Source: Thermodesulfobacteriota bacterium (GTDB lineage: Bacteria > Desulfobacterota > Desulfarculia > JACQYL01). Taken from it: 64,000 bases of DNA. The stretch is taken from NCBI GenBank assembly GCA_963675595.2, contig CAXXLZ010000002.1, positions 1,120,001 through 1,184,000 on the forward strand. Direction: 5' to 3'. Positions 1 through 64,000 of the stretch are shown piece by piece; the first letter of the stretch is position 1, and each line of letters begins with the position of its first letter. Under the pieces are notes generated by a model. That model did no database searches. It was not told where the DNA came from and saw only the letters and a list, made by a program, of their open reading frames with translations. Both the position numbers and the translations under genes were made by a program.

Positions 1-1070
1 CGGTGCTTTCGCATTTCACCGCCCATGGGCATGGCTCCGCCGCCTCCGCCGCAGCACCAGTTATAGTAGCCCTGGTGCTCCATAGGGCGAAAGTCCTCGG
101 ACAGCATCTCAGCCAGTTCCCGATTCTTTTGCGCAAGACCGCCGCTGCGAATCACGTTGCAGGGGTCCTGAACCGTGGTGGGCTCTTTGATTTTGTGCTT
201 GAGCTTGATGCGGCCCTCTTTGAGGTAGCCGTGAAACAGTTCGACGGAATGGATCACTTCCTGTTTGGGAGTGTATCCCAGCCAAGTGGGCGCTTCGAAT
301 TTGAGGGCCCGGAATGCGTGCCCGCATTCCGTCACCGCGACCTGTTGAACGCCCAATTCTTCCGCGCGCTGGAACGTGTTCTCCACGATGGTTTTCGCAG
401 TCTTCACGTCTCCGCAGAACATGGGAAGATTGGTGTCGTCCCAGCCCTTCTTCGACGGAAGCGTGTAATCCTCCCCGGCAACGTGAAAGATCTTGGAGAC
501 TTCCATGATATCTTGGGGATAGAACATGGGCTCCCGGGCGTTCACCGTGTACATGATCTTGGCCCCTTGCTTGTCGATGGGTATGGTGACCCCCAACAAT
601 TCTTCCGCGGTCTCCTCCTCACACCACTCCAGCGTATCGACCCAGTCCTCGTCCGTCACCGCCATTTGGTTGCCGAATTCCCGGTAGTTTTCTCCCGCCT
701 TCAACAGCCCCTCCGGGGCTTTTCCCTTGGAAAAGAGGAAAGCTCTCAAAAGAGCGATCATCAGGGCGATGTCGATGCCGAAAGGACAATACAATGCGCA
801 TCGACGGCACATATTGCATTCGTGATAGATCGTGTCGTAGACCTTCTCGAGGTATTGAGGATCGACCTCGCCCTTCTTTTTGAGCAACTCGCTCAGAAAC
901 CTCACTTTGTAGGAAGGAATCATTTTCGGGTCGTTTCCCGACGCTCGGTAGAAATGGCAGGTATCCGCACACAACCCGCAGTGAGTGCATATCTGCAGCC
1001 AGGTCTTGAAGCGGGCTCCCAGCCTGGGTTTAAGGAATTCCCGGATATCCTCGGCGTTCACGGATTCCAT
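1..1070 (-). CDS. HmcF/TmcB-like Fe-S oxidoreductase with CCG domains (3' end runs off the window; absent from the ORF track)
   Basis: Manual translation: MESVNAEDIREFLKPRLGARFKTWLQICTHCGLCADTCHF...CNMCRRCALYCPFGID...VTECGHAFR...QDPCN...NWCCGGGGG. Two 4Fe-4S motifs plus CCG motifs. Lies directly downstream of the HmcE-like gene. Confidence 0.85.
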   Translation of the reverse strand, partial: MESVNAEDIREFLKPRLGARFKTWLQICTHCGLCADTCHFYRASGNDPKMIPSYKVRFLSELLKKKGEVDPQYLEKVYDTIYHECNMCRRCALYCPFGIDIALMIALLRAFLFSKGKAPEGLLKAGENYREFGNQMAVTDEDWVDTLEWCEEETAEELLGVTIPIDKQGAKIMYTVNAREPMFYPQDIMEVSKIFHVAGEDYTLPSKKGWDDTNLPMFCGDVKTAKTIVENTFQRAEELGVQQVAVTECGHAFRALKFEAPTWLGYTPKQEVIHSVELFHGYLKEGRIKLKHKIKEPTTVQDPCNVIRSGGLAQKNRELAEMLSEDFRPMEHQGYYNWCCGGGGGAMPMGGEMRKH

Positions 1071-1144
1071 TCTATGTGGTCCCCCGTATCTGAGATGGTT
1101 CTCTTTTCAATCAGGCATGACTCTCGGATCGAGCGATTTTCAGC

Positions 1145-1810
1145 CTAAATCGTGTACCCGCGCCTGCCGAATTCCACGGCCGAAGCGGCCCTGGAAAAGA
1201 AGAACAGAATGAAATGGGACAATTTGGTGAACGGAATGAGAATCAACATCAGTTCACCCGAAAGCATATGGAGCAGCTGCATGTGGTCCCCGAAAAAAGG
1301 AACGTCCTGCATGGTGCCGTGCGTGGTGAAATATCCGGTCACGTACGGGAGGAGGACCACGACCAGTAACAGGTAATCCGAAAACGAGGAAATCAAACGA
1401 ACGCTCGGGGACAGCAGTCGTCTCAGCAGGAAGAAAATCCCGATACCGATCACAAAGATCGTCATCCAATCCGCCCACCCGTCCGGAAGCGGTGTCCAGT
1501 ACCATTCAAAACGAGACATCTCCCAGAGCGTGATATGCCCCGACAGCCACACGGGCACAACGATCAGGCACACGTGAAAGATATAGCCCGCGATGGTGAA
1601 CACCGGGTTCTTGATCACGGTTTTGTTGAGAGGAAGAAGCCAGCGGCCCAAGGTGCCGAAAACGAATTTCCAGCGAAAGTGCCGGTACATGATCTTGTCT
1701 TTGGTCACCGATTCGGAAAAGAACAGGACGATCCTGATCAGGCTTCCGATAATGAAGGTGAGCATTGCGACCCAAAGGAGGGGACCTTCCACGAAATAGA
1801 AGAAGTCCAT
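1145..1810 (-). CDS. HmcE/TmcC-like (NarI family) cytochrome b membrane subunit
   Basis: About five hydrophobic segments with heme-ligand-like His residues (YIFHVC, LSGHI, LLHMLSGE) and C-terminal IPFTKLSHF, typical of the NarI/HmcE family. Confidence 0.8.
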   Translation of the reverse strand: MDFFYFVEGPLLWVAMLTFIIGSLIRIVLFFSESVTKDKIMYRHFRWKFVFGTLGRWLLPLNKTVIKNPVFTIAGYIFHVCLIVVPVWLSGHITLWEMSRFEWYWTPLPDGWADWMTIFVIGIGIFFLLRRLLSPSVRLISSFSDYLLLVVVLLPYVTGYFTTHGTMQDVPFFGDHMQLLHMLSGELMLILIPFTKLSHFILFFFSRAASAVEFGRRGYTI

Positions 1811-1877
1811 GATCCGATCGATCTCCTTTCACCTGGTGGTTTTGCTGCAGCCCGACGGAGCCGGGTTGACCTCGGAA

Positions 1878-1893
1878 TGCAATTCTCATACCG
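1878..1893 (-). promoter_or_regulatory. sigma54 (-24/-12) promoter for the hmcE/hmcF-like pair
   Basis: Minus strand CGGTAT-GAGAA-TTGCA (GG-N10-GC). IHF-like TTTCAATCTGTTA at 1921-1933. Confidence 0.6.
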
Positions 1894-1968
1894 AGCTCAA
1901 ATCCACAACTTATCACGTAATTTCAATCTGTTATACATTCCAGCCGACACGGCCTCTCCCCCTAAGGA

Positions 1969-2209
1969 CGGGGCATATCTCCCCATCCCGGAAATGCGAC
2001 TCCGGCTCATCGCTCGCCAAAAATGGACGGTGGGTACGGGACGATGGAAAACAATCACATGGAAGGCGTGAAAATCTTTAGGAATGATAAACAAATAGAG
2101 CACATCCCACCGACCTGGGATGGGGCGTGGCGCCCCGGAACGCGTTTCCCAACAACCTGTCACGGGACGATTTTGGCTCCTTCCCCTGCGTTTGGGTAAG
2201 ATCATCCCA
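1969..2209. promoter_or_regulatory. Candidate enhancer (bEBP) sites, 17-bp inverted repeats
   Basis: CGGGGCATATCTCCCCA (1969-1985), TGGGGCGTGGCGCCCCG (2121-2137) and TGGGTAAGATCATCCCA (2193-2209) upstream of the sigma54 site. Confidence 0.45.
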
Positions 2210-2373
2210 TACGTTACTTTTATCCCCGGTTGAAATCCATCGGTGAAAATTTTCATTTGCCGGCCCCTGCTTGTGCGGTCTTCGCCCCGCTGAAGCGTGA
2301 CGAAGCCGAACCGGGGAATTCCTTGGCCGATTCAGGAGATGGGGGGATCGTTGGAGATATGTGAGGAGACGAA

Positions 2374-2467
2374 CTTCTCCGCCGAAGGCGCTGATGCCTT
2401 TTGGAGGCGCCTTGGATGGGGGTTCGGGGGAAGACTTTCGCGAAAGTCTTCCCCCGTGAATGCATAC
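2374..2467 (+). repeat. Dispersed REP-like palindromic repeat, family A
   Basis: CTCCGCCG..GGATGGGGGTTCGGGGGAAGACTTTCGCGAAAGTCTTCCCCCGTGAATGC. Near-identical to 54927-55020 and similar to 36111-36196. Confidence 0.85.
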
Positions 2468-2613
2468 AATGTTTCTTTTCGAGCGGGCTCTTCAGACGTG
2501 GTGAGACTTGTCGAGAAACACTGGAAGATTGGAAGCGGCGCCCGATGGGCAGGGTTCGGCGAGCTCCACCGAGTGAACGGACGCTTGGGAGGTCACACCG
2601 TGGAACCGTTTCA

Positions 2614-3471
2614 TCAATACATGACCACCCCTCCGTCCACATTGATGGCTTGGCCCGTAATGAACTCGGATTCCCTTGAGGAGAGAAAGCAAACCAGATC
2701 GGCTACTTCCGAAGGACACCCGAAGCGGGCTTTGGGTATCTGGCTCAGGAGAATGCGCTTTTCCTTCGCCGAATCGATGCCCAACAGGCGGGCTCCGCTT
2801 TCGAAGACCCCGTCTTTTCCTTCAAGGATATGGGTTTGGATGTATCCCGGACACACCACGTTCACGTTGATCCCTTGCGAAGCCCACTCTTGTGCCATCA
2901 CTCTGCTCATGCCGATGATCGCCGACTTTGCCGCCGAATAGGCCCCGCAGAAAAGGCTTCCCACCTTACCCAGTATGGAGGAAATCTGTATGATCCTGCC
3001 GCCCTCTCCTTGTTCGCCCATGATACGAGCTGCGGCCTTGGAGCACAGGAAGCACCCTTTGACCATGACGCGATACGAAAGGTCGAACACCTTTTCATCC
3101 ATATCCTGCATGGGTTGTAGGATACACGCCCCCGCATTGTTCACAAGCACGTCGATACGGCCGAAATGCTCCAAAGCGGCCTGCATGACCCGTTCGACCT
3201 CATCCGCCCTTCCAACGTCGGCCGCCACCCCCAAAGCCTCGTAGCCTTTCTCTCGGAATCTCCGGACGGTACTCTCAAGCTCTTCCTTGGTTGCCGGAAC
3301 ATAATCGGGATATTCCTCCAAAGGTCTCGTAACATCCACCAGAACGACTCGGGCCCCCTCCTCGGCCAAACGTTCCGCCACAGCCGCTCCGATTCCGGGC
3401 ATGCTCGGCCCGTCGGGATCACCTCGTCCCGCACCCGTAATAATCGCCGTTTTTCCAGCTAATCGGCCCAT
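2614..3471 (-). CDS. Short-chain dehydrogenase/reductase (SDR)
   Basis: TGAGRG..GIG, NNAG, YSAAK, NVVCPG and ITGQAINVDGG motifs. GGAGG RBS ahead of ATG 3471. Confidence 0.9.
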   Translation of the reverse strand: MGRLAGKTAIITGAGRGDPDGPSMPGIGAAVAERLAEEGARVVLVDVTRPLEEYPDYVPATKEELESTVRRFREKGYEALGVAADVGRADEVERVMQAALEHFGRIDVLVNNAGACILQPMQDMDEKVFDLSYRVMVKGCFLCSKAAARIMGEQGEGGRIIQISSILGKVGSLFCGAYSAAKSAIIGMSRVMAQEWASQGINVNVVCPGYIQTHILEGKDGVFESGARLLGIDSAKEKRILLSQIPKARFGCPSEVADLVCFLSSRESEFITGQAINVDGGVVMY

Positions 3472-4096
3472 AGTCTTCATCCTCCACTGGTGGAATTTCT
3501 CCAATTTCGGAAACGTTTCACGCCGCAGAAGCCATTGTCCCTTCTTCACAAGCTTCCCCGGTACACAAGAAAAACAAAAACGGCCGTCGACCGTTTCATT
3601 GCGACCCTACTCCGCTGCCGTTTCATGGTCAAAGGATTTCAGACGCACGCTCTCCGTAACGACGGATCACTTGAACGGAATATCCAAAATCGCCGGCAAG
3701 TCCCTTCCTACGGCCTTCCCCGATAGAACGCCTCCCCATGGGAGGATTCCGCCGTGTCGAAGGTCGTCTGGGACGCGGCCCCCCTTCCTTTCCAGCCGGC
3801 CGCGAACTCTCCGCTCAATTGAAGGTATTTCCTGCCGTTCAGGTGCCTGGACTGGATTAGATATACGTGTGTTCCGGCCACTCATCTCGACAGTGCACCG
3901 GCAGCACACTCGAAGCTCTCGGCTTCGGGGCCGCCGGCCCAAGGCCGCTAACCGCGGCTCGAACGTTCTTGGAAGAGGTTGAGGTCCGCCTGTGGCGGAT
4001 ATGGAAGGCCCCCCCAAATCACGTCCCATGAATTCCGTGTTCGGGGAGAGAAGAATAAGGTGGGCGCCGGGCAGGCCGGAAATATCCGAGTCGGAT

Positions 4097-5647
4097 TCAC
4101 GACACCGCGACCCGGTTTCTACCGGTTGATTTTGCGTGATATAGCGCATTATCCGCTCGTTGGATCACTTGTTCGGCTCCGGCGTCTTCAGGTTTGATCT
4201 CGGTGAGACCCAGAGAAATAGTCACCGGCACCGTCTCACCCTTGACCGTGAATTTGGTGCCTTCTATCTCCTTACGGAGCTTCTCCCCGACTTCTCGGCC
4301 CTGGGCGGCCCGTGTCTCAGGGAGTAAAACAACGAATTCCTCGCCCCCGTACCGAGCCAACGAGTCACTCTCCCGGATGACTTTTGCCAGCCTGCGAACC
4401 AATTCGATCAGGCAGTTGTCCCCGATGAAATGGCCATACATATCGTTAATCTTCTTGAAATGGTCCACATCCACCATAATCAGGGAGAATATCCTATGAT
4501 AGCGATAGAAACGGCTGATTTCGTCCCCAAGTCGCTCCAGCAGCCCGAGTCGATTCAGGGCCCCGGTCAACGGATCTCTTTGTATCCTGGTGGAGAGGGT
4601 TTTGTTTTCCTCTTCAACACAACGCACATGGTCCTCCAAAACACAAAACTCACGCCTCAAACCCTCCAATTCGCTTCTCGTGGCTCGCAGCCTTACCTCA
4701 TCCTGCGCACGCTTCTTGTTCACCATTTCTTTGATCGTATTCAGCCTGGTCACCACGACTCCCTTTAATTCGGCCAATTGCAGAGAATTGGAGGCCGCCA
4801 TGCCCATATCGTCCGCTTCGGCGACAACCTGTTTGAAAAAGGCGTCGTTGGCCTGGTGAACCACGTTGGAATGCTCCCACCCCGCAGTGAAATGTTTCTC
4901 CAACTCCGAGAGATGCAAAAGCACTTCCGAAATAAAAGTAGCGGCCTGCCGCCGTTCCTGAAACACCTGTTCCGAATAGCGCGTCACCAGACTTTCTATT
5001 TCCGGCCTCAAGGACGACAGCTGTGCCTCATCTCCGGACAGGGTCACTGTCCTCCGCAAGGACCGTATTCGCCGTACGTACTCCTCGTCCAAATCCAGAT
5101 GTAGTCGGTCCAAGAGCAGGAGATAGAGCTGCTTGGCCTCTCCAAGCCATGAATCCACCCCTGCCTCTGAGCGCGCTTCATCGCCGTCCTCATGATCCGA
5201 CTTCAAAGGCGTTGTGACGAGTCCCCCGGTTCGGGTCAGTCGTTCCATTTGATTCACGTTGCGGCAAGCCTGGTTTAGGTAGGCCAGCGCGGCTTCAAGC
5301 TCTATAAGGTCGGCTCCGTTGATCAGTTCCTTCTTCAGGTTCTTCAGTGCCTGATCCAGCATTTCTCCTCGGGGAAGAGAGGTTGAATTGATGACCGTGA
5401 CCAGCGCCGCTTTTAAAAAGTCCGCCAATTCGTCGGCTCCGTACTCCTGATCCGGATGCCTCGCCGCAGTCGTCTCCCGTTCCGGAAGGATCTTCTCGAA
5501 ACACCGAGTCAAAGCTTCCATCTCTGCAGGCTGGGCCATGTATCGCGAGAGATTCGCTATGTTCAGGCTTTCCCCTTTGGCGGAGAGGTGTCTAAGAATG
5601 TCGATCACGATTTTTGCCGGTTCTTTCAAGGATTCAATATAATCCAT
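4097..5647 (-). CDS. Diguanylate cyclase (GGDEF) with N-terminal coiled-coil region
   Basis: DPLTGALNR, DVDHFKKIND, RESD I-site and RYGGEEF. Start moved to MDYIE based on a GGAGG RBS. Confidence 0.9.
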   Translation of the reverse strand: MDYIESLKEPAKIVIDILRHLSAKGESLNIANLSRYMAQPAEMEALTRCFEKILPERETTAARHPDQEYGADELADFLKAALVTVINSTSLPRGEMLDQALKNLKKELINGADLIELEAALAYLNQACRNVNQMERLTRTGGLVTTPLKSDHEDGDEARSEAGVDSWLGEAKQLYLLLLDRLHLDLDEEYVRRIRSLRRTVTLSGDEAQLSSLRPEIESLVTRYSEQVFQERRQAATFISEVLLHLSELEKHFTAGWEHSNVVHQANDAFFKQVVAEADDMGMAASNSLQLAELKGVVVTRLNTIKEMVNKKRAQDEVRLRATRSELEGLRREFCVLEDHVRCVEEENKTLSTRIQRDPLTGALNRLGLLERLGDEISRFYRYHRIFSLIMVDVDHFKKINDMYGHFIGDNCLIELVRRLAKVIRESDSLARYGGEEFVVLLPETRAAQGREVGEKLRKEIEGTKFTVKGETVPVTISLGLTEIKPEDAGAEQVIQRADNALYHAKSTGRNRVAVS

Positions 5648-5902
5648 AGTGCCTCCCATGTCCGATACGAAGCCGGCTCGTCCAATGAGGCCGGTATTCA
5701 CACGCCTTGCGATCTGAAGAGACTATTTGCATCATCGACAAACCAAAGCCCGTTTACCCGTGCCTGATCACCGCATTCCACATACTCTTCATCCCGGAAA
5801 ACGAGCATGCGGAATTTCCCGAATTTCCGGTCCTCCCGACGAATGGGCGAAACCATCCGCTCCCTTTCGAAGTTCATGCACGAGCGTAAGCCCCGATCCT
5901 AC

Positions 5903-6766
5903 TCAAGTCACCGTCCTCTTGACGGCATCCAGGAGCTTTTCGCGGCTTACCGGTTTCACCAGGTACCCGGATACTTTCAACGTCTTCGCGTGGACCACCT
6001 CATCCGTGCGTGAAGACGAAGTGAGCAGGATGAACTTGGCTTCCGGGGCTCGTTTCCGGATCGTCGTGATGGCATCGAAACCTCCCATCTTGGGCATATT
6101 CAAGTCCATCACAGTGACATGGGGTGCAAAGGACTTGTGCAATTTCGCGGCCTGAAGACCGTCCTGCGCGTCTTCCACTTCGAAACCCGCTTCCTCCAAA
6201 TTGCCACGCACCATGTTTCGAATCACTTTGGAGTCGTCGACCACCAGCACGCGCTTCTTTTCATTGTGCTCTCCGCAGGGTTCATTAAATGAGACCTGAA
6301 ATACAACCTGCGAAAAGGCGAGTTGAAGGATAATCTGGTAGGTTTCGAACTTGAAGCCGACGGTTTGCGACAGCTGGGCTTCCTGTAACGGGGAGGGCGG
6401 ACCGAACAAAACAGGCATACCCATGCGATCCCAGGTTGAGATGGTGCGGCCGACCACCGTGTTCACAAATTCACCAAGAACATCCAATGCCGTCTCGTCA
6501 AGCGAGTCCAATGCCGGCAAGCCCATGTTTTTCGCTACCGAAGACGCCACGGACAGAGCCATCTTCTCGTCGGGGAATCCAAGGATGAAATGCCCCCTGA
6601 TGTTGGGATCATCTCTATGTTCATAACTTATCACCTGCGCCACTGGGAAACTGCTCGTGCGGAACTCCTCCTTATCCACCTTGGAGGACCGGATACCGAT
6701 ACCGGTCATTTCCGAAAAGATGGTCTTGGCACATACCCCCATGATTTCAACATATTTAGTGTACAT
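5903..6766 (-). CDS. CheX-like phosphatase domain fused to a receiver (CheY-like) domain
   Basis: N-terminal DVLGEFVNTVVG (CheC/CheX E-x-x-N motif). C-terminal VLVVDDS..MDLNMP..YLVKP. Confidence 0.85.
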   Translation of the reverse strand: MYTKYVEIMGVCAKTIFSEMTGIGIRSSKVDKEEFRTSSFPVAQVISYEHRDDPNIRGHFILGFPDEKMALSVASSVAKNMGLPALDSLDETALDVLGEFVNTVVGRTISTWDRMGMPVLFGPPSPLQEAQLSQTVGFKFETYQIILQLAFSQVVFQVSFNEPCGEHNEKKRVLVVDDSKVIRNMVRGNLEEAGFEVEDAQDGLQAAKLHKSFAPHVTVMDLNMPKMGGFDAITTIRKRAPEAKFILLTSSSRTDEVVHAKTLKVSGYLVKPVSREKLLDAVKRTVT

Positions 6767-7500
6767 GTATACGCCTCCCGCGGGCCTGCCCTACCGAGCC
6801 GCCGGTCCACCTGAAAATCTTGACAAAAAGAACTCCGGAATCTGTTGTATCCTTATTTCCCACTAGCTTGACCGGCTATTGGAACCATGCCGGTCGCGAC
6901 GAGCGCCCTCCGCGTCGAATCCGATTGATGTTCGGGGTATGACAACATAATGGTTATACATAATAATCTCAATCAAAGACCGCATGCAGCCTTTTCTTGG
7001 GCATGAAGGAAATTATGCATTGAAGACGGCGGTTGGTGGACAAACGATCCGGAAGGACCGCCTGATCATTCGGGGTCGCGCGTGGATGGAACTACCTGAT
7101 GATCCGGCTGAACATCCGTATCAAGGGTCGTTCCGCATCCCGTCGTCTTCTGCAGCTTCCGAGGATTCAGCGTCCATTCGGTTCCCACGGATGATGCGGA
7201 GGGCAAATAGGATCATCCGGCAAATGCCGGGACCCGGTCACCAATCAGACGGTTATTTCCACAGGCTTATCCCTCTCAAGGTTCGGAAGCCCGAATCATG
7301 CATCTACTCGCTCCGACAGAAACCCGGCAAGCTTTTTTTGCCCGCTCTCAGGGCACATACGTTGGCTTGAACGCTTGAAAGGCACATAATGCGGCCCCAA
7401 AACCTCACCGACGGCACATCCAAACGTGGTTGGAGCCTTTTTCACCGAAAAGTACCTCGCCTGACGGAACCATGCAAACCATTGATCAGGTCACGCCCCC

Positions 7501-7788
7501 TCAATCTCGCCGCCCGAATACCGCTCGGCACTGGTGCCGCAAAAGGAACGCCGAGGCAATTTGCGCCTGCCGATAAAGGGCGTGGTAGCCAATCCTTGCT
7601 CCGGCTTTGGTCAATCACATGATAATCTATTCCATGGAGTGGTGCCCGTCCCCGCCCCAAAAACAGGAACGGCGGATCAGATGAAACAGGTTGTGTGCAC
7701 GAAAACCCATCTTCAGCCTGGCTTCATTGGCCGCAGAGCGACTGCAACTCGTCTTCTCCCGTCGCAGTGTGTGCTTACCCTCCTAAAT
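7501..7788 (-). pseudogene. IS1380-family transposase C-terminal remnant
   Basis: Manual translation I*EGKHTLRREKTSCSRSAANEARLKMGFRAHNLFHLIR...SME*IIM*LTKAGARIGYHALY..IASAFLLRHQCRAVFG resembles the IS1380 EGK..SC..ANEARL..NL signature, with several stop codons. Confidence 0.7.
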
Positions 7789-7968
7789 ATCGAAGGAAGT
7801 GGAAGGACCGGCCAAGGACTCGACGGCTCGGTCGGAAACCGGAATCCAAAGCGCGCCCGCCAAAGCGTAAATCAGGGCTATGCACAGAGCCACGGTCCGA
7901 CGTGGCGGCTTTCCGCGGGTTTCGTGAGGGCGTTCGTGGTCTTCCAGGCAGGACATGGGGGGCTTCAC
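7783..7968 (-). pseudogene. Truncated N-terminus of a membrane sensor protein
   Basis: IALIYALAGALWIPVSDRAV resembles the first TM segment of many sensor/GGDEF proteins. It ends where the IS1380 remnant begins. Confidence 0.5.
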
Positions 7969-8118
7969 CCCCGATGGATATTTGGAGTGAATTATTACGT
8001 CAATGCGTTATCGAACACAAAAATGGAAAGACCGGTTTCAATGCGGTCGCCGCAGGGAACCGGTCCTACCTCGGTCGGAGTCCGCACGGAGGAGTTTGCG
8101 GAAGGTAGTGATTCTCAT

Positions 8119-9249
8119 TCAGCTGCATTCGAAAATATGAACCAGTTCGTTCACCGCCATGGTGGGCGACATTTCCCCTTCCAGAACGGCACTCTCAACA
8201 GTGTGCTTATTTTTCTTGATCCCCGCATGATTAAAGAAGCTGGACTTCAAATACTCCTGTACCATGCTGTAGACCCATTCCAGCAGTTGCGATCTCCGTC
8301 GTGCGTCGAACCGGCCGGACTGCATGGTGACCTTTCGGAATTCCTCAATAACCGACCAGATTTCCGCGATACCCACTCCCGTCAATGCCGAACAGGTATA
8401 GGCCTCGGTCCTCCATCCCTCGGTGGCCGGTTGCAGGTAGGGTAGAATACGGGAATATTCCAAGCGGGCGGTTTCCGCCCTGATCTTATTGTCACCGTCC
8501 GCTTTGTTCACCAGGATGGCGTCGGTCAACTCCATGATCCCCTTCTTCAAACCCTGCAACTCGTCTCCGGCTCCCGCGATCACAATCAGCAGGAAGAAAT
8601 CCACCATGGATCGGACCGTGGTCTCACTCTGTCCCACCCCCACGGTTTCCACCAGGACCACGTCGTAACCGGCGGCTTCGCAAACCAATACCGTCTCACG
8701 GCTCTTTCTGGCCACACCCCCTAGCACGCCGCCGGACGGTGAAGGTCGGATGAACGCATTGGGATGTCTGGAAAGCTTCTCCATGCGGGTCTTGTCCCCC
8801 AGGATGCTCCCTCGGGTCACGGTGCTGCTGGGGTCCACGGCCAGTACCGCCACTCTGTGGTCCTGATCGCACAAATGCGTCCCCAAGGCCTCGATGAAAG
8901 TGCTTTTCCCAGCGCCGGGAAAACCGGTGATTCCCACACGCATGGATCTGCCCGTCTCGGGGAGGAGGGCTTTCAGCATCTCCTGCGCTTGTTCCATATA
9001 AGCCGGAGAATTGCTTTCAACCAAGGTAATGGCCCTGCCCAGGACGGTTCGATTTCCTTCAAGCACTCCGTTCACATAATCATCTACGGACAGTTTCTTC
9101 CGCCGAGGGCCGGACGCGGGTTTAACCGGCCGGCACACTTTGGACGTCATACCGTCGTGACCGCCCATGACTCCGGCCATGACATGCGTGGTGAACTCTT
9201 CCCCGGCGTTCCCGGGTGTCCATTCAGGTCGCTTCTTGTTATCGGTCAT
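8119..9249 (-). CDS. meaB: Methylmalonyl-CoA mutase-associated GTPase MeaB (ArgK family)
   Basis: GITGFPGAGKST, LAVDPSS, GSILGDKTRM, ETVGVGQSE and NKAD motifs. Lies downstream of the mutase genes. Confidence 0.95.
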   Translation of the reverse strand: MTDNKKRPEWTPGNAGEEFTTHVMAGVMGGHDGMTSKVCRPVKPASGPRRKKLSVDDYVNGVLEGNRTVLGRAITLVESNSPAYMEQAQEMLKALLPETGRSMRVGITGFPGAGKSTFIEALGTHLCDQDHRVAVLAVDPSSTVTRGSILGDKTRMEKLSRHPNAFIRPSPSGGVLGGVARKSRETVLVCEAAGYDVVLVETVGVGQSETTVRSMVDFFLLIVIAGAGDELQGLKKGIMELTDAILVNKADGDNKIRAETARLEYSRILPYLQPATEGWRTEAYTCSALTGVGIAEIWSVIEEFRKVTMQSGRFDARRRSQLLEWVYSMVQEYLKSSFFNHAGIKKNKHTVESAVLEGEMSPTMAVNELVHIFECS

Positions 9250-9396
9250 GCCCTTTTTCCATCCTTGGTCCACTGCCCCGGGAGTTTCTCCCACAAGAGG
9301 CCCTCAGGCGGAACGCTCGTGCCCCGCCCGTGAGGGCCTCTCGATTTGACGGTTACTGTTGCATCAAGTCGGTTTTGGATCGTGTTTCGACCCGCG

Positions 9397-11577
9397 TCAC
9401 TCGTCGCCGATACGACGGTTCATTTCGTCGAGGACTTTGTGAGCGGCCACTGGAATCACGGTACCCGGTCCAAAAATCAGGGTTGCGCCGTGCTCCCTCA
9501 GGAAATCGTAGTCCTGAGCGGGAACCACGCCGCCCACGATGACGATGATGTCCTCACGGTCCAACTTCTTGAGTTCCTCCATCAGCATGGGCAAAAGAGT
9601 CTTGTGCCCACCGCCCAACGAACTCATGCCGATGACGTGCACGTCGTTTTCCGCCGCTTGAGCCGCGGCTTCCGCCGGAGTCTGGAACAAGGGGCCCACG
9701 TCAACGTCGAATCCCATGTCCGCAAACGCCGTGCTGATTACTTTGGCCCCGCGGTCATGGCCGTCTTGTCCGAGCTTGGCCACCATGATCCTGGGCCGGC
9801 GGCCTTCCTTGGTCTCGAATTCATCGGCCATTTGGCGAACCACGTCGATCTCGTGCTCGTCGGCAAACTCGGCGCTGTAGACTCCGGACACCGAACGAAT
9901 CAAAGCTACGTGACGCCCCGCCACCTTTTCGATGGCCGTGGAGATCTCTCCCAGGCTGGCCCGCGCTTTCGCCGCTTCCACCGCCAGTTCCAGCAGGTTT
10001 CCCTCACCGGTTTCCGTGGCTTTGGTGATGGCGTCCAGAATTTGGCTCACCTTGGTTTCATCCCTTTCCCCGCGCAGTCTCTCCAATCGCTTGAGTTGCG
10101 CCTCCCGAACCGCCGTGTTGTCCACTTCGAGAATCTCGATGGGGTCTTCACTTTCGGGACGATATTTGTTCACACCGATGATGGCCTCCTTTTTGGAATC
10201 GATGCGGGCTTGACGCCGAGCCGCCGCTTCCTCGATACGCATCTTCGGAAGTCCCGTCTCAATCGCCTTGGCCATGCCGCCCAGCGACTCGATCTCTTGG
10301 ATGTGGCCCCAGGCCTTTCGAGCGATCTCCGCGGTCAAGGCCTCCACATAGTAGGAACCCGCCCACGGATCCGCCACCTTGCAGATGTACGTTTCGTCCT
10401 GGAGGAAAAGCTGGGTGTTCCGGGCGATACGGGCGGAAAAGTCCGTCGGCAGAGCAATGGCCTCATCCAAAGCGTTGGTGTGCAGCGACTGGGTGTGCCC
10501 CAGAGACGCCGCCATGGCTTCGATGCAGGTACGGGCCACATTGTTGAACGGATCCTGCTCCGTCAAACTCCACCCGGAAGTCTGAGAGTGCGTTCTGAGA
10601 GCCATGGACTTGGGGTTCTTGGGGTTGAACTGCTTGATGATCTTGGACCAGATGAGCCGGCCGGCCCTCAGCTTGGCCACTTCCATGAAGAAGTTCATGC
10701 CTTCGCCCCAGAAGAAAGACAATCGAGGCGCGAAAGTATCTACATCCATCCCCGCGTTCACTCCGGTCCTGACGTATTCAAGACCGTCCGCCAAGGTGTA
10801 TCCGAGCTCCAGGTCCGACGTGGCGCCCGCTTCCATCATATGATAGCCCGAAATACTGATGCTGTTGTACTTGGGCATGTTCTTGCTGGTGTATTTGAAA
10901 ATATCCGCAATGATGCGCATGGAGGTATCCGGAGGATAGATGTAGGTGTTGCGCACCATGTACTCTTTGAGAATATCGTTTTGGATCGTACCGTTAAGCT
11001 GGGGAAGTTGGACTCCCTGTTCCTCCGCCGCCACGATGTAAAAAGCCATTACGGGAAGCACCGCACCGTTCATCGTCATGGATACGGACATCTCGTCCAG
11101 CGGAATGGCGTCGAAAAGAATCTTCATGTCCAAAATGGAGTCTACGGCCACGCCGGCCTTGCCCACATCGCTGACCACACGCTCATGATCCGAATCATAC
11201 CCTCGGTGAGTCGCCAGATCGAAGGCCACCGAAAGCCCCTTCTGACCGGCGGCCAAGTTGCGGCGATAGAACGCGTTGCTCTCTTCCGCCGTGGAAAAAC
11301 CGGCGTATTGGCGCACGGTCCAGGGCCGCGTCACATACATCGTGGGGTACGGGCCTCCCAGATACGGCGGGATGCCTGCCACGAAGCCCAAGTGCTCCAG
11401 ATGCTTCGTGTCCTCTTCCGTGTAAAGGGGTCTCACTTCTATCTGTTCGTTGGTCATCCACGAAGTCTCGACGGCCTCCCGGGCGACTTCCTCGAACGTC
11501 TTCCGCCACTGAGCTAGGTTCACGTTCCCCTTGCGGGGCTGATAAGACAGGGATGTGAAATCCGGTGAATTACCCAT
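9397..11577 (-). CDS. mutB: Methylmalonyl-CoA mutase, large catalytic B12-binding subunit
   Basis: [10 protein letters not shown] (Tyr89 equivalent), [15 protein letters not shown] and B12-binding GQDGHDRG. Confidence 0.97.
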
Positions 11578-13759
11578 GGAGTCCTCCAACGGCTTTCTGA
11601 AGATTAGTCAAAACCTGAAGGCAGTTTGAGCGGATGTGAATGTAGTCGTCCATTCCCGCCTCCCGATAGGATTGCTCATACTCCGAAGCGGGCTTGCCCG
11701 CCAATACGACCTTGACCTCCGGCCGAGCCGCCTTGATTTTGCCTGCCAGAGGCGGCACGATGTCGGGGTAGGTCTTGTCCGTGGAACAGATGACCACGAT
11801 ATGCGCACCCGAAGCCAAAGCCGCGTCCGCCGCTTCTTCAACGGACGAATGTCCAAGATTCGAGATCACCTCAAACCCGCCCACTTCGAAGAATCCGGTA
11901 GAGAAGTCGGCCCTGGCCTTATGCTGAGTCACCGGCCCCATATTGGCCAGAAAGACCTTCATGCGGTTCCCGGTCTTCTGCAGGTATTGTTCGGCCCGCG
12001 CCCGGAGCTCCTCAAAAGGCTCCGAGAGGCGATGAATGCGCAAGGGATCCACTGACCAGGCTTTCGATTCCGCAGGCGACATGGCTTGCGTCAAATCGCC
12101 GAGCGTGGCTCCGGCCGGCACGGCCTCCGCGGCCGATTCCACAACCGTCGCCGAGCCCTCACCCACAGACCGCCCCAAGTCGGCCAAGCGCTCCGTCAAC
12201 TGAGCACGATCACCGCGGGAGCGGTACGCCACGATCTCGTCGACTCGAGCCGCCAGAATTCTTTCGTAATCCACCACCGGCTTTTCCAGGGGCTTTTCCA
12301 ACATGTTGGCATACATATTCGTGCCGACCATCACGTCCTTACGCACGGCCAGACTTTCCTGTTTCTTACCCGCGACCGCCCCCAGCGTTTCCTGCGGCAT
12401 GCCCGCCTTCAAGGCCTCCAGCATGCCTCCCCGCGACTCCACGTCCTGGAACAAAGCCCAGGCTTTCTCACCCAAAGCGTCGGTCAGTACCTCCACATAC
12501 CGGGACCCTCCGGCGGGATCAATGGGATGAGTGAAATGACATTCTTCCTGCAGCACGATCTGCAGGTTCCGGGAGACCCTCCTGGAAAACTCATCCGAGT
12601 TTCTTACCGGCTCGTCGAAAGGCACCACCTCGATGCCGGCGGCTCCGCCCATGGCGGCTGAAAACGTCTCGGCGGTGTTCCTGAGCATGTTCACAAAGGG
12701 ATCGCACGCGGTCTTGTTGTAGGATGATGTTCGGGCGTGGATGACCATCTTGCACGCTTCATCGTCCCCGCCGAAGGCCGACACCACTTGGGACCAGATC
12801 GCCCGTGCGGCTCTCAGTTTGGCGATTTCCATGAAGAAATTGGAACCCACGGAAAAAGAGAACTGCATTTTCCGTGCAATGTCCCCGGGCTCAAGCCCTC
12901 GCTTCGTCAGGGCTCTCATGGTCTCCACCGCGGCCGCTGTGGCGAAGCCCAGCTCCTGCACGGAACTGGCGCCCGCATTATGATAGACGCCGGCGTCCAC
13001 AAGAATCGTCCGCAACTTGGGTGCATGGCTCAAACTCCAGGAAACCGCGGCCGCCAGACCGTCATAGGCCGCTTCCGTATCCAGCCCCGCCGAACCCGCC
13101 ATGACCAATTGCGCCACCGGGTCGGCCCCGATGCATCCATGAAGAACTTGGGGAGATGCGCCGCGTTTTCGGAGCATGGCGCAGAACAGCCCCAGAATCG
13201 GAACCACTGCGGTTCCCCCGTCGATCATCAGAGAAAACCGCTCCAGGTCGATATCTTGAAACGCTTTCTCCAAATCTTCCAGCGTGGAAAGGGAGAGTCC
13301 TCCCTTACCCACCTGTCCGGGCGCAGCCTGATCCGGATCCAACCCCAAACGGGTGGGACGGTCCAACACGACGGTCAGGGCCGTCTGCCCTCTTTCCAGA
13401 TCATGCAGCGCGATCCGGTTGAATTCCTCAGGCGTACTTCCCGGGATGCTTTGGCAGATATCCCAAGGTTTGGCGATATATCCCCCGACCTCGGTGCCCC
13501 GGACATAGGGCGGGAACCCCGGGAACGTCCCCATGTGAGCCAAATTCTCCATGTCTTCCGGCCAGTACATGGGTTTAAGTTGAATACCTTCATAAGTCTT
13601 TGTGAGGACCTTCTTCTCGAAAGGCTCTCCTTTGAGGCTGGCTACCGCCTGCTCGTACCATTCATCGTAGCTCGGGAAAGAAAATTCGGGGAAAAGGCGA
13701 TCCCCACCCGCACTATCTGCTGTTTTTGGTTTTTCGGATTGGTCGGACATGGTTGTCAT
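11570..13759 (-). CDS. mutA: Methylmalonyl-CoA mutase small subunit
   Basis: MCM fold ([26 protein letters not shown]). The DxHxxG motif is replaced by GPVTQHKAR. Overlaps the mutB start. Confidence 0.92.
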
Positions 13760-14326
13760 CTACTCCTTCATTCCAAGAATTTACGCAATATTGCATGCGG
13801 AAAAGAGCATGGACTCGGGCGAGCCGATTCACCTTTGCAGACCATTTCGGAACTTCGACGGAAAACGGGAGGTGGAAAACAGGTCATGATCGACACAACA
13901 AGGCAAAAGAAAGCACCACCACGCCCCCCGATTCCTCCTGTCGGGAACCGGTTCCGATGGCCTTCTTTCGCAATTGGACGGCCAAGACCCGATGTCTCGG
14001 TTCAAAATTTGAACATACATGGGTTATATCCGGAATGCAATGACTAAATCCTTTCTGTGGCTTACTCGGAATTACCTCCAGAAGACACGACTCGGGTATG
14101 GGAATTTCCCCGCACACCCATGGTCCGGTTCCGAAGTATCGCTCTTTGCATCGACCGATCAATACATGCCCGAGCAGTGAATGGAGAATCCAATTCGGTT
14201 GCTTTGTTCAGAATGTGATATACTTTTTACGGATACGATCGCTTTTTGGAAGCCTTCCTTATCAAGTCGGCACCATAGGCGCCCCCGTCAAAAATCCTCG
14301 ACATCGCCTTGAGAAGGGAACGAACC

Positions 14327-14656
14327 ATGTGTTTGAAGTGCGATGCGCCCAACGACCGTTACTTCGTGCAGGACGCGGAAACCGGGTGGTATTTATGTGA
14401 AGAATGCGGATTCGCGGTGGAGACCTTCACACAGGCCGGATACTCCAATGGGATCTACATTTGGGAAATCAACGCCCATTGGCCTGTCTTTGCTTCCTTC
14501 CAAGAACTGATCCGAAAGGTGGTCCGAGAGAGCGAAGTTCTCCTGCCGGCTTGCAGACTCGTTCAGGAGATTCCCTCCCGATTGCTGACCTTTCTTTTCG
14601 AGCTGCTGGCAGCCGACGAAACCGACGAAAACAAGTCCCAAGAGCCGCTTCAATAG
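14327..14656 (+). CDS. Hypothetical protein with N-terminal CxxC-x16-CxxC zinc-ribbon-like motif
   Basis: MCLKCDAP...YLCEECG. AAGGGA RBS-like sequence upstream. Confidence 0.55.
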   Translation: MCLKCDAPNDRYFVQDAETGWYLCEECGFAVETFTQAGYSNGIYIWEINAHWPVFASFQELIRKVVRESEVLLPACRLVQEIPSRLLTFLFELLAADETDENKSQEPLQ

Positions 14657-15047
14657 ACCCCCGAGCCCTGCGACCCCTCCGCCTATTTTGAAGGGTGACT
14701 TCTCGCCGACCGACTTTACTTCGCTGCCGCCGACAACGTTCCAATCCGTCGAATTCCCTAGAGGAGATGATTCCAAAGCACCCCCTGCCTCGCCGAAATA
14801 CTCTGCTACCGGCCTCTTGAGACGAATCTGAGCTCAGAATCAGCTTTTGCCTTTGGATATCGGGATGTTGAGCTGTTGCAGCCGATGACGATTCCTAGTT
14901 GACAAGACTTTCCACGAGTGATAATAGCCGACCACCCGGCCGGATGAATGCGCTTTTGAAGGAACCCCTTTGTCCGAGGCGGGTTTTCATCCCGGAAACG
15001 GCACGGCCCGCAACCCGAAATCAGGTTTGAAAAACGATGTTTCGGCT

Positions 15048-15175
15048 TGCGGACCGGCAAAACGACATGAAGATGCAGGGCGCGCGAGTTCTGAGAAAAC
15101 GTGGCGTGCGTAGGGAACGCGCGGCGGCGAAGGATCAAGCGCAATCCCCGTCCGGAGTGCTCTTTTCTGCGCCTA
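15048..15175 (+). repeat. Degenerate ~120-bp MITE-like repeat, family B
   Basis: TGCGGACCG..ATGA..GCAGGGCGCGC..CGT..CGGCGGCGAAGGATCAAGCGCAA aligns with 43819-43938. Confidence 0.55.
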
Positions 15176-15305
15176 CCCACACGGCTCATCAACAACGACA
15201 TCCACCAACCCGAGGAACAGAGCCGATGTCCCCGGTGAACCCTCCGAACTGATTGACTCGGAAGCGCCGCCCCACGGGCTTCCACCCAACCTACAGGAGC
15301 GACGG

Positions 15306-15728
15306 ATGGCGAGCGAAATCGAACTACCGGAAGGCTATCAACCTTCCTCCGACGAGCCTTACATGAATCCCAAACACCTCGAGTACTTCCGGCGCAGGCT
15401 CCTCCAATGGCGGAGCGACCTGTTGGCCGAATCAGGGGAAACCCTGGAGAGGCTGCAGGAGGGCATTGCAAAGGAAGGAGACGTCGTCGACCTGGGCAGT
15501 CAGGAAACGGATACGGCTCTTGAACTGAGAACCCGTGACCGAGACCGAAAACTGCTGTCCAAAATCGACGAGGCCATGGAAAGGATCGAAGACGGGAGCT
15601 ACGGATTCTGTGAAGAAACGGGAAAACCCATCGGCCTGAAACGCCTTGAAGCCAGGCCCATCGCCACACTCTCCGTAGAAGCCAAAGAGCGCCGAGAGCG
15701 GGCTGAAAAGCAGCGCAGGCTCGGATAG
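15306..15728 (+). CDS. dksA: RNA polymerase-binding protein DksA, single-cysteine (zinc-independent-type)
   Basis: DxxD coiled-coil tip (GDVVD), RDRDRKLLSKID and GSYGFCEETGKPIGLKRLEARPIATLSVEA. AGGAG RBS. Confidence 0.93.
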   Translation: MASEIELPEGYQPSSDEPYMNPKHLEYFRRRLLQWRSDLLAESGETLERLQEGIAKEGDVVDLGSQETDTALELRTRDRDRKLLSKIDEAMERIEDGSYGFCEETGKPIGLKRLEARPIATLSVEAKERRERAEKQRRLG

Positions 15729-15794
15729 CACTCGGGCAAGCCGCTTTTTGCGGTGTCCTTACCTGTCTCGGTCAGGCACGATCGGACCACCAAG

Positions 15795-15827
15795 GCGACC
15801 CTCCGGTTACGGAGGGTCGCTTTTTTT
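15795..15827 (+). terminator. Rho-independent terminator after dksA
   Basis: GCGACCCTCCG-GTTA-CGGAGGGTCGC followed by T7. Confidence 0.85.
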
Positions 15828-15861
15828 GCCGCGGCAAGCGAAATTCGACGTTCGATTCGCT

Positions 15862-17163
15862 TTACTCTTCTTCCATCTCTTCAAGCTCGACGCCCAGCCG
15901 CTCCCACTGCTCGTCCCGAGCCTTTCGGCCGACCTCGATCTCTTGTTCGCTCCAGGGCTCTATCTCCAAGGCTTCTGAAACCAGCTCCCACAAGTACATG
16001 ACTTCGCACCCGAGGCTGTATTCCTTATCCAGGCTTTTCATGAGCTGGTCTCGGCAATTATGACACGGGGCGATGACCATGTGAGCCCCCGTTTCCTTGA
16101 TCTGTTCCGCCTTCTTCCGACCGTAAAAAATTCTCTCCTCGGAATAAGGCATGGCCCATGCGCCGCCTCCGGCGCCGCAACAAAGGTTGTTCTGTCGGTT
16201 GGTGGTGGTGTCCACGAAATCCGGACAACATTGCTGCAGAATCCACCGAGGTTCCTCGTAATAGCCGTGCCCGAAGGCTTTTTCGGACTTACGTCCGTAG
16301 TTGCACGGATCGTGATAGGTCACCCGTTCCGTGAAGAACTCAGGGTTTACTTTGATACGGCCTGTTTCAAGGTAATGTTTCATCAGATCGTGGACGGACC
16401 ATATCTTGAAATTCTTCATCTCTTCCTTAAACCACTTATTGAGACCTAACCTGGTCGCATAGTAGGCGTGGCCTCATTCGGGTAAAAGGAGGTTGGGGAT
16501 TTTGTAGCGCTGCATGTGCTCCACGATGCGGCCCACGATGGTTTTCATGGACTCGTCGTCGCCGGAGAACAGTCCCCAGTTCACGCCCTCCCAGTTCTCG
16601 CTCGTGGTCGTCCAATCTTCTTTGGCGGCATAGAATATCTTCCACCAAAATTTCATATCGTCGGGTTCGCCGAACGGTTCTTTGGAATTGATGGTTACCA
16701 ATATATTGGCGTTTTCCTTATCCACCGGAACGTAGAATCCCGGACAACATTCATCTTCCATTTCCTGGCCCATCTCGGCCAGCAGGAAGAGAAAGTCGTC
16801 TCTCGGAATACCAAGATTGTTCCCGCGCTCGATGCACATCATGGTACCTTTGTGGATGGGCCCCGGTACCTTGTCCCGTTCCCGCATGCCGCGGGCGGTG
16901 CGCATCATGGCCACAATTTCCACTCCGGCGGGGCAGGCGTACTCGCAACGGCCACAGAGAGTGCACACCCAGGGGAATCGGGAATCCACCAGTTCCTGAT
17001 CCAGACCGAGCGCCGCCATGCGCACCGCCTTTCTGGGGTCCATCCCGTCCACGCCGGTTACCGGGCAGCCGCTGGCGCAGGTCCCGCAGGTAAGGCACAC
17101 ATCGGCCCAAGCGGGATTCACCCTAAGCTTGCCCTTTTCTCGGCTTAGCGTAATTGCTTCCAT
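15862..17163 (-). CDS. Selenocysteine-containing CCG-domain Fe-S oxidoreductase (HdrD/GlpC/HmcF-like), 433 aa, Sec230
   Basis: Track ORFs 16474-17241 and 15862-16419 are in one frame, joined by TGA 16474-16476: LLLPE-U-GHAYY. The paralog at 1-1070 has VTECGHAFR. CxxCxxCxxxCP twice, HDPCN and CCGAGGG. Confidence 0.88.
16443..16456 (-). promoter_or_regulatory. SECIS-like hairpin
   Basis: GACC-AGGTTA-GGTC, 18-31 nt after the UGA. TGAGGCC can alternatively pair with GGTCTCA. Confidence 0.6.
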
Positions 17164-17394
17164 ACAAAATTTCTCCTCCATCATTTGTTGTGAACCAAAC
17201 CACAACTCCCGGCGATCCGAATCGGCGCCACGCAGGCGCAAACGACGGCGTTCTCCAAGAGTGCTTGCCGATCCTATTTTCTTCCAACATCAATGGTCTC
17301 TTCCGCAAAGAGCCCCACGCCCACTCCGGAGGCTTTCCTCACGGTCGATCCCCTCTCTTCCCCTCGTCGGTTCTCCTGCGGTGAATCCCCGAGT

Positions 17395-18771
17395 TCAGAA
17401 AACCACCCGCAAATTATACCGCTTAATCTTGTGTCCCAACGTTTTCCTGTTAATCCCCAAAATTCTCGCCGCCTCCTGCCGCTTTCCCTTGGTGTTTCTC
17501 AGTACAAACTGAATGTAGCGCTTTTCAAGTTCCTCCAGGGTATATTCGCCGTCGGAAAATACCTGAAACTCACCCTGTCGTTGGGTGATAAAACTCGGAA
17601 GATGCTCCGGTTGGATCGTATCCGTGTCCTCCAAGATCAAGATCCTCTCGATGGTATGCTCCAATTCCCGAACGTTACCCGGCCACGGATAGTCGCTCAA
17701 CAGCTTCATCGCCCGGCTCGACACTCCCTTGACCTGCCTGTCGCTCTTCAGATTGTGCTTTTCGATGAAATGGTTGACCAACAAGGGGATGTCGCCCGTA
17801 CGCTCTCTCAAAGGCGGAAGGTGAATGGGAACGACGCTCAGTCGATAGTACAGGTCTTCCCGAAACGTTCCCGCTTTGATGGCTTCCTTCAGGTCTCGGT
17901 TGCAGGAAGCGATAATCCTGATATCCAGCCGAATTCGCTTCTGGCTGCCGACCTTCATGAACTCCCGCTCTTGAATCACCCGCAGGAGTTTGGCCTGGAT
18001 GTTCAGGCTGAGATTGGTGATTTCGTCAAACAAAAAGGTGCCATGGTTCGCCAACTCGAATAGCCCATGCTTGGTCTGATGCGCTCCGGTGAAGGAGCCC
18101 TTCACATGCCCGAACAGCTCGCTTTCCAGCAGGGACTCCACCAAGGCGGAGCAATCCACGGGCACAAATTCATGATCCCGACGAGAACTCAATCGATGAA
18201 CCGCTCGAGCCGCAAGCTCCTTGCCGGTTCCGCTTTCCCCGGTGAGAAGCACCGTGCTGTCACTGGGCGCCGCTCTCCGTATTTTCGCGAAAACCCTCTT
18301 CATGGCGGGGCTTTCTCCGACCAGGGAATCGATCCCCTCCCCGCCGTCGGAATCGCTGTCCTGGACTGAAACAACAGCCGACTCGTTTTCGAGACTTTCC
18401 CGGGCCTTGCGCACAACCGACTCGAGTTCATCCAGGCGAAACGGTTTCACCAGGTAGTCCAGAGCCCCGTGCTTAACGCATTCCACGGCGCCCTCGATCG
18501 AGGGATGCCCGGTAATGATGATCACTGCGGTGTGGGGATACTCATTGCGTATGACCTTCAAGACGGCCATCCCGTCCATTTCGGGCATTCTGATATCCAA
18601 GAGCACGATCCCGAACGGCTCTTCGGACATCCTCTCCAGGGCCTCCGGACCGCTCTCCGCGGATTCCACGCGGTAGCCTTGTGAAACAAGTACCCTCGTG
18701 ATTCCCGTGCGGACCACGGGTTCATCGTCCACCACGAGGACCCGGTCTTTTAAGTCAAGCCTCTCCGACAA
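17395..18771 (-). CDS. Sigma54-dependent response regulator (NtrC family: REC-AAA+-HTH)
   Basis: VLVVDDE, LDIRMP, GESGTGKE, ELFGHVKGSFTGA, WPGNVRELE and a Fis-type HTH. Start uncertain (TTG 18771 chosen). Confidence 0.92.
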   Translation of the reverse strand: MSERLDLKDRVLVVDDEPVVRTGITRVLVSQGYRVESAESGPEALERMSEEPFGIVLLDIRMPEMDGMAVLKVIRNEYPHTAVIIITGHPSIEGAVECVKHGALDYLVKPFRLDELESVVRKARESLENESAVVSVQDSDSDGGEGIDSLVGESPAMKRVFAKIRRAAPSDSTVLLTGESGTGKELAARAVHRLSSRRDHEFVPVDCSALVESLLESELFGHVKGSFTGAHQTKHGLFELANHGTFLFDEITNLSLNIQAKLLRVIQEREFMKVGSQKRIRLDIRIIASCNRDLKEAIKAGTFREDLYYRLSVVPIHLPPLRERTGDIPLLVNHFIEKHNLKSDRQVKGVSSRAMKLLSDYPWPGNVRELEHTIERILILEDTDTIQPEHLPSFITQRQGEFQVFSDGEYTLEELEKRYIQFVLRNTKGKRQEAARILGINRKTLGHKIKRYNLRVVF

Positions 18772-20260
18772 GGCAGTCCTCTGTTTCCGGCACCACGGGG
18801 AGAAGAACCTTGAAAGTGGTCCCGGCACCTTTCCGGCTCTCCACCTCGATCGACCCTTGATGGGCCTCCACAATGCCCTTGACAATGGCGAGCCCCAGCC
18901 CGGACCCGATCACCTGACGCGTACTCGGATCTTTAACTCGATAGAACTTATCGAAAATCTTAGGAATCTCGGTTTCTTCAATACCGATCCCCGTGTCGCT
19001 CACCCGAATCTCCACGTAATTCCCATGAGGAATGATCTCTGCACGAACCTCCCCACCGTCGGGAGAATAGTTGATCGCGTTCGTGAGTAAATTGGTAAAT
19101 AGTTCCTCCATTCCTCTTCGATCGGCGCGGATCACTGTTGGAGCGGTAGGCTGTTCCAGTACCAGACGTATTCTCAGGCTCGTCGCCCTCGCATCCAATA
19201 GGCCCGTGACTTCGGCAATCACTTCATGCAGGTTGAGAGGCACCTGCTCCATGCGGCCATGACCCGCTTCGATTTTGGAGACGTCCAATAGATCGTTAAT
19301 CAATTCAATCAGCCCATCGATCTTGTCGTGGGCGCGCTCTATAAGATGACGTTGTTTTTCGGTCAATTCTCCGGCCAAACCATCCAATATGACTTTATGC
19401 TGCAATTTGATCGCCGTCAACGGTGATCTGAGCTCGTGTGAAACCATGTGCACGAAGTCGTTCTTCATCTCCTCAACTTCTTTAAAACTCGAAATGTCGT
19501 GAAAGACGGTGACCGTCCCCAGGACATGCTCATCCGGTCCGAAAAACGGAGCAGACAACGCCCTAAGCTGGGTTTTTCCTCTTGTAAGTTCTTGGGCGAT
19601 GCGACGGTCCGGGTCTTCACCGGCGTCTTGCAGCAGGCTCTCGATCGACTCTCTCAGAGCCGCATCGTCAAAGTAGTTCGACAAAGGTCCGGGCAGCGAA
19701 GCAGGATTGGACAAACCCAGATGCTGAGACAAGGCGGGATTGTACAACACCACTTCCATGTCCCGATTGGTGACCAGAACACCGTCGCCCATGCAATTAA
19801 TGATGGTTCTAAGCCGGCTTTGCTCCAAGGCCAGGGAATAAAGGTTCCGGGCCTGCTCCTCCTGAAGATCCCGGGCCTGCCGCTCCAGCACCTGCTTATC
19901 GAGGGCCCTGCGTACCACCAGAACCAGATGGTCGATGCGAAAAGGCTTGGTCACAAAATCATAGGCCCCTTGCTTCATGCACTCTACGGCATCAGCAACG
20001 GTTCCGTGACCGGTAATAATGATCACAGGCACATCGGGGTACCTCGTGCCCGTGATCTCAAGCACCTCCAGAGCACCCATGACCGGCATTTTCAGATCAC
20101 ACAAAACCACGTTCACCGGTTCCGTCTCCAACAAATCGAGTGCTTCCCGACCGTTGGCCGCCGTGGTCACCCTGAACCCTTCCGGCTCCAGGAATCGGAT
20201 ACACCCATCGCGGATCACTTTCTCGTCATCGACCACGAGCACGGTGTAGTTTTCATCCAT
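18755..20260 (-). CDS. REC-PAS-histidine kinase
   Basis: N-terminal receiver, then PAS, H-box SHELRSPL, NLLTNAINY, DTGIGI and GSGLGL. Confidence 0.92.
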   Translation of the reverse strand: MDENYTVLVVDDEKVIRDGCIRFLEPEGFRVTTAANGREALDLLETEPVNVVLCDLKMPVMGALEVLEITGTRYPDVPVIIITGHGTVADAVECMKQGAYDFVTKPFRIDHLVLVVRRALDKQVLERQARDLQEEQARNLYSLALEQSRLRTIINCMGDGVLVTNRDMEVVLYNPALSQHLGLSNPASLPGPLSNYFDDAALRESIESLLQDAGEDPDRRIAQELTRGKTQLRALSAPFFGPDEHVLGTVTVFHDISSFKEVEEMKNDFVHMVSHELRSPLTAIKLQHKVILDGLAGELTEKQRHLIERAHDKIDGLIELINDLLDVSKIEAGHGRMEQVPLNLHEVIAEVTGLLDARATSLRIRLVLEQPTAPTVIRADRRGMEELFTNLLTNAINYSPDGGEVRAEIIPHGNYVEIRVSDTGIGIEETEIPKIFDKFYRVKDPSTRQVIGSGLGLAIVKGIVEAHQGSIEVESRKGAGTTFKVLLPVVPETEDCLVGEA

Positions 20261-20421
20261 TGCTTTCCCTCACCACGTCATTTTTCTTCCTCGGCGTGCA
20301 ACATCGCCTTTCAAGGAATTCTCCGACGTTGATCAAGCTTCCCGCGGGAAATTTTCGAGCATCTAATGCACGCATGCGCGTCGTTTTGCGAAGCGCAACT
20401 CCAGCCGTCGCCCCCGCGTAT

Positions 20422-22731
20422 CTAACCATCCAGAAACGACTCCTGTTCAGGCCCTTCAAAAGGAAGGAAAATAACAAACGTGGTGCCCCCCTCCGGGGGA
20501 CAATGCACCTCGATCATCCCTCCATGTCTTTGGATGACGCCGTAAACGATGGACAACCCAAGGCCGGTCCCCTTGCCCGGGTCCTTGGTGGTGAAAAAAG
20601 GTTCGAATATTTTGTCCCGAATGCTTTCGGGGATGCCGCAACCCGTATCGGCGAACCATACGCGCACTCCGCCTTCGTCCTCTTCCTCGCGCGCGGTGAT
20701 TTTGATCCTCCCTTGACCGTCCATGGCATCGGCCGCGTTGAGGAGCAGGTTCATAAAAACCTGTTGAATTTCACCGGGATCGCCTAAAACCTGCCGCATT
20801 TCAGCCTGGTAATCCTCCGTGACCGCGATGTCGTGAAACAGGGCTTGGTGCCCCACCAACTCCACACACCGATGTATGATGTCGCCCACATCGAACAAGG
20901 CGCGCTGTCCCAAGGATTGTCTGCTGAACTCAAGGAGCCGGGTGACGATTTGTTTGCACCGAAGGGTCTGAGCAATAATTTCTTCGACGTCCGAACGGAT
21001 GGAAACCGCCGGACCAAGTTGTCCTTGAATAATTTCCGCATAAATCAGAATACCCGCCAAAGGATTGTTGATTTCATGAGCCACCCCGGCGGCAAGCTGT
21101 CCGAGAGAAGCGATCTTTTCGGCCTGCATGAGCTGAGCCTGAGTTTCCTCAAGCTTCTTTCTCATTCTCAAGGTTTCCCGCAAGTCGGAAAAGATGGCCA
21201 CAATCCCGAGTTCCTTGTCCCCTTCCTTGATCAGAGATGCGGAAAAATTTACGGGAACATCCTCACCGTTCTTGTTTCGAAAGGACATCTGGCTGGTGTT
21301 GAGTTTTCCCGGAGGGCCGAATTCCGCCCCCCGCAGCCGGTCAATCAGCTCCGACGCCGATGCCGTTGTGAAGACTCTGTCCAGCACGCCCGCATGACCG
21401 ATAACCTCTTCGCCTCGATAACCCAGTATCCGCTCGGCGCCTTCGTTATAGATAACGGGCACGCCGGAACGATCCACCACGACGATCCCGTCCACTGAAC
21501 TGTGAATGATATTGCTCAGGAAATTGTTTGCTTTTTCGAGCTCCCGCTCGATCTTTAGTCTGTTGGTAAGGTCTCTGAGATAGATGCAGGTCAGCGCCGA
21601 AGCGCCGAGGCGCGCGACGGCCATGCAGGCCTCGTAAACCCTGTATTCGTCGTTGGATGAATGCTGCTGATCCAAGATTCGACAGTACTGAACCCCCAAA
21701 GGAGGACTCTGGTCGAGCATCCGTTCCAGATCTTCGCCCATGGCGGGGTGGCGGGGTTCGAGCACTTCCCGCAGTTTCTTGCCCACCAAGTCCTCCTTGG
21801 CCTGGCCCACGATCTCCGCCATTCTGGAGTTTACGAAAAGGATCCTCCGTTCCTCATCCAGCATGGCGATCCCCTCCCGCGTCAGTTCGGTAATGAGATC
21901 GATCTTCTTCTGGGCCTCCACCAGGGGCGTGATGTCGCGTATCGCTTCAAAGCCGCCGATAACCCGGCCCGAGGGATCGGTGATGATCGAAGCGGAAACC
22001 ACCACGGGAACCTGCCGTCCGTGCTTGTCTCTCGCCACTCTCCTTACCTCGGAAATGGGCTGCTTGTGCTCCATCACCTGCCGAAGAATGCATTCACACG
22101 TCTGGCACTGTACCGTGTTCAGTACCTGGCCGCAGGTCATCTTTCCCACGACTTCCTGCCGCGAGTAACCCGTAAGCTTCTCCATGGGCTCGTTGATATG
22201 CGTCACCACCAGATCGGGAGCCACCGTGAAGAAGGGCGTGGGGAAGTGCTCCAAAATGCTCGACAGGGTGGCGGTCTGAAGCTGGGTGACCGGATGTGAA
22301 AGCAAGTCCGCCTGGAACTCGCGAAGCACCACAAAACATCCCCGCCCGAACCCCAAAGAGCTTCCAATGGGACTCGCGGTCACCGTGGTGGGCTTGGTTT
22401 TCCCGAACCGGTACTCAAGATTCAAAGGCACCCTTGAGAGGCTTTCGCCTCTCTCCAGGCACCGCTCGATCATGGCGTCCCCACTCTCCAGGCCTTTCAC
22501 TCCCCTGGACAACGGCCGACAGACGGGACACCGGTCCATCAGACGAAAGTCCGGGCCGAAGAGCGCTTGGGCGGAATCATTCAAGAACACCACCCGCTTC
22601 TGCTCATCAACGATCAAGATAGGATCGGGAAAATCACCGGCCAGGTCCGCCAACAACTCAGGCGATGCCGATTGGACCGATGTCCGGCCCCTCTCCCGGG
22701 CAATCGTCCGTTCGCTTTGTTGCCGGTCCAC
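20422..22731 (-). CDS. Cytoplasmic multi-PAS sensor histidine kinase
   Basis: Several PAS repeats, [14 protein letters not shown] and GTGLGL. No TM segment evident. Confidence 0.92.
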
Positions 22732-22782
22732 TCAGGCCCTCCCTTCAGGCCGGTCGGCGAGAATCCCGCCGCTCCGCCGCCT

Positions 22783-23874
22783 TCACGTTTCCTCTCTGGC
22801 CACTTCAACACGTGCTTCTCTCGTAGGTGAAGTGGGGTGAAACACCTGCTCTAAAATCGCAATGCCTCGCTTCAGCTGCGTTCTCGAAATGACCGCCGAC
22901 ATGGAGGAAACGGTACAGCTCAAGGCTTCGATGGATATTCCGTTCCCTTCCAGTGCACTCACCAGCGTGTTGGCGATCCCGTACCGGTCCCCGAAATGCG
23001 GCCCGTGGAGATAGACGGCGGCCATTCCGCCGGTTCGGTAAACGGCGGTCTTTTCCGTGAACGAGTCGAGGCATAGGGCCCTTTCGTCCAAACGCCCGCC
23101 GTTACGGTCCGTTTCACGCAGGCAGAAAGCCAAGTCCATGCTTCCGGACTTTCCGGGAGCGCCGGCAAGAAAAGCGATTTCTAGATTCATGTCCTGCCAA
23201 CCGCGTACGGCCGAGGCCAGAAGGCTGAGATCGCCGGCGCCCGACGAGACTTCCCATAAATCCAGATGGTCCCGGTATTCGATCCAATAAATCCGCGCGA
23301 TCTTCTCCTGAAAGGAGGCGATTACACTGCGGAAGTGCTCATCCGGACCAACAAGGCTGTCGAGAAAATCCGCCGGAGAAACGAACGACGCAAACCGAAA
23401 CCGGCCGAACAGAGCCTGCACGGCACGTTCTTTTTGCGTGATGGGGATGATCGTAGAAACCGCGGAAGGAGAGCTTGCAAACCCGTAAAGGGTCAACCCC
23501 GCTTCGGCGAAGGCGCCGATGAATGCACCGATTATACTTGGGCGCCCGTGGTGAGGAAACACGGAGAAAATGCCTATTTTGGACACCGTTCCCATCCCGC
23601 CGCCGGGAACTCCCAACAACGCGGCATGGGCGACCCCGTCGGAACGCGCGGCACAGAACAAGGTACGGCATCCCGTCCCCGGCCGATCCGGGACGGACGT
23701 CAGAAGAGTCAGGTTGATCTTGTTCAGGGCCAGAGGAGAACAAACCCCCTCGCACAAGGGCGAAACATCCTCCACGCATGAACACGACACGCAGTCGTTG
23801 TCCTCGAGGACTTTCAGACCCCGAACTTCGATCAATCCCGACGTTTCACGCAGGCGCCCATCGGGCGCCCGCAA
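22783..23874 (-). CDS. Stand-alone ACT-domain protein (aspartokinase C-terminal-like)
   Basis: GPHFGDRYGIANTLVSALEGNGISIEALSCTVSSMSAVI plus a second ACT-like repeat (FPHHGRPSIIG..ASSPSAVSTII). No kinase domain. Confidence 0.65.
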   Translation of the reverse strand: MRAPDGRLRETSGLIEVRGLKVLEDNDCVSCSCVEDVSPLCEGVCSPLALNKINLTLLTSVPDRPGTGCRTLFCAARSDGVAHAALLGVPGGGMGTVSKIGIFSVFPHHGRPSIIGAFIGAFAEAGLTLYGFASSPSAVSTIIPITQKERAVQALFGRFRFASFVSPADFLDSLVGPDEHFRSVIASFQEKIARIYWIEYRDHLDLWEVSSGAGDLSLLASAVRGWQDMNLEIAFLAGAPGKSGSMDLAFCLRETDRNGGRLDERALCLDSFTEKTAVYRTGGMAAVYLHGPHFGDRYGIANTLVSALEGNGISIEALSCTVSSMSAVISRTQLKRGIAILEQVFHPTSPTREARVEVAREET

Positions 23875-23883
23875 GTTTGTCCT

Positions 23884-24273
23884 TCATTGCTGAATAAGCC
23901 GTTCCACCGCCTCCACAAGAGTGTTGGAATCCACGGGTTTGGAAATATAGTCGTCCGCCTCCATGGACAGCCCTTGGGCGTGAGTGTAGCTCGTGGAAGT
24001 CACCGCGTCGCCCACCGCGGTCAAAAGCACAATGGGGATGTCCTGAGTCCAGTTGTTGGACTTCAGCTCCGCACAAAGCTCATATCCGTTCTTGCGGGGC
24101 ATCATCACGTCCAGAACCAGCACGTCGGGACGCCTCTTCTTGATGGCCTGCTCGGCCTCAATTCCGTCATAAGCCTTGCCCACCTCATATCCCTTGCCTT
24201 CGAAAACCATGGAAACGGTTTCCACCAAATCGGGATCATCATCGACGATCAGGATATATTTCTTGTCGGACAT
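23884..24273 (-). CDS. Single-domain response regulator
   Basis: ILIVDDD, LDVMMP, LLTA and YISKP. Confidence 0.92.
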   Translation of the reverse strand: MSDKKYILIVDDDPDLVETVSMVFEGKGYEVGKAYDGIEAEQAIKKRRPDVLVLDVMMPRKNGYELCAELKSNNWTQDIPIVLLTAVGDAVTSTSYTHAQGLSMEADDYISKPVDSNTLVEAVERLIQQ

Positions 24274-24375
24274 TGTTCTTCCCTCCTTTTGCAGGATGGC
24301 GTTTTGGAGTCCCCATTTACAACAAATCTCTTAAATCATTTCGCAGTTGTCAACGTCGCTTCCATCCGGGTGTTC

Positions 24376-25305
24376 TTATGCGCTCGGCCGAGGATAAAGA
24401 CCGGCCCGCTCCACAATCTCGGGTACCTTCTCCTCCCATTCAATGGCCATAATGTGAAAGCCTCGAACTCCCTCCACGTCCTTCAGTTCTTCAATCTGTT
24501 CGATGGCCAACTTGATTCCTTCTTCCGGTTGGTTTTCTTTGGGTACGCCTCCCATCCGTTTAACCACTTCGTCGGGCACGTCCATACCAGGCACGCGTTT
24601 CTGCATGTAACGGGCCATGCCCACACTTTTCATCGGAGTGATTCCGGCCAGAATGGACACCTTTTCGTGCAGTCCCCAATCCCTGACCATTCCCATCCAT
24701 GTCTTGAACTTCTCCATATTGTAAATACACTGGGTTTGAATGAACTGAACCCCGGCATTGACTTTCTTGGCCAAACGGGCCACCCGGATTTCAAAGGGGT
24801 CCGCAAAAGGGTTGGCCGCCGCCCCGATGAACATCTTGGGGCGCACGGGCAATTCGAAGCCGCTGAGCAGCTTTCCATCGTCCCGCATCATCTTTACGGT
24901 CTGTATCAACTGTGTGGAATCCAGATCGTACACGTTCGCCGCATTGGGATGGTCTCCGAAATGCGGATGATCGCCCGTCAGACAAAGCATCGTGTTAATC
25001 CCGCAGGACGCGGCGCCCAACAAATCGCTCTGCAGCGCAATCCGATTTCGGTCCCGCGTAACCATCTGAAGGATCGGCTCGTAGCCGAGCTGTTTGATCC
25101 GGACGCAGGACACCAGGCTGCACAGGCGCACCACCGACGTCTGGTTGTCGGTCACATTGATCATATCCACGTAGTCGCCGATCAACTTGGCTTTTTCGTC
25201 GATGATCCGCCCGTCGCAACTCCGCGGGGGACCGCACTCCGACGTAACCGCGAAATGACCTCCCGCCAACACTTTTTCCAGCTTGCTGTCCGTAGTCATA
25301 CTCAT
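24376..25305 (-). CDS. metF: Methylenetetrahydrofolate reductase MetF
   Basis: TSECGPP, NVTDNQ, RDRNRIALQSDL, LTGDHP and FIQTQ. Its ATG overlaps the metV stop (ATGA). Confidence 0.92.
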   Translation of the reverse strand: MSMTTDSKLEKVLAGGHFAVTSECGPPRSCDGRIIDEKAKLIGDYVDMINVTDNQTSVVRLCSLVSCVRIKQLGYEPILQMVTRDRNRIALQSDLLGAASCGINTMLCLTGDHPHFGDHPNAANVYDLDSTQLIQTVKMMRDDGKLLSGFELPVRPKMFIGAAANPFADPFEIRVARLAKKVNAGVQFIQTQCIYNMEKFKTWMGMVRDWGLHEKVSILAGITPMKSVGMARYMQKRVPGMDVPDEVVKRMGGVPKENQPEEGIKLAIEQIEELKDVEGVRGFHIMAIEWEEKVPEIVERAGLYPRPSA

Positions 25306-25970
25306 ACCCGTATATCCTCTCTGACGATCTTTCGAGGTCCGCCGTCGCGGCTGGTGCTCCAATCCTTGGGAGAAACGGGCTGCTGGAAGCGTTCCAACTG
25401 TCCCAAGGTCTTCAGCCGCTCGTAGATCAGGTGCCACCCGCAGTCGATCTCCGAATTGACCTCGCACTTTCCCTTGGATGATCCGCCGCACGGGCCGTTC
25501 AACATGCGCTTCGAACACCGGGCGATGGGGCAAATCCCTCCCGTCTCTGCCAGGATGCATTTGCCGCAGGCTTGGCACCGTTCGGCATAAAGCCCCCGCT
25601 CCAGGTTCACGCCCATGAAGCACGTATCGACACCCGGATAGACGATCTTTTCCGGGAATCGTTCCGCCAGATGCTGACAACCCACGCCGCAGGCAAGGGA
25701 TATCATGGCGTCATATTGGTCCGCTCTGTCCGCTAAAGGGTCCAAGTATTCCCGCTCGCATTGCCGGGTGCACGTCGTCTCGTCGATCTGCATTTTCTTT
25801 CCGGCCTGGGTGAAGTACAACCTCAACGCCGCGGCAAGCACGTTGACTTCCTTGAGGCCGCCCGCCTCGCAAACGGTCACGCACCCGTCACATCCCGCGA
25901 TGAGGAGCGTTTCGTAATCCTTCACCAACTCTATAATTTCCTCGATCGGTTTTCCTATCGCCTTGATCAT
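25302..25970 (-). CDS. metV: MetV (MTHFR C-terminal-like Zn/Fe-S subunit)
   Basis: GCDGCVTVC, LACGVG and CQACGKC..GGICPIARCSKRMLNGPCGG. Immediately upstream of metF. Confidence 0.9.
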   Translation of the reverse strand: MIKAIGKPIEEIIELVKDYETLLIAGCDGCVTVCEAGGLKEVNVLAAALRLYFTQAGKKMQIDETTCTRQCEREYLDPLADRADQYDAMISLACGVGCQHLAERFPEKIVYPGVDTCFMGVNLERGLYAERCQACGKCILAETGGICPIARCSKRMLNGPCGGSSKGKCEVNSEIDCGWHLIYERLKTLGQLERFQQPVSPKDWSTSRDGGPRKIVREDIRV

Positions 25971-26419
25971 GCGGCTTCCTCCCCAATATGGCTCTCCCGG
26001 CGCCCTTCGGTCAAATTGATGGGGCTCGGGCCCAGTTCCTTGATCCGAGTCCCCATTTCCCTTGCGATCTCGGCGAACCTCCCTCCCATCCCGGCGGAGA
26101 GGTTGTACATCTCGATCCGTTCCCCGCCGATTTTCACCTTGTCCAGGATCTGCTTCACATAGTTGACTCGTTTTCTGGCGCGCAGGTTCCCTTTCAAGTA
26201 ATGGCAGTCACCCTCCAGACAACCGGCCACAAACACGCCGTCCGCTCCTTCCTCGAATGCGCTCAACATATGCGTAATGTCCACCCTGCCCGTGCAGGGG
26301 ACTTTGATGATCTTGATGTTCGCGGGATATTGAAGTCTCATCGAACCTGCCAGGTCCGCAGCCGAGTACGCTCAATAGCTGCAGCAAAACGCCAGTATTT
26401 TCGGCTCAAAATCTTCCAT
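25967..26419 (-). CDS. mvhD: MvhD-like [2Fe-2S] subunit, selenoprotein (Sec16), 150 aa
   Basis: MEDFEPKILAFCCSY-U-AYSAADLAGSMRLQYP with TGA at 26372-26374 where the paralog has CNWCAY. PCTGRV and GCLEGDCHY. GGAG RBS. Confidence 0.92.
26342..26358 (-). promoter_or_regulatory. SECIS-like hairpin
   Basis: CGGACCT-GGC-AGGTTCG, 14-30 nt after the UGA. Confidence 0.65.
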
Positions 26420-26430
26420 GTTCGGACTCC

Positions 26431-29400
26431 TTAAGAAAATGCGCTGATACCGGCCCTGATCTGCCCGTCCTCATAGTGGGCCAGTTGGATGACTTTGGCG
26501 GGGCACTCCGACGCACATACCCCGCACCCCTGACACAAGGCCTCATTGATTTCCGAAACGTTGTCCTCGTTGATCTTCGGAACCCCGAAGGGACAACTTC
26601 GCACACACACCAAGCAGGCGGCGCAGCGGCTCGTGTCCACTTTGGCCACCACCCCGCTGATCGTCTGGTGGGTATCCGCCAAAAACGCGCCGGCTCTTGC
26701 CGATGCCGCCAACGCCTGCGCGATGGTTTCGCTGATCAACTTGGGACTATGAGCCGTACCGCACAGGAAGACTCCTTCGGAACTGAAGTCCACGGGCCGA
26801 AGTTTGGCGTGCGCTTCAATGAAGAATCCGTAGGCGTTGCGCGGGACCTTCAGCAGGGTCGCGAGTTCCTCGGTGTCGGACGCCAACGTGGCCGCGCTCA
26901 GAACCACCGCGTCCACCGCCATTTTGATGGGACGGTTCAGAACGTGGTCTATGAACGTCACGCTCAGCTCGCCGTCGGCGTTCTCAACCACGGGCTCCTT
27001 GTCCAGGCTGAAACGGCTGAACAGCACGCCCTTTTTCCGGGCTTCCCGATAATAGTCCTCCAGCAAACCGTAAGTTCGCATGTCGCGATAGAGGATCACG
27101 ACCTCCGTTTCCGGATTCATCTCCTTGAGCTGCAACGCGTGCTTCACCGCGCCCTGGCAACAGATGCGGCTGCAGTTGGGATTCTCCTCGTTTCTGGAGC
27201 CCACGCACTGAATCATGACCACACGCTTCCAGTTCGACGTGGTTCCCGGTTCTTCGTGCATCCGATCGCCCAGTTCAAGCTGGGTCATGACCCCTTCGTG
27301 TTCTCCGTAGAGGAACTCCTTGGGTTTGTACTCGAAAGCCCCGGTGGCCACGATGGCCGCCCCGTGGTTGATCTTCCTCTCGTACATACCCGGGCCCACC
27401 AACACCTCCGTGGTGAAGTTGCCCTTGTATCCGCTGAATCCCACGATCAAAGCCTCGATCAGCACCTGAATCTTTTCATGGGACCGGACCCTTTCAATGA
27501 GTTCGTCCAGGTAGCGGTTCACGTCCAGACCGTCGATGGTGTGATACAGCCGTCGAGCCATGCCGCCCAGAGCCTTTTCCTTCTCGATGACGACGGCTTC
27601 GAATCCCTGCTGAGCCAGATTGAGGGCGGCGTTGAGTCCCGCGATACCGCCGCCGACCACCAGGGCTCTCTGGTTGATTTCCAGGGGTTTTTCCACCAGG
27701 GGATTGAGCAGACCGGCCCGCGCCACGGCCATGCGAACCAGATCCTTCGCCTTCTCGGTGGCCCGGCGGGATTCCTTCATATGCACCCAGGAATCCTGAT
27801 TACGAATGTTGGCCATATCGAACAAATACTTGTTCAGACCGGCATCAATGAGGGTTTCCCGAAACAACGGCTCATGGGTCAAGGGTGTACAGGCCGCCAC
27901 CACCACTCGGTTGATGTCGTTTTCCCGGATGACTTTGGCCATTTTCACCTGAGTGTCCTGGGAGCAAGTGTACAGGTTATCCTCGACGTGGACCACGTTG
28001 GGCAGGGATCGCGCATATTCCCGCACTTCGGGCACGTTGACGATGCCCCCGATATTGATCCCGCAATTGCAGACGAACACGCCCACCCGCGGCGGTCCTT
28101 CCATGACCTCCTTACGTTCGGGCGGCGTCACCTTCACCTCGGTCCGCGTCCAACGAACATCACCCAAAACCGCGCTGCAGGCCGCCGCTCCGGCGGAAGC
28201 CTCCATAACCGACTGTGGAATATCCTTAGGCCCCTGGAAAGTCCCACATACGTAGATTCCGGGGCGGGACGTGCTGACCGGAGACGAGGGCAGCGTTTTG
28301 GCAAAATGGTGCGTATTCAATTCGATGCCAAGCCGGTCCGCCAATTCAGTCGCGCCTTTGCTCACCTCAAAACCCGTGGACAGCACCACCATATCGAACT
28401 CTTCCCGCCTGGGCTCTCCGTTTTCGTCCACGTAACTGATGGCGAGTTCCGCCTCGCCCGTCGGGTCGATGCTGTGCACCCGACAGCGAATAAAGCGGAC
28501 TCCGTGCTCGTTTCTCGCCCGATTGTAGTACTGCTCGAATTCCTTTCCGTAGGTCCGCATATCCATATAGAAGATCGCGGTATCCAGGTCTCCGTGCGCA
28601 TGCTCCTTGGCGATGACCGCTTCCTTGATGGCATACATGCAGCACACGGCCGAGCAGTAGGAATGGTCGCAACGGTTCATATCTCTCGAACCCACGCATT
28701 GCAGCCAGGCGATCTTTTTGGGCTCGTCCCGATCGTAGGGCCGCATGAGGTGTCCCTTGTACGGACCGGAGGCACTCAAAATGCGCTCAAACTCGAGACT
28801 GGTGACCACATTGGGCAGCCGCGTGTATTTGTAGGTCTCGAATCGGCTCGGATCGAACACTTCGTTGCCTAAAGTCAGCAGCACCGCACCCACTTCCACT
28901 TCCCGTTCCACTCGAGTCTGCTCATACTCCACGGCCCGGGCCAGGCAAACCTTTTCGCAGAGCCCGCAGCCGATGCAGGCGTCCTTGTCGATGGAATAAG
29001 CCAGCGGAACCGCTTGAGGGTATTTGATATAGGAGGCTTCTCGCCGGTCCAGCCCACGGTTGAAAAAGTTTACCGCGCTTACCGGACATGCCTTCTTGCA
29101 GTCGCCGCAAGCCGTGCATTTCACCGGATCGATGTATCGCGGACGGCTCTCGAGGACCGCCTTGAAGTTCCCTACGTCGCCTTCCAGGGACTTGACTTCC
29201 GTGTTCGTGAGCACGTCGATGTTCAGGTGACGGCCCACTTCCACCAGCTTCGGGGATATGATGCACATGGCGCAGTCGTTGGTCGGAAAAGTCTTGTCCA
29301 ACTGTGACATGACCCCGCCGATGGAGGGAGAGCTTTCCGCCAGGTAAACGCGATAGCCCGAGTTGGCCAGATCCAGGGAAGCCTGCATCCCGGCGACCCC

Positions 29401-29454
29401 CGCGCCCACGACCAATACCGAGCCGATCCTTCCGTTATTGCTTTCATTCGCCAT
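26431..29454 (-). CDS. hdrA: Heterodisulfide reductase subunit A-like flavo-Fe-S protein (internally duplicated, 1007 aa)
   Basis: Two GxGxxG FAD motifs, DKTFPTNDCAMC, two CVGSR..CSxxCC motifs and ferredoxin-type CxxCxxCxxxC domains. Confidence 0.93.
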   Translation of the reverse strand: MANESNNGRIGSVLVVGAGVAGMQASLDLANSGYRVYLAESSPSIGGVMSQLDKTFPTNDCAMCIISPKLVEVGRHLNIDVLTNTEVKSLEGDVGNFKAVLESRPRYIDPVKCTACGDCKKACPVSAVNFFNRGLDRREASYIKYPQAVPLAYSIDKDACIGCGLCEKVCLARAVEYEQTRVEREVEVGAVLLTLGNEVFDPSRFETYKYTRLPNVVTSLEFERILSASGPYKGHLMRPYDRDEPKKIAWLQCVGSRDMNRCDHSYCSAVCCMYAIKEAVIAKEHAHGDLDTAIFYMDMRTYGKEFEQYYNRARNEHGVRFIRCRVHSIDPTGEAELAISYVDENGEPRREEFDMVVLSTGFEVSKGATELADRLGIELNTHHFAKTLPSSPVSTSRPGIYVCGTFQGPKDIPQSVMEASAGAAACSAVLGDVRWTRTEVKVTPPERKEVMEGPPRVGVFVCNCGINIGGIVNVPEVREYARSLPNVVHVEDNLYTCSQDTQVKMAKVIRENDINRVVVAACTPLTHEPLFRETLIDAGLNKYLFDMANIRNQDSWVHMKESRRATEKAKDLVRMAVARAGLLNPLVEKPLEINQRALVVGGGIAGLNAALNLAQQGFEAVVIEKEKALGGMARRLYHTIDGLDVNRYLDELIERVRSHEKIQVLIEALIVGFSGYKGNFTTEVLVGPGMYERKINHGAAIVATGAFEYKPKEFLYGEHEGVMTQLELGDRMHEEPGTTSNWKRVVMIQCVGSRNEENPNCSRICCQGAVKHALQLKEMNPETEVVILYRDMRTYGLLEDYYREARKKGVLFSRFSLDKEPVVENADGELSVTFIDHVLNRPIKMAVDAVVLSAATLASDTEELATLLKVPRNAYGFFIEAHAKLRPVDFSSEGVFLCGTAHSPKLISETIAQALAASARAGAFLADTHQTISGVVAKVDTSRCAACLVCVRSCPFGVPKINEDNVSEINEALCQGCGVCASECPAKVIQLAHYEDGQIRAGISAFS

Positions 29455-29536
29455 GGAGTGTCCTCTCCGAAGGCCCGCCGCCGTTCCCTTCCCGCCGAAA
29501 GAAGCCGGAGGCCGAGCCGATTGAGTCCAAAGTGAG

Positions 29537-30292
29537 TTAGGCGGTCAGCATGAATCTGGGACTGTGCCCGTCGTAGCTTTTAAGGTCCGCCAGCCCGGTT
29601 CTTTCCAGATCGTTCAGCCGAAGCGACACGCAATAGATCGGCAATCCCGTTTCGGCGGACATTTCACGAACCGTTTTCGGGCCCTTGGCCAGAACCTCGT
29701 AAATGAGGGCCCTCTGGTACTCCTCCTCCGCACAGGCCTTGAAAAACTCCGCGTATCGGGATGGATCGATCCGCTCATGATAAACGTTATCGCGCTCGGT
29801 GACGTGTCGACCCGTTCCCGTGAGCCACCGCAGTTTGGGAGCGGTCAATGCGCGTTCCAGCGCGGGCAGTGCCACGGGGTACGCATCCGGATCAAAGGGT
29901 CCCAGGTCCCGGATCACTCCGGTCAGTTCGGTGATGAAATCGGCGAAAATTTGACCTTCGGCGGCACTGACCCATCGGAGTTGCACCCGGTCTTTTCCGA
30001 TGCCCGAAAAATCCAGTAGGTGGGTAACGAGGCTAATCCTGCGCTGCGCATATACATTACCTTCCAGGTAATGGCAGTCCCCGATGTGTCACCCGAAGAC
30101 GAAAACCCCGTCGAATCCGCTTTTCAATCCTTCCATAATGTGGAGCGGGTCAACCCGCCCGGAACACATGGTGCGGATCACCCGGATGCTTGGTGGATAC
30201 TGAAACCGGGAAACGCCGGCCAGGTCCGCGCCCGCATAAGCGCACCAGTTGCACAAAAAAGCCAGAATCTTAGGTTCGAAGAGCTCGCTCAT
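29537..30292 (-). CDS. MvhD-like selenoprotein (Sec68) with C-terminal winged-HTH-like extension, 251 aa
   Basis: Track ORFs 30089-30292 and 29537-29986 are in one frame across TGA 30089-30091: FVFG-U-HIGDCHYLEGN (canonical GC..GDCHY). C-terminus LIYEVLAKGPKTVREMSAETGLPIYCVSLRLNDLERTGL. Confidence 0.88.
30055..30073 (-). promoter_or_regulatory. SECIS-like hairpin
   Basis: Perfect 8-bp stem CATTACCT-GGA-AGGTAATG, 16-34 nt after the UGA. Confidence 0.75.
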
Positions 30293-30303
30293 GATATCTC
30301 CCT

Positions 30304-33300
30304 TTAAGCCTCCTGCACGGCATTGCGGCCGCCGCCGGCATGAATGGCGGCGGAGATCTGACTGTCACGGAAGCCGATCATGTCTATGGCCCTTTGAGGA
30401 CAGGCCGCGGAACAGATTCCACATCCCTTGCACGAGGCGGAGATGTTCTCCGCCCGAAAACCCTTGCCCTGCACCGCGATCAGGTGAATGGCGCTGAACG
30501 GGCAGGAAGCCTCGCACAGCCCGCACCCGATACACAGCTCCTGGTTCACGGAAGACACCAGGGGATCCACCTCGATCTCCCCACGGCTCAACACTTCCGC
30601 CGCACGGGAAGCCGCTGCTTGGGCCTGCGCGATGGACTCCTCAACGGGCTTGGGATAATGGGCCAGACCGGCCACGAATACACCGTCCGTGGCAAAATCC
30701 ACGGGACGGAGTTTCATATGGGCTTCCAGAAAGAAGCCGTCCCCATTCAGCGGCACTTTGAACATCTGAGCCAGACCCTGCACGTCTCTGGGGACAATGG
30801 CGGAAGCCAAATTCAGGAAATCCACCGGCAGGGTGACTTCCCTTCCCAACACATGGTCCTTCACCGTAATTTCGAGCTTGGGTTTCCCCTGTCCGCTCGC
30901 AACCTTCACCTTGGGTTTGTTTTCCAGGTCGAACCGCAGGAACAAGACTCCCAGCTCCCTGGCCTTGCGATACAGCTCCTCCCGTTCTCCAAAGGTGCGC
31001 AAGTCCCGATACAGCACAAACACCCTCAAATCGGGCTTGCGCGTTTTGAGATCGATGGCTTGTTGCACCGAAGCGGTACAGCAAATCTTTGAACAATAGG
31101 GCCGTTGGGGCTCCCTGGACCCGACACATTGAATAAAGGCAACGGCTTCGGCCTCGTTCAACAGGGCCGGATCGGCGGCGAGTCGCTCTTCCAGCTCATG
31201 TCCTCGGGTCACCAGATCGCTTTGCCCGTAAAGGTATTCATCCGGCACGAAGGACTCGGCGCCGGTGGCCAGCACGGCCACGCCGTGTTCGATTTCCCGG
31301 TCTTGGCCTCCGCTCTCGAGCACCGTCTTGAAGTTCCCAACAAACCCGGCGACATGGCTTATTCGGGTTCCGGTGAACACTTCGATCTTGTCATGCCCGT
31401 GAATCTTGGCCTTCAGGTCCTCCATGTAGCTTTGCACATCCTCGCCTTTCCAGGTCTTCTTGAGCTTGAGGGCATGCCCCCCCAGCTCGCTTCCCTGTTC
31501 CACGAGGTAGGTATGAATGCCTTGGGTGGCCAGATTCAGTGCCGTGTTCATGCCCGCAACGCCGCCTCCCACCACCAGAGCGTTTTGACTCAATCCCACG
31601 GTCATCCGGCCCACCGGCTCTAGAAGCGCCGCCTTGGCAACGGCCATGCGCACCAAGTCTTTGGCCTTTTCCGTGGCCTTTTCCGGCTCGTTTTGGTGAA
31701 CCCAGGAATCCTGATCCCGGATGTTGGCCAATTCGAATAGATGGGGATTGAGGCCCGCCTCCTTCAGAGTTTCCTGAAAGAGCGGCTCATGGGTCCTCGG
31801 CGTGCATGCGGCCACCACCACCCGATTGAGCTTATGCTCATGAATCGCTTCACGGATCAGGGCTTGGGTGTCTTGGCTGCACGTGAACATGGTGTTGGAA
31901 GCGTAGGCCACGTGAGCGAGGTTCTTGGCGTAATCACGAACTTCCTCGGGGTTGATCACGCTGGCGATGTTGATCCCGCAGTGGCATACGAATACACCGA
32001 TACGGGGTTCTTCTCCGGCCACGGAAGCTTCTATGGGATAGGTCTTCTCCTTGATCAAAGTGTTCCGCGCGGATCCCAGCAGAGCGGCGGAAGCGGCCGA
32101 AGCGGCCGAAGCTTCCATGACGGAGTATGGAATATCCTTGGGGCCGGAGAATGCTCCGCAGACGAAAATCCCGGGACGTGAAGAAGCCACGGGGGAGAAA
32201 CAGCTCCCCTCGGCGAACCCGTCCGCCGTCAACGCCACCCCCAACCGCTCGGCCAAGTCGCGAACCTCACGGGGAATCTCGAGCCCCACGGAAAGAACCA
32301 CCATGTCGAAGACTTCGGCAATCACTTCGCCTTCTTCGGTCACATATTCCAGTTTGAGCTCTCCCGCGCCCCCGGGAACTTCCTCAATGCTGTGCACCCG
32401 ATTCCGGATGAACCGGACCCCGGACTCTTTTTCGGCCCGAACGTAGTAACGTTCAAACTCCTTGCCGTACGTACGCATGTCCATGAAGAAGACGGCCGTG
32501 TCCAGGTCCTCCCCCGCGTGTTCTTTCGCAATGACCGCCTCTTTGATGGCGTACATGCAACACACCCCGGAGCAATAGCCGTGTCCCATCTGCACGTCAC
32601 GGGAGCCGATGCATTGCAGCCAAGCGATCTTTTTCGGTTTGGCCTTGTCGGACGGCCTCACCAAATGTCCTTCGTATGGGCCCGAGGCACTGAGAATCCG
32701 CTCAAATTCGGGACTGGTCACCACATTGGGAAAACGACCATACCCGTATCGATGGTAGGGAGTGGGATCGAAGGCTTTGAAACCCGGCGAGAGGATCACG
32801 GAACCCACGTTGATGTGGTGTTCTTTAGGCTCCTGGCTGAAATCCACGGCCCCGGCGGGACAAAATTTCTCGCAGGCCCGGCACTTGCCCTTTTTGAAAT
32901 AGATGCAGTGGTCCGGATCGATGGCGTACTTCAGGGGAACGGCCTGGGGATACTCGACATACGCCGCCTTGCGCTGACTCAGGCCCTGATTGAAGGTGTC
33001 CTCCACCTTCTTGGGGCATTTCTCGGCGCAGATTCCACAGGCGATGCACTTCTCCATATTCACGTACCGGGGCTTTTCCGCCACCGTGACCGTGAAGTCT
33101 CCCGCCTCTCCCTCGATGGATCGAACATCCGCCATGGTCATCAGTTGGATGTTCAGATGTCGCCCGGCTTCAACCAGCTTGGGCGAAAGAATGCACATGG
33201 AACAGTCATTGGTGGGGAACGTCTTGTCCAACTGGGCCATCACGCCCCCGATGGCGGACGATTTTTCCACCAAGTACACGTAGTATCCTGAATTGGCCAA

Positions 33301-33411
33301 ATCCAGCGCCGCTTGGATCCCGGCGACCCCGCCTCCCACCACCATGACGGAGCCCACGGGGGTTTTTCCCGCACCGCCGTTCCCGCTGCCTGGGGATTGT
33401 CCGTTTGTCAT
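30304..33411 (-). CDS. hdrA: Heterodisulfide reductase subunit A-like flavo-Fe-S protein (internally duplicated, 1035 aa)
   Basis: Paralog of 26431-29454: VVGGGVAG twice, DKTFPTNDCSMC, CIGSR/CVGSR and terminal 2x4Fe-4S motifs. Confidence 0.93.
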   Translation of the reverse strand: MTNGQSPGSGNGGAGKTPVGSVMVVGGGVAGIQAALDLANSGYYVYLVEKSSAIGGVMAQLDKTFPTNDCSMCILSPKLVEAGRHLNIQLMTMADVRSIEGEAGDFTVTVAEKPRYVNMEKCIACGICAEKCPKKVEDTFNQGLSQRKAAYVEYPQAVPLKYAIDPDHCIYFKKGKCRACEKFCPAGAVDFSQEPKEHHINVGSVILSPGFKAFDPTPYHRYGYGRFPNVVTSPEFERILSASGPYEGHLVRPSDKAKPKKIAWLQCIGSRDVQMGHGYCSGVCCMYAIKEAVIAKEHAGEDLDTAVFFMDMRTYGKEFERYYVRAEKESGVRFIRNRVHSIEEVPGGAGELKLEYVTEEGEVIAEVFDMVVLSVGLEIPREVRDLAERLGVALTADGFAEGSCFSPVASSRPGIFVCGAFSGPKDIPYSVMEASAASAASAALLGSARNTLIKEKTYPIEASVAGEEPRIGVFVCHCGINIASVINPEEVRDYAKNLAHVAYASNTMFTCSQDTQALIREAIHEHKLNRVVVAACTPRTHEPLFQETLKEAGLNPHLFELANIRDQDSWVHQNEPEKATEKAKDLVRMAVAKAALLEPVGRMTVGLSQNALVVGGGVAGMNTALNLATQGIHTYLVEQGSELGGHALKLKKTWKGEDVQSYMEDLKAKIHGHDKIEVFTGTRISHVAGFVGNFKTVLESGGQDREIEHGVAVLATGAESFVPDEYLYGQSDLVTRGHELEERLAADPALLNEAEAVAFIQCVGSREPQRPYCSKICCTASVQQAIDLKTRKPDLRVFVLYRDLRTFGEREELYRKARELGVLFLRFDLENKPKVKVASGQGKPKLEITVKDHVLGREVTLPVDFLNLASAIVPRDVQGLAQMFKVPLNGDGFFLEAHMKLRPVDFATDGVFVAGLAHYPKPVEESIAQAQAAASRAAEVLSRGEIEVDPLVSSVNQELCIGCGLCEASCPFSAIHLIAVQGKGFRAENISASCKGCGICSAACPQRAIDMIGFRDSQISAAIHAGGGRNAVQEA

Positions 33412-33466
33412 GTTATCCCTCGCTTTGATCCGGTTTGCTGGTTCCGATCCCCTGGGGGAAAATCCG

Positions 33467-34342
33467 TCATATGCCCGCCGCCGCCAGGACCGAAGGTAAT
33501 TTCTCCTCCCACCCGATGGTGGAAATCAGGACTCCCGCGGCTCCTTCCTCTTTGAAGGCTCGAATCAATTCGCCCGATATATGAATGCACTCCCGGGTTC
33601 TCTCCGGAGACTTCTGGATTCGGCCGATGATCTCTTCAGGGACACTTACGTGAGGCAGGTTGCGGTCGATGTATCGAGCCATTCCGACGGACTTGAGCAG
33701 GAGCACCGTGGGGAATATTTTCCCCTTGCGACCTTCCATCTTTTTCATCAGTCCACTCAATACCGATGGATCGAACACCGGTGGGGTTACGAAGAATTCC
33801 GCCCCGAGCTCGGCCTTCTTGTCGAGATTTTCCAGCTCAAGGTCCAACGCTCCCCCGCTCAAGCCCGCGTTCATTGTTGAACCCACCAGAAATCGTGGAG
33901 TTCCCTGGAGGTCCACGCCCCCCAAGTCTCGGCCCGAAGCCAGGGTCCCGATGGAGGAAAGCAGCTCGAACAAATCCAGGTCGTTCACCGGACGGGCCTT
34001 GGGATGATCTCCGTAGCTTGGATCCTCCCCGGTCACCGCCATGATATTGGTCACCCCCAAAGCGGCTCCGGCCAGCAGGTCCGCTTGAAGAGCCAGACGG
34101 TTCCGATCCCGGCAACAGACCTGCATCACCGTCTCGAATCCCCTGCTCTGGAGTAACACCGAACCGCCCAGAGAGCTCATGCGCATGACCGCATTGCTCA
34201 TCTCCGGCACCACGAAGGCGTCCACCTTCCGTTTCACTCCGGCTGCGTGCGCCGCCATCAACGATCCATCGGCGCCTTTGGGCGGTTCCATTTCCGCGAG
34301 AACGGCGAACTCCCCGGCGTTCAGTCTCTTTTGTAACTGCAT
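33467..34342 (-). CDS. Second, divergent MetF-family protein
   Basis: AEMEPPKG, CRDRNRLALQADLL and GDHP. Has TGED where the other MetF has TGDH. Confidence 0.85.
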   Translation of the reverse strand: MQLQKRLNAGEFAVLAEMEPPKGADGSLMAAHAAGVKRKVDAFVVPEMSNAVMRMSSLGGSVLLQSRGFETVMQVCCRDRNRLALQADLLAGAALGVTNIMAVTGEDPSYGDHPKARPVNDLDLFELLSSIGTLASGRDLGGVDLQGTPRFLVGSTMNAGLSGGALDLELENLDKKAELGAEFFVTPPVFDPSVLSGLMKKMEGRKGKIFPTVLLLKSVGMARYIDRNLPHVSVPEEIIGRIQKSPERTRECIHISGELIRAFKEEGAAGVLISTIGWEEKLPSVLAAAGI

Positions 34343-34359
34343 CCGATCTTCCTCCCGCG

Positions 34360-34737
34360 CTATTGGGACGAGCGCACCAAAGCGTTGGAAATAGCGAGCA
34401 TCAACTCATCCATGCCGAACGATTTTACGTGATAGTAGAAGATGCCCTTTTGCCTGATGCAACTCTCAAGTTCAGGGTTGTTTTCATCGGCGGTCACGAT
34501 GATGGGCAGCTTCTTGTGCAGCCCTTTAATGATGGATATGGCCTCGTATCCCAATCCTTCCGCCAACCCGGCGTCCATGACCAACACGTTGATCTTCTCA
34601 CTCTGCAGCGTGACGAGGAGGTCCTTGAGGTTGTTTACCTTAATGAGTTGGTATCCGGTCTCCGAAACCCACGGATTCAATCCCGCAGCCAACTCTCCGG
34701 CAGTTTCCGCGATCAGAAGCGTACCCATTCGTTCCAT
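34360..34737 (-). CDS. Atypical stand-alone receiver-domain protein
   Basis: LLIAE, VLVMDAG, IIVTA and YYHVKS. First gene after the sigma54 promoter. Confidence 0.75.
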   Translation of the reverse strand: MERMGTLLIAETAGELAAGLNPWVSETGYQLIKVNNLKDLLVTLQSEKINVLVMDAGLAEGLGYEAISIIKGLHKKLPIIVTADENNPELESCIRQKGIFYYHVKSFGMDELMLAISNALVRSSQ

Positions 34738-34810
34738 CGTCACCTTACCCTGGGGCCGAGTCAGGAGGTCTGATGCCCTGCGAGGCCGATTCCCCACGGC
34801 CCTTCGAAAG

Positions 34811-34826
34811 TGCAACTACCGTGCCC
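34811..34826 (-). promoter_or_regulatory. sigma54 promoter of the hdr/mvh/met cluster
   Basis: GGGCAC-GGTAG-TTGCA, with an IHF-like AATCAGTAGGTTA just upstream. 17-bp boxes at 34904-34920 and 34974-34990. Confidence 0.75.
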
Positions 34827-35165
34827 ATGACTTGCCACATGGTAACCTACTGATTTCGTAATGCTTTATTAATATTTCCGCTTGTAACTATGTGATACAC
34901 GCCTGGGGCGCTTTTTCCGGTAATCTCTTGGAGTAAACCATAACTATCTAATTAAATGATACTTTTTGCTAAACGGGTAATTATACCCCAACTGTTACCT
35001 CTTTACGCGGCGTACAGGCTCGGAAACATCCTCGGCCAACGCCGCCGAACGCCGAGCGCTCTCCAATTGACCGAACCTCCCGCGTCGGCTATTTTGCTTG
35101 GCAGGCTTCCAGGCTGATGGAACGGCAAAATTGATCGCATAACGGCAACGGCGGTTGGAGAGACG

Positions 35166-35981
35166 ATGGACGGGACCTCGAAAAAAACGGATTCCCATGA
35201 GCTGCTGAAGTTGGCTCGCTCCCTCGAGGACGCGGTCCGCGGCAGAAGTTCCGAAGGAATCCTTGAATTCGCGGGTCCGGAACATCCGGAAGCGCTTCGG
35301 CGCATCGCTTTGGCCGTCGCCGGCCTCGTGGAGCAGAAGCAGTCCCGCGAAGAACAATTGGAGGCGCTCATTGAGGAGCTGAAATCCCTCAATAGGCGCA
35401 TCAGGCAGGGGGCGCTGCAGACCGTGGCCGCCATCGCCGGAGCCCTGGGCGCGCGGGACGCCTACAGCGAGGGGCATGCCCAACGTGTGGCCGAGTACGC
35501 CTTGCGTCTCGGTCGACGCTACGGACTCCCATCGGACGAGTTGGAGTATGTTCGGATCGGGGGACTCCTCCACGACATCGGCAAGATCGGATTCAGCGAC
35601 AGGATGTTTCGTAATGAAAACAGGACGTCCGACAACGGGATGGCGGACGAAATCCAACGCCACCCTCGCATCGGAAGTGAGATTCTTCAAAACCTGGAAT
35701 TCTTGGGTCCGGCTCTCGATTACGTTCGCAACCACCATGAACGCATCGACGGCGCAGGGTATCCTCGAGGCCTGTCCGGGAAACAGGTTCCCATCGGCGC
35801 CCAGATCGTGGCCGTGGCCGATTGCTTCGACGCCATGATTACGGACCGTCCTTATAGAAAAGGAATGAGATTGGAGGACGCCTTCGGCGAACTTCGCAAA
35901 CTGGCGGGAAAGGCTTTTTCCAGGGATTTGGTGGAAGTGTTCATCCACGAGATTCAGGACCCTTTGCTGCCGGCTGAGTAA
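35166..35981 (+). CDS. HD-GYP domain phosphodiesterase
   Basis: GHAQRV, LHDIGKI, HHERIDGAGYP and VADCFDAMITDRPY. Confidence 0.92.
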   Translation: MDGTSKKTDSHELLKLARSLEDAVRGRSSEGILEFAGPEHPEALRRIALAVAGLVEQKQSREEQLEALIEELKSLNRRIRQGALQTVAAIAGALGARDAYSEGHAQRVAEYALRLGRRYGLPSDELEYVRIGGLLHDIGKIGFSDRMFRNENRTSDNGMADEIQRHPRIGSEILQNLEFLGPALDYVRNHHERIDGAGYPRGLSGKQVPIGAQIVAVADCFDAMITDRPYRKGMRLEDAFGELRKLAGKAFSRDLVEVFIHEIQDPLLPAE

Positions 35982-36009
35982 GAAAAACGGATTCATTCAC
36001 AGGGTCGCC

Positions 36010-36196
36010 CGGGGGACCCATGTTCCCCCGGACCTCCATATGCGGGCTTTGCCGCTTCACGAGATGTAGGGAACGTTGAAAATCAGGAAGGAACGCTGGT
36101 TCTCCCTCAGCCTCTCCGCCGGAGGGTGTCAGCCTGTTAGAGATGTTTTTGGGGGCGGGGGCGACTTTCGAAAGAGTCCTCCTGGTGAACGCCCAC
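36010..36196. repeat. REP-doublet-like element (family A, degenerate)
   Basis: CGGGGGACCCATGTTCCCCCGGACCTCCATATGCGGGCT (36010-36048) plus a degenerate family-A copy at 36111-36196. Same arrangement as 54592-55020. Confidence 0.65.
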
Positions 36197-36265
36197 GGAA
36201 AAACCGTCGGTCGTGTTGCCTTCCCTCCGCGCCTTTTTTAAAAAATATGTTATCATTGCCGCACG

Positions 36266-38197
36266 ATGACCACCCGGAAGCCCCCATCTGCGTGTGCAAA
36301 CGCACCGCCTGAAACCGACCCCCAAACCTCCGATCTCAGTCGGCCGGCGGAACCTCGTTTCGAAGCCGACGCGACTTCCGAGCCCCGGGAATCCGATCTC
36401 CTTCAAACCAGGGAAGCCCTCCGCCGTCGATCGCATGAACTGGGGGAACGGATCAAAGAGCTCAACTGCCTTTACGGCATCTACCGACTGGTGGAACAAC
36501 CGGACTTGTCCCTGGAGGAGATTTTTGAGGGCGTGGTCCGCTTGATCCCCCCTTCATGGCAATACCCCCACATCACACAGGCCTGCATCGAATACCTCGG
36601 AAACGATTACCGCACACCCGAGTTCCGGCCCACCGTCTGGATACAGAGTTCTCCCGTGGTTGCCGGCGGCGTACCCGTCGGCACGGTCTCGGTATGCTAC
36701 GCTCAGGAATGTCCTTCCAGCGATGAAGGACCGTTCCTCAAGAAAGAGAGGAACCTGCTTGATGCCGTCGCTCGCCATCTGGGAACCATCATCGAGCGCA
36801 AACAAGCAGAGGAGGCTCTCGAAGAATCCATGGACCTTTACCGAACTCTGGCCGAACACGTGGCCGACGGGGTGACTCTGGTACAGGACGGACGCTTCCT
36901 TTTCGCCAACGTGGCTTTCGCGGCCATGTTGGGCTGCTCCGGGCCGGCGGGACTGGTGGGCGGAAAAGTGGAGGAGATTTTCGCGGGGGAGCGCTTTGAA
37001 GGGATTCGCGACAAGTATCGCAATCCGGAAAAGACCGAGGAGGCGCGACCCGTATTCCGGGTGCGTTTCGAAACTCGCGAGGTCGGGGAATGCTGGATGG
37101 AAGGATATCATCATTTCCTCACCTGGAAAGGTCGTCCCGCTCTGCTCACCACCTTGCGCGACATTACCGAGAGACGGGTTCGCGAAATGGCGATCCGAGA
37201 AGAAGCCGAGCAACTTCGCAGGGAAAACCTCCGGCTCCGTTCATCGATTCGGGAACGCTACCGTTTCGGCCACTTGGTGGGTAAAAGCACGGCCATGCAG
37301 GAAGTCTACAGACTCGTGCTCAAGGCCTCGGAAACGGACGTGCCTGTGGTGATTTCCGGAGAGTCCGGTACGGGGAAGGAACTCATCGCGCGAACCGTTC
37401 ACGAAATGAGCACGAGAAGCGACAAGCCTTTTGTGGCCGTCAACTGTGGGGCGGTCCCGGAAACCCTGTTCGAAAGTGAATTTTTCGGTCACCGGAAAGG
37501 GGCATTCACCGGAGCCTACGCCCACAAACGCGGTTTCTTCGACTCGGCGCACGGCGGCAGTCTGTTCTTGGACGAAATCAGCGAACTGACGCCCAACATG
37601 CAGGCCAAGCTGTTGAGAGCCCTCGAAGGCTCCGGATACATCCCCGTTGGAGGCGACCGCGTGCGTCGAGCGGACGTGCGTATTCTGGCGGCGACCAACG
37701 TGCCCCTTCGGGAACGCGTCCGCAAGGGTTTGATGCGCGAGGATTTCTTCTATCGTCTCAATGTGGTGTCCATACCGGCCCCGCCCTTAAGGGAAAGAAA
37801 GGAAGACATCCCTTTGTTGGTGGAACACTTCCTCAAGACCTCGGCCAAGAACGGCCCGCCGCGTACCATTCCTTTGAACGTGATGGACGCCCTGCTGAAT
37901 TACCCCTGGCCGGGAAACGTGAGAGAGTTGCAGAACGTGGTTCAACGCTACGTCACGTTGAATCGATTGGACTTTTTGGACTCGGCGGGTGGAGATATGC
38001 TTGGAGAAGAGGACCTCCACGGTGATCTCGAGGAAGACGGACAATGGAGTCTTCGGGAGGCAATGAGCCGATACGAAAGAAAACTCATTTCCGCCGCGTT
38101 GTCCCGCACGCGATGGCGTCGAGGCAAGGCTGCGGCCCTGTTGGGCGTGGACCGGAAGACGCTGTTCCGCAAGATGAAGGAGCTGGGGCTCGGATAG
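36266..38197 (+). CDS. Sigma54-dependent enhancer-binding protein with sensory (GAF-like/PAS) domains
   Basis: ERIKELNCLY N-terminal domain, PAS, GESGTGKE, GAFTGA, WPGNVRELQN and a Fis HTH. Confidence 0.93.
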   Translation: MTTRKPPSACANAPPETDPQTSDLSRPAEPRFEADATSEPRESDLLQTREALRRRSHELGERIKELNCLYGIYRLVEQPDLSLEEIFEGVVRLIPPSWQYPHITQACIEYLGNDYRTPEFRPTVWIQSSPVVAGGVPVGTVSVCYAQECPSSDEGPFLKKERNLLDAVARHLGTIIERKQAEEALEESMDLYRTLAEHVADGVTLVQDGRFLFANVAFAAMLGCSGPAGLVGGKVEEIFAGERFEGIRDKYRNPEKTEEARPVFRVRFETREVGECWMEGYHHFLTWKGRPALLTTLRDITERRVREMAIREEAEQLRRENLRLRSSIRERYRFGHLVGKSTAMQEVYRLVLKASETDVPVVISGESGTGKELIARTVHEMSTRSDKPFVAVNCGAVPETLFESEFFGHRKGAFTGAYAHKRGFFDSAHGGSLFLDEISELTPNMQAKLLRALEGSGYIPVGGDRVRRADVRILAATNVPLRERVRKGLMREDFFYRLNVVSIPAPPLRERKEDIPLLVEHFLKTSAKNGPPRTIPLNVMDALLNYPWPGNVRELQNVVQRYVTLNRLDFLDSAGGDMLGEEDLHGDLEEDGQWSLREAMSRYERKLISAALSRTRWRRGKAAALLGVDRKTLFRKMKELGLG

Positions 38198-38216
38198 CGG
38201 CCCCGAAACCCCATTA

Positions 38217-38406
38217 TGGGTCAATATTGCCCCATTCAGATAGCTTCCTATAATAATTCATAAAATTATAATTTTGACTTCCGCTCCGAGGCAATAACGC
38301 CCCATCACAACCCTCCCCCCGGAATCTGCGCCTCCTCCTCCAACCCATTTATTTAGATAATTTCAAATAGTTAAGTCCAAATAAAACGATCCGGCACCCT
38401 ATTTGC
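38217..38406 (+). promoter_or_regulatory. sigma54 promoter with two enhancer-like boxes and an IHF-like site
   Basis: TGGGTCAATATTGCCCCA (38217-38234), CGAGGCAATAACGCCCCA (38287-38304), TTTCAAATAGTTA (38361-38373) and CGGCAC-CCTAT-TTGC (38392-38406). Confidence 0.7.
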
Positions 38407-38481
38407 CTTAGGTATGGTGGAAGTCCGCACGATCGCGAACAACGAGACTGCTCAACCTCTCATAATATGGAGGATCATACC

Positions 38482-38598
38482 ATGAGTGGAACCGCTGATA
38501 TCATTCTTACGACTTGCGTGTTCTGGGTCTTCTGCTTCATCTATCTCTGTGGCATGGCGAGCCGCCGTGCAGACCGTCGCTCCGACCGATTCGCATGA
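38482..38598 (+). CDS. Small putative single-pass membrane protein (38 aa)
   Basis: GGAGGA RBS 7 nt before the ATG. MSGTADIILTTCVFWVFCFIYLCGMASRRADRRSDRFA. Followed by strong hairpins. Confidence 0.55.
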   Translation: MSGTADIILTTCVFWVFCFIYLCGMASRRADRRSDRFA

Positions 38599-38822
38599 TC
38601 CCGTTTCGCCTTTCTTCCCGCCATGGAAGGGCGAAACGAATTGAAGCTCCTGGAATATTCGAGATCCGTCAACTCCAACCCGAAACCGGACCCACCGAAC
38701 CACACCCCGTTTCGGTTCGGCGGGTCCACCTTCCGATACGATTCTAGACACCTGTGGAAACTCGATGTAACAGCGCCGAAGCTGATGTATGAAATTTCCG
38801 CTTCCCGACAAGCGCTTGAAAA

Positions 38823-39015
38823 TGAAGTGGACCCCTGAAATGGGACCACGGGTTAAGGTATACCGACCCGAGGCGAAAGAAAGGGGACACGGATGAAAAA
38901 GCGACGACGTTTCACTACGGATTTCAAGGCGAAGGTGGCGCTGGAGGCGATCAAAGGTCAACAACCGGAAGTGGACCCCAAAACCGAAAGAGCCGTCATT
39001 ACAGTAGTTTTTTAA
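38823..39015 (+). mobile_element. IS3-family left end with truncated OrfA
   Basis: TGAAGTGGACCCC...GGACCA terminus, then MKKRRRFTTDFKAKVALEAIKGQ (IS3 OrfA start). Interrupted by a second GAAGTGGACCCC at ~38968. Confidence 0.8.
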
Positions 39016-39579
39016 AGAGGGACACAGCTTTCAAGAAATAATATGAAGTTATGAGATTTGGGTTGCTACAAGATGTTGATGTGAGCTGAGAGTAGACCCT
39101 ATATGTAATGTAGTATCAGGCCATAAACGTCTTAAATATAGATCAATTTAGCATATGCTATAGATATTTGAAAAATTGAGTGCCGCCAAGACCTGAGATA
39201 TACCTAAGACTTCCGTGAGTGCGCCCACCTCCCCGAATCTTAGCTGAAATATCTTATCACCACAATATATTGGGGCAACCAGTCCCCCCCCTATCCGGAT
39301 ATCCGAAAGGAGTACCTGCATCAGCCCGGTGCCCGAGCAGCCCACTTCTAATCAACAATACCAAATGAAACCTCGAAATGAAACAGCAGACCGGTAACTC
39401 TGTGAAGGGATACGATCGATATAATTTGACAATCGGTGCCGTCGGATCAATTGCTGCCCGTGGGCTGCAAGGAGTTGCCGGTCCGCCAGGTCCTGAAGGA
39501 ATTCATTGCCGACGAGTTCGCAAGAACCTCTTATCGAAGATAGGTAGTTGAGAACATGGCTTAAGACGGTCTTTAAGGA

Positions 39580-39607
39580 TTGACATCCTTATTGGGTCTT
39601 GCATAAT
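39580..39607 (+). promoter_or_regulatory. sigma70-type promoter candidate
   Basis: TTGACA-16-CATAAT. Confidence 0.4.
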
Positions 39608-40289
39608 AATAACTATCTGAGTTGGTTAACGATATGTTCCGAAGGGTTTGTTCTGTTTCGGCCTGAGAGGACCCTGAAGACTATTTTCCACCACGATATC
39701 CGCCGGTCCGGCACTTGCCGCTTTCCATGATCAATGAGGGCTCTTTTCGGCTTTTTTATTGTGAGGACAACGGCAAACCCGTCGCCGTCCTCGTCGGGGA
39801 CGGGTCATGCTTTCTGTTTTCATGAAGGCCACGGCCGGCAACGTCAAGAGGTTCGTCCAAAGCAGCCTTGAAAGCAAAATGTTTGCCGCAGGTGCGGCAG
39901 AAGAGCAGGCCGTGACTTTTTTCCTTGCCGTACTTGCCGCATAACGCGATGTCGCCTTGGTTGCAGAACCCGTAATTCTTAAACGTTTCGTTCGGACAGA
40001 AGCATCTCTCAAGTTCGGTAAACGATTGCCCACTTGGAAAGTGAAGTCACTTCGGGCAATTTTCATCGATACGCTTTCCGGCCCCAAGTACATGGGAACC
40101 TTACCAAGGGTCTATGATGTGTCTGGAAGGAGCATACAGCTCATCCCCACACATGAAGCACGTGAAACCGCTGGATCCGTCTTGGAGTTTTTGAAGAAAT
40201 ATTCGGGCTAAACAAGGCTGAAAAGGCAATCGAGATAACCTGTTTGTGTTTCGGCAGTAAATCTGTCGGGCGACGGAAAGGAGAATCAA

Positions 40290-40595
40290 ATGGTTTACGT
40301 GATTCGATCATCATGGCCTATGGAAGAAACTAAAGAAGTTCTTAAGGCTACCATGCAATTGCCGCCGATACCCGATTACATCAATCGCAGGGTGTATTCT
40401 TCAAGCGATTTAGGAGAGGGAATTGAATGTTTTGATATCTACGAGTTCGACGCCTCCAAAATCAATGAAGCGACGGAATTCCTGTATTCGCGAATTCAAG
40501 CCTTCTTCGGCGTATCGGGTTTTTCCTATGACATCAAGCCGTGGATGGACGAGCAGGAAGTCATGGCTTTCTCCGCAAAACTGATGTCCGCGTAA
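40290..40595 (+). CDS. Hypothetical protein (101 aa)
   Basis: AAGGAGA RBS, protein-like composition, and a hairpin GGACAGAGCCTTCAAAGGCCCTGTCC after the stop. Confidence 0.75.
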   Translation: MVYVIRSSWPMEETKEVLKATMQLPPIPDYINRRVYSSSDLGEGIECFDIYEFDASKINEATEFLYSRIQAFFGVSGFSYDIKPWMDEQEVMAFSAKLMSA

Positions 40596-41026
40596 ACGGG
40601 ACGTCGGGACAGAGCCTTCAAAGGCCCTGTCCCGAGTGGATTTCGCGTCATTCCGACCTACGGCGCATGCCTTTATATGTGCGCAAAAGCGGCTTTGTCG
40701 TATGGTATTATGAAATATCTCCCTTAACTGCCGAAACCTTCCCCTTGCTTTCGGGGCCGGCAGGACTTTGAGGGGCAGCCTGCCCGAATCCCGCTTTTAT
40801 TCGTAACTTCAGACCACTACAACAGATATCACCGTAAATCCTCTCCATTGCTCATCTCTGCCCATTATCGTCTGAGACAAGAGAAGAGCAGGCAATCCAC
40901 GTAGTGTTGCCTACTCTTCAGGCTTATCTTTGGAGATTCGGACCTCACTCCGTGTGAAGCAACGGCTCGACGGTCGAAACCGATCCGAGGCCTCGCGGCT
41001 CTACCCGGTGACGCACCGGTCGTCTT

Positions 41027-43426
41027 TCATTTCATGTTCGCCCATGGGGGCGCACTTTCGGAAATCGCTTCCGCGGGCCGAACCAGTCTCAACGGCTCGT
41101 CATCCTCTTCCGTAGAAAGAGCTCTCTTGCGAAACCAGATCCGTCGGCCCATATCTCCCTCCCCGGCCTCGGATTCGAGTTGAGGGTTCTCTTTTCCCTC
41201 CCTACCGGTTCCCACTACGGAAACCAAATCAGTTACGCAGTTGCTCAATTGCTCCGTCTGGGAGTTCATCTCCTCGGAAGCGCTCGCGGTCTTCTCGGCG
41301 CCGGCCGCATTGCGTTGGACCACCTTGTCCATCTCGGCTATCGCAATGTTTACCTGTTCGATTCCCTTCGCCTGTTCATTGGAAGCCGCGGCGATTTCCG
41401 CCACCAATTCCCCCGCTCCCGCAGCGCGTTCCGCCACCTCGGAGAAAGCCTCGTTGGTTTTGGCCACAAGGTCCTCGCCATCCTTCACCTTCTTCAGCGT
41501 TCCTTCGATCAAGCCCGCGGTGTTCTTCGCGGCCTCCGCGGCCCGCATGGCCAGATTCCTCACTTCATCGGCCACCACGGCGAACCCGGCCCCCGCCTCT
41601 CCGGCCCTGGCCGCCTCCACTGCCGCGTTCAAGGCCAGCAAGTTGGTTTGAAAAGCGATCTCATCAATAGTCTTAATGATCTTCGAAGTATTCTCGCTCG
41701 CCGTGGAAATGTCCTGCATGGAACCGATCAAATCCTTCATGGATTCATTCGCCCTCTCGACCACCTGCCTCGCGTCCGTCATCATTTGGTCGGCCTGAAG
41801 AGCGTTGTCCGCATTTTGTCGGGTCATGGAAGCCATCTCTTCCAGTGACGAGGAGGTTTCCTCCAGGGATGCCGCCTGCTGGGACGCCCCTTCCGCCAAC
41901 GTTCGGCCGGCGGAAGATACCAGATTCGAAGCCGACGAAACCTGAGTCACACTCAGCGTGATTCCACTGATGACTTTTCGGATCGGTTTGGTGATCACCC
42001 GGTTCACAAGCAGACAGATCACAATACTGATGAGCACGGCGCCGATGAGAGCCGCCCATGTGGTGAATCCCGCCGTTTCCGCCACGCGTGAAGCGGTCAT
42101 CAGAGTACCTTCCAATTCTTGGTTTGCTCGTTCGTTCGAGGCCACCAGGGCCTTGTTCTCTTTTTGGCTTTGCTCGTTGGCCTCAACCATCTTCACTCGG
42201 TTCAGCTCAATCCGTTGAACGTTCTGTATTGCGGCTTCAGATTTCGCAATGATTTCATTTTGTCTGGCCAGAGTATCGGTAATGTCACGCCCTATCGCCA
42301 GGATACCGAGAAGTCCTCCCTCCTCATCCAGTAGCCCCTGATAGGCGATTTCATAGGTCAAACCTCCCGCTTCCACCTCTCTCACCTGCAGGAAATCGCT
42401 GCGAGCCGAGCGTCCATCGATCACCCGGCCACCTTCCAAAGCCTTTTCCCGCAACTCCGCAGACCGCCGAGTGAAATCCTCGACCACTCCCGCATCCATT
42501 GGAACGTCCGAGACAACATCCCCTTCCTTCCCTAGGATCGTCGAGTACCGCACCTTTCCGATCCTTCCCTCCGAGTCGGCGGGGAAAAGCGCCAGACCGG
42601 CTCCCAAATCCTCCGAGAGAAAGCGCAGCATATCCAAATTCAGCCAATATCCGCAGACAAGAAGTCCCAGGTCCACCCCGGAGTCGGATTTCAGAAACGC
42701 GGCGGCACCAAGAACCAGATCATCCCCTATCCGGTCAATGCTCTTGGTGATGCGGTTTTCTCGGATGGCCGCTTTGAAAAGATAAGAGTCCTTCAAATCG
42801 GTGTCGAAGAGTCTTTCTTCATTTGAATACAGGCCCTTACCGCGATAATCACCCTTCAAACCAAGCACCGCGTAAAAGTTCGCATTGGCGGAAGAGACCA
42901 AAGCTCCAACGAAATCATTCAACACGCCTTGCTGCTCGTAAGGGTCCATCCCGGCGTTGGGCTCGATACCCGACTCAATCCCCACATCTTCCATGCTTGC
43001 GTGGTAGAAACCCGCAGCACTTTCGCGAACGTCCCGCGCCTTCACCGCCGCATCGCCCAAGAATTTCGCAGAGTTGACTCGCTCGTCCAGCAGTTGCAGG
43101 GCGGTTCCCGCCAGTGCGGTCATGTTCTGTCGAAGCGTCTCACCGGCCGAACGATTTGAATCTTGAATCAATTGTCGCATGGATTTGAATTGCTCACCAA
43201 GGTCGGCGGCCATATCGCCCATCTTTCCGGCGTCTTCGGCGGCTTCATTCAGTTTGTCATTCATACCGGCTGCTTGTGTTATAACGATTCCGGTTGTATC
43301 AGCCACCTTTTTCAGCAGGTCGTCCTGTTTATTCGCAGACCACAACGCCACCATACCAATAGTAATGGTGCACAATGCAAGAAGAGATATCATTCCAATC
43401 ATTTTTTTATTGATACTATTGAACAT
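41027..43426 (-). CDS. Methyl-accepting chemotaxis protein with large periplasmic domain
   Basis: Two TM segments and the signalling hairpin [37 protein letters not shown]. Confidence 0.93.
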
Positions 43427-43818
43427 TGCTCTTCCTAATATATATAGAAAGGTGTGAACTTCATAGCTATCCGGAAGAAACATCAGGATATGAAGTATGA
43501 GGAAACTGTCTTGGGAAATCCCTGAACGGCTCCTCCCGAACATTCCCTAACAGCGGACGTTTGACGAATATGGGGAGGGGATGAGGCCGGCATCGAAAGC
43601 CGGGTGGGAGCCGGGCGGACATCCACCCAACATGGCGCAACTATGCGGTTGAGCGCAAACCTCGGTCACGAGACGCCGGACGGACGGCCCCCCACTCTCC
43701 GAGCCGTTGCCCGGCAGGGAATTCGGCAGGTATCCAGCCCTCCGAGAGCGTGACGGGGCGGGTCGGTCCTTTCACCCACCGCAGCGGGTTCCGACGCCCT
43801 TTGAAAAAGGCCGGTCGC

Positions 43819-43938
43819 TGCGGTCCGATGAAGAACGATGATATGGCAGGGCGCGCCTGGTCATGAGACGTACCTGAAAAACGCCCCGGCGACGGAGGTG
43901 AAGCCCAACGCCGAAAATCATGTTTTTCACCGGCCCGC
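43819..43938 (+). repeat. MITE-like repeat family B with terminal inverted repeats
   Basis: GCGGTCCGATGAAGAACGATGAT ... ATCATGTTTTTCACCGGCCCGC imperfect terminal IR. Internal similarity to 15048-15175. Confidence 0.6.
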
Positions 43939-43976
43939 TGGAGATCATCTCGCCCGCACAAGCCTATGCGGGGGTG

Positions 43977-45035
43977 CTATTTTAAAAAGTCCTCCGCGGT
44001 CAGTCCCCAGTTGAACACCTCTGTTCCGTGCCATTGCTTACAGATTTCCACGTATTTTGGATTCTCGAGCATACCGGCGACGGCCTTGTCCATGAGACCG
44101 CCAAGATCCTCATCCTCAGCCCGGGTAACGGCCGAGTAAATGTACGGACCAATCGGCTTGGAGAAAGCATGAATTCTTTTGGCCCATCTCTTCGAATCAT
44201 TGGCCACCCACCAGATAATCCCCAAATCAATCACACCGGCGTCCACTTCGCCGTCGGCGATCAACTTGTATATGACGGGCATCTCGTCAATCTGGAGGAT
44301 TTCTTTTACCGGGATTAGAGGAACCGTCTTTCCGGCTCTCTCCATCTCGGCTTCCGTTTCACTCTTCGGGAAGACCCGCTCGAGATTCTCCTTCCCCTCA
44401 TCGGCGGGCACATAGATTCCCGCACGCCGCATGACTCGTCTGACGGCGGGATCGTTGATCACCACCACTCTTTTATCGGCCAAGGAACTCGCGTCCACCG
44501 TCACGTCTTTCGCGGGTTGGCCGTCTTTTTCCTGGCAGCAGACGACCGGTCCCGTATCCAGGTACGAACGGGAATACCGCACGTTGTAACGTGCATACAT
44601 CGGACTGGGAATCAGGGCGGAAAAGACCACATCGTACTTTCCGTCCCGAAGAACCTTGATGATCTGACTCCACTCTTGATCCACGATTACGGGCTTGATC
44701 TCCATTCCCAGGTCCTTGGAAAGTTCCTCAGCCAGGATATCGGTGAGAGCCACTTCGAGTCCCGTCAGCTTGCCCCTCTCCTTAAAACTCAGGCCTTCGA
44801 ACGAAAGATACATCCCTATTCGTATTTGACCGTCCTGCTTGATTCTGGCCAGGGTTTCACTTTCGGCCGCCCTCGAATCCATTGGAAGACCCAAAAGAAT
44901 AAGAGCCGCAACGACCACCGCAATCGTACCTTCGCAATGTTTGAGCAACGTGAAAAGCCTCAACTGAGTTCTCCTTTGTGCAGATGGTAAAGGAAGATTA
45001 TCGGAAGCGGCCTCAGAAGCGAAGACCGCTTCCAT
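43977..45035 (-). CDS. Orphan ABC-type substrate-binding protein (polar amino acid, SBP_bac_3-like); start uncertain
   Basis: TLARIKQDGQIRIGM, GLEVAL, GKYDVV and YSRSY motifs, preceded by a hydrophobic signal-like segment. Confidence 0.75.
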   Translation of the reverse strand: MEAVFASEAASDNLPLPSAQRRTQLRLFTLLKHCEGTIAVVVAALILLGLPMDSRAAESETLARIKQDGQIRIGMYLSFEGLSFKERGKLTGLEVALTDILAEELSKDLGMEIKPVIVDQEWSQIIKVLRDGKYDVVFSALIPSPMYARYNVRYSRSYLDTGPVVCCQEKDGQPAKDVTVDASSLADKRVVVINDPAVRRVMRRAGIYVPADEGKENLERVFPKSETEAEMERAGKTVPLIPVKEILQIDEMPVIYKLIADGEVDAGVIDLGIIWWVANDSKRWAKRIHAFSKPIGPYIYSAVTRAEDEDLGGLMDKAVAGMLENPKYVEICKQWHGTEVFNWGLTAEDFLK

Positions 45036-46707
45036 CGGTGTCTTGGAGATGGGGCCTTCACTCCGAAGCGCCCCCTTTCCAAGCCGGTTCGAATCGTCTC
45101 TCTTCGAGCGTCCGAACCTCTCATCGGAAATATGCCGTCTAGCTCACACCCTGTTGCAAGCCGTTTTCCCTGGACTTCAAAGCTTGAACGCCGCCACACG
45201 ACCGTCTTCGTCGCGGCTGATTCCGTTCCGCTTTTCTGAAACGGCGGGGGGTCCACCGCACGCGAAGGCAACCGTCGCCCACGCCGAGAAGCCCAAAGAA
45301 GCCGCCATGGTCGGACCCCGGCCATTCTCCGTATTCCACCGTCCGCGTGTGCCTCTCTCCCGCCGTCCGTGGGAGCGCGGCATGGTGCGATGACCAAGCT
45401 CACGAAATACGTCGGCCGAAAGTTTCTTCCGTCCACGGCATAACAAAGGCGGACCGCAATCCCGCAGGAGCCGCTAAGCGGAACCCGATGTATGACAAAA
45501 TCCGGTACGAATCATGTTCCCAACACCGAGACACAACTCCAGTCGGAATTTCCGCCTATTAGCGACGCCTCCTTTCATATGGAAGGATCGCCTATATAAA
45601 CCCTAAACTACCAAATCGTTATCTATTTACCAAGAAAACTTTTTCCATTTCACAATATTGCTTTAATTTATGATCCACTTAGGATTGTATTTCTTGCAAC
45701 AAAACATCTTATATTTCAAAACAACCAATGTTCTTCCGCTTAAATATTGAAATCTCCAATAGCAAAATTATTTATATGCTTTTAAATACAGATAAATGTA
45801 ATACAGCCATATATGGATAGCCGTATCCCATTTAACGATCACTGTCCTACATTGTGAGAATGCCGACCGTCGTGAGTTGATGTGCCTGGAATTCCGGATC
45901 GCTTCAAATGGGAAGCCGACTCCGATCCGGCGGCCACTTGAGAAAAAGCTTGAAACGTCTCGTATTCCCATCGCCGGGCGGCGGTGAGAGGAGGGAGGGG
46001 AGCGATCAGCGCACCGATCACGAAATTCCCCGCGCTTGGATTCCGGCTGAGGTGGATACGGGAAATGGCTCAGCCCGTAAAAGCCGGCAGGAAGAAAGAC
46101 GACCGGAAGGGCATGAATCCCGAGATGAAACCGACACGAAACACGCCTCGGATCACGCCCTTCCGCACCCCGGCGCTGCATCCCTCCGGACTTGTGAGCC
46201 TATTCGGTCAAGAAACGGCCGTTGTCCTGTTCGGCATCCATTACGGACCACGTGACAAACACCGGAACAACGGCCAAAACGATGCGCTTGAGCATTTGAG
46301 TTTCTCGTCTCCGTATGAATGAGTTTCCACATACCGACCCGAAGTTACCAAAGCATGAACAATCTACAAAGAAAGCCCGCCCCTCTCTGCCAAATCATGC
46401 CATCGATTTATCATAGTGCGGTTTTTACGTGTGCTCATGTCTCCTGTATGGTAGTAATGGAACGATATCCGTATCATGCGGATAGACGTCGATTATCCCG
46501 TCCGCCTGCAAGCCGATGGTCGATCCTGATCGCAATTGGAAAAGACGTCGGATAGATATCAAGGTGACGGGGATAATCACGATGTTAATGACAGCCCCGT
46601 ATTAAACACTTTGTCGCCTATAAAGAATGGATGCCGGGAAGGCTTCACGTCCGCGGGGAATATACGATCGTACAACCATGGCCGCGCAAAGAGAGGAGGT
46701 TGTTTCT

Positions 46708-47373
46708 GTGACGACGCGTATTCTGAGGAAGCTGATCATCATGGTCGCCGTCTTGTTGCCCGCCGCGCTCACGCAAGCCGCCGAGCCCGAAATTATGAGC
46801 ATACATCTCATCGACCGGTATCTGAATGACGGCCAAAGGAACGTGTTCTCCAGGCACGACTATACCGTTCGGCAGATACTCGAAGATCTGTTGGGTATTC
46901 TCAATCAGACGGACCTTGAAGCCGTCATCGGCAGATTTGAGGGCGACCCGGCCGTCATGCCGCGATTCTTCAGCGGAGATACGGCACAGCTCAAGAGCGA
47001 CCTCGAATACCTCCTCAACGTTTTCCCTCAGACCGGCGGAGTCTTCTCGAACCCTCTGTCCGTCGGCGAGAAGAGCTTCGTGGATGACGGGGGGGACTAC
47101 TTCACCACCGACGAACCCGAACGCTTCACCCCTCTACCTTCCAGCAATACCTATGTTTTGAATTTCTATGCAGGAAAAGATACGGCGGCCACTTCCGCTT
47201 TCGGAATCCTCGAAAACGTGGAAATCGTGACTCGGGACAATCGGTATCGTATCTTCGCCCGGGAAGAACCCGTTCCCGCGTCCGTCGCGGACGTATCCGC
47301 CCTGAACTTGGCGGGCGCCTTGATCCTGTCGCTGATGGTGGCCGCTCTGGGATGGAGGCTCATCCGAGCCTGA
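46708..47373 (+). CDS. Secreted protein with IPTL-CTERM-like C-terminal sorting signal
   Basis: GAGGAGG RBS before a GTG start. Signal peptide ending ALTQA. C-terminus VSALNLAGALILSLMVAALGWRLIRA. Confidence 0.7.
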   Translation: MTTRILRKLIIMVAVLLPAALTQAAEPEIMSIHLIDRYLNDGQRNVFSRHDYTVRQILEDLLGILNQTDLEAVIGRFEGDPAVMPRFFSGDTAQLKSDLEYLLNVFPQTGGVFSNPLSVGEKSFVDDGGDYFTTDEPERFTPLPSSNTYVLNFYAGKDTAATSAFGILENVEIVTRDNRYRIFAREEPVPASVADVSALNLAGALILSLMVAALGWRLIRA

Positions 47374-47398
47374 AAGGGCCGCAGAAAAACGCCGAGGT

Positions 47399-48280
47399 TC
47401 ACTGGCCTATGAAATCGGCATACGCGGGAAAGCCTACGGTCGCATACATGCGTCGAACATACCCGTATTCCGAATCGCTCACGCGCGTCAGAAACTTCAT
47501 GCCCTGGTACTTGGCATTGTCCTCGCCCACGAGAACGGCCTCGATCAGCTCTCGAGGATGCGTTTCGAAGCAATGCCTCAGACGCGCGAGCAGGTTGCCG
47601 TCAACGTGAGAGCCCGCGAGCATCACGTCGTTGGGCAGGTCCGGTCCCCGGCCGATCACCCTGAAAGCTCCGGGCTCCAGGGTCTCTTCTTTGGATCGTT
47701 TTCTCTGGAAGACTTGGTAATTCATCCCCAGAGCTGCAATGTCCCCACGAATCAGAGCCGCCCACGACTGATCCACGTCTTCCACATGCACGGATTTGAT
47801 ATCGCGACGAGGGTCCAACCCATGGTCGGCCAGAATCTGCATGGGAGCCAAGTGGTTCGAGGTCGACCCCAAGGCCCCGAAAGCGACTTTCTTTCCTTTC
47901 AGATCGGCGATGGTGCTGATTCCGCTCTCAGCCATGACCACAATCCCCGCGAAATAATCGGGCCGGGAAAAAACCACCAGAGGCTGCGATTCGGTCTTCT
48001 TCCTGAAGACCACGTATTCGGCCGGACCGGTAAGCACCAGGTCCACCCTCCCGGAATTCAAGGCGCGTACCGCTTCCATGCGGCTATGGACCGGGCAAAG
48101 CCGGATATCCACGCGTGCCAGACGACTCAATCGGTCTCGAAACGCTCCGAATTCCTTCTCCAGAGGCGCACTGCCGATCAGGTCCGTCACCGCCAACCCC
48201 AGGTGGTCGGAGGCGTGGACGTTGTTGAATATGGGTGAGAGGAGAAAATAAAAAACCACCAGCCACAGCCGCGACTTCAT
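47399..48280 (-). CDS. Phosphate/phosphite/phosphonate ABC substrate-binding protein (PhnD family)
   Basis: GRVDLVLTGPAEY, DLKGKKVAFG, GSTSNHLAP and LPND motifs. Signal peptide. Confidence 0.85.
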   Translation of the reverse strand: MKSRLWLVVFYFLLSPIFNNVHASDHLGLAVTDLIGSAPLEKEFGAFRDRLSRLARVDIRLCPVHSRMEAVRALNSGRVDLVLTGPAEYVVFRKKTESQPLVVFSRPDYFAGIVVMAESGISTIADLKGKKVAFGALGSTSNHLAPMQILADHGLDPRRDIKSVHVEDVDQSWAALIRGDIAALGMNYQVFQRKRSKEETLEPGAFRVIGRGPDLPNDVMLAGSHVDGNLLARLRHCFETHPRELIEAVLVGEDNAKYQGMKFLTRVSDSEYGYVRRMYATVGFPAYADFIGQ

Positions 48281-48367
48281 GGGTTTTCCTCCGTCCGAGG
48301 ATTCGTCGTCCGATGTGCCGTAAGAATGAGGATGCCGACCCTAAGGCGGCCATTGCATGGGAACGAA

Positions 48368-51118
48368 CTATTGGACTCGCCCCGAGAAGACCCGGGGCTC
48401 CGAGCCCTGGGCAGTCCGCCTCAACATCCTATCCATCGACGCCCCCAAAGTCCGTTCTCCCTTCAACAGAGCTTCGGCGTTTTCTTTATCCAACGGCTTG
48501 GCGAACAAATAGCCCTGGACATAATCGCATCCCATTCCCTCGAGTTCCGCGAGTTGTGCCTCTGTTTCCACTCCTTCGGCCACTACGTCCATGCTCAAAT
48601 TGTGAGCCAGCAGGATGATGGTCCGCACAATTTCCTTGTGCTTGCCGCTCCCGTTCATGTGACTCACGAAAGATCGGTCCACTTTGAGAACATCAATGGG
48701 AAATCGATGCAGATAGTCCAGACAGGAATACCCCGTCCCGAAATCGTCGATGGAAAGCTTCACTTTCCGCCTTTTCAGCTCTTCCAATAGGATTTCAGTT
48801 GCTTGAGCGTTCTCCATGACCACGCTCTCGGTGACTTCCAGGGTGAGACATCTGGAATCCAGACCCGACTCCTCCATCAATTCGCAAATCTGCTCCGAAA
48901 GTTCCGGTTGTCTGAATTGCTTGGCGGAGAGGTTCACACTGATTCCCAGGGAGGAGAACTCGGGATACCTGCACTGCCACTCCCTGACTTGGCGACACGC
49001 GTCCTTCAAGGTCTGCAGGCCGATGGATATGATCAGGCCGGACTCCTCGGCCACATGAATGAAGTCATAGGGATAGATCAGACCCTTTTCAGGATGCCGC
49101 CATCGCAGCAGGGCTTCAAAGCCCGTCAGGCGCTTCTCTCGTAGAGACAATACGGGCTGGTAATGTACCTCGAATTGGTTCCTCCCCAGGGCTCGACGCA
49201 TACCGTTCTCCATCGCCATGGCCTGGATCACCCGGTCCCGCATGGGAGCACTGAAGACTTTGTAACAATCCTTGCCCTCTTCCTTCGCTTGGTACATGGC
49301 GATATCGGCGTCGCGCAGTATGTATTCGGCCCGCTGATGGGTGGTTGAGTTCCACACGATACCGATACTGGCCGACGTGTGAATCAAATGCCCCCCAACA
49401 AGCATCGGAGCGCGCACTTCCGTCTGAATACGCCGGACAACCTGGACGACGCCGTCCAAGGATTCCACGTCCTCCAACAACAGGGCGAATTCATCGCCTC
49501 CGATTCTGGATACCGTATCAATGGCCCGCACACAGGAGCTCAGTCGTTTGGACACGGCCACCAGAAGTTGGTCACCCACGATATGTCCCAAACTGTCGTT
49601 CACCACCTTGAATCGGTCCAAATCAAGAAACAGGACGGCGAAACGTTGGCTTTTCTTTCTCTTGGCCCTTTCCATGGCCCGTTCCAGCCGATCCATGAAC
49701 AAGGCGCGGTTCGGAAGCCCCGTCAGTCGATCATGAAACGCATGATAGGCCAGCTCGGCCTCCGCCCGCTTCCGTTCCGTGATATCAACGTAAACACCGT
49801 AGCACCCTTCCGACCTGCCCTCGATTTCAATGGGGAAGGTGAGAACCGAAACGTCCACTCTGCTCCCGTCCTTCCGCTTTCTCACGGTCTCGATTTCCGT
49901 CGGCCGTCTGTGGGCAAGCTCATCCCTCATGGTGGCGGACTCGTGAAGCCGATCCTCCGGAACGATAAATTCCGTGAGAAACCGGCCCCGGAGCTCCTCT
50001 TCCGAATACCGGAACATCTTCTCGAAAGCTCCGTTGACGGAGAGTACGGTCCCCGAGGCGTCACAAATCACCGTGGCTTGGGGTGAATTTCTGAAGAGTT
50101 GCTGGAAATAGGCCTGTTGCTCCTTTCTCTGTTCTTCCGCCTTCTCCCGTTCCCGAATCTCCCCTTCCAGGGCTTCGTTGGTCACCCGCAGTTCCGAGGT
50201 GGCCGTGCGTACTTTCTTGCGAAGTTGATAACTCCAGAAGAGAATCACGCAGCCCAGCAGACTCAACCCGAGCAACACCGCGCCCACCAATTGCCAGGGA
50301 ATGCGACGCACCAGCCTGGATTCTTTCCAACGCTCTTCAAGAGCATGCATCTCCTCGGGGGTAATTCTCGACAGACCATCGTCCAAAAGAGCGAGCAGGT
50401 CGGAGTCCTCTTTTCTCACACACGCATGAACAGGCAGTTCCACCGCGGGTGTCCGGGTGTATCTGTATTCATCAAGCAGGCCCAGCTTGGAAAGGTGATG
50501 AGCGGCGTTGAACATCGTTCCCGCAAAGGCGTGGATTTCCCCCAGGAAAGCGGCCTGAGCGAGTTCCGGAAAAGAGGGGTACTCGATGATCGTGGTCCCG
50601 AAGGGCACCGTATTCTTCACGAAGTTTGAAGAAAGCCCCGCCTCCACCACGCCTACATGGAGCCCCTTGAGATCGCTGAATCGGGAGATGCCTTTGAGGG
50701 ACTTATGGTGGAACAGGTAGTAGGTGCGGGAGGCATACGCGGTTGTGAAGTCGGCCCACTGTCGGAGCTTTTCGGAGGGCAAAACGGGCGCCGAGAAGTC
50801 GGCGCGGCCCTCTTCCAGAAGTCGGATCGCCTCGCTCCAGGTGCTCAAACGGAATTCGATCTTTCGGCCCGTCTTCCGAGACCAGAGGTTCCAGATATCG
50901 ATGTTCAAGCCTTCCGGGCTACCGTCCGCGTCGGTAAACTGGAAGGGAACACAGTGGTCGGGTCCCGTCATGACCAAAGGAGCGGTATCGCCCAAGGGAC
51001 CGGAGGTGGGTGCCGCGTTGCCGATGGTGGGAAGAACCGCCCAACTACCCAGCAACACGCTCAAGATGAGTATGATGTTCTTGCTTAGAGACATTTCGGA
51101 TTTCTGTTTTGCTTCCAA
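48368..51118 (-). CDS. SBP_bac_3-TM-PAS-GGDEF-EAL c-di-GMP signalling protein
   Basis: Periplasmic binding domain, TM, PAS, RIGGDEF, FEALLRW and DDFGTGYS. Confidence 0.93.
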   Translation of the reverse strand: MEAKQKSEMSLSKNIILILSVLLGSWAVLPTIGNAAPTSGPLGDTAPLVMTGPDHCVPFQFTDADGSPEGLNIDIWNLWSRKTGRKIEFRLSTWSEAIRLLEEGRADFSAPVLPSEKLRQWADFTTAYASRTYYLFHHKSLKGISRFSDLKGLHVGVVEAGLSSNFVKNTVPFGTTIIEYPSFPELAQAAFLGEIHAFAGTMFNAAHHLSKLGLLDEYRYTRTPAVELPVHACVRKEDSDLLALLDDGLSRITPEEMHALEERWKESRLVRRIPWQLVGAVLLGLSLLGCVILFWSYQLRKKVRTATSELRVTNEALEGEIREREKAEEQRKEQQAYFQQLFRNSPQATVICDASGTVLSVNGAFEKMFRYSEEELRGRFLTEFIVPEDRLHESATMRDELAHRRPTEIETVRKRKDGSRVDVSVLTFPIEIEGRSEGCYGVYVDITERKRAEAELAYHAFHDRLTGLPNRALFMDRLERAMERAKRKKSQRFAVLFLDLDRFKVVNDSLGHIVGDQLLVAVSKRLSSCVRAIDTVSRIGGDEFALLLEDVESLDGVVQVVRRIQTEVRAPMLVGGHLIHTSASIGIVWNSTTHQRAEYILRDADIAMYQAKEEGKDCYKVFSAPMRDRVIQAMAMENGMRRALGRNQFEVHYQPVLSLREKRLTGFEALLRWRHPEKGLIYPYDFIHVAEESGLIISIGLQTLKDACRQVREWQCRYPEFSSLGISVNLSAKQFRQPELSEQICELMEESGLDSRCLTLEVTESVVMENAQATEILLEELKRRKVKLSIDDFGTGYSCLDYLHRFPIDVLKVDRSFVSHMNGSGKHKEIVRTIILLAHNLSMDVVAEGVETEAQLAELEGMGCDYVQGYLFAKPLDKENAEALLKGERTLGASMDRMLRRTAQGSEPRVFSGRVQ

Positions 51119-51273
51119 TGGGTTCCGGCGAGGAAGGGATATTCAGGTCCTTTCCCCGGAGCGCCGAACGAGACCGAAGCTCAACAGATACCGCACAAAT
51201 GTCACGGAGTTGTTACGGTTACAACAAAGGCGTGTGCAGAAACAAGAAAAGAGTAAAAAATGAGTAGGGCGTG

Positions 51274-53314
51274 TCAGAATTTGACCATCACCGTACCGTA
51301 ATACGCCCGGCCGGGGGCCGGATAACCGAAGAAATCCTGGTACGCTTCGTCGGTGAAATTGATCACTTCGAAACTCAAAGTGAGCCAATCCGTTGCTTTC
51401 AAGGAAACGCCGGCGTCATGAAGGCTCCGCGCCTCCACCTCACCGATGTTGGAGGCGTTCAGGTAGTTCTTGTCGATATAATGGTAGGCGTAATACGGTT
51501 CGAATTTCCACAAGGTAAGCCCCGTACGGAAATCGGCCTCCCACACCGGCCTCTGGGGAAGGTACTTGTCCTTCTTTCCTTTGACGGGTCCCTTGTTGCG
51601 GGCGTCCTGGTAGGTGACGTTTCCCGAAAGATGGACCAGGTCCCACAGGTTGATCTTGAGCGAAATCTCCACACCGGAAATCTCGGCTTCGTCCACCTGT
51701 CGCGAGGTGGCGATGTTTCCCGTAGCCTGTTCCGAGCTGATGAGATTGTCCACGTCGCTGTGAAAGTAGGCCGCCTCAAAGGATACCTGCCTCAGAAAAG
51801 GCGTCGTGTCGTAGAAATCAACGCCGAACCCCACGTCATAGTTCGTGCCCTTTTCCGGGTCCAGCTCGATGTTTCCGATGTAGCTTCCATTGTTGCCGAA
51901 TAGTTCGAAAAATGAGGGGAACCGATGATAATAGCCCACGTTTGCTTTGAAATATAGAAAATGAAAGGGAGCATACTTGACCCCTAGTTGGGGAGACCAT
52001 TCGTCGTAACTTTTGTTCCCCGCCTGGCCCGTGATCACGCGCCCCGCGCTCACGCCGTTGAGGTCGTTCTTCACGTGGTCGTACCGAATGGACGGCACCA
52101 CCAGTACCTTGCGATCGAAGAGCTCGATTCGGTCTTCCAGGGCCAGCGCCAACGTGGCTCGGTTGCTCTCCGGCACCGTAATGCGCGACAGCGCGTCGTC
52201 CGGTTCATAATTCTCGTGGATGTACTGCACCAAGAAGGTCCACGTCTGGTAACGGCCCAGGGAGTAGGCTGCGGTGAAGTCGGTCCCCAGCGTCAGCGTG
52301 GTGTCGTGCGTGTCCTGGCTTCCGCCCCCCACCTCTCCCTTTCGATCGTCCAATTCCTCCACTTTGTAGGCCGCATAGGGTTTCAAAGTCAGAAGCAGGT
52401 CTTCCGTGGCCTGGAGTTCGCCCTTCAGCGTGGTGAGGTTCTCCAAAGTATCGTAGGCCGCGGATTCGGTGGGAGAGCCGATGGGGCCCGCAAGACCGCT
52501 GTGAGTCTTCTTGAAATTGTTCACCAGGTCCACGCGAGCGTTCATGAAATCGTATCCCGCCCGCACGGAAACATCATCCCCGCGAAATTTATTGTTCCTG
52601 CGTTTTTCAATACGGTCGTCCGCCATATTGTATTTGGTGCCGCGGTCGTTCAAATATTCGAAGTCGTTGTCCGCCTGACGGTGTTCATAAGCCAGGGAAT
52701 AATCAAAGGCGCCGGGTTTGTGGCCCACGAAACCGGAACCGGTATACGTGCCGAAGGAGCCCATTTGAGCCTGCCCCCAAACGGTCCGCGTTCCTTTGAT
52801 TCTTCGCGTCTTGATATTGATGACACCCCCGATCCCGGACACCCCTAACTGAAGGGGCGACGTGCCGCGATAGACTTCGATGCTCTCCACAATGCCCGTG
52901 GGAAGCGTTCCCAGATTCACGCCCCCGCCCAAAGCCTGGTTCAACGGAATCCCGTCCACCAGAATCACCACCTGCTCCGCACTGCTGCCCCGTATGGAAG
53001 CCGTGGAAAAGGAGCCCAACCCCCCCGGACTCGTTGACCCGCACGCCCACTTCTTCACTCAGAAGTTCCGCCACCGTGGTGAACTTGCCCGTGATCCGGT
53101 CTTCCGAGATGACGCTTACCTGGTAGGGGACGTCCGCGGTGAGGTCGTCCTTCCCTCCGCCTTCCTCCACCACGTACACCGTGCCCAGCGTGTGCATGGG
53201 TTCCTCGGATCGGGCGCAGGGAGTCGCCCAGAAGGCGGGCGGCAGAGCAAGCAGCAGGCACAGGAGCAGAACCGTGCACTTTCGTTCTTTCGGAAGGAAG
53301 CGCCTGAGATTCAT
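51274..53314 (-). pseudogene. btuB: TonB-dependent cobalamin receptor (BtuB-like), +1 frameshift in a G7 tract
   Basis: Signal peptide and plug start (53314 frame) join the plug/barrel ORF (..GLGSFSTASIRGSSAEQVVILVDG..C-terminal F) if the C7 run at 53020-53026 is C6. Lies downstream of a cobalamin riboswitch. Confidence 0.85.
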
Positions 53315-53440
53315 AAGGCGCTCCGGCAACAAAATTCGTCCGAACAAAAAAAAGCCTCATGCCCGGGCGACATGAGGGGGGAATTCCATCGGGAAATGGG
53401 ACCCATCGCAACCTCCGGTGCAATCTTGGGGAAGGTTCTA

Positions 53441-53600
53441 CATAGGCAGGTATTCTGGCTCCCGGATCACTCCCGCCCCGCGCCTTCCCATCCAATGCTT
53501 CCATGGCGGCTCACGCGACGGAGTTCCCCGGTTACAGCGGCCGGTCCGCTCCCGAATTTCACGGGATTCCCTTTTAAGCGTTTTGCACCTACGAGCGCTA
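53441..53600 (-). ncRNA. Cobalamin riboswitch
   Basis: AGGTGC..CTTAAAAGGGAATCCCGTGAAATTCGGGAGCGGACCGGCCGCTGTAA..GGGAAGGC..GAGCCAGAATACCTGCC (B12 box). Confidence 0.95.
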
Positions 53601-53892
53601 GGCTTTAGCAGGAGGCCCAAGCCCTTGTCAAGACCGTATGCCGGTGCGGAAAGACGCCTCCACACCGAGCGGCCGCGTCCGCGGGCGGCTCGCCGGGTAT
53701 TTCCCAAGGATTCCGGGGGGAAGACGAGTGATTGAAAGCCGGTTCTTCGGTGCGTGATCAAGCCCAATAAAGGGGTTTCTTTGCCGACTCGGGAGAGGTA
53801 AGGAAGGTTGGAGATGGATGCGAAAACCTGTTTCTCCCTCCCCTCCTTCGTCGGAGGCGGTAGGGCGGACTTAAGAAAACGGAGGCCGGCCC

Positions 53893-54570
53893 ATGACCCT
53901 GCGGCAAATCCATGAAGCCGTCGAAAAGATCGGCTGCCTTTCCTTCACCACCCTCGACGGAAGCACCCCCCACAGCCGGATCGTGCACGTTTGCGGATAC
54001 GACGACGAAGGCCTGTACTTCCTTACCATGACCGTAAAACCGTTTTACCGCCAGTTGTCCGCTTCCGGAATAGTCGCCCTGTGCGGCATCTATCCCGCGG
54101 GACGCCCCACCGGGAAAAATGCCGTGGGGCAACCCGCCTTCGAACCCGGATTCACCCTTCGGATCACCGGGGAAGCGCGGGAGGTATCCCAAGAAACGAT
54201 CCGGGCCAAGGCGGAGGCCGGACACCCCATGTTCAGGTACTTCCTGGAGGACCAAGCGCGTTATCCCGCCACGCGCCTGTTTTGCATCCGCAACGGCAAG
54301 GGCGAAATCTTCGATTACGACTTCGAAATGGTGAACCGGGACCACAAACTGCTGCGCACCCGGTTTTCCTTCGGCGGGGAAACCCACAACGAGCCGGGAG
54401 GCCGTATCACCGACGACTGTATTGCCTGCGGCGAATGCGAAAAGGTCTGCACCTTCAAGGCCATAGAGCCGGGCGAACCGTATCGCATCCTGGGCGAACG
54501 ATGCGACGAATGCGGAAGCTGTTATTTGGTCTGCCCGCAAAACGCCATCGAACTTCCCAAGACGATATAG
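53893..54570 (+). CDS. Pyridoxamine 5'-phosphate oxidase-like domain + 2x[4Fe-4S] ferredoxin domain protein
   Basis: SFTTLDGSTPHSRI, GLYFLTMTVKPFYRQL, CIACGECEKVC and CDECGSCYLVCP. GGAGG RBS. Confidence 0.85.
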   Translation: MTLRQIHEAVEKIGCLSFTTLDGSTPHSRIVHVCGYDDEGLYFLTMTVKPFYRQLSASGIVALCGIYPAGRPTGKNAVGQPAFEPGFTLRITGEAREVSQETIRAKAEAGHPMFRYFLEDQARYPATRLFCIRNGKGEIFDYDFEMVNRDHKLLRTRFSFGGETHNEPGGRITDDCIACGECEKVCTFKAIEPGEPYRILGERCDECGSCYLVCPQNAIELPKTI

Positions 54571-54591
54571 GGTTGTTGTTCAGACAATCAT

Positions 54592-55020
54592 CGGGGGAAC
54601 CACGTTCCCCCGAATCCCCATGTGCGGGCTCCGTCCCAAAGGGAACGGACCCGATCAGGTATTTCAGATTTTCGGCCACAGGTCGCAAGTTGCATTGGAA
54701 GCGTTCCCTCCATTTCCCCCTGCGCGCCCATCCCGTCTTGCCCATTCCGCAAGCCTTTGATATTTTGTACCGAACCTCCGCCGCACCAATGCCGAATACT
54801 GAATAGTGGTAGCTGTTCACAGGCTAGACGTGGTGAGGGGTCCTTGGAAGACCGATTGCCGGACCCATTACGAACGGAGCCTTCGACAAGGCCGCCCCGG
54901 TCCGGAAATCCACTCACCGCAGGGCGCCTCTCCGCCGGAGGCGGTGAGGCCTGGTTGAGAAGCTTTGGATGGGGGTACGGGGGAAGACTTTCTCGAAAGT
55001 CTTCCCCCGTGAATGCCCAC
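54592..55020. repeat. REP-doublet-like element (family A): inverted hairpin units flanking a ~300-bp spacer
   Basis: Left unit CGGGGGAACCACGTTCCCCCGAATCCCCAT. Right unit ATGGGGGTACGGGGGAAGACTTTCTCGAAAGTCTTCCCCCG, the same motif in opposite orientation. Confidence 0.8.
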
Positions 55021-55032
55021 AGGTAGCCGCCT

Positions 55033-55701
55033 ATGCGCCGATCGACTCAGAACAACCTCATCGTCTTCGCTTTCCTGGCTCCCTCGCTCTTTCTTACGCC
55101 GGTTTTGGCCTCGGCCGAGTCCTACGTTACGATCCTTTCCGCCCTGGACGGCGACAGCCTGGTGACCAAAAACGGGAGCGAAATTCGCCTGTTCGGCGTG
55201 GATTGTCCCGAATTCGGACAACCCTTCGCGGAGGAAGCCCGCCGCTTCACCCGCCGATCCACTGCGGGCGTGAGAGTTCGTTTGGAAGAAATCACCCGCG
55301 ACATCCACGGACGCACGGTGGCCCGGGTGTTCCTTCCGGACGGACGAGACCTGGGCGCTGAACTTGTGAGACAAGGATACGCCTGGTGGTTCCGCAAATA
55401 CGCTCCCGATCGGACCGATCTGAAGGCGTTGGAGGCCGAAGCCCGGGCCGCCGGACGGGGATTGTGGTCCGATCACGACCCGGTGCCTCCCTGGCGCGTG
55501 CGCTGGGAAGCCGGCAAAACGTCCGCCCTCGCGGGTCCCGAGTCCCAATCCGGCACCATTTACCGGGGAAACAGGCGAAGTCATGTATTCCATCGCCCCG
55601 AATGCAAAGATTACCGCTGCCGCAATTGCACGGCGGTCTTCCAACAACGGGAAGAGGCGATAGAGGCGGGGTATCGTCCCTGCAAACAGTGCAACCCCTG
55701 A
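55033..55701 (+). CDS. Secreted thermonuclease (SNase) with C-terminal Ada-type metal-binding domain
   Basis: DGDSL, IRLFGVDCPE, DIHGRTVA, GRGLW; GNRRSHVFHRPEC..AGYRPCKQCNP. Confidence 0.9.
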   Translation: MRRSTQNNLIVFAFLAPSLFLTPVLASAESYVTILSALDGDSLVTKNGSEIRLFGVDCPEFGQPFAEEARRFTRRSTAGVRVRLEEITRDIHGRTVARVFLPDGRDLGAELVRQGYAWWFRKYAPDRTDLKALEAEARAAGRGLWSDHDPVPPWRVRWEAGKTSALAGPESQSGTIYRGNRRSHVFHRPECKDYRCRNCTAVFQQREEAIEAGYRPCKQCNP

Positions 55702-55739
55702 CGAATCGCCGCCTTCTCTACGGAACTCGATGAAATCCC

Positions 55740-56462
55740 ATGAAAACGGATGACTACGTTCGATACACCTACTGGATCACTTCGGAACAAGCGGAACGAC
55801 TCGCCCGTATCCTGAAGGAGGAACACGGAATTCGGCTCCGCAAAGCCGGGGGCGTGGTTTGTACTCCCCTGGCGCCCAAAAGCCGGGTGACCCTGGTGAC
55901 TCCTCAGGCATGGAACCGGACCTGTGCACGACAAGGCTCCTGGTATCGGACCTCATCCCGGGCGGGTTTCAGTTTGGCGGTAAGCTCGGAGCCTCTGGAA
56001 GGGTTCGGCTTTCAATTGAACACATGCATTACCCTCTCCTCGAAACGGGTGACTGAAAGAGCCGATCCGGAAACGAAATTGAAGCTGGTCGAGTCGCGGC
56101 GATATAAGAGCTTGGAGCCCTCGGAATGGCGCGATGTGCTTCCCGCGGAGAAAAAACGATTTCTGGCCTGGGCGCGTAAGCGCGGTGTAACGTACGACTT
56201 CGAAGAACTGTTTCTGACCCATTCGGCCAATCACGCCAATTTTATCGACCCGCTCTTGTTTATGGAGGAAGGGGACGCTATGATCCCGTATTCCATCGAC
56301 CGGAGCGCCGCCCTGTGCTCCTGCTGCCTCGAACTGTACAACGTACTCGGACACAAGTTCCCGAAGAAGCTGGTTGCGCTCTGCTCAGGTGCCGTGGCCT
56401 TCTCACGATTGCCGGAAGACGTTTTCCTGGAGGTTCGCACCACGCAACAAAACGATGATTGA
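55740..56462 (+). CDS. Hypothetical protein (Cys/His motifs HSANHANF, CSCC, LCSG)
   Basis: 240-aa ORF co-oriented with its neighbours. Confidence 0.7.
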   Translation: MKTDDYVRYTYWITSEQAERLARILKEEHGIRLRKAGGVVCTPLAPKSRVTLVTPQAWNRTCARQGSWYRTSSRAGFSLAVSSEPLEGFGFQLNTCITLSSKRVTERADPETKLKLVESRRYKSLEPSEWRDVLPAEKKRFLAWARKRGVTYDFEELFLTHSANHANFIDPLLFMEEGDAMIPYSIDRSAALCSCCLELYNVLGHKFPKKLVALCSGAVAFSRLPEDVFLEVRTTQQNDD

Positions 56463-56632
56463 GAGGTGCCGCCAAACGAGCCGAGTTCTCGGAAGTCTCC
56501 CCGAAACAGGAGGGTTTACCCGCCTGGGAAGGAGGTAGGATTTTGAGCATACGGCCTCAAGGCCGCCGGCATCTGGAATCCGCCGTGGAGCCGGACAACA
56601 CCGGCGAGCGTCTTCCGGAGAAGGACGATCCC

Positions 56633-59080
56633 GTGAAGGACGAACAAAAGACCAAGGCCCAACTCATCGCGGAACTCAATGAACTCCGGAGCCGCCTGAC
56701 TCGATACGAAGAGTCTTCCGATGAAAACGGAGTCCCGCCCGGGGAATCCAATGGACCGGTCGCCCTCCTTCAGACCCTTATCGATACGATCCCCACGCCC
56801 CTGTTCTACAAGAACAAGCCGTGCCGCTATCTGGGCTGCAACCGGGCTTTCGAATTCTTCTCCGGCCTCTCCAAAGATAAGATTATCGGCTCCAGCGTTT
56901 GGGACGTGTTTCCCGAGGAAACGGCTTCACTGTATCACACCATGGATCGCAAGCTACTCCGGAATCCGGGCGTCCAGATCTACGAAGCCCCCACGCTCTT
57001 TCCCAACGGGGAATCGCGCATCATAGAATACCACAAGGCCACTTTTACCGATTCCAAAGGGGATGTGGCCGGCATCGTGGGCATCATGGTGGACACGACA
57101 CGTCGCAAGGCTGCCGAGGAGGCTCTGAAGGAGAGCGAAAGAGAGTTTCGCACCCTCGCCGAACAAACGCCTTTCGGCATTTCCATCATGGATCGCAATC
57201 GCCGGTTTGCTTACTTCAATCCCAAGTTTACCCAATTGTTCGGCTACACTCTGGAGGACCTTCCGAATAAGGATGCCTGGTTCCACAACTTCTACCCGGA
57301 CGATGGGGTTCGCCGGGAATTGCGTTCCCGCTGGGAGGAGAGTTTCGCACGGGAATCCGGGAGAAGCGGGTTCAGGGAAATGATCCACCCGCTGAGATGC
57401 CGCAACGGCAGAGACCGCGTGGTCCGGATGCGCGCGGTGATTCTTGAGGACGACAAGCATTTCATGTTCTACGACGACATTACCTCCCGCATCAATGATA
57501 TCGAGGAACTGAGCAGAAGTCGGGAGGAGCTGAAGCGACTCTATGAAGAAGCCAGCAGAGCTCAGGACGTCTACGCGTCCCTTCTTCGTTCCTCACCCGA
57601 CTCCATTGTGATTTACGATTCGGAGGGCCGAGCGGTATTCGTCAACTCCGCTTTCACCCAGGTTTTCGGTTGGACGCTGGAGGAAGTACAGGGGAAACGT
57701 ATCGATTTCGTCCCGGAATCCGAAAAGAACGCCACTTCCGAAGTTATCCGACGAATATTCCAAGAAGACCAAATATGCCGAGGCTTCGAAACCCGAAGAT
57801 TGACCAAGGATGGAAGGATTCTGGACGTCAATATCAGTGCGTCCGGTTACCACGATCATGAAGGGAAACTGGAAGGCTCGCTGGTGATCCTTCGAGACAT
57901 CTCCGACCAGAAGGTATTGGAGGCCCAACTGCTCCAGGCGCACAAGATGGAAGCCCTGGGCACCCTGGCGGGAGGCGTGGCCCATGATTTCAACAACATC
58001 ATGCAGGCCATCACCGGCTACGTGCAGGTGCTGCTCATGGAGAATTCCCCCGAAAGTCCGGACTATCCCAAGCTGCAGGGCATCGAGAAATCCGCTCATC
58101 GAGCCGGCACTCTGACACGGCGTTTGCTCATGTTCAGTAGAAAGGTGGACGCCGAACTTCGCGCTGTCGATCTCAACACCGAAGTGAATCAGGTGTCCAA
58201 ACTGCTGACGCAAATCTTCCCCAAGATGATCGACATTCAACTCCAGTTGGATGAAAACGTGGAGGCGGTAAACGCGGACCCGGTCCAGCTGGAACAAATC
58301 ATGATGAATCTGGGAGTCAATGCCAGGGACGCCATGGTGGACGGTGGAAAGCTGATTTTCAGGACGGAAAATGTCGTTCTGGATAAGGACTTCTGCGCAA
58401 GGCACATGGGCGCAAAAGAGGGGCGGTTCGTGATGCTGTCCGTTTCGGATACCGGCCACGGGATCGATCCCTCCATTCTGGACCGCGTCTTCGACCCCTT
58501 CTTCACGACCAAGCCCGTGGGGCAGGGAACCGGCCTGGGCTTGGCCATGGTCTACGGCATCGTCAAGGCTCATGGAGGTTACATCACCTGTTCCAGCCAA
58601 CCGGAAGTGGGGACCACTTTCAGAATCTATTTTCCCGCCGTTGCAAGACGGCCCGAGGCCCGTCGGTCACCGGATTGGGAGGAGAAAAACCCGAAGGGCA
58701 AAGGAGAACTGCTGCTCCTGGTGGACGATGAAGAGGGAATCCGTGAGGTGGGCAAAGACCTGCTCACTCGTTTCGGATATCAAGTACTCACCGCGGAAAG
58801 CGGTGAGCGTGCCGTGGACGTGTACAAGACGCTCTCCAGCCGACCGGACCTGGTAATCCTGGACCTGAGCATGCCCGGCATGGGAGGGATGAAATGCCTC
58901 AAAATTCTCCGTGAGTTAAACCCGGCTGTGCGAGTGATCATCTCCACAGGCTATCTGGACCAGTCTCGCCTGAAGGACCTGCCGGAGGCCCAAGACGCCG
59001 CGTTCGTGGGAAAGCCCTACAAGATCAACGAGCTCCTCAAGACCCTTCGAAGGGTCCTTGACGGGAAACCGACGGGCTGA
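56633..59080 (+). CDS. Hybrid multi-PAS histidine kinase/response regulator (CckA-like)
   Basis: Three PAS domains, GGVAHDFNN, GTGLGL and a C-terminal REC. GTG start (MKDEQKTKAQLIAEL) with AAGGA RBS. Confidence 0.92.
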   Translation: MKDEQKTKAQLIAELNELRSRLTRYEESSDENGVPPGESNGPVALLQTLIDTIPTPLFYKNKPCRYLGCNRAFEFFSGLSKDKIIGSSVWDVFPEETASLYHTMDRKLLRNPGVQIYEAPTLFPNGESRIIEYHKATFTDSKGDVAGIVGIMVDTTRRKAAEEALKESEREFRTLAEQTPFGISIMDRNRRFAYFNPKFTQLFGYTLEDLPNKDAWFHNFYPDDGVRRELRSRWEESFARESGRSGFREMIHPLRCRNGRDRVVRMRAVILEDDKHFMFYDDITSRINDIEELSRSREELKRLYEEASRAQDVYASLLRSSPDSIVIYDSEGRAVFVNSAFTQVFGWTLEEVQGKRIDFVPESEKNATSEVIRRIFQEDQICRGFETRRLTKDGRILDVNISASGYHDHEGKLEGSLVILRDISDQKVLEAQLLQAHKMEALGTLAGGVAHDFNNIMQAITGYVQVLLMENSPESPDYPKLQGIEKSAHRAGTLTRRLLMFSRKVDAELRAVDLNTEVNQVSKLLTQIFPKMIDIQLQLDENVEAVNADPVQLEQIMMNLGVNARDAMVDGGKLIFRTENVVLDKDFCARHMGAKEGRFVMLSVSDTGHGIDPSILDRVFDPFFTTKPVGQGTGLGLAMVYGIVKAHGGYITCSSQPEVGTTFRIYFPAVARRPEARRSPDWEEKNPKGKGELLLLVDDEEGIREVGKDLLTRFGYQVLTAESGERAVDVYKTLSSRPDLVILDLSMPGMGGMKCLKILRELNPAVRVIISTGYLDQSRLKDLPEAQDAAFVGKPYKINELLKTLRRVLDGKPTG

Positions 59081-59223
59081 ACCTCAGACGCCCTCTTACC
59101 GTCGGCGCTCCTGAGAAACCCCGTGGGGTATCCGGTTTCTACGGGACGGCGGAAGAAAATGACACGCAAAGCGCACCGATCCCGTGGGATGCGCCCGCAC
59201 GGTATACCCTCCGGATCGGGTTC

Positions 59224-60027
59224 TTAGGGTCGGTTGCCCTGCGCCCAACGGGCCATTTTCTCTCTTGAGATTCTAAGATAATCTCTGTCCCCGGAAAAGA
59301 CTTCGAGGGTTACCGTGCCGTCGTATCCCACCCCCCGGAGAGCGCCCACAATGCACGGAAAGTCCAGGGTCCCGGTACCCGGAGGCAAGTGATTGTCATC
59401 CCTGCCGAAGTTGTCGTGGGCGTGCACGTGCCCGATGCGATTCGGAAATTGCTCAATAAATTTCAAGACGTTCTTGAGACCGCCTCCGTCTAGATTGGCG
59501 TGACCCGTGTCCAAGGTCAGATACAACCTTGGGTGACGCGAAAAAAGTTGCTCGAAGTCCTCGGGAGCTGATAGAGACCGGGACCTGGGGGGCATGTTTT
59601 CCACGCAGAGCCGGATTCCCAACTGATTCCCATGGACGATGACGGACTCCAGGCTTTCCATCATGTATCTTCTCGACAACTCGGGAACCAGGGAGCCCAG
59701 TCCCACCGCATGGCCGGGGTGCACCACCGCTTTCCACGCTCCCAGTTCCGCTGCGGTCTCCAGGGAGTTCAGCATCTCGTCGAGAGAGGCTTTTCTGAGG
59801 CTCTCGGTCAAGTCCGCCGTGACGACAAAGGTGGGGAGGTGGGCCACAAGGCCCATCCCCAAGTCCTTCAACGTTTGGCGCAACTCGGCCTTCAGCCGTC
59901 TGATTTGCAGATAGTGAGCTTGTGGCGGGTCCATGGTCAACTCGAAGTAATCGAAACCGAGTTTTGCGAATTCACGAATCTCCTGAAGCACCGGTTTCAC
60001 CGGGAAATTCATGGCGCCGAAAAGCAT
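59224..60027 (-). CDS. Sugar phosphate isomerase/epimerase family (xylose isomerase-like TIM barrel)
   Basis: VENMP, LDTGHA, HVHAHDN and TLEV. Start may be 60072. Confidence 0.88.
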   Translation of the reverse strand: MLFGAMNFPVKPVLQEIREFAKLGFDYFELTMDPPQAHYLQIRRLKAELRQTLKDLGMGLVAHLPTFVVTADLTESLRKASLDEMLNSLETAAELGAWKAVVHPGHAVGLGSLVPELSRRYMMESLESVIVHGNQLGIRLCVENMPPRSRSLSAPEDFEQLFSRHPRLYLTLDTGHANLDGGGLKNVLKFIEQFPNRIGHVHAHDNFGRDDNHLPPGTGTLDFPCIVGALRGVGYDGTVTLEVFSGDRDYLRISREKMARWAQGNRP

Positions 60028-60139
60028 GGCGAACGGCTCCCTTGTTTTCACCTTAATATTTGTGTCACGCATTGCCGAAGTGCGTCGCGTCATTCTATAA
60101 TAAGGAAACAATCAAGGGAAGATAGAGGACGGAGGAAGG

Positions 60140-61582
60140 ATGATGAAAAAGTTCGGAGTGATTCTTGCTTTTGTGTCGGTTTGGGCACTGTTCTCTGCAA
60201 TGGCATGGGCCGAGTTGCCCGACGGAGTGTGGAAGGACGTACCTTCGGGAAATGCGAACGACAATTACGCGCTGTACGTTCAGACCTACACCGAGCAGTC
60301 CGTGGTGGTGGTGCTGCTGGACAACTCCGGAGAGCATGGAGCCCGTAGAATGTATGCTTTTCTGGACTCCGATTTCAGCGACGGCGTGGACGCTTCGGAG
60401 GTCGGAGGAATCGACGCCCAGCTGATTATCCAGGATTTCACGTCCCAGCCCGCGCTTTCGGCATCTTTCACCGTGGGGGGCGTCACCAGTGATTTCCAGC
60501 TATATCAGTGGGTTTCCTCTCCGGATGTGTCTCACGTGGCCAAAAACGGCATCTACAAAAACGTGGCGCCCATGGAAGCGACGGAGTTCAATCTGTATTT
60601 CCAGACCTACGACGCGGACCCCGCCTCGGCCATCGCCATTCTAACACCGGACGGCGGAGCGACCTATTACGCCTTCCTGGTGGGTGATCTGGACAACGGA
60701 TTCGACACCTCGGACTTGTTGGAGGAAGGGGCCCAACTCTCCATTGAGTTTACCCCGATCAGTTCCGATCTGGACGCCTCGGCCCAAACCGATGTCTCCC
60801 CCGCAAACGATGAAGAACCGCCGTATGCCTTCACGCCCCCGGGCGGCGTGGAAACCACGGGCACCCTTTTCAAGTGGTTCCAGGGACCGGCCTACTTCGG
60901 TACCTATACCATCGGGGGTCAGGTTCATTTCAACGGCACGCCGTTTCCTGTGATCAGCAATCTTCAACCCAGGTTTCATTATGTATTCGACTACGATCTG
61001 GACGCTTACAGCGACATCTATGAACTGACCTACGATTCTTCCACCGGGATGTACACCATACAATATTTCCCGGCCGACGGCGCGTTTTCCATCAACTTCG
61101 CCATCGATCCCCGGCATGACTACCTTCCGGGCAATTTCTACAGCTACATCAGTTCCATCGAAGCGGGGGCCATGTCCGAATCCGAGCGAGAGAACGTGGA
61201 CATTCCCTTGACCGAAGTGATCCACCTCACGGCCCCCTACGACAACACGCAGATCATCTACGCCAGAGGCGAGTACCCTTCCCTTTCATCTCCGGTGACC
61301 TTCACGTGGGAGGCTGTGGACGGTGTGACCCGATGGCGCGTTGTGTTGGACCGTTACCGCAGTCCCGATCATCCGGACGGTTACGGATTCATCGAGAACC
61401 TGGTCACGCTGAACGACGTGACGGAAACCACGTATTCCACCGGTGCCCTTGCCTCTTCCGCCTCCAATGAACACTACCAGTTCTTTGTCGAAGGATTCGC
61501 CGGCGACGACCTCATCGCCAAATACTACACCGTATATACGGACGGCTACGGGGGCGACTTCCGATTCCGGATCGTGCCTTAG
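60140..61582 (+). CDS. Secreted acidic hypothetical protein with an internal tandem domain repeat
   Basis: Signal peptide ending AWA. Repeats DGVWK..LYVQTY..YAFL..D and NGIYK..LYFQTY..YAFL..D. GGAGG RBS. Confidence 0.8.
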   Translation: MMKKFGVILAFVSVWALFSAMAWAELPDGVWKDVPSGNANDNYALYVQTYTEQSVVVVLLDNSGEHGARRMYAFLDSDFSDGVDASEVGGIDAQLIIQDFTSQPALSASFTVGGVTSDFQLYQWVSSPDVSHVAKNGIYKNVAPMEATEFNLYFQTYDADPASAIAILTPDGGATYYAFLVGDLDNGFDTSDLLEEGAQLSIEFTPISSDLDASAQTDVSPANDEEPPYAFTPPGGVETTGTLFKWFQGPAYFGTYTIGGQVHFNGTPFPVISNLQPRFHYVFDYDLDAYSDIYELTYDSSTGMYTIQYFPADGAFSINFAIDPRHDYLPGNFYSYISSIEAGAMSESERENVDIPLTEVIHLTAPYDNTQIIYARGEYPSLSSPVTFTWEAVDGVTRWRVVLDRYRSPDHPDGYGFIENLVTLNDVTETTYSTGALASSASNEHYQFFVEGFAGDDLIAKYYTVYTDGYGGDFRFRIVP

Positions 61583-61715
61583 GCGAGGAACGACGCGGCG
61601 TTTCATCGGGGGCATCCGCCGTACGCCCACCGTAGGCCGTGCCGCCGCGCCGTTTTTTTTGGAGGGTAATGATCAGGGGGTGCTTCTTCAAGAGCGCCCC
61701 CTCGGCTATTGCGGT

Positions 61716-64000
61716 TCACCGCATTGGGTTCTGGTCGTCCTTCGGGCCTTTCGGCAAGGTTTCCACTACGAAATGCGTGCTGAAGAGCTCTTTGGCCAGA
61801 GACTTCACGGCATCCCGCCCGACTTCGCGAAGCAGGTCCGGGTATTTCTCCGAATAGTCCGCGCCCAATCCCGTGATCTCGTTCAATGCCGCGGTGTCCG
61901 CTCGGGACGTGAGCGTATCCAGCGAAATACGGTACGTGGTCGCCGCCAGATCCTTCGCCGTGTTCAGTTCCTTGTCGGTGAACTCTCCCGCAGCCGTTCG
62001 CTCCATCTGCCGCAGTATGATATCCCTCACCCGGTCCGCATCCTTCGGCTCGCACTGAGCCACCACGCGAAACAGGCCGCCGTCGGGATAGTATGAGGGA
62101 AAAGCGTGCACCACGTACACCAAGCTGCGGTCTCCGCCTCGAAGAGCCTGTTGCAGCCATCCTCCCGGATAGTGCATCCCCGAGGTCATCGCGTCGATAA
62201 CGTCCAAAACGGGCTTGCGGGGATCTGACAGAGGCAGCCCCGGATAAGCCACCAGCAATCCCGCCGCCGTCTTTTCGTTCCTTTTCACAACCGTACGATC
62301 ATCGGGAATCTTGAATTCCTCGGGATGTTCCGCCACGGCCGGCAGGTTTCCCGCGTGCAATCCTCCAAAATATTTCCGGATCAAAAGCGAAACCTGCTCC
62401 GGGTCCACATCGCCGAACACGGCCACCACCATGTGGTCGGGTTTCACCAGTTCGTCGTGAAACCTCACCAGGTCCTCCCGTGTAAAGGACTTCACCGATT
62501 CCTCATTGCCGAACACATCCTGAGCCGAGTCGTTCTTCTTGAACTGTGTTTCCCTGAAGATTCGATCCACCTCCTCGATCCAATATTCATTCTTCCGTCG
62601 CATGTTCAACAAGGTGTCTCGACGCAGCTTCTCCATTTCGTCCTGAGGGAAATCCGGACGAAGCAGCACCGCGGCCGCCAGAGAAAGAAAGGAATCCAGG
62701 TCCCGACTGAGTACTTGTCCCCTGAGGTAATAGGTGTTTCGTCCGGAGCCCGTGGATAGATTGGCGCCCAGGTCCTCTACGGTACGGGCGATTTCGGAAG
62801 CATCCATCCCGCCGGCTCCTCGAGTCAGCATGTCCGTCATGAAGGAGCAGAGACCGGCCTTGCCTTCCGGATCATAAGGAGTTCCCCCGTTACCGTACAG
62901 GCTCACGGCCGCCATGGGAAGGGAAGTATCCCTCTGCACCAGCACCTTCAGGCCGTTTTCCAGGGTAAAGGTCCGTATGGGAGCCGACGCGCCTACCTCG
63001 GATGTTTTCAGCGCCTCCAGTTTCTCCCGCGACTCGGGATTCAACACCGCAAGGGTAAAGCGATGTCGGTCCAGGTAGGTTTGGGCGGCTTGTTTCACCT
63101 GTTCCGCGGTCACGGCCTGGATCCGATCCGTATAAGATCGATTGAAGTAGATGTCTCCCGTGCCATAGAGCGAATAAGCCAAGTCCCCCGCCGCTGCGGA
63201 AGCCGCCTGCAGGCCGTAGACGTACTGCGTCTCCACTTTGGTCTTGGCGCGCTCCAGTTCCTCCGACGTCGGCCCTTCCTTACGAATGCGGTCGATCTCG
63301 TTCCATGTTATGTCCAGCGCCCGGTCCACCTGATCCGGAGCCAATGTCATGGATACGGCGAATATGCCGGGAGCGAAATGAGGCGTCCAGCTCGAGGAGG
63401 ATACGCTCAGCACCACGGACTCACGCTCCTTCAAGGCTTGGTAGAGGCGCGAGGTACGGCCGGACCCCAAAATCATGGAAAGCACGTCCAGGGCGTAAAG
63501 GTCGGGATTCGTCAGAGAAATGGAAGGAAAGCCCAGTTCCAGGCGCGTCACCTGCGTAAGCTTGGAAGTCGCTTCCACCCGCCTGGGGCCCACTTGAGCC
63601 GGTTCCTCGGGAATGTACACCGGAGCCGCGGTGGTCCTGGGATAATCCCCGGCCGCGGCCAGGACCTGCTTGAGAGCGGCTTCCAGGTCCAGTTTGCCTG
63701 CCACCGCCAAAATCATGTTCGAAGGAACGTACCGGGCCTGATAGTAGGCCTGCAGTTCCTCCCGAGTCACCCGGCGAAACTGGTCCAGGTAGCCGATAAT
63801 GGGGTGCCGGATGGGGTGCTCCCGATAGGCCGTTTCCGAGAAAAGCTGCCAGAGCTCCCGATCCGGATTGTTTTGGTTCATGAGAATCTCGCGCTCAATG
63901 ACCTTGTGCTCCCGCGCGACCTCGGCGGGGTCCAACGTGCATTCCAGCGCGTAGGACAGCAGCAGGTCCAGCGCCGTCCCAAATTTGTCCGGCGTGGTGT
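61716..64000 (-). CDS. M16 family zinc peptidase (pitrilysin-like), 5' end beyond the window
   Basis: Frame open to the window edge. HPIRHPIIG, YYQARYVPSNM, TSRLYQAL and LENGLKV. The HXXEH motif is not within the window. Confidence 0.88.
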   Translation of the reverse strand, partial: TTPDKFGTALDLLLSYALECTLDPAEVAREHKVIEREILMNQNNPDRELWQLFSETAYREHPIRHPIIGYLDQFRRVTREELQAYYQARYVPSNMILAVAGKLDLEAALKQVLAAAGDYPRTTAAPVYIPEEPAQVGPRRVEATSKLTQVTRLELGFPSISLTNPDLYALDVLSMILGSGRTSRLYQALKERESVVLSVSSSSWTPHFAPGIFAVSMTLAPDQVDRALDITWNEIDRIRKEGPTSEELERAKTKVETQYVYGLQAASAAAGDLAYSLYGTGDIYFNRSYTDRIQAVTAEQVKQAAQTYLDRHRFTLAVLNPESREKLEALKTSEVGASAPIRTFTLENGLKVLVQRDTSLPMAAVSLYGNGGTPYDPEGKAGLCSFMTDMLTRGAGGMDASEIARTVEDLGANLSTGSGRNTYYLRGQVLSRDLDSFLSLAAAVLLRPDFPQDEMEKLRRDTLLNMRRKNEYWIEEVDRIFRETQFKKNDSAQDVFGNEESVKSFTREDLVRFHDELVKPDHMVVAVFGDVDPEQVSLLIRKYFGGLHAGNLPAVAEHPEEFKIPDDRTVVKRNEKTAAGLLVAYPGLPLSDPRKPVLDVIDAMTSGMHYPGGWLQQALRGGDRSLVYVVHAFPSYYPDGGLFRVVAQCEPKDADRVRDIILRQMERTAAGEFTDKELNTAKDLAATTYRISLDTLTSRADTAALNEITGLGADYSEKYPDLLREVGRDAVKSLAKELFSTHFVVETLPKGPKDDQNPMR

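Follow-up and report, generated by a model that had tools for sequence, protein, structure and literature searches.

Genes for a predicted selenium-containing, electron-splitting folate reductase lie beside their own sensor kinases and sigma54 activator in a sulfate reducer

Genes for a predicted selenium-containing, electron-splitting folate reductase stand, in a sulfate reducer, beside sensor kinases and a sigma-54 activator of their own, and this pairing recurs across the phylum. The methylene-THF reductase step is energetically critical both in acetogens and in sulfate reducers with a reversed acetyl-CoA pathway; to our knowledge, the electron partners of the Hdr-type enzyme have still to be established, even for Moorella and Sporomusa. 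The cluster contains 14 co-oriented genes on the minus strand (15862-34737; all features below are on this strand), located by ORF calls and Pfam searches in the 64-kb stretch of DNA that was analysed (the window). Their order agreed throughout with that originally predicted: REC1, MetF', HdrA1, MvhD1, HdrA2, MvhD2, MetV, MetF, REC2, 4xACT, a PAS kinase, a receiver-gated kinase, an NtrC-type regulator, and a CCG-domain protein. Taken as a whole, the locus is probably best explained as an Hdr-type reductase in which electron transfers would be coupled, accompanied by its own putatively active sigma54/NtrC circuit. We regard it as a variant of an enzyme type already known rather than as a new system.

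The gene products correspond to a predicted HdrBC-less Hdr-type methylene-THF reductase module formed by MetF', two two-flavin HdrA proteins, two MvhD proteins and MetV-MetF; the adjacent metV and metF, together with mvhD and multi-flavin hdrA, confirmed the expected gene content of such an enzyme. Homology and synteny show MetV (25302-25970; Pfam DUF5981, MTHFR C-terminal, 127.5 bits) and MetF (24376-25305; Pfam MTHFR, 128 bits; 62-79% identity among relatives) to be the predicted catalytic core, with MvhD, of the [2Fe-2S] type, and a large HdrA as its conserved partners. By the same evidence, the module is always opened by MetF' (33467-34342; Pfam MTHFR, 81 bits), a divergent second paralog of the MTHFR family that is about 32% identical to MetF. 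MetF' is present in one copy in the genome, and orthologs were found in 88 of 300 sampled genomes of the phylum (E<=1e-60). HdrA1 (30304-33411; 1035 aa; Pfam and NCBIfam HdrA2/HdrA models) and HdrA2 (26431-29454; 1007 aa; Pfam and alignment with 5odc_A) each have a pair of TrxR-like flavin domains, of which the N-terminal bears both the E/K "bifurcation" signature and a ferredoxin domain inserted into it; E223 and K277 of HdrA2 correspond in the alignment to E356 and K409 of 5odc_A. The C-terminal domain of HdrA1 has E/Q at the signature positions, and that of HdrA2 has G/K and no inserted ferredoxin domain. Neither HdrA gave Fer4_20 or GltD-type Pfam matches and no NAD(P)H site was evident in the window's variant of the module, whereas a GltD-type NAD(P)H insert is present in the HdrA of its closest relatives (for example L144).

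MvhD2 (25967-26419) matches Pfam FlpD (170 bits) and the VhuD model (172 bits), and MvhD1 (29537-30292; FlpD, 169 bits) carries a C-terminal extension. In an AF2 model, residues 177-249 form an H-H-H-beta-beta unit with pLDDT >=90, and Foldseek matched the MvhD1 model to MvhD of 5odc and, weakly (E 3e-3 to 2e-2), to CzrA/SmtB/SqrR; Pfam matches to winged helix-turn-helix families stayed below threshold (E 0.003-0.12) and occurred in two of four orthologs. According to the model, MvhD1 is thus a predicted fusion of MvhD to an ArsR/SmtB-like winged helix, and the fusion is kept in L059, L060, L080, L145, and L157.

Methylene-THF reductases of the Hdr type (type IV) with the composition MetVF-HdrCBA-MvhD are described, in the sections of the source covered here, for Moorella thermoacetica and Sporomusa ovata, the HdrA of S. 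ovata being two-flavin and that of Moorella GltD-bearing (PMC9430772). As far as those sections go, the window resembles both systems in that metV-metF adjoins mvhD and a large multi-flavin hdrA, and resembles S. ovata in having the E/K signature in one TrxR-like domain of HdrA; the GltD-like NAD(P)H insert of Moorella is shared by the closest relatives of the window but not by the window itself. On the same basis, the cluster differs from both in lacking hdrB and hdrC, with a fused HdrD/DsrK-like selenocysteine protein instead, in adding the MetF' paralog and a second HdrA-MvhD pair, in retaining the inserted ferredoxin domain in the N-terminal TrxR-like domain of HdrA, in having selenocysteine in MvhD and the CCG protein, and in possessing a dedicated REC/ACT/kinase/NtrC circuit with a sigma54 promoter. 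Among sulfate reducers, HdrA/HdrL-MvhD loci and selenocysteine-containing Hdr proteins are reported in the portions at hand on Desulfobacterium autotrophicum HRM2 (PMC2702500), and HdrA genes beside Wood-Ljungdahl genes in those on syntrophic sulfate reducers (PMC10553843). Those portions share with the present genome the many HdrA-type paralogs, each followed by mvhD, selenocysteine in HdrA, MvhD, and HdrD, HdrA-glutamate-synthase fusions, and metF adjoining Hdr genes; supplementary figures aside, they describe no MetF', receiver, ACT or kinase genes, sigma54 promoter, MvhD-winged-helix fusion, or double pair (PMC2702500, PMC10553843). A further known enzyme, likened here by its description, contains an HdrA homolog with two flavin sites that has been proposed to bifurcate in tandem; its catalytic module and substrate are different.

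Three genes of the cluster contain an in-frame TGA: MvhD1 at 30089-30091 (context G-U-HIGDCHY), MvhD2 at 26372-26374 (CSY-U-AY), and the CCG gene at 16474-16476 (PE-U-GHAY). That these are real stops in split or decayed genes, and not selenocysteine codons, deserves almost no credence. Each reading frame stays open across the TGA, with full-length homology to either side of it, and relatives switch between TGA and Cys exactly at these sites: the aligned codon is stop in 9 and Cys in 55 relatives for MvhD1, stop in 33, Cys in 30, and another codon in 2 for MvhD2, and stop in 24, Cys in 5, and Ser in 1 for the CCG protein. The genome also encodes tRNA-Sec, SelB (404 bits), and SelA (621 bits), both proteins above cut-off. 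The one observation on the side of stops is that the SECIS-like hairpins present 3' of the TGAs were no more stable than shuffled sequence (z of -0.51, +0.92, and -0.51). The original prediction of three selenoproteins was therefore borne out by TGA at Cys positions and by the selenocysteine machinery of the genome.

The last gene (15862-17184; Pfam CCG and Fer4_8) codes for an HdrD/DsrK/HmcF-like Fer4+CCG selenoprotein. None of the 14 gene products matched HdrB or HdrC in Pfam, and a search of the genome for the HdrB family gave at the locus a sole match of 23 bits, inside the CCG gene; HdrB-like genes occur elsewhere in the genome, one of them adjoining another MetV locus. The CCG protein shares the Fer4 dicluster and CCG domain with the DsrK/HmcF/TmcB/HdrD family, but it has no adjacent membrane-partner gene, carries selenocysteine at PE-U-GHAY, and scores far below the family cut-offs (NCBIfam: HmcF 206, TmcB 179, DsrK 147 bits). 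Its orthologs (62-73%) have TGA at the same site. In support of the original interpretation, HdrD/DsrK-like selenocysteine CCG genes are found again with clusters of this kind, in several arrangements: immediately after MetF-REC in eight loci, between MvhD2 and MetV in L060 and L081, ahead of HdrA in L085, L088, L114, and L116, and in convergent orientation directly after ACT in the close relative L137. In the genome of the window, an MvhD-CCG pair lies at another site as well. We consider it possible, though the less probable case, that the CCG selenoprotein is no subunit of the enzyme but a general DsrC/thiol-disulfide oxidoreductase, transcribed on its own, whose gene simply lies close to the cluster. 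Such a reading would fit the 210-nt gap that precedes the gene (a gap had been predicted, its size as about 230 nt), the opposite orientation in L137, the several paralogs per genome in other contexts, and the lack of a full CCG gene after NtrC in the four other genomes that keep the full order (absent or a fragment only: a 69-aa match in L147 and a locus-edge match in L149). Against it, at least 14 of 80 loci have a gene of the family within an HdrA-MvhD-MetV(F) cluster (L049, L050, L061, L064, L065, L066, L073, L079, L060, L081, L085, L088, L114, and L116), and in L060 and L081 the gene actually sits between MvhD2 and MetV. As an enzyme subunit, the CCG protein would replace HdrBC and couple the complex to a thiol/disulfide-type, DsrC-like partner. 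The methylene/methyl-THF couple would be linked to ferredoxin at the inserted ferredoxin domain of HdrA, and the complex would run by flavin-based bifurcation or confurcation.

Conservation of the gene order was examined across the phylum. The original prediction was to be abandoned if the signalling genes were not syntenic with hdr and met genes in relatives; they proved to be syntenic. The order REC1-MetF'-HdrA-MvhD-MetV-MetF-REC2-ACT-kinase-kinase-NtrC was found whole in four other genomes, that is, in 4 of 20 further loci picked by MetF', two more being interrupted by contig ends. MetF'-HdrA-MvhD-MetV-MetF-REC2-(ACT)-kinase-kinase was kept in 12 of 12 class-level loci, which had been chosen by ACT matches, and a REC gene follows metF by 52-429 bp in 25 of 28 loci selected by MetF'. 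Among 112 cluster loci that were examined, none had the exact 14-gene order of the window, and the double HdrA-MvhD(wHTH) pair without the GltD NAD(P)H insert is the rarer variant. Of the features first singled out as unusual, the double HdrA-MvhD pair is indeed a minority form; the lack of hdrBC, the second MetF, and the embedded REC, ACT, and kinase genes are the norm in the phylum. The window locus and its relatives offer natural experiments: HdrA with or without an NAD(P)H (GltD) insert, one versus two HdrA-MvhD pairs, and an HdrD/DsrK-like selenoprotein taking the place of HdrBC, a replacement that would point to a DsrC-type thiol partner.

Upstream of the cluster, the expected sigma54-type promoter element was present: GGGCACGGTAGTTGCA (34811-34826), a -24 GG/-12 GC element 73 nt upstream of the ATG of REC1. 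It is one of two matches with at most two mismatches on both strands of the 64-kb window and the sole one at one mismatch. The position of the element is conserved: GGGCACGGTAGTTGCA aligns with its counterpart ahead of REC1 in a Desulfobacca MAG, and of 11 REC1 loci 10 have a -24/-12 element at a distance of 66-106 nt upstream of the gene. In 48 loci, 18 of the 50 sigma54 consensus matches were within 1 kb upstream of MetF'. A block conserved between the window and L046, GTAAAGAGGTAAC...TTACC (34973-35006), is located about 170 nt further upstream than the -24 element; it lies in an AT-rich region (GC 0.405) and may be the UAS, or enhancer, for the NtrC-type activator. The genome contains rpoN, and the regulator of the cluster (17395-18771; REC, sigma54 AAA+ with Sigma54_activat at 228 bits, and the Fis-type HTH_8) has a GSFTGA loop of the GAFTGA type. 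In L144, L146, L147, and L149, an ortholog of it (72-75%) comes after the second kinase, and full-length aligned NtrC-type regulators are located upstream and co-oriented, upstream and divergent, or downstream of clusters. Promoters conserved in position and regulators adjacent in these three arrangements supported the proposed sigma54 control. Transcription would begin at the promoter upstream of REC1, with the cluster's own NtrC-type regulator as its likely activator. The conserved NtrC/sigma54 circuit with its ACT sensor offers a way of finding out which metabolite and which conditions turn the enzyme on, and the promoter/regulator pair could be used for controlled expression.

The remaining signalling genes code for two single-domain receivers, a 4xACT protein, and two kinases. 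REC1 (34360-34737; Response_reg, 43.8 bits) is, judging from its residues, an atypical receiver or pseudo-receiver: AE replaces the expected DD pair, and the conserved Lys is missing in two of five relatives (L046 and L058). It adjoins MetF' in L046, L047, L048, L058, L059, L068, and L088, and in 11 loci of a separate set picked by MetF'. REC2 (23884-24273; Response_reg, 95.6 bits) is canonical, with D11-13, D55, T85, and K112 kept in all 15 aligned sequences, and has a conserved insertion that is invariant and lies next to the signalling face. The stand-alone 4xACT protein (22783-23835) matched ACT_7/ACT_9 in its last repeat only; its AF2 model (pLDDT 81, pTM 0.85) shows four beta-alpha-beta-beta-alpha-beta units, Foldseek placed the four-ACT aspartate kinase 3l76 first (TMq 0.75) and CASTOR1/2 next, and the motif GPHFGDR.G is invariant. 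We consider it a putative small-molecule sensor. A PAS(x4)-HisKA-HATPase sensor kinase (20422-22731) and a receiver-gated REC-PAS-HisKA-HATPase kinase (18755-20260), both identified by Pfam and syntenic among relatives, would control phosphorylation of the regulator, with REC2, the pseudo-receiver REC1, and the 4xACT ligand-binding protein modulating the cascade. The circuit had been called a phosphorelay, a label that did not hold: because no signalling protein of the cluster matched an Hpt domain (Pfam, E<=0.01), it is better viewed as a kinase cascade than as a canonical His-Asp-His-Asp phosphorelay. In the NtrB-NtrC-PII system, the REC-AAA+-HTH activator of a -24/-12 promoter is under the control of a kinase. 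The cluster appears comparable in logic, encoding a small ligand-binding protein (4xACT) with the kinases, but differs in having two serial kinases, one of them receiver-gated, and two extra single-domain receivers, in its sensor being an ACT protein instead of PII, and in its target being a redox enzyme operon.

In the 12 class-level relatives, MetF' is not preceded by a sigma54 promoter and no DNA-binding regulator is encoded next to the cluster, so that the conserved core of REC, ACT, and kinase genes need not work via transcription. REC2, ACT, and the kinases might instead act mostly after translation, phosphorylated REC2, with or without ACT, binding the reductase and gating its activity or direction, and the NtrC/sigma54 part being a later addition in some lineages. 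This we judge unlikely, despite several points in its favour: the most widely conserved part, REC2 and the two kinases, lacks a DNA-binding output; the conservation of REC2 matches that of MetF (53-79% versus 62-79% identity to relatives); the invariant insertion of REC2 adjoins the signalling face; and both MetF paralogs have a receiver gene as neighbour (REC1-MetF' and MetF-REC2). Single-domain receivers, however, often serve as phosphate sinks or shuttles in transcriptional circuits too, and many lineages have an NtrC-type regulator next to the cluster. Still more speculatively, and as something of a long shot, phosphorylated REC2, and REC1 on MetF', might gate or reverse electron flow according to the metabolite bound by 4xACT, while the MvhD-winged-helix protein conveys the complex's redox state to DNA. 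Such a phospho-switch would be the first protein-level two-component control of a bifurcating oxidoreductase.

As for the pathway served, it seems quite improbable that the module belongs to another C1 route (for instance the methionine/SAM cycle, or the use of methyl groups released by demethylation) and not to the acetyl-CoA pathway, with MetF' acting on a different pterin or as a non-catalytic scaffold. The genome has two further MetV loci besides the cluster, and the paralogs may therefore share out roles; the ACT sensor suggests an amino-acid signal, and MetF', with its low identity to MetF, is variable at the position assigned, in a weak profile alignment, to the Asp of the RGD motif. 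MetF' nevertheless retains the N-terminal Glu and most family-invariant residues, and the genome carries acsB/cdhC and dsrA. The closest relatives of the window are, by name, Desulfobacca/Desulfobaccales, and the MetF of D. acetoxidans is placed among putatively bifurcating Met homologs in the part of the source concerned (PMC6085437). An Hdr-type reductase of the acetyl-CoA pathway is the preferred reading.

The spacing of the genes was also determined. In gene order, the gaps from REC1 to the second kinase are 17, 55, 11, 82, 11, -4, -4, 102, 9, 51, and 161 nt, MetV having ATGA overlaps with both of its neighbours, MvhD2 and MetF. The 9-nt gap between REC2 and ACT becomes 48 nt with a TTG start at 23835, which matches the start in relatives, and a probable TTG start of the NtrC-type regulator gives a 17-nt overlap with the second kinase. 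The gaps of 82-161 nt inside the cluster leave room for additional promoters.

The cluster (15862-34737, minus strand) contains 14 genes, all co-oriented, as deduced from ORF lists, translations and Pfam domain calls. In order, they code for an atypical single-domain receiver (REC1); MetF', an MTHFR-family paralog of MetF (81 bits); HdrA1 (1035 aa); MvhD1, of the MvhD/FlpD type and extended by 120 residues; HdrA2 (1007 aa); a second MvhD (MvhD2); MetV (DUF5981); MetF (128 bits); a canonical receiver (REC2); a protein with ACT matches; a four-PAS histidine kinase (20422-22731); a REC-PAS histidine kinase; an NtrC-type regulator (REC-sigma54 AAA+-Fis HTH); and a Fer4+CCG iron-sulfur protein. The original prediction had described a sigma54-driven cluster with three selenoproteins and its own signalling genes; its gene order was borne out, Pfam agreed on each domain call, and the observation as a whole was correct. 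Most intergenic gaps measure 9-161 nt, the exceptions being two ATGA overlaps, an overlap of 17 nt at the TTG where the regulator is likely to start, and the 210 nt that separate the CCG gene from the preceding one. Just downstream of the cluster lie an ORF with no Pfam match (14806-15669, minus strand) and, at 8119-13759 (minus strand), two methylmalonyl-CoA mutase-family genes and MeaB.

In order to determine whether the signalling genes accompany the hdr and met genes in relatives, loci were fetched around matches to the ACT protein, for which only distant relatives exist (26 of the 60 relatives searched). All 12 loci obtained were ordered MetF'-HdrA-MvhD-MetV-MetF-REC2-ACT-kinase-kinase, the ACT gene being detected by tblastn in 11 of them and by HMMER or a looser search in the twelfth. 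Since this set had been chosen by a signalling gene, synteny was retested in a scan of species genomes that used MetF' as bait. At least 594 related stretches came up; among the best 80, which were retained, 48 showed a MetF'-type match, 30 of these with MetF downstream. Sequence continued for at least 400 bp after MetF in 28 of the 30 loci, and a REC2-like gene started 52-429 bp after MetF in 25 of those 28 (the exceptions were L074, L078 and L106). The gene following REC2 coded for the ACT protein in seven loci, for a CCG protein in eight, and for kinases or an NtrC-type regulator in ten. Of 300 genomes sampled across the phylum, 88 contained a MetF' ortholog (E<=1e-60), and four of the best 20 loci from this sample (L144, L146, L147 and L149) kept the entire order REC1-MetF'-HdrA-MvhD(Sec)-MetV-MetF-REC2-ACT-kinase-kinase-NtrC. 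These four belong to one family and show 57-79% identity per protein, except for ACT (35-38%); L148 and L151 match the full order up to their contig ends. The synteny whose absence would have refuted the original prediction was found, both as REC2 after MetF and as full order in four loci: enzyme and signalling genes of the module go together. The exact 14-gene order of the window occurred in none of the 112 cluster-selected loci (12 + 80 + 20), nor in eight further loci fetched around CCG orthologs.

The redox part of the module varies, and the distance from MetF' to MetF splits the 30 loci into four groups. Five loci have a spacing of about 4.2 kb and an HdrA of about 1000 aa. In 22 the spacing is 5.6-6.0 kb, consistent with an HdrA bearing a GltD-type NAD(P)H-binding module; this was confirmed in L144 only, a close relative whose 1472-aa HdrA holds such a module (Fer4_20 plus a Pyr_redox_2/NAD-binding block), and L088 has a CCG gene there instead. 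Two loci (L059 and L080; 8.0-8.9 kb) contain two HdrA-MvhD pairs like the window (8.2 kb), and L106, of unrelated context, forms the fourth group. The double pair was also found in L157 and in the genome holding L048, L145 and L137, in which the insert is carried by HdrA1. The C-terminally extended MvhD1 is conserved across the double-pair loci. Peculiar to the window is a rearranged, GltD-less double HdrA-MvhD form to which regulators and the CCG selenoprotein are appended.

Besides the eight loci in which they come after MetF-REC, CCG genes precede HdrA in L085, L088, L114 and L116, and L137 has a selenocysteine-type CCG ortholog in convergent orientation immediately after ACT. L060 and L081 each contain a free-standing, divergent HdrA1-MvhD1-HdrA2-MvhD2-CCG(Sec)-MetV unit beside an ordinary module, and an MvhD-CCG pair occurs elsewhere in the genome of the window. 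The CCG selenoprotein is tied to HdrA-MvhD units through recurrent neighbourhood, not through a fixed operon position. Its best scores were to HmcF, TmcB and DsrK, all far short of the cut-off, and it is therefore classed as a soluble HdrD/DsrK-like protein. A CCG/Fer4 paralog 32% identical to it (3-1810, minus strand) runs past the window start and adjoins an unassigned 221-aa ORF; homologs of both come after MetV/MetF in L138, an HdrA-MvhD-MetVF locus of another genome.

HdrA2 aligned in three pieces with the solved methanogen HdrA chains. Its N-terminal TrxR-like domain includes an inserted ferredoxin domain, and E223 and K277 correspond to E356 and K409 of 5odc_A, the 'bifurcation signature'; internal alignment revealed the same features in the N-terminal domain of HdrA1. 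In the C-terminal TrxR-like domains of both proteins this insertion is missing, and the signature positions hold G/K in HdrA2 and E/Q in HdrA1. Both HdrAs resemble in this respect the 101-kDa HdrA of Sporomusa ovata, which PMC9430772 describes as having two flavins and a single 'bifurcation signature'. The same paper places a GltD-type NAD(P)H module in the HdrA of Moorella, whereas neither HdrA of the window has one according to Pfam. In an AF2 model, the C-terminal extension of MvhD1 forms a helix-helix-helix-hairpin domain (pLDDT >=90), with weak Foldseek matches to ArsR/SmtB-type winged helices and sub-threshold Pfam matches. MetF' is single-copy in the genome and, by ortholog alignment alone, retains most family-invariant residues, including the Glu of the N-terminal AEM-E-xPKG stretch; in a weak profile alignment (36 bits) it has E/Q/D at the residue under the Asp of the human MTHFR RGD motif. 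We take these two positions to be equivalent to the catalytic residues (Glu and Asp) of E. coli MetF. Searches of the PDB with MetV and MetF' (phmmer) gave no match. The genome also encodes AcsB/CdhC and DsrA, which fits an organism that reduces sulfate and uses the acetyl-CoA pathway. It has two further MetV loci (C1:676925-682569 and C2:1742756-1747792): one is HdrB-like-HdrA-MvhD-MetV, Moorella-like in having HdrB and with no MetF seen; the other is HdrA-MvhD-MetV-MetF, its MetF being 68% identical to that of the window, and lacks MetF' and signalling genes.

Hdr-type MTHFRs have been described in Moorella and Sporomusa (PMC9430772), a list of putatively bifurcating Met homologs includes a D. 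acetoxidans MetF (PMC6085437), HdrA genes adjoin metF and Wood-Ljungdahl genes in syntrophic sulfate reducers (PMC10553843), and D. autotrophicum has HdrA/HdrL-MvhD loci with selenocysteine (PMC2702500). The enzyme is an HdrBC-less variant, typical of the phylum, of a known but mechanistically unsolved type, and any mechanism past homology is one that we infer. Full-text searches of the literature revealed no account of linkage to receiver, ACT, kinase and NtrC genes, of the MvhD-winged-helix fusion or of the double pair, although supplementary figures may show such neighbourhoods; searches that paired the enzyme genes with either histidine kinases or Desulfobacca returned nothing relevant.

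Three in-frame TGA codons occupy Cys positions in MvhD1, MvhD2 and the CCG protein. In local alignments with every fetched locus, the codon opposite the MvhD1 site is a stop in nine relatives, among them the MvhD1-type orthologs of L048, L059, L060, L080 and L081, and Cys in 55. The corresponding counts were 33 stop, 30 Cys and two other for MvhD2, and 24 stop, five Cys and one Ser for the CCG protein. The genome encodes tRNA-Sec, SelB and SelA; when the 67 nt downstream of each TGA were subjected to simple folding, no SECIS signal beyond that of shuffled sequences emerged. HdrA1 and HdrA2 of the double-form relatives L059, L060, L080, L081 and L157 have an in-frame stop at FPTNDCxM-U, a position that is Cys in both HdrAs of the window, so these clusters would have four or five selenoproteins. 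In-frame stops, mostly TGA, also occur in ACT-protein homologs of several relatives (including L034, L035, L039, L042, L043 and L092), which might represent additional selenoproteins or else genes that are split.

Regarding the signalling proteins, REC2 keeps every phospho-acceptor residue and has a conserved insertion. REC1 lacks the acidic pair, and the Lys is also missing in two relatives. Four ACT units make up the fold of the ACT protein, which resembles CASTOR1/2, an arginine sensor, and the regulatory half of Synechocystis aspartate kinase, likewise built of four ACT units. Pfam detected no Hpt domain in the signalling proteins of the cluster. The N-terminal PAS domains of the four-PAS kinase (minus strand) contain Cys-rich stretches (CPVCRPL and C-x11-C-x2-C-x-C) that, judged by sequence alone, might bind metal or an Fe-S cluster.

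A sigma54 consensus scan (GG/GC core, at most two mismatches, both strands) of the 64-kb window gave two matches, only one of them with a single mismatch: GGGCACGGTAGTTGCA (34826-34811), located inside an AT-rich dip, 73 nt ahead of the ATG of REC1. The same scan of the 48 MetF' loci gave 50 matches on both strands, 18 of them on the coding strand within 1 kb upstream of MetF'. Among the best 20 loci of the phylum-wide sample, a GGCAC/GGCAT-N-TTGC-type element lies 66-106 nt upstream of REC1 in 10 of 11 REC1-bearing loci. Alignment showed that the promoter of the window matches its Desulfobacca MAG counterpart base for base, and that both share a block, GTAAAGARGTAAC...TTAC, about 170 nt upstream, which we propose as a candidate enhancer. 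Upstream of the promoter there were two weak direct-repeat families but no inverted repeats, and scanning 15400-35300 for sigma70 promoters and terminators gave site counts no higher than in shuffled sequence. Full-length matches to the NtrC-type regulator near modules showed three arrangements: upstream and co-oriented (e.g., L048, L059 and L145), upstream and divergent (e.g., L049 and L061-L066), or downstream (the window and L144-L149). The genome contains rpoN, and sigma54 control appears to be conserved in loci where the regulator adjoins the module. By contrast, the 12 class-level loci have neither a sigma54 promoter of this type nor an adjacent DNA-binding regulator, so that REC2, ACT and the two kinases, as the circuit's oldest conserved part, are without obvious transcriptional output. 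A divergent PAS-sigma54 activator (36266-38197, plus strand) was considered as a second cluster regulator and rejected: it has no counterpart beside the clusters of relatives, its sole match (L076) being unrelated. About 1 kb of coding-like DNA between it and the promoter (34995-35996, minus strand; 35166-35981, plus strand) has no Pfam match on either strand.

The cluster proteins were consistently nearer to a family listed merely as 'same phylum' than to genomes of the same family or order, with identities of 63-68% versus 47-51% for MetF' and 64-68% versus 39-42% for the second kinase; the NtrC-type regulator is 72-75% identical to that family. This relationship suggests that the whole module was laterally transferred. 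Elsewhere in the window, a TonB-dependent receptor gene (51274-53058, minus strand) is immediately preceded by a cobalamin riboswitch (53428-53607, minus strand; 89 bits).

Follow-up and report, generated by a model that had tools for sequence, protein, structure and literature searches.

What does a winged helix do at the end of an electron-transfer subunit? In methanogens, acetogens, sulfate reducers, and syntrophs, HdrA-type flavin-based electron bifurcation is at the base of energy conservation, and the donor or acceptor module that is wired to the HdrA core decides the role of the enzyme. The question arises at a locus of a Thermodesulfobacteriota bacterium that lies in a 64,000-nucleotide stretch of DNA, here called the window (contig CAXXLZ010000002.1, positions 1,120,001 to 1,184,000). 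One gene in the window encodes a selenocysteine (Sec)-containing MvhD subunit that is extended by a predicted winged helix-turn-helix (wHTH). Such a protein could sense redox state or selenium supply and bind DNA, or it could use its tail to hold on to other proteins. An earlier note on this DNA preferred the former reading, that of an Fe-S/Se redox-sensing DNA-binding regulator, and named a structural adaptor as the fallback.

The gene for this long MvhD occupies positions 29537..30292 of the window on the minus strand, as do all of the genes and gene parts to which coordinates are given below. It starts at ATG 30290-30292, 11 nt beyond the stop of a gene for a 1035-aa HdrA-like protein and 6 nt from an AAGGGAG Shine-Dalgarno-like stretch on its 5' side, and it stops at TAA 29537-29539. 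Under the standard code, the frame breaks into ORFs of 67 and 149 aa. When TGA 30089-30091 is translated as Sec (U), the product is 251 aa long, places U68 within FGUHIGDCHY, and has the C-terminal letters cited in the earlier note. The earlier note had proposed exactly this, that is, a complete MvhD plus an extension obtained by reading through the TGA, and both the translation and Pfam agree.

The first half of the protein is an MvhD/FlpD [2Fe-2S] domain (residues 9-131; 29900..30268). Pfam PF02662 covers these residues with an E value of 4.6e-50 (169.2 bits; cut-off 22.3), the PDB sequence search aligns residues 5-133 with solved MvhD chains at E 1e-42 to 1.4e-45, and Foldseek matches the N-terminal half to 5odh_D (E 2.6e-12; TM 0.84 on the target). 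NCBIfam adds matches to the MvhD part of HdrA2 and to VhuD. Residues C14, C17, C43, U68, and C73 align with cysteines of 5odc_D, and the pattern CxxC ... C ... GCxxGDCHY is present. Alignment and model together show that the N-terminal domain has the Cys/Sec pattern and the fold of [2Fe-2S] MvhD adaptors; cluster binding is predicted. The extension that follows is absent from all six distinct solved MvhD sequences matched in the PDB, which are 129-141 aa long. It is likewise missing from the second MvhD of the window (25967..26419), a protein of 150 aa, as had been noted before.

Sec68 is specified by the TGA at 30089..30091 and takes the first Cys position of the GC(H)xGDCHY motif. For comparison, we used 60 related loci taken from public genome contigs, mainly assemblies of Syntrophobacteraceae, Desulfobaccales, and Desulfobacterales together with a Desulforhabdus isolate, which contain 58 orthologous copies. 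Among 54 full-length homologs, codon 68 is TGA in 33 and a Cys codon in 21. Once four distant paralogs that lack the motif are set aside, 50 close orthologs remain, 33 with TGA and 17 with TGC or TGT, and the protein sequence is conserved to either side of this codon. These are the homologs, with either C or U at position 68 and the same extension, that the earlier note had suggested looking for. They also limit its idea that the helix-turn-helix part is made only when selenium is available: that holds for this gene, as it does for anything encoded 3' of a Sec codon, but not for the family, in which 17 of the 50 orthologs use Cys.

A SECIS-like hairpin, CAUUACC-UGGAA-GGUAAUG, lies at 30055..30073 and starts 18 nt after the U of the UGA. 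Its consensus, CAUUACC-(U/A)GGNN-GGUAAUG, is built from His-Tyr and Gly-Asn codons. Of the 33 Sec orthologs, 31 preserve the whole 7-bp stem, as opposed to 2 of the 17 Cys orthologs; these counts come from related sequences and do not represent independent events. The other two Sec genes keep 6 of the 7 stem pairs. The Cys orthologs have the same amino acids at the hairpin, encoded by different synonymous codons. Codon-level conservation of this kind is characteristic of a selectively maintained bacterial SECIS, here a putative one. Taken as a whole, the 81 nt after the UGA show no unusual stability (z -1.05; 36 of 200 shuffles fold equally well), and the local hairpin appears in the fold. The weight falls entirely on the local hairpin and its codon-level conservation. 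Rfam at gathering thresholds reports a cobalamin riboswitch alone and no SECIS family.

The genome itself encodes the machinery for Sec insertion, specifically a tRNA-Sec (77 bits; cut-off 47) and SelB (404 bits; cut-off 242), and five of its 10 MvhD-like matches contain one in-frame TGA. Because the orthologs split between TGA and Cys codons, the hairpin is restricted to the Sec genes, and tRNA-Sec and SelB are both present, Sec decoding is well supported, and incorporation of Sec68 into the long MvhD is well supported at the level of sequence. Sec in MvhD proteins is already known. In VhuD, two positions some 50 codons apart have been described as Sec (PMC4989117), and four Sec-MvhD paralogs have been reported for Desulfobacterium autotrophicum (PMC2702500). 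Both of the known VhuD positions are used in the window, divided between the paralogs: U68 in the long MvhD and U16 in the short one.

The tail comprises a helical linker and a winged helix. The linker (residues 134-189; 29726..29893) carries conserved LRWL and NVY motifs and corresponds in the tail model to helices at 8-16, 19-33, and 44-68. The wHTH (residues 190-251; 29540..29725) consists of a VSLRLNDLER helix and a beta-hairpin wing, as delineated by AlphaFold2, Foldseek, and a profile search of the PDB. AlphaFold2 models the whole protein with a pLDDT of 83.9 and a pTM of 0.83, and the tail alone (118 residues, 55 sequences) with values of 94.3 and 0.85, respectively. The predicted order is three helices, the helix-turn-helix, and then the wing, with which the protein ends. 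The best Foldseek matches of the tail are CzrA/SmtB proteins of the ArsR/SmtB family (E 2.7e-3 to 4e-3), further neighbors are SqrR and MarR, and the compact winged helix Z-alpha superposes with a TM of 0.88 on the target and an rmsd of 1.7. Against the PDB, the tail profile finds generic wHTH proteins only (E 1.4e-4). The models thus confirm a wHTH fold for the extension, whose likeness to ArsR/MarR-type helices had been seen in the letters alone; the finding that would have spoken against that proposal, a C-terminal domain devoid of an HTH fold, is not what the confident tail model displays. We note that the best structural neighbors of the tail are true DNA-binding repressors (ArsR/SmtB, MarR), a point that speaks against docking, and that the fold by itself cannot tell docking from DNA binding.

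Family models recognize this domain faintly. On the window protein, the NCBIfam ArsR/SmtB model scores 17.4 bits against a cut-off of 55 (residues 181-235), and Pfam TrmB, HTH_5, and MarR_2 remain sub-threshold at E 0.07-0.13, HTH_5 with 12.8 bits versus 22. Across 24 family members at E<=1, MarR_2 matches all 24 (best 1.5e-6), and HTH_24 and HTH_5 match 23 each. These 24 proteins were obtained among 142 candidates by a search with residues 132-251. Three of them are 252-253 aa long and have Cys68, twenty are 160-173 aa long, and one is the 149-aa call from the window itself. The copies of 160-173 aa are gene calls that begin after the UGA, and in the source records the 24 are named 'hypothetical protein' or carry names of hydrogenase delta subunits. 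Conservation of the tail extends across the alignments, in which LRWL, NVY, and EY are invariant and VSLRLNDLER is nearly so; G242 and F247 of the wing are likewise invariant in the subfamily. Within its own genome, the tail has no other bearer: the second match to it has an E value of 0.4, and the other nine MvhD matches are tail-less.

The closest described counterpart of the long MvhD is a subunit of a different enzyme. A cryo-EM preprint on the class II benzoyl-CoA reductase BamBCDEFGHI of Geobacter metallireducens describes BamF as an MvhD-homologous adaptor that exceeds other MvhD adaptors in length by more than 100 aa, that contains Sec19, and whose wHTH interfaces with the subunit BamI; BamE is described there as a fused HdrA dimer (bioRxiv 10.64898/2026.04.10.717634). 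A full-text literature search for MvhD with a helix-turn-helix returned no winged-helix tail on MvhD outside this 2026 preprint. Our partner for comparison with BamF is a synteny-defined ortholog, used in place of the G. metallireducens BamF sequence. It comes from locus L137, which was obtained by running the tail profile against 401 genomes of the phylum and then fetching the contexts. The gene order at L137 is AOR-type (683 aa), a 182-aa protein, CCG/Fer4 (404 aa), double HdrA (1044 aa), MvhD (254 aa), NuoE-like, NuoF-like, and Fer2_4/Fer4. The L137 MvhD aligns with residues 5-250 of the window protein at 36% identity (BLASTP; E 8e-49), and its tail matches the tail profile with an hhalign probability of 97.2 (E 2.9e-11; 107 columns). 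Given this homology, both end to end and in the tail, the window protein belongs to the same long-MvhD family as the BamF-type proteins.

The genes around the long MvhD define another type of operon. Directly upstream lies a fused-dimer HdrA of 1035 aa in a BamE-like layout (30304..33411), which has two FAD/Pyr_redox regions and ferredoxin domains and matches NCBIfam HdrA2 in three stretches (1005.6 bits). Directly downstream lies a second fused-dimer HdrA of 1007 aa (26431..29454), identified by its Pfam and NCBIfam domains. There follow the short MvhD, assigned by Pfam and by translation of its TGA, in which U16 sits in CSYU (the CxxU codon is 26372-26374); a Cys-rich MetV (DUF5981; 25302..25970); and MetF, the methylene-THF reductase (24376..25305), whose start overlaps the MetV stop in an ATGA. 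A second MTHFR-like protein of 291 aa (33467..34342) heads the operon and has an upstream counterpart in 6 of the 60 related loci; it, MetV, and MetF were assigned by domain annotation. Among the ORFs annotated at 14.8-45 kb of the window, there is neither an AOR-type BamB/C (the tungsten subunits) nor a NuoE/NuoF/Fer2_4 module of the BamGHI type. Since these genes are absent, the window system is not a class II benzoyl-CoA reductase. Judged by homology and gene content, the long MvhD is a Sec-containing member of the BamF-type long-MvhD family housed in a MetVF-linked double-HdrA operon. MetV was considered as a BamI-like partner and set aside: BLASTP against the Fer2_4 protein of L137 reveals no similarity (E 6.8).

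The tail keeps this kind of company elsewhere. Of the copies with enough flank, 39 of 52 have the end of a double HdrA no more than 400 nt upstream of the long MvhD, and 43 of 54 have the start of one no more than 400 nt downstream. Both sides are occupied in 35 of 48 copies; the other 13 lack a double HdrA on at least one side, which counts against the docking reading discussed below. Of 39 copies whose downstream flank is long enough, 17 have MetV within 5.2 kb on that side. Copies without a flanking HdrA show a second arrangement, in which GltD-like, double HdrA, short MvhD, Fer4, and HdrD-like genes precede the long MvhD in this order (L032). The tail also forms the C terminus of 810-837-aa HdrA-MvhD fusions encoded after NuoF-like and Fer2_4 proteins (L113, L115), comes after a half-HdrA within a NuoEF-Fer2_4 cluster (L105), and adjoins a ~1480-aa HdrA with a GltD/NfnB-like insert (L104, L109, L112). 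At two loci (L116, L117), it is a stand-alone gene of 126 aa between HdrB and an HdrA of this last type (1478 aa), followed by a tail-less MvhD, MetV, and MetF. The earlier note had held that its reading would suffer if the downstream part proved to be a separate gene, and this is the case in some lineages, where the tail stands alone at ~126 aa, and not in the close orthologs. Hdr-type redox genes surround the tail in 18 of 18 annotated loci (84 of 202 ORFs scanned), and L032 is no exception. In a library of 1.84 billion proteins, the tail profile matches 397 cluster representatives at E<=0.001, 154 of them at E<=1e-10, with lengths that fit these tail architectures, a few multi-wHTH repeat proteins excepted.

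What, then, is the tail for? We conclude, with a probability of roughly four in five, that the long MvhD is a BamF-type adaptor and that its tail serves as a docking clamp on the HdrA complex rather than as a gene regulator. The fallback of the earlier note, a structural adaptor, is thereby the reading that BamF-type homology and the Hdr-type contexts support. The notion is that the MvhD domain rests on the double HdrA encoded upstream, where it would relay single electrons between the clusters of the HdrA ferredoxin domains and the HdrA flavin, and that Sec68 may tune thiol/selenol or cluster chemistry. By analogy with the BamF tail, which holds BamI, the winged helix would be a protein-protein clamp that keeps a neighboring electron donor or acceptor module attached to the HdrA core. 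The assembly as a whole would be a MetVF-linked HdrA-type flavin-based electron-bifurcating or confurcating complex in the methyl branch of the Wood-Ljungdahl pathway. The BamF-BamI contact is not simply transferable to the window because no BamI-like (Fer2_4) or NuoEF-like gene is found among its annotated ORFs. Candidate partners of the tail are the unit of second double HdrA, short MvhD, and MetVF; the MTHFR-like protein at the operon head; and HdrA itself. A complex prediction of the tail with the MTHFR-like protein, MetV, and MetF together gave a score of 0.00 (mark 0.32; run without controls), a result that carries no weight in either direction.

A transcription factor is what the fold first brings to mind. 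In that scheme, the [2Fe-2S]/Sec domain would sense electron pressure and the wHTH would bind an operator of the hdr/metF genes. The Foldseek ranking of ArsR/SmtB, SqrR, and MarR proteins, the weak ArsR-family match at residues 181-235, and the near invariance of VSLRLNDLER, the third or 'recognition' helix, all point this way. However, every regulator HMM is sub-threshold on the window protein, and in the model the tail ends at its wing (residues 111-116 of 118) with no ArsR-type C-terminal dimerization helix. The wHTH of the homologous BamF is reported in the preprint as a protein interface, and among the annotated loci the tail occurs only in Hdr-type operons, including as a part fused into HdrA-MvhD enzymes of 810-837 aa. 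Moreover, the operon is already flanked by dedicated regulators, specifically two sigma-54 activators, two histidine kinases, and response regulators, and at its head, in the correct orientation, lies a -24/-12 site of the sigma-54 type with one mismatch (34812-34826). The pattern used for this site has 43 matches over the window versus 54 expected by chance, and so the site is notable for its position and orientation alone. Charge adds a weak argument: the wHTH is near-neutral to acidic (net charge 0 here; family mean -1.0, pI 6.1), and the four ArsR proteins of the same genome, at +3, -1, +2, and +3, overlap the tail range, one of them also being at -1. On this evidence, we consider a redox- or selenium-sensing transcription factor very unlikely, and the main reading of the earlier note is not supported.

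Docking and nucleic acid binding could also coexist. Unassembled Sec/[2Fe-2S] subunits in a free pool might bind DNA or their own mRNA, for instance in the SECIS region, and so match synthesis to selenium and redox state and couple both to hdr-metF expression, while the docked subunits serve the enzyme. The fold suits such binding, Z-alpha being among its closest compact matches, but the arguments from context and charge apply as they do to a regulator; of the readings discussed, we deem this the least probable. Alternatively, the tail could act within its own complex, as an intramolecular stabilizer of MvhD or as an extension that touches HdrA, with no separate module recruited. Given the pTM of the whole-protein model, the tail is predicted to adopt a fixed pose relative to the MvhD domain, and an HdrA-like protein is the sole partner common to all contexts. 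Yet the tail is also found as a gene of its own beside a tail-less MvhD, and the BamF tail is reported in the preprint to touch BamI, a separate subunit. We regard this option as unlikely. The docking clamp remains our preferred reading.

Among long MvhD proteins, the winged-helix tail seems to serve repeatedly as a connector for the donor and acceptor modules of HdrA, and in the window it points to a large multi-HdrA assembly. The MetVF-linked double-HdrA operon would use the connector of benzoyl-CoA reductase, which would extend the BamF principle to the methyl branch of the Wood-Ljungdahl pathway. Public annotation does not recognize the tail: no Pfam family covers it, and most Sec-containing copies are cut at the UGA by gene callers, which leaves fragments of 160-173 aa, some of them named 'hypothetical protein'. 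A warning also emerges, namely, that fold matches alone are poor ground for annotating long MvhD proteins as transcription factors.

Comparison with known systems places the window protein among several relatives. With ArsR/SmtB repressors, it shares the fold of its last ~60 residues; it differs from them in that its tail is sub-threshold, lacks the C-terminal dimerization helix, and is fused to a redox subunit. With the MvhD/VhuD proteins of methanogenic HdrABC-MvhAGD (PDB 5odc, 7bkb, 8rvu), it shares domain sequence and fold, and the window contains both VhuD Sec positions; the solved chains of 129-141 aa are tail-less, whereas the window protein has a tail. MetFV-HdrABC-MvhD type methylene-THF reductase complexes exist in acetogens. 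Like these, and like the HdrL/HdrA-MvhD loci of D. autotrophicum, the window presents HdrA and MvhD genes beside MetV and MetF. Sec-containing MvhD paralogs and HdrA fusions with NAD(P)H domains (HdrL) have been described in sulfate reducers (PMC2702500), and the ~1480-aa HdrA with a GltD-like insert at orthologous loci fits the HdrL description given there. Unlike these systems, the window combines two fused-dimer HdrAs with two MvhDs, one of them long.

BamF, as the preprint describes it, is the nearest relative. Both proteins join an MvhD domain to an extension of more than 100 aa that ends in a wHTH, both are encoded directly after a fused-dimer HdrA of the BamE type, and both are selenoproteins. 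They differ in the placement of Sec: BamF has it at CxxU (Sec19), where the window protein has Cys17 and instead carries Sec at 68, and the CxxU position of BamF is a Sec in the neighboring short MvhD of the window. The systems differ in what surrounds the adaptor. Where the Bam complex has BamB/C and BamGHI, the window operon has a second double HdrA, a short Sec-MvhD, and MetV-MetF.

The winged-helix tail of the long MvhD also exists as a gene of its own. Specifically, locus L116 encodes a free-standing tail protein of ~126 aa (7961-8338, - strand; Pfam HTH_20, 6e-9), and locus L117 carries a counterpart at ~8047-8340 (- strand), assigned solely by its match to the tail profile. At both loci, the separate tail gene is flanked by genes encoding HdrB and a ~1480-aa HdrA, and MetF-type genes lie further along the operon. 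The L116 operon additionally encodes a tail-less MvhD and MetV.

Other MvhD proteins of the window's genome end differently. A further MvhD, in the frame containing position ~1500 of locus L008 (G000:C2:1252841-1256230), has its Sec in the motif CHWU and a C-terminal extension unlike the winged-helix tail, whose terminal Cys pattern resembles that of a 2x[4Fe-4S] ferredoxin. Thus, at least three C-terminus types exist among the MvhD adaptors of this genome: none, ferredoxin, and winged helix. The short MvhD paralogue (25967-26419, - strand) is also a selenoprotein, with its Sec codon at 26372-26374. Its Sec occupies the CxxU position (motif CSYU), corresponding to the reported Sec19 of BamF (bioRxiv 10.64898/2026.04.10.717634). 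The long MvhD has Cys at the CxxU position and Sec at residue 68. Two Sec positions are described for VhuD (PMC4989117), and these are divided here between neighbouring paralogues.

Distant paralogues of the long MvhD, 23-25% identical over the full length, occur at L022 (4327-5088), L061 (4151-4912), and L063 (3088-3861). Their CNWC motif is degenerate (CGWGG), and their second motif reads GCTPTHSCHY; they may be structural copies lacking a cluster. Each is preceded by a half-length HdrA, and the main HdrA-MvhD-HdrA block lies just downstream.

The response-regulator/MTHFR/HdrA/MvhD operon is headed by a putative sigma-54 site, GGGCACGGTAGTTGC (34812-34826, - strand), proposed from its match, with one mismatch, to the -24/-12 consensus. 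The window contains two sigma-54 activator genes (36266-38197, + strand; 17395-18885, - strand) and a cobalamin riboswitch (53428-53607, - strand; Rfam RF00174, 89 bits). Genes for HdrC-like (Fer4_8, 255 aa) and HdrB-like (CCG, 185 aa) proteins (15862-17241, - strand) lie downstream of the regulator block; at orthologous loci, HdrC/HdrB directly precede the first HdrA.

Finally, the window's 1035-aa double HdrA lacks a ~470-aa GltD/NfnB-like insert of NAD(P)H type (Fer4_20 plus Pyr_redox_2) that lies within the upstream double HdrA at many orthologous loci (L020, L021, L026, L029, L035, L040, L044-L046, and others, plus L104, L109, L112, L116, and L117). These insert-bearing proteins, ~1480-1500 aa long, resemble 'HdrL' of Desulfobacterium autotrophicum (PMC2702500).
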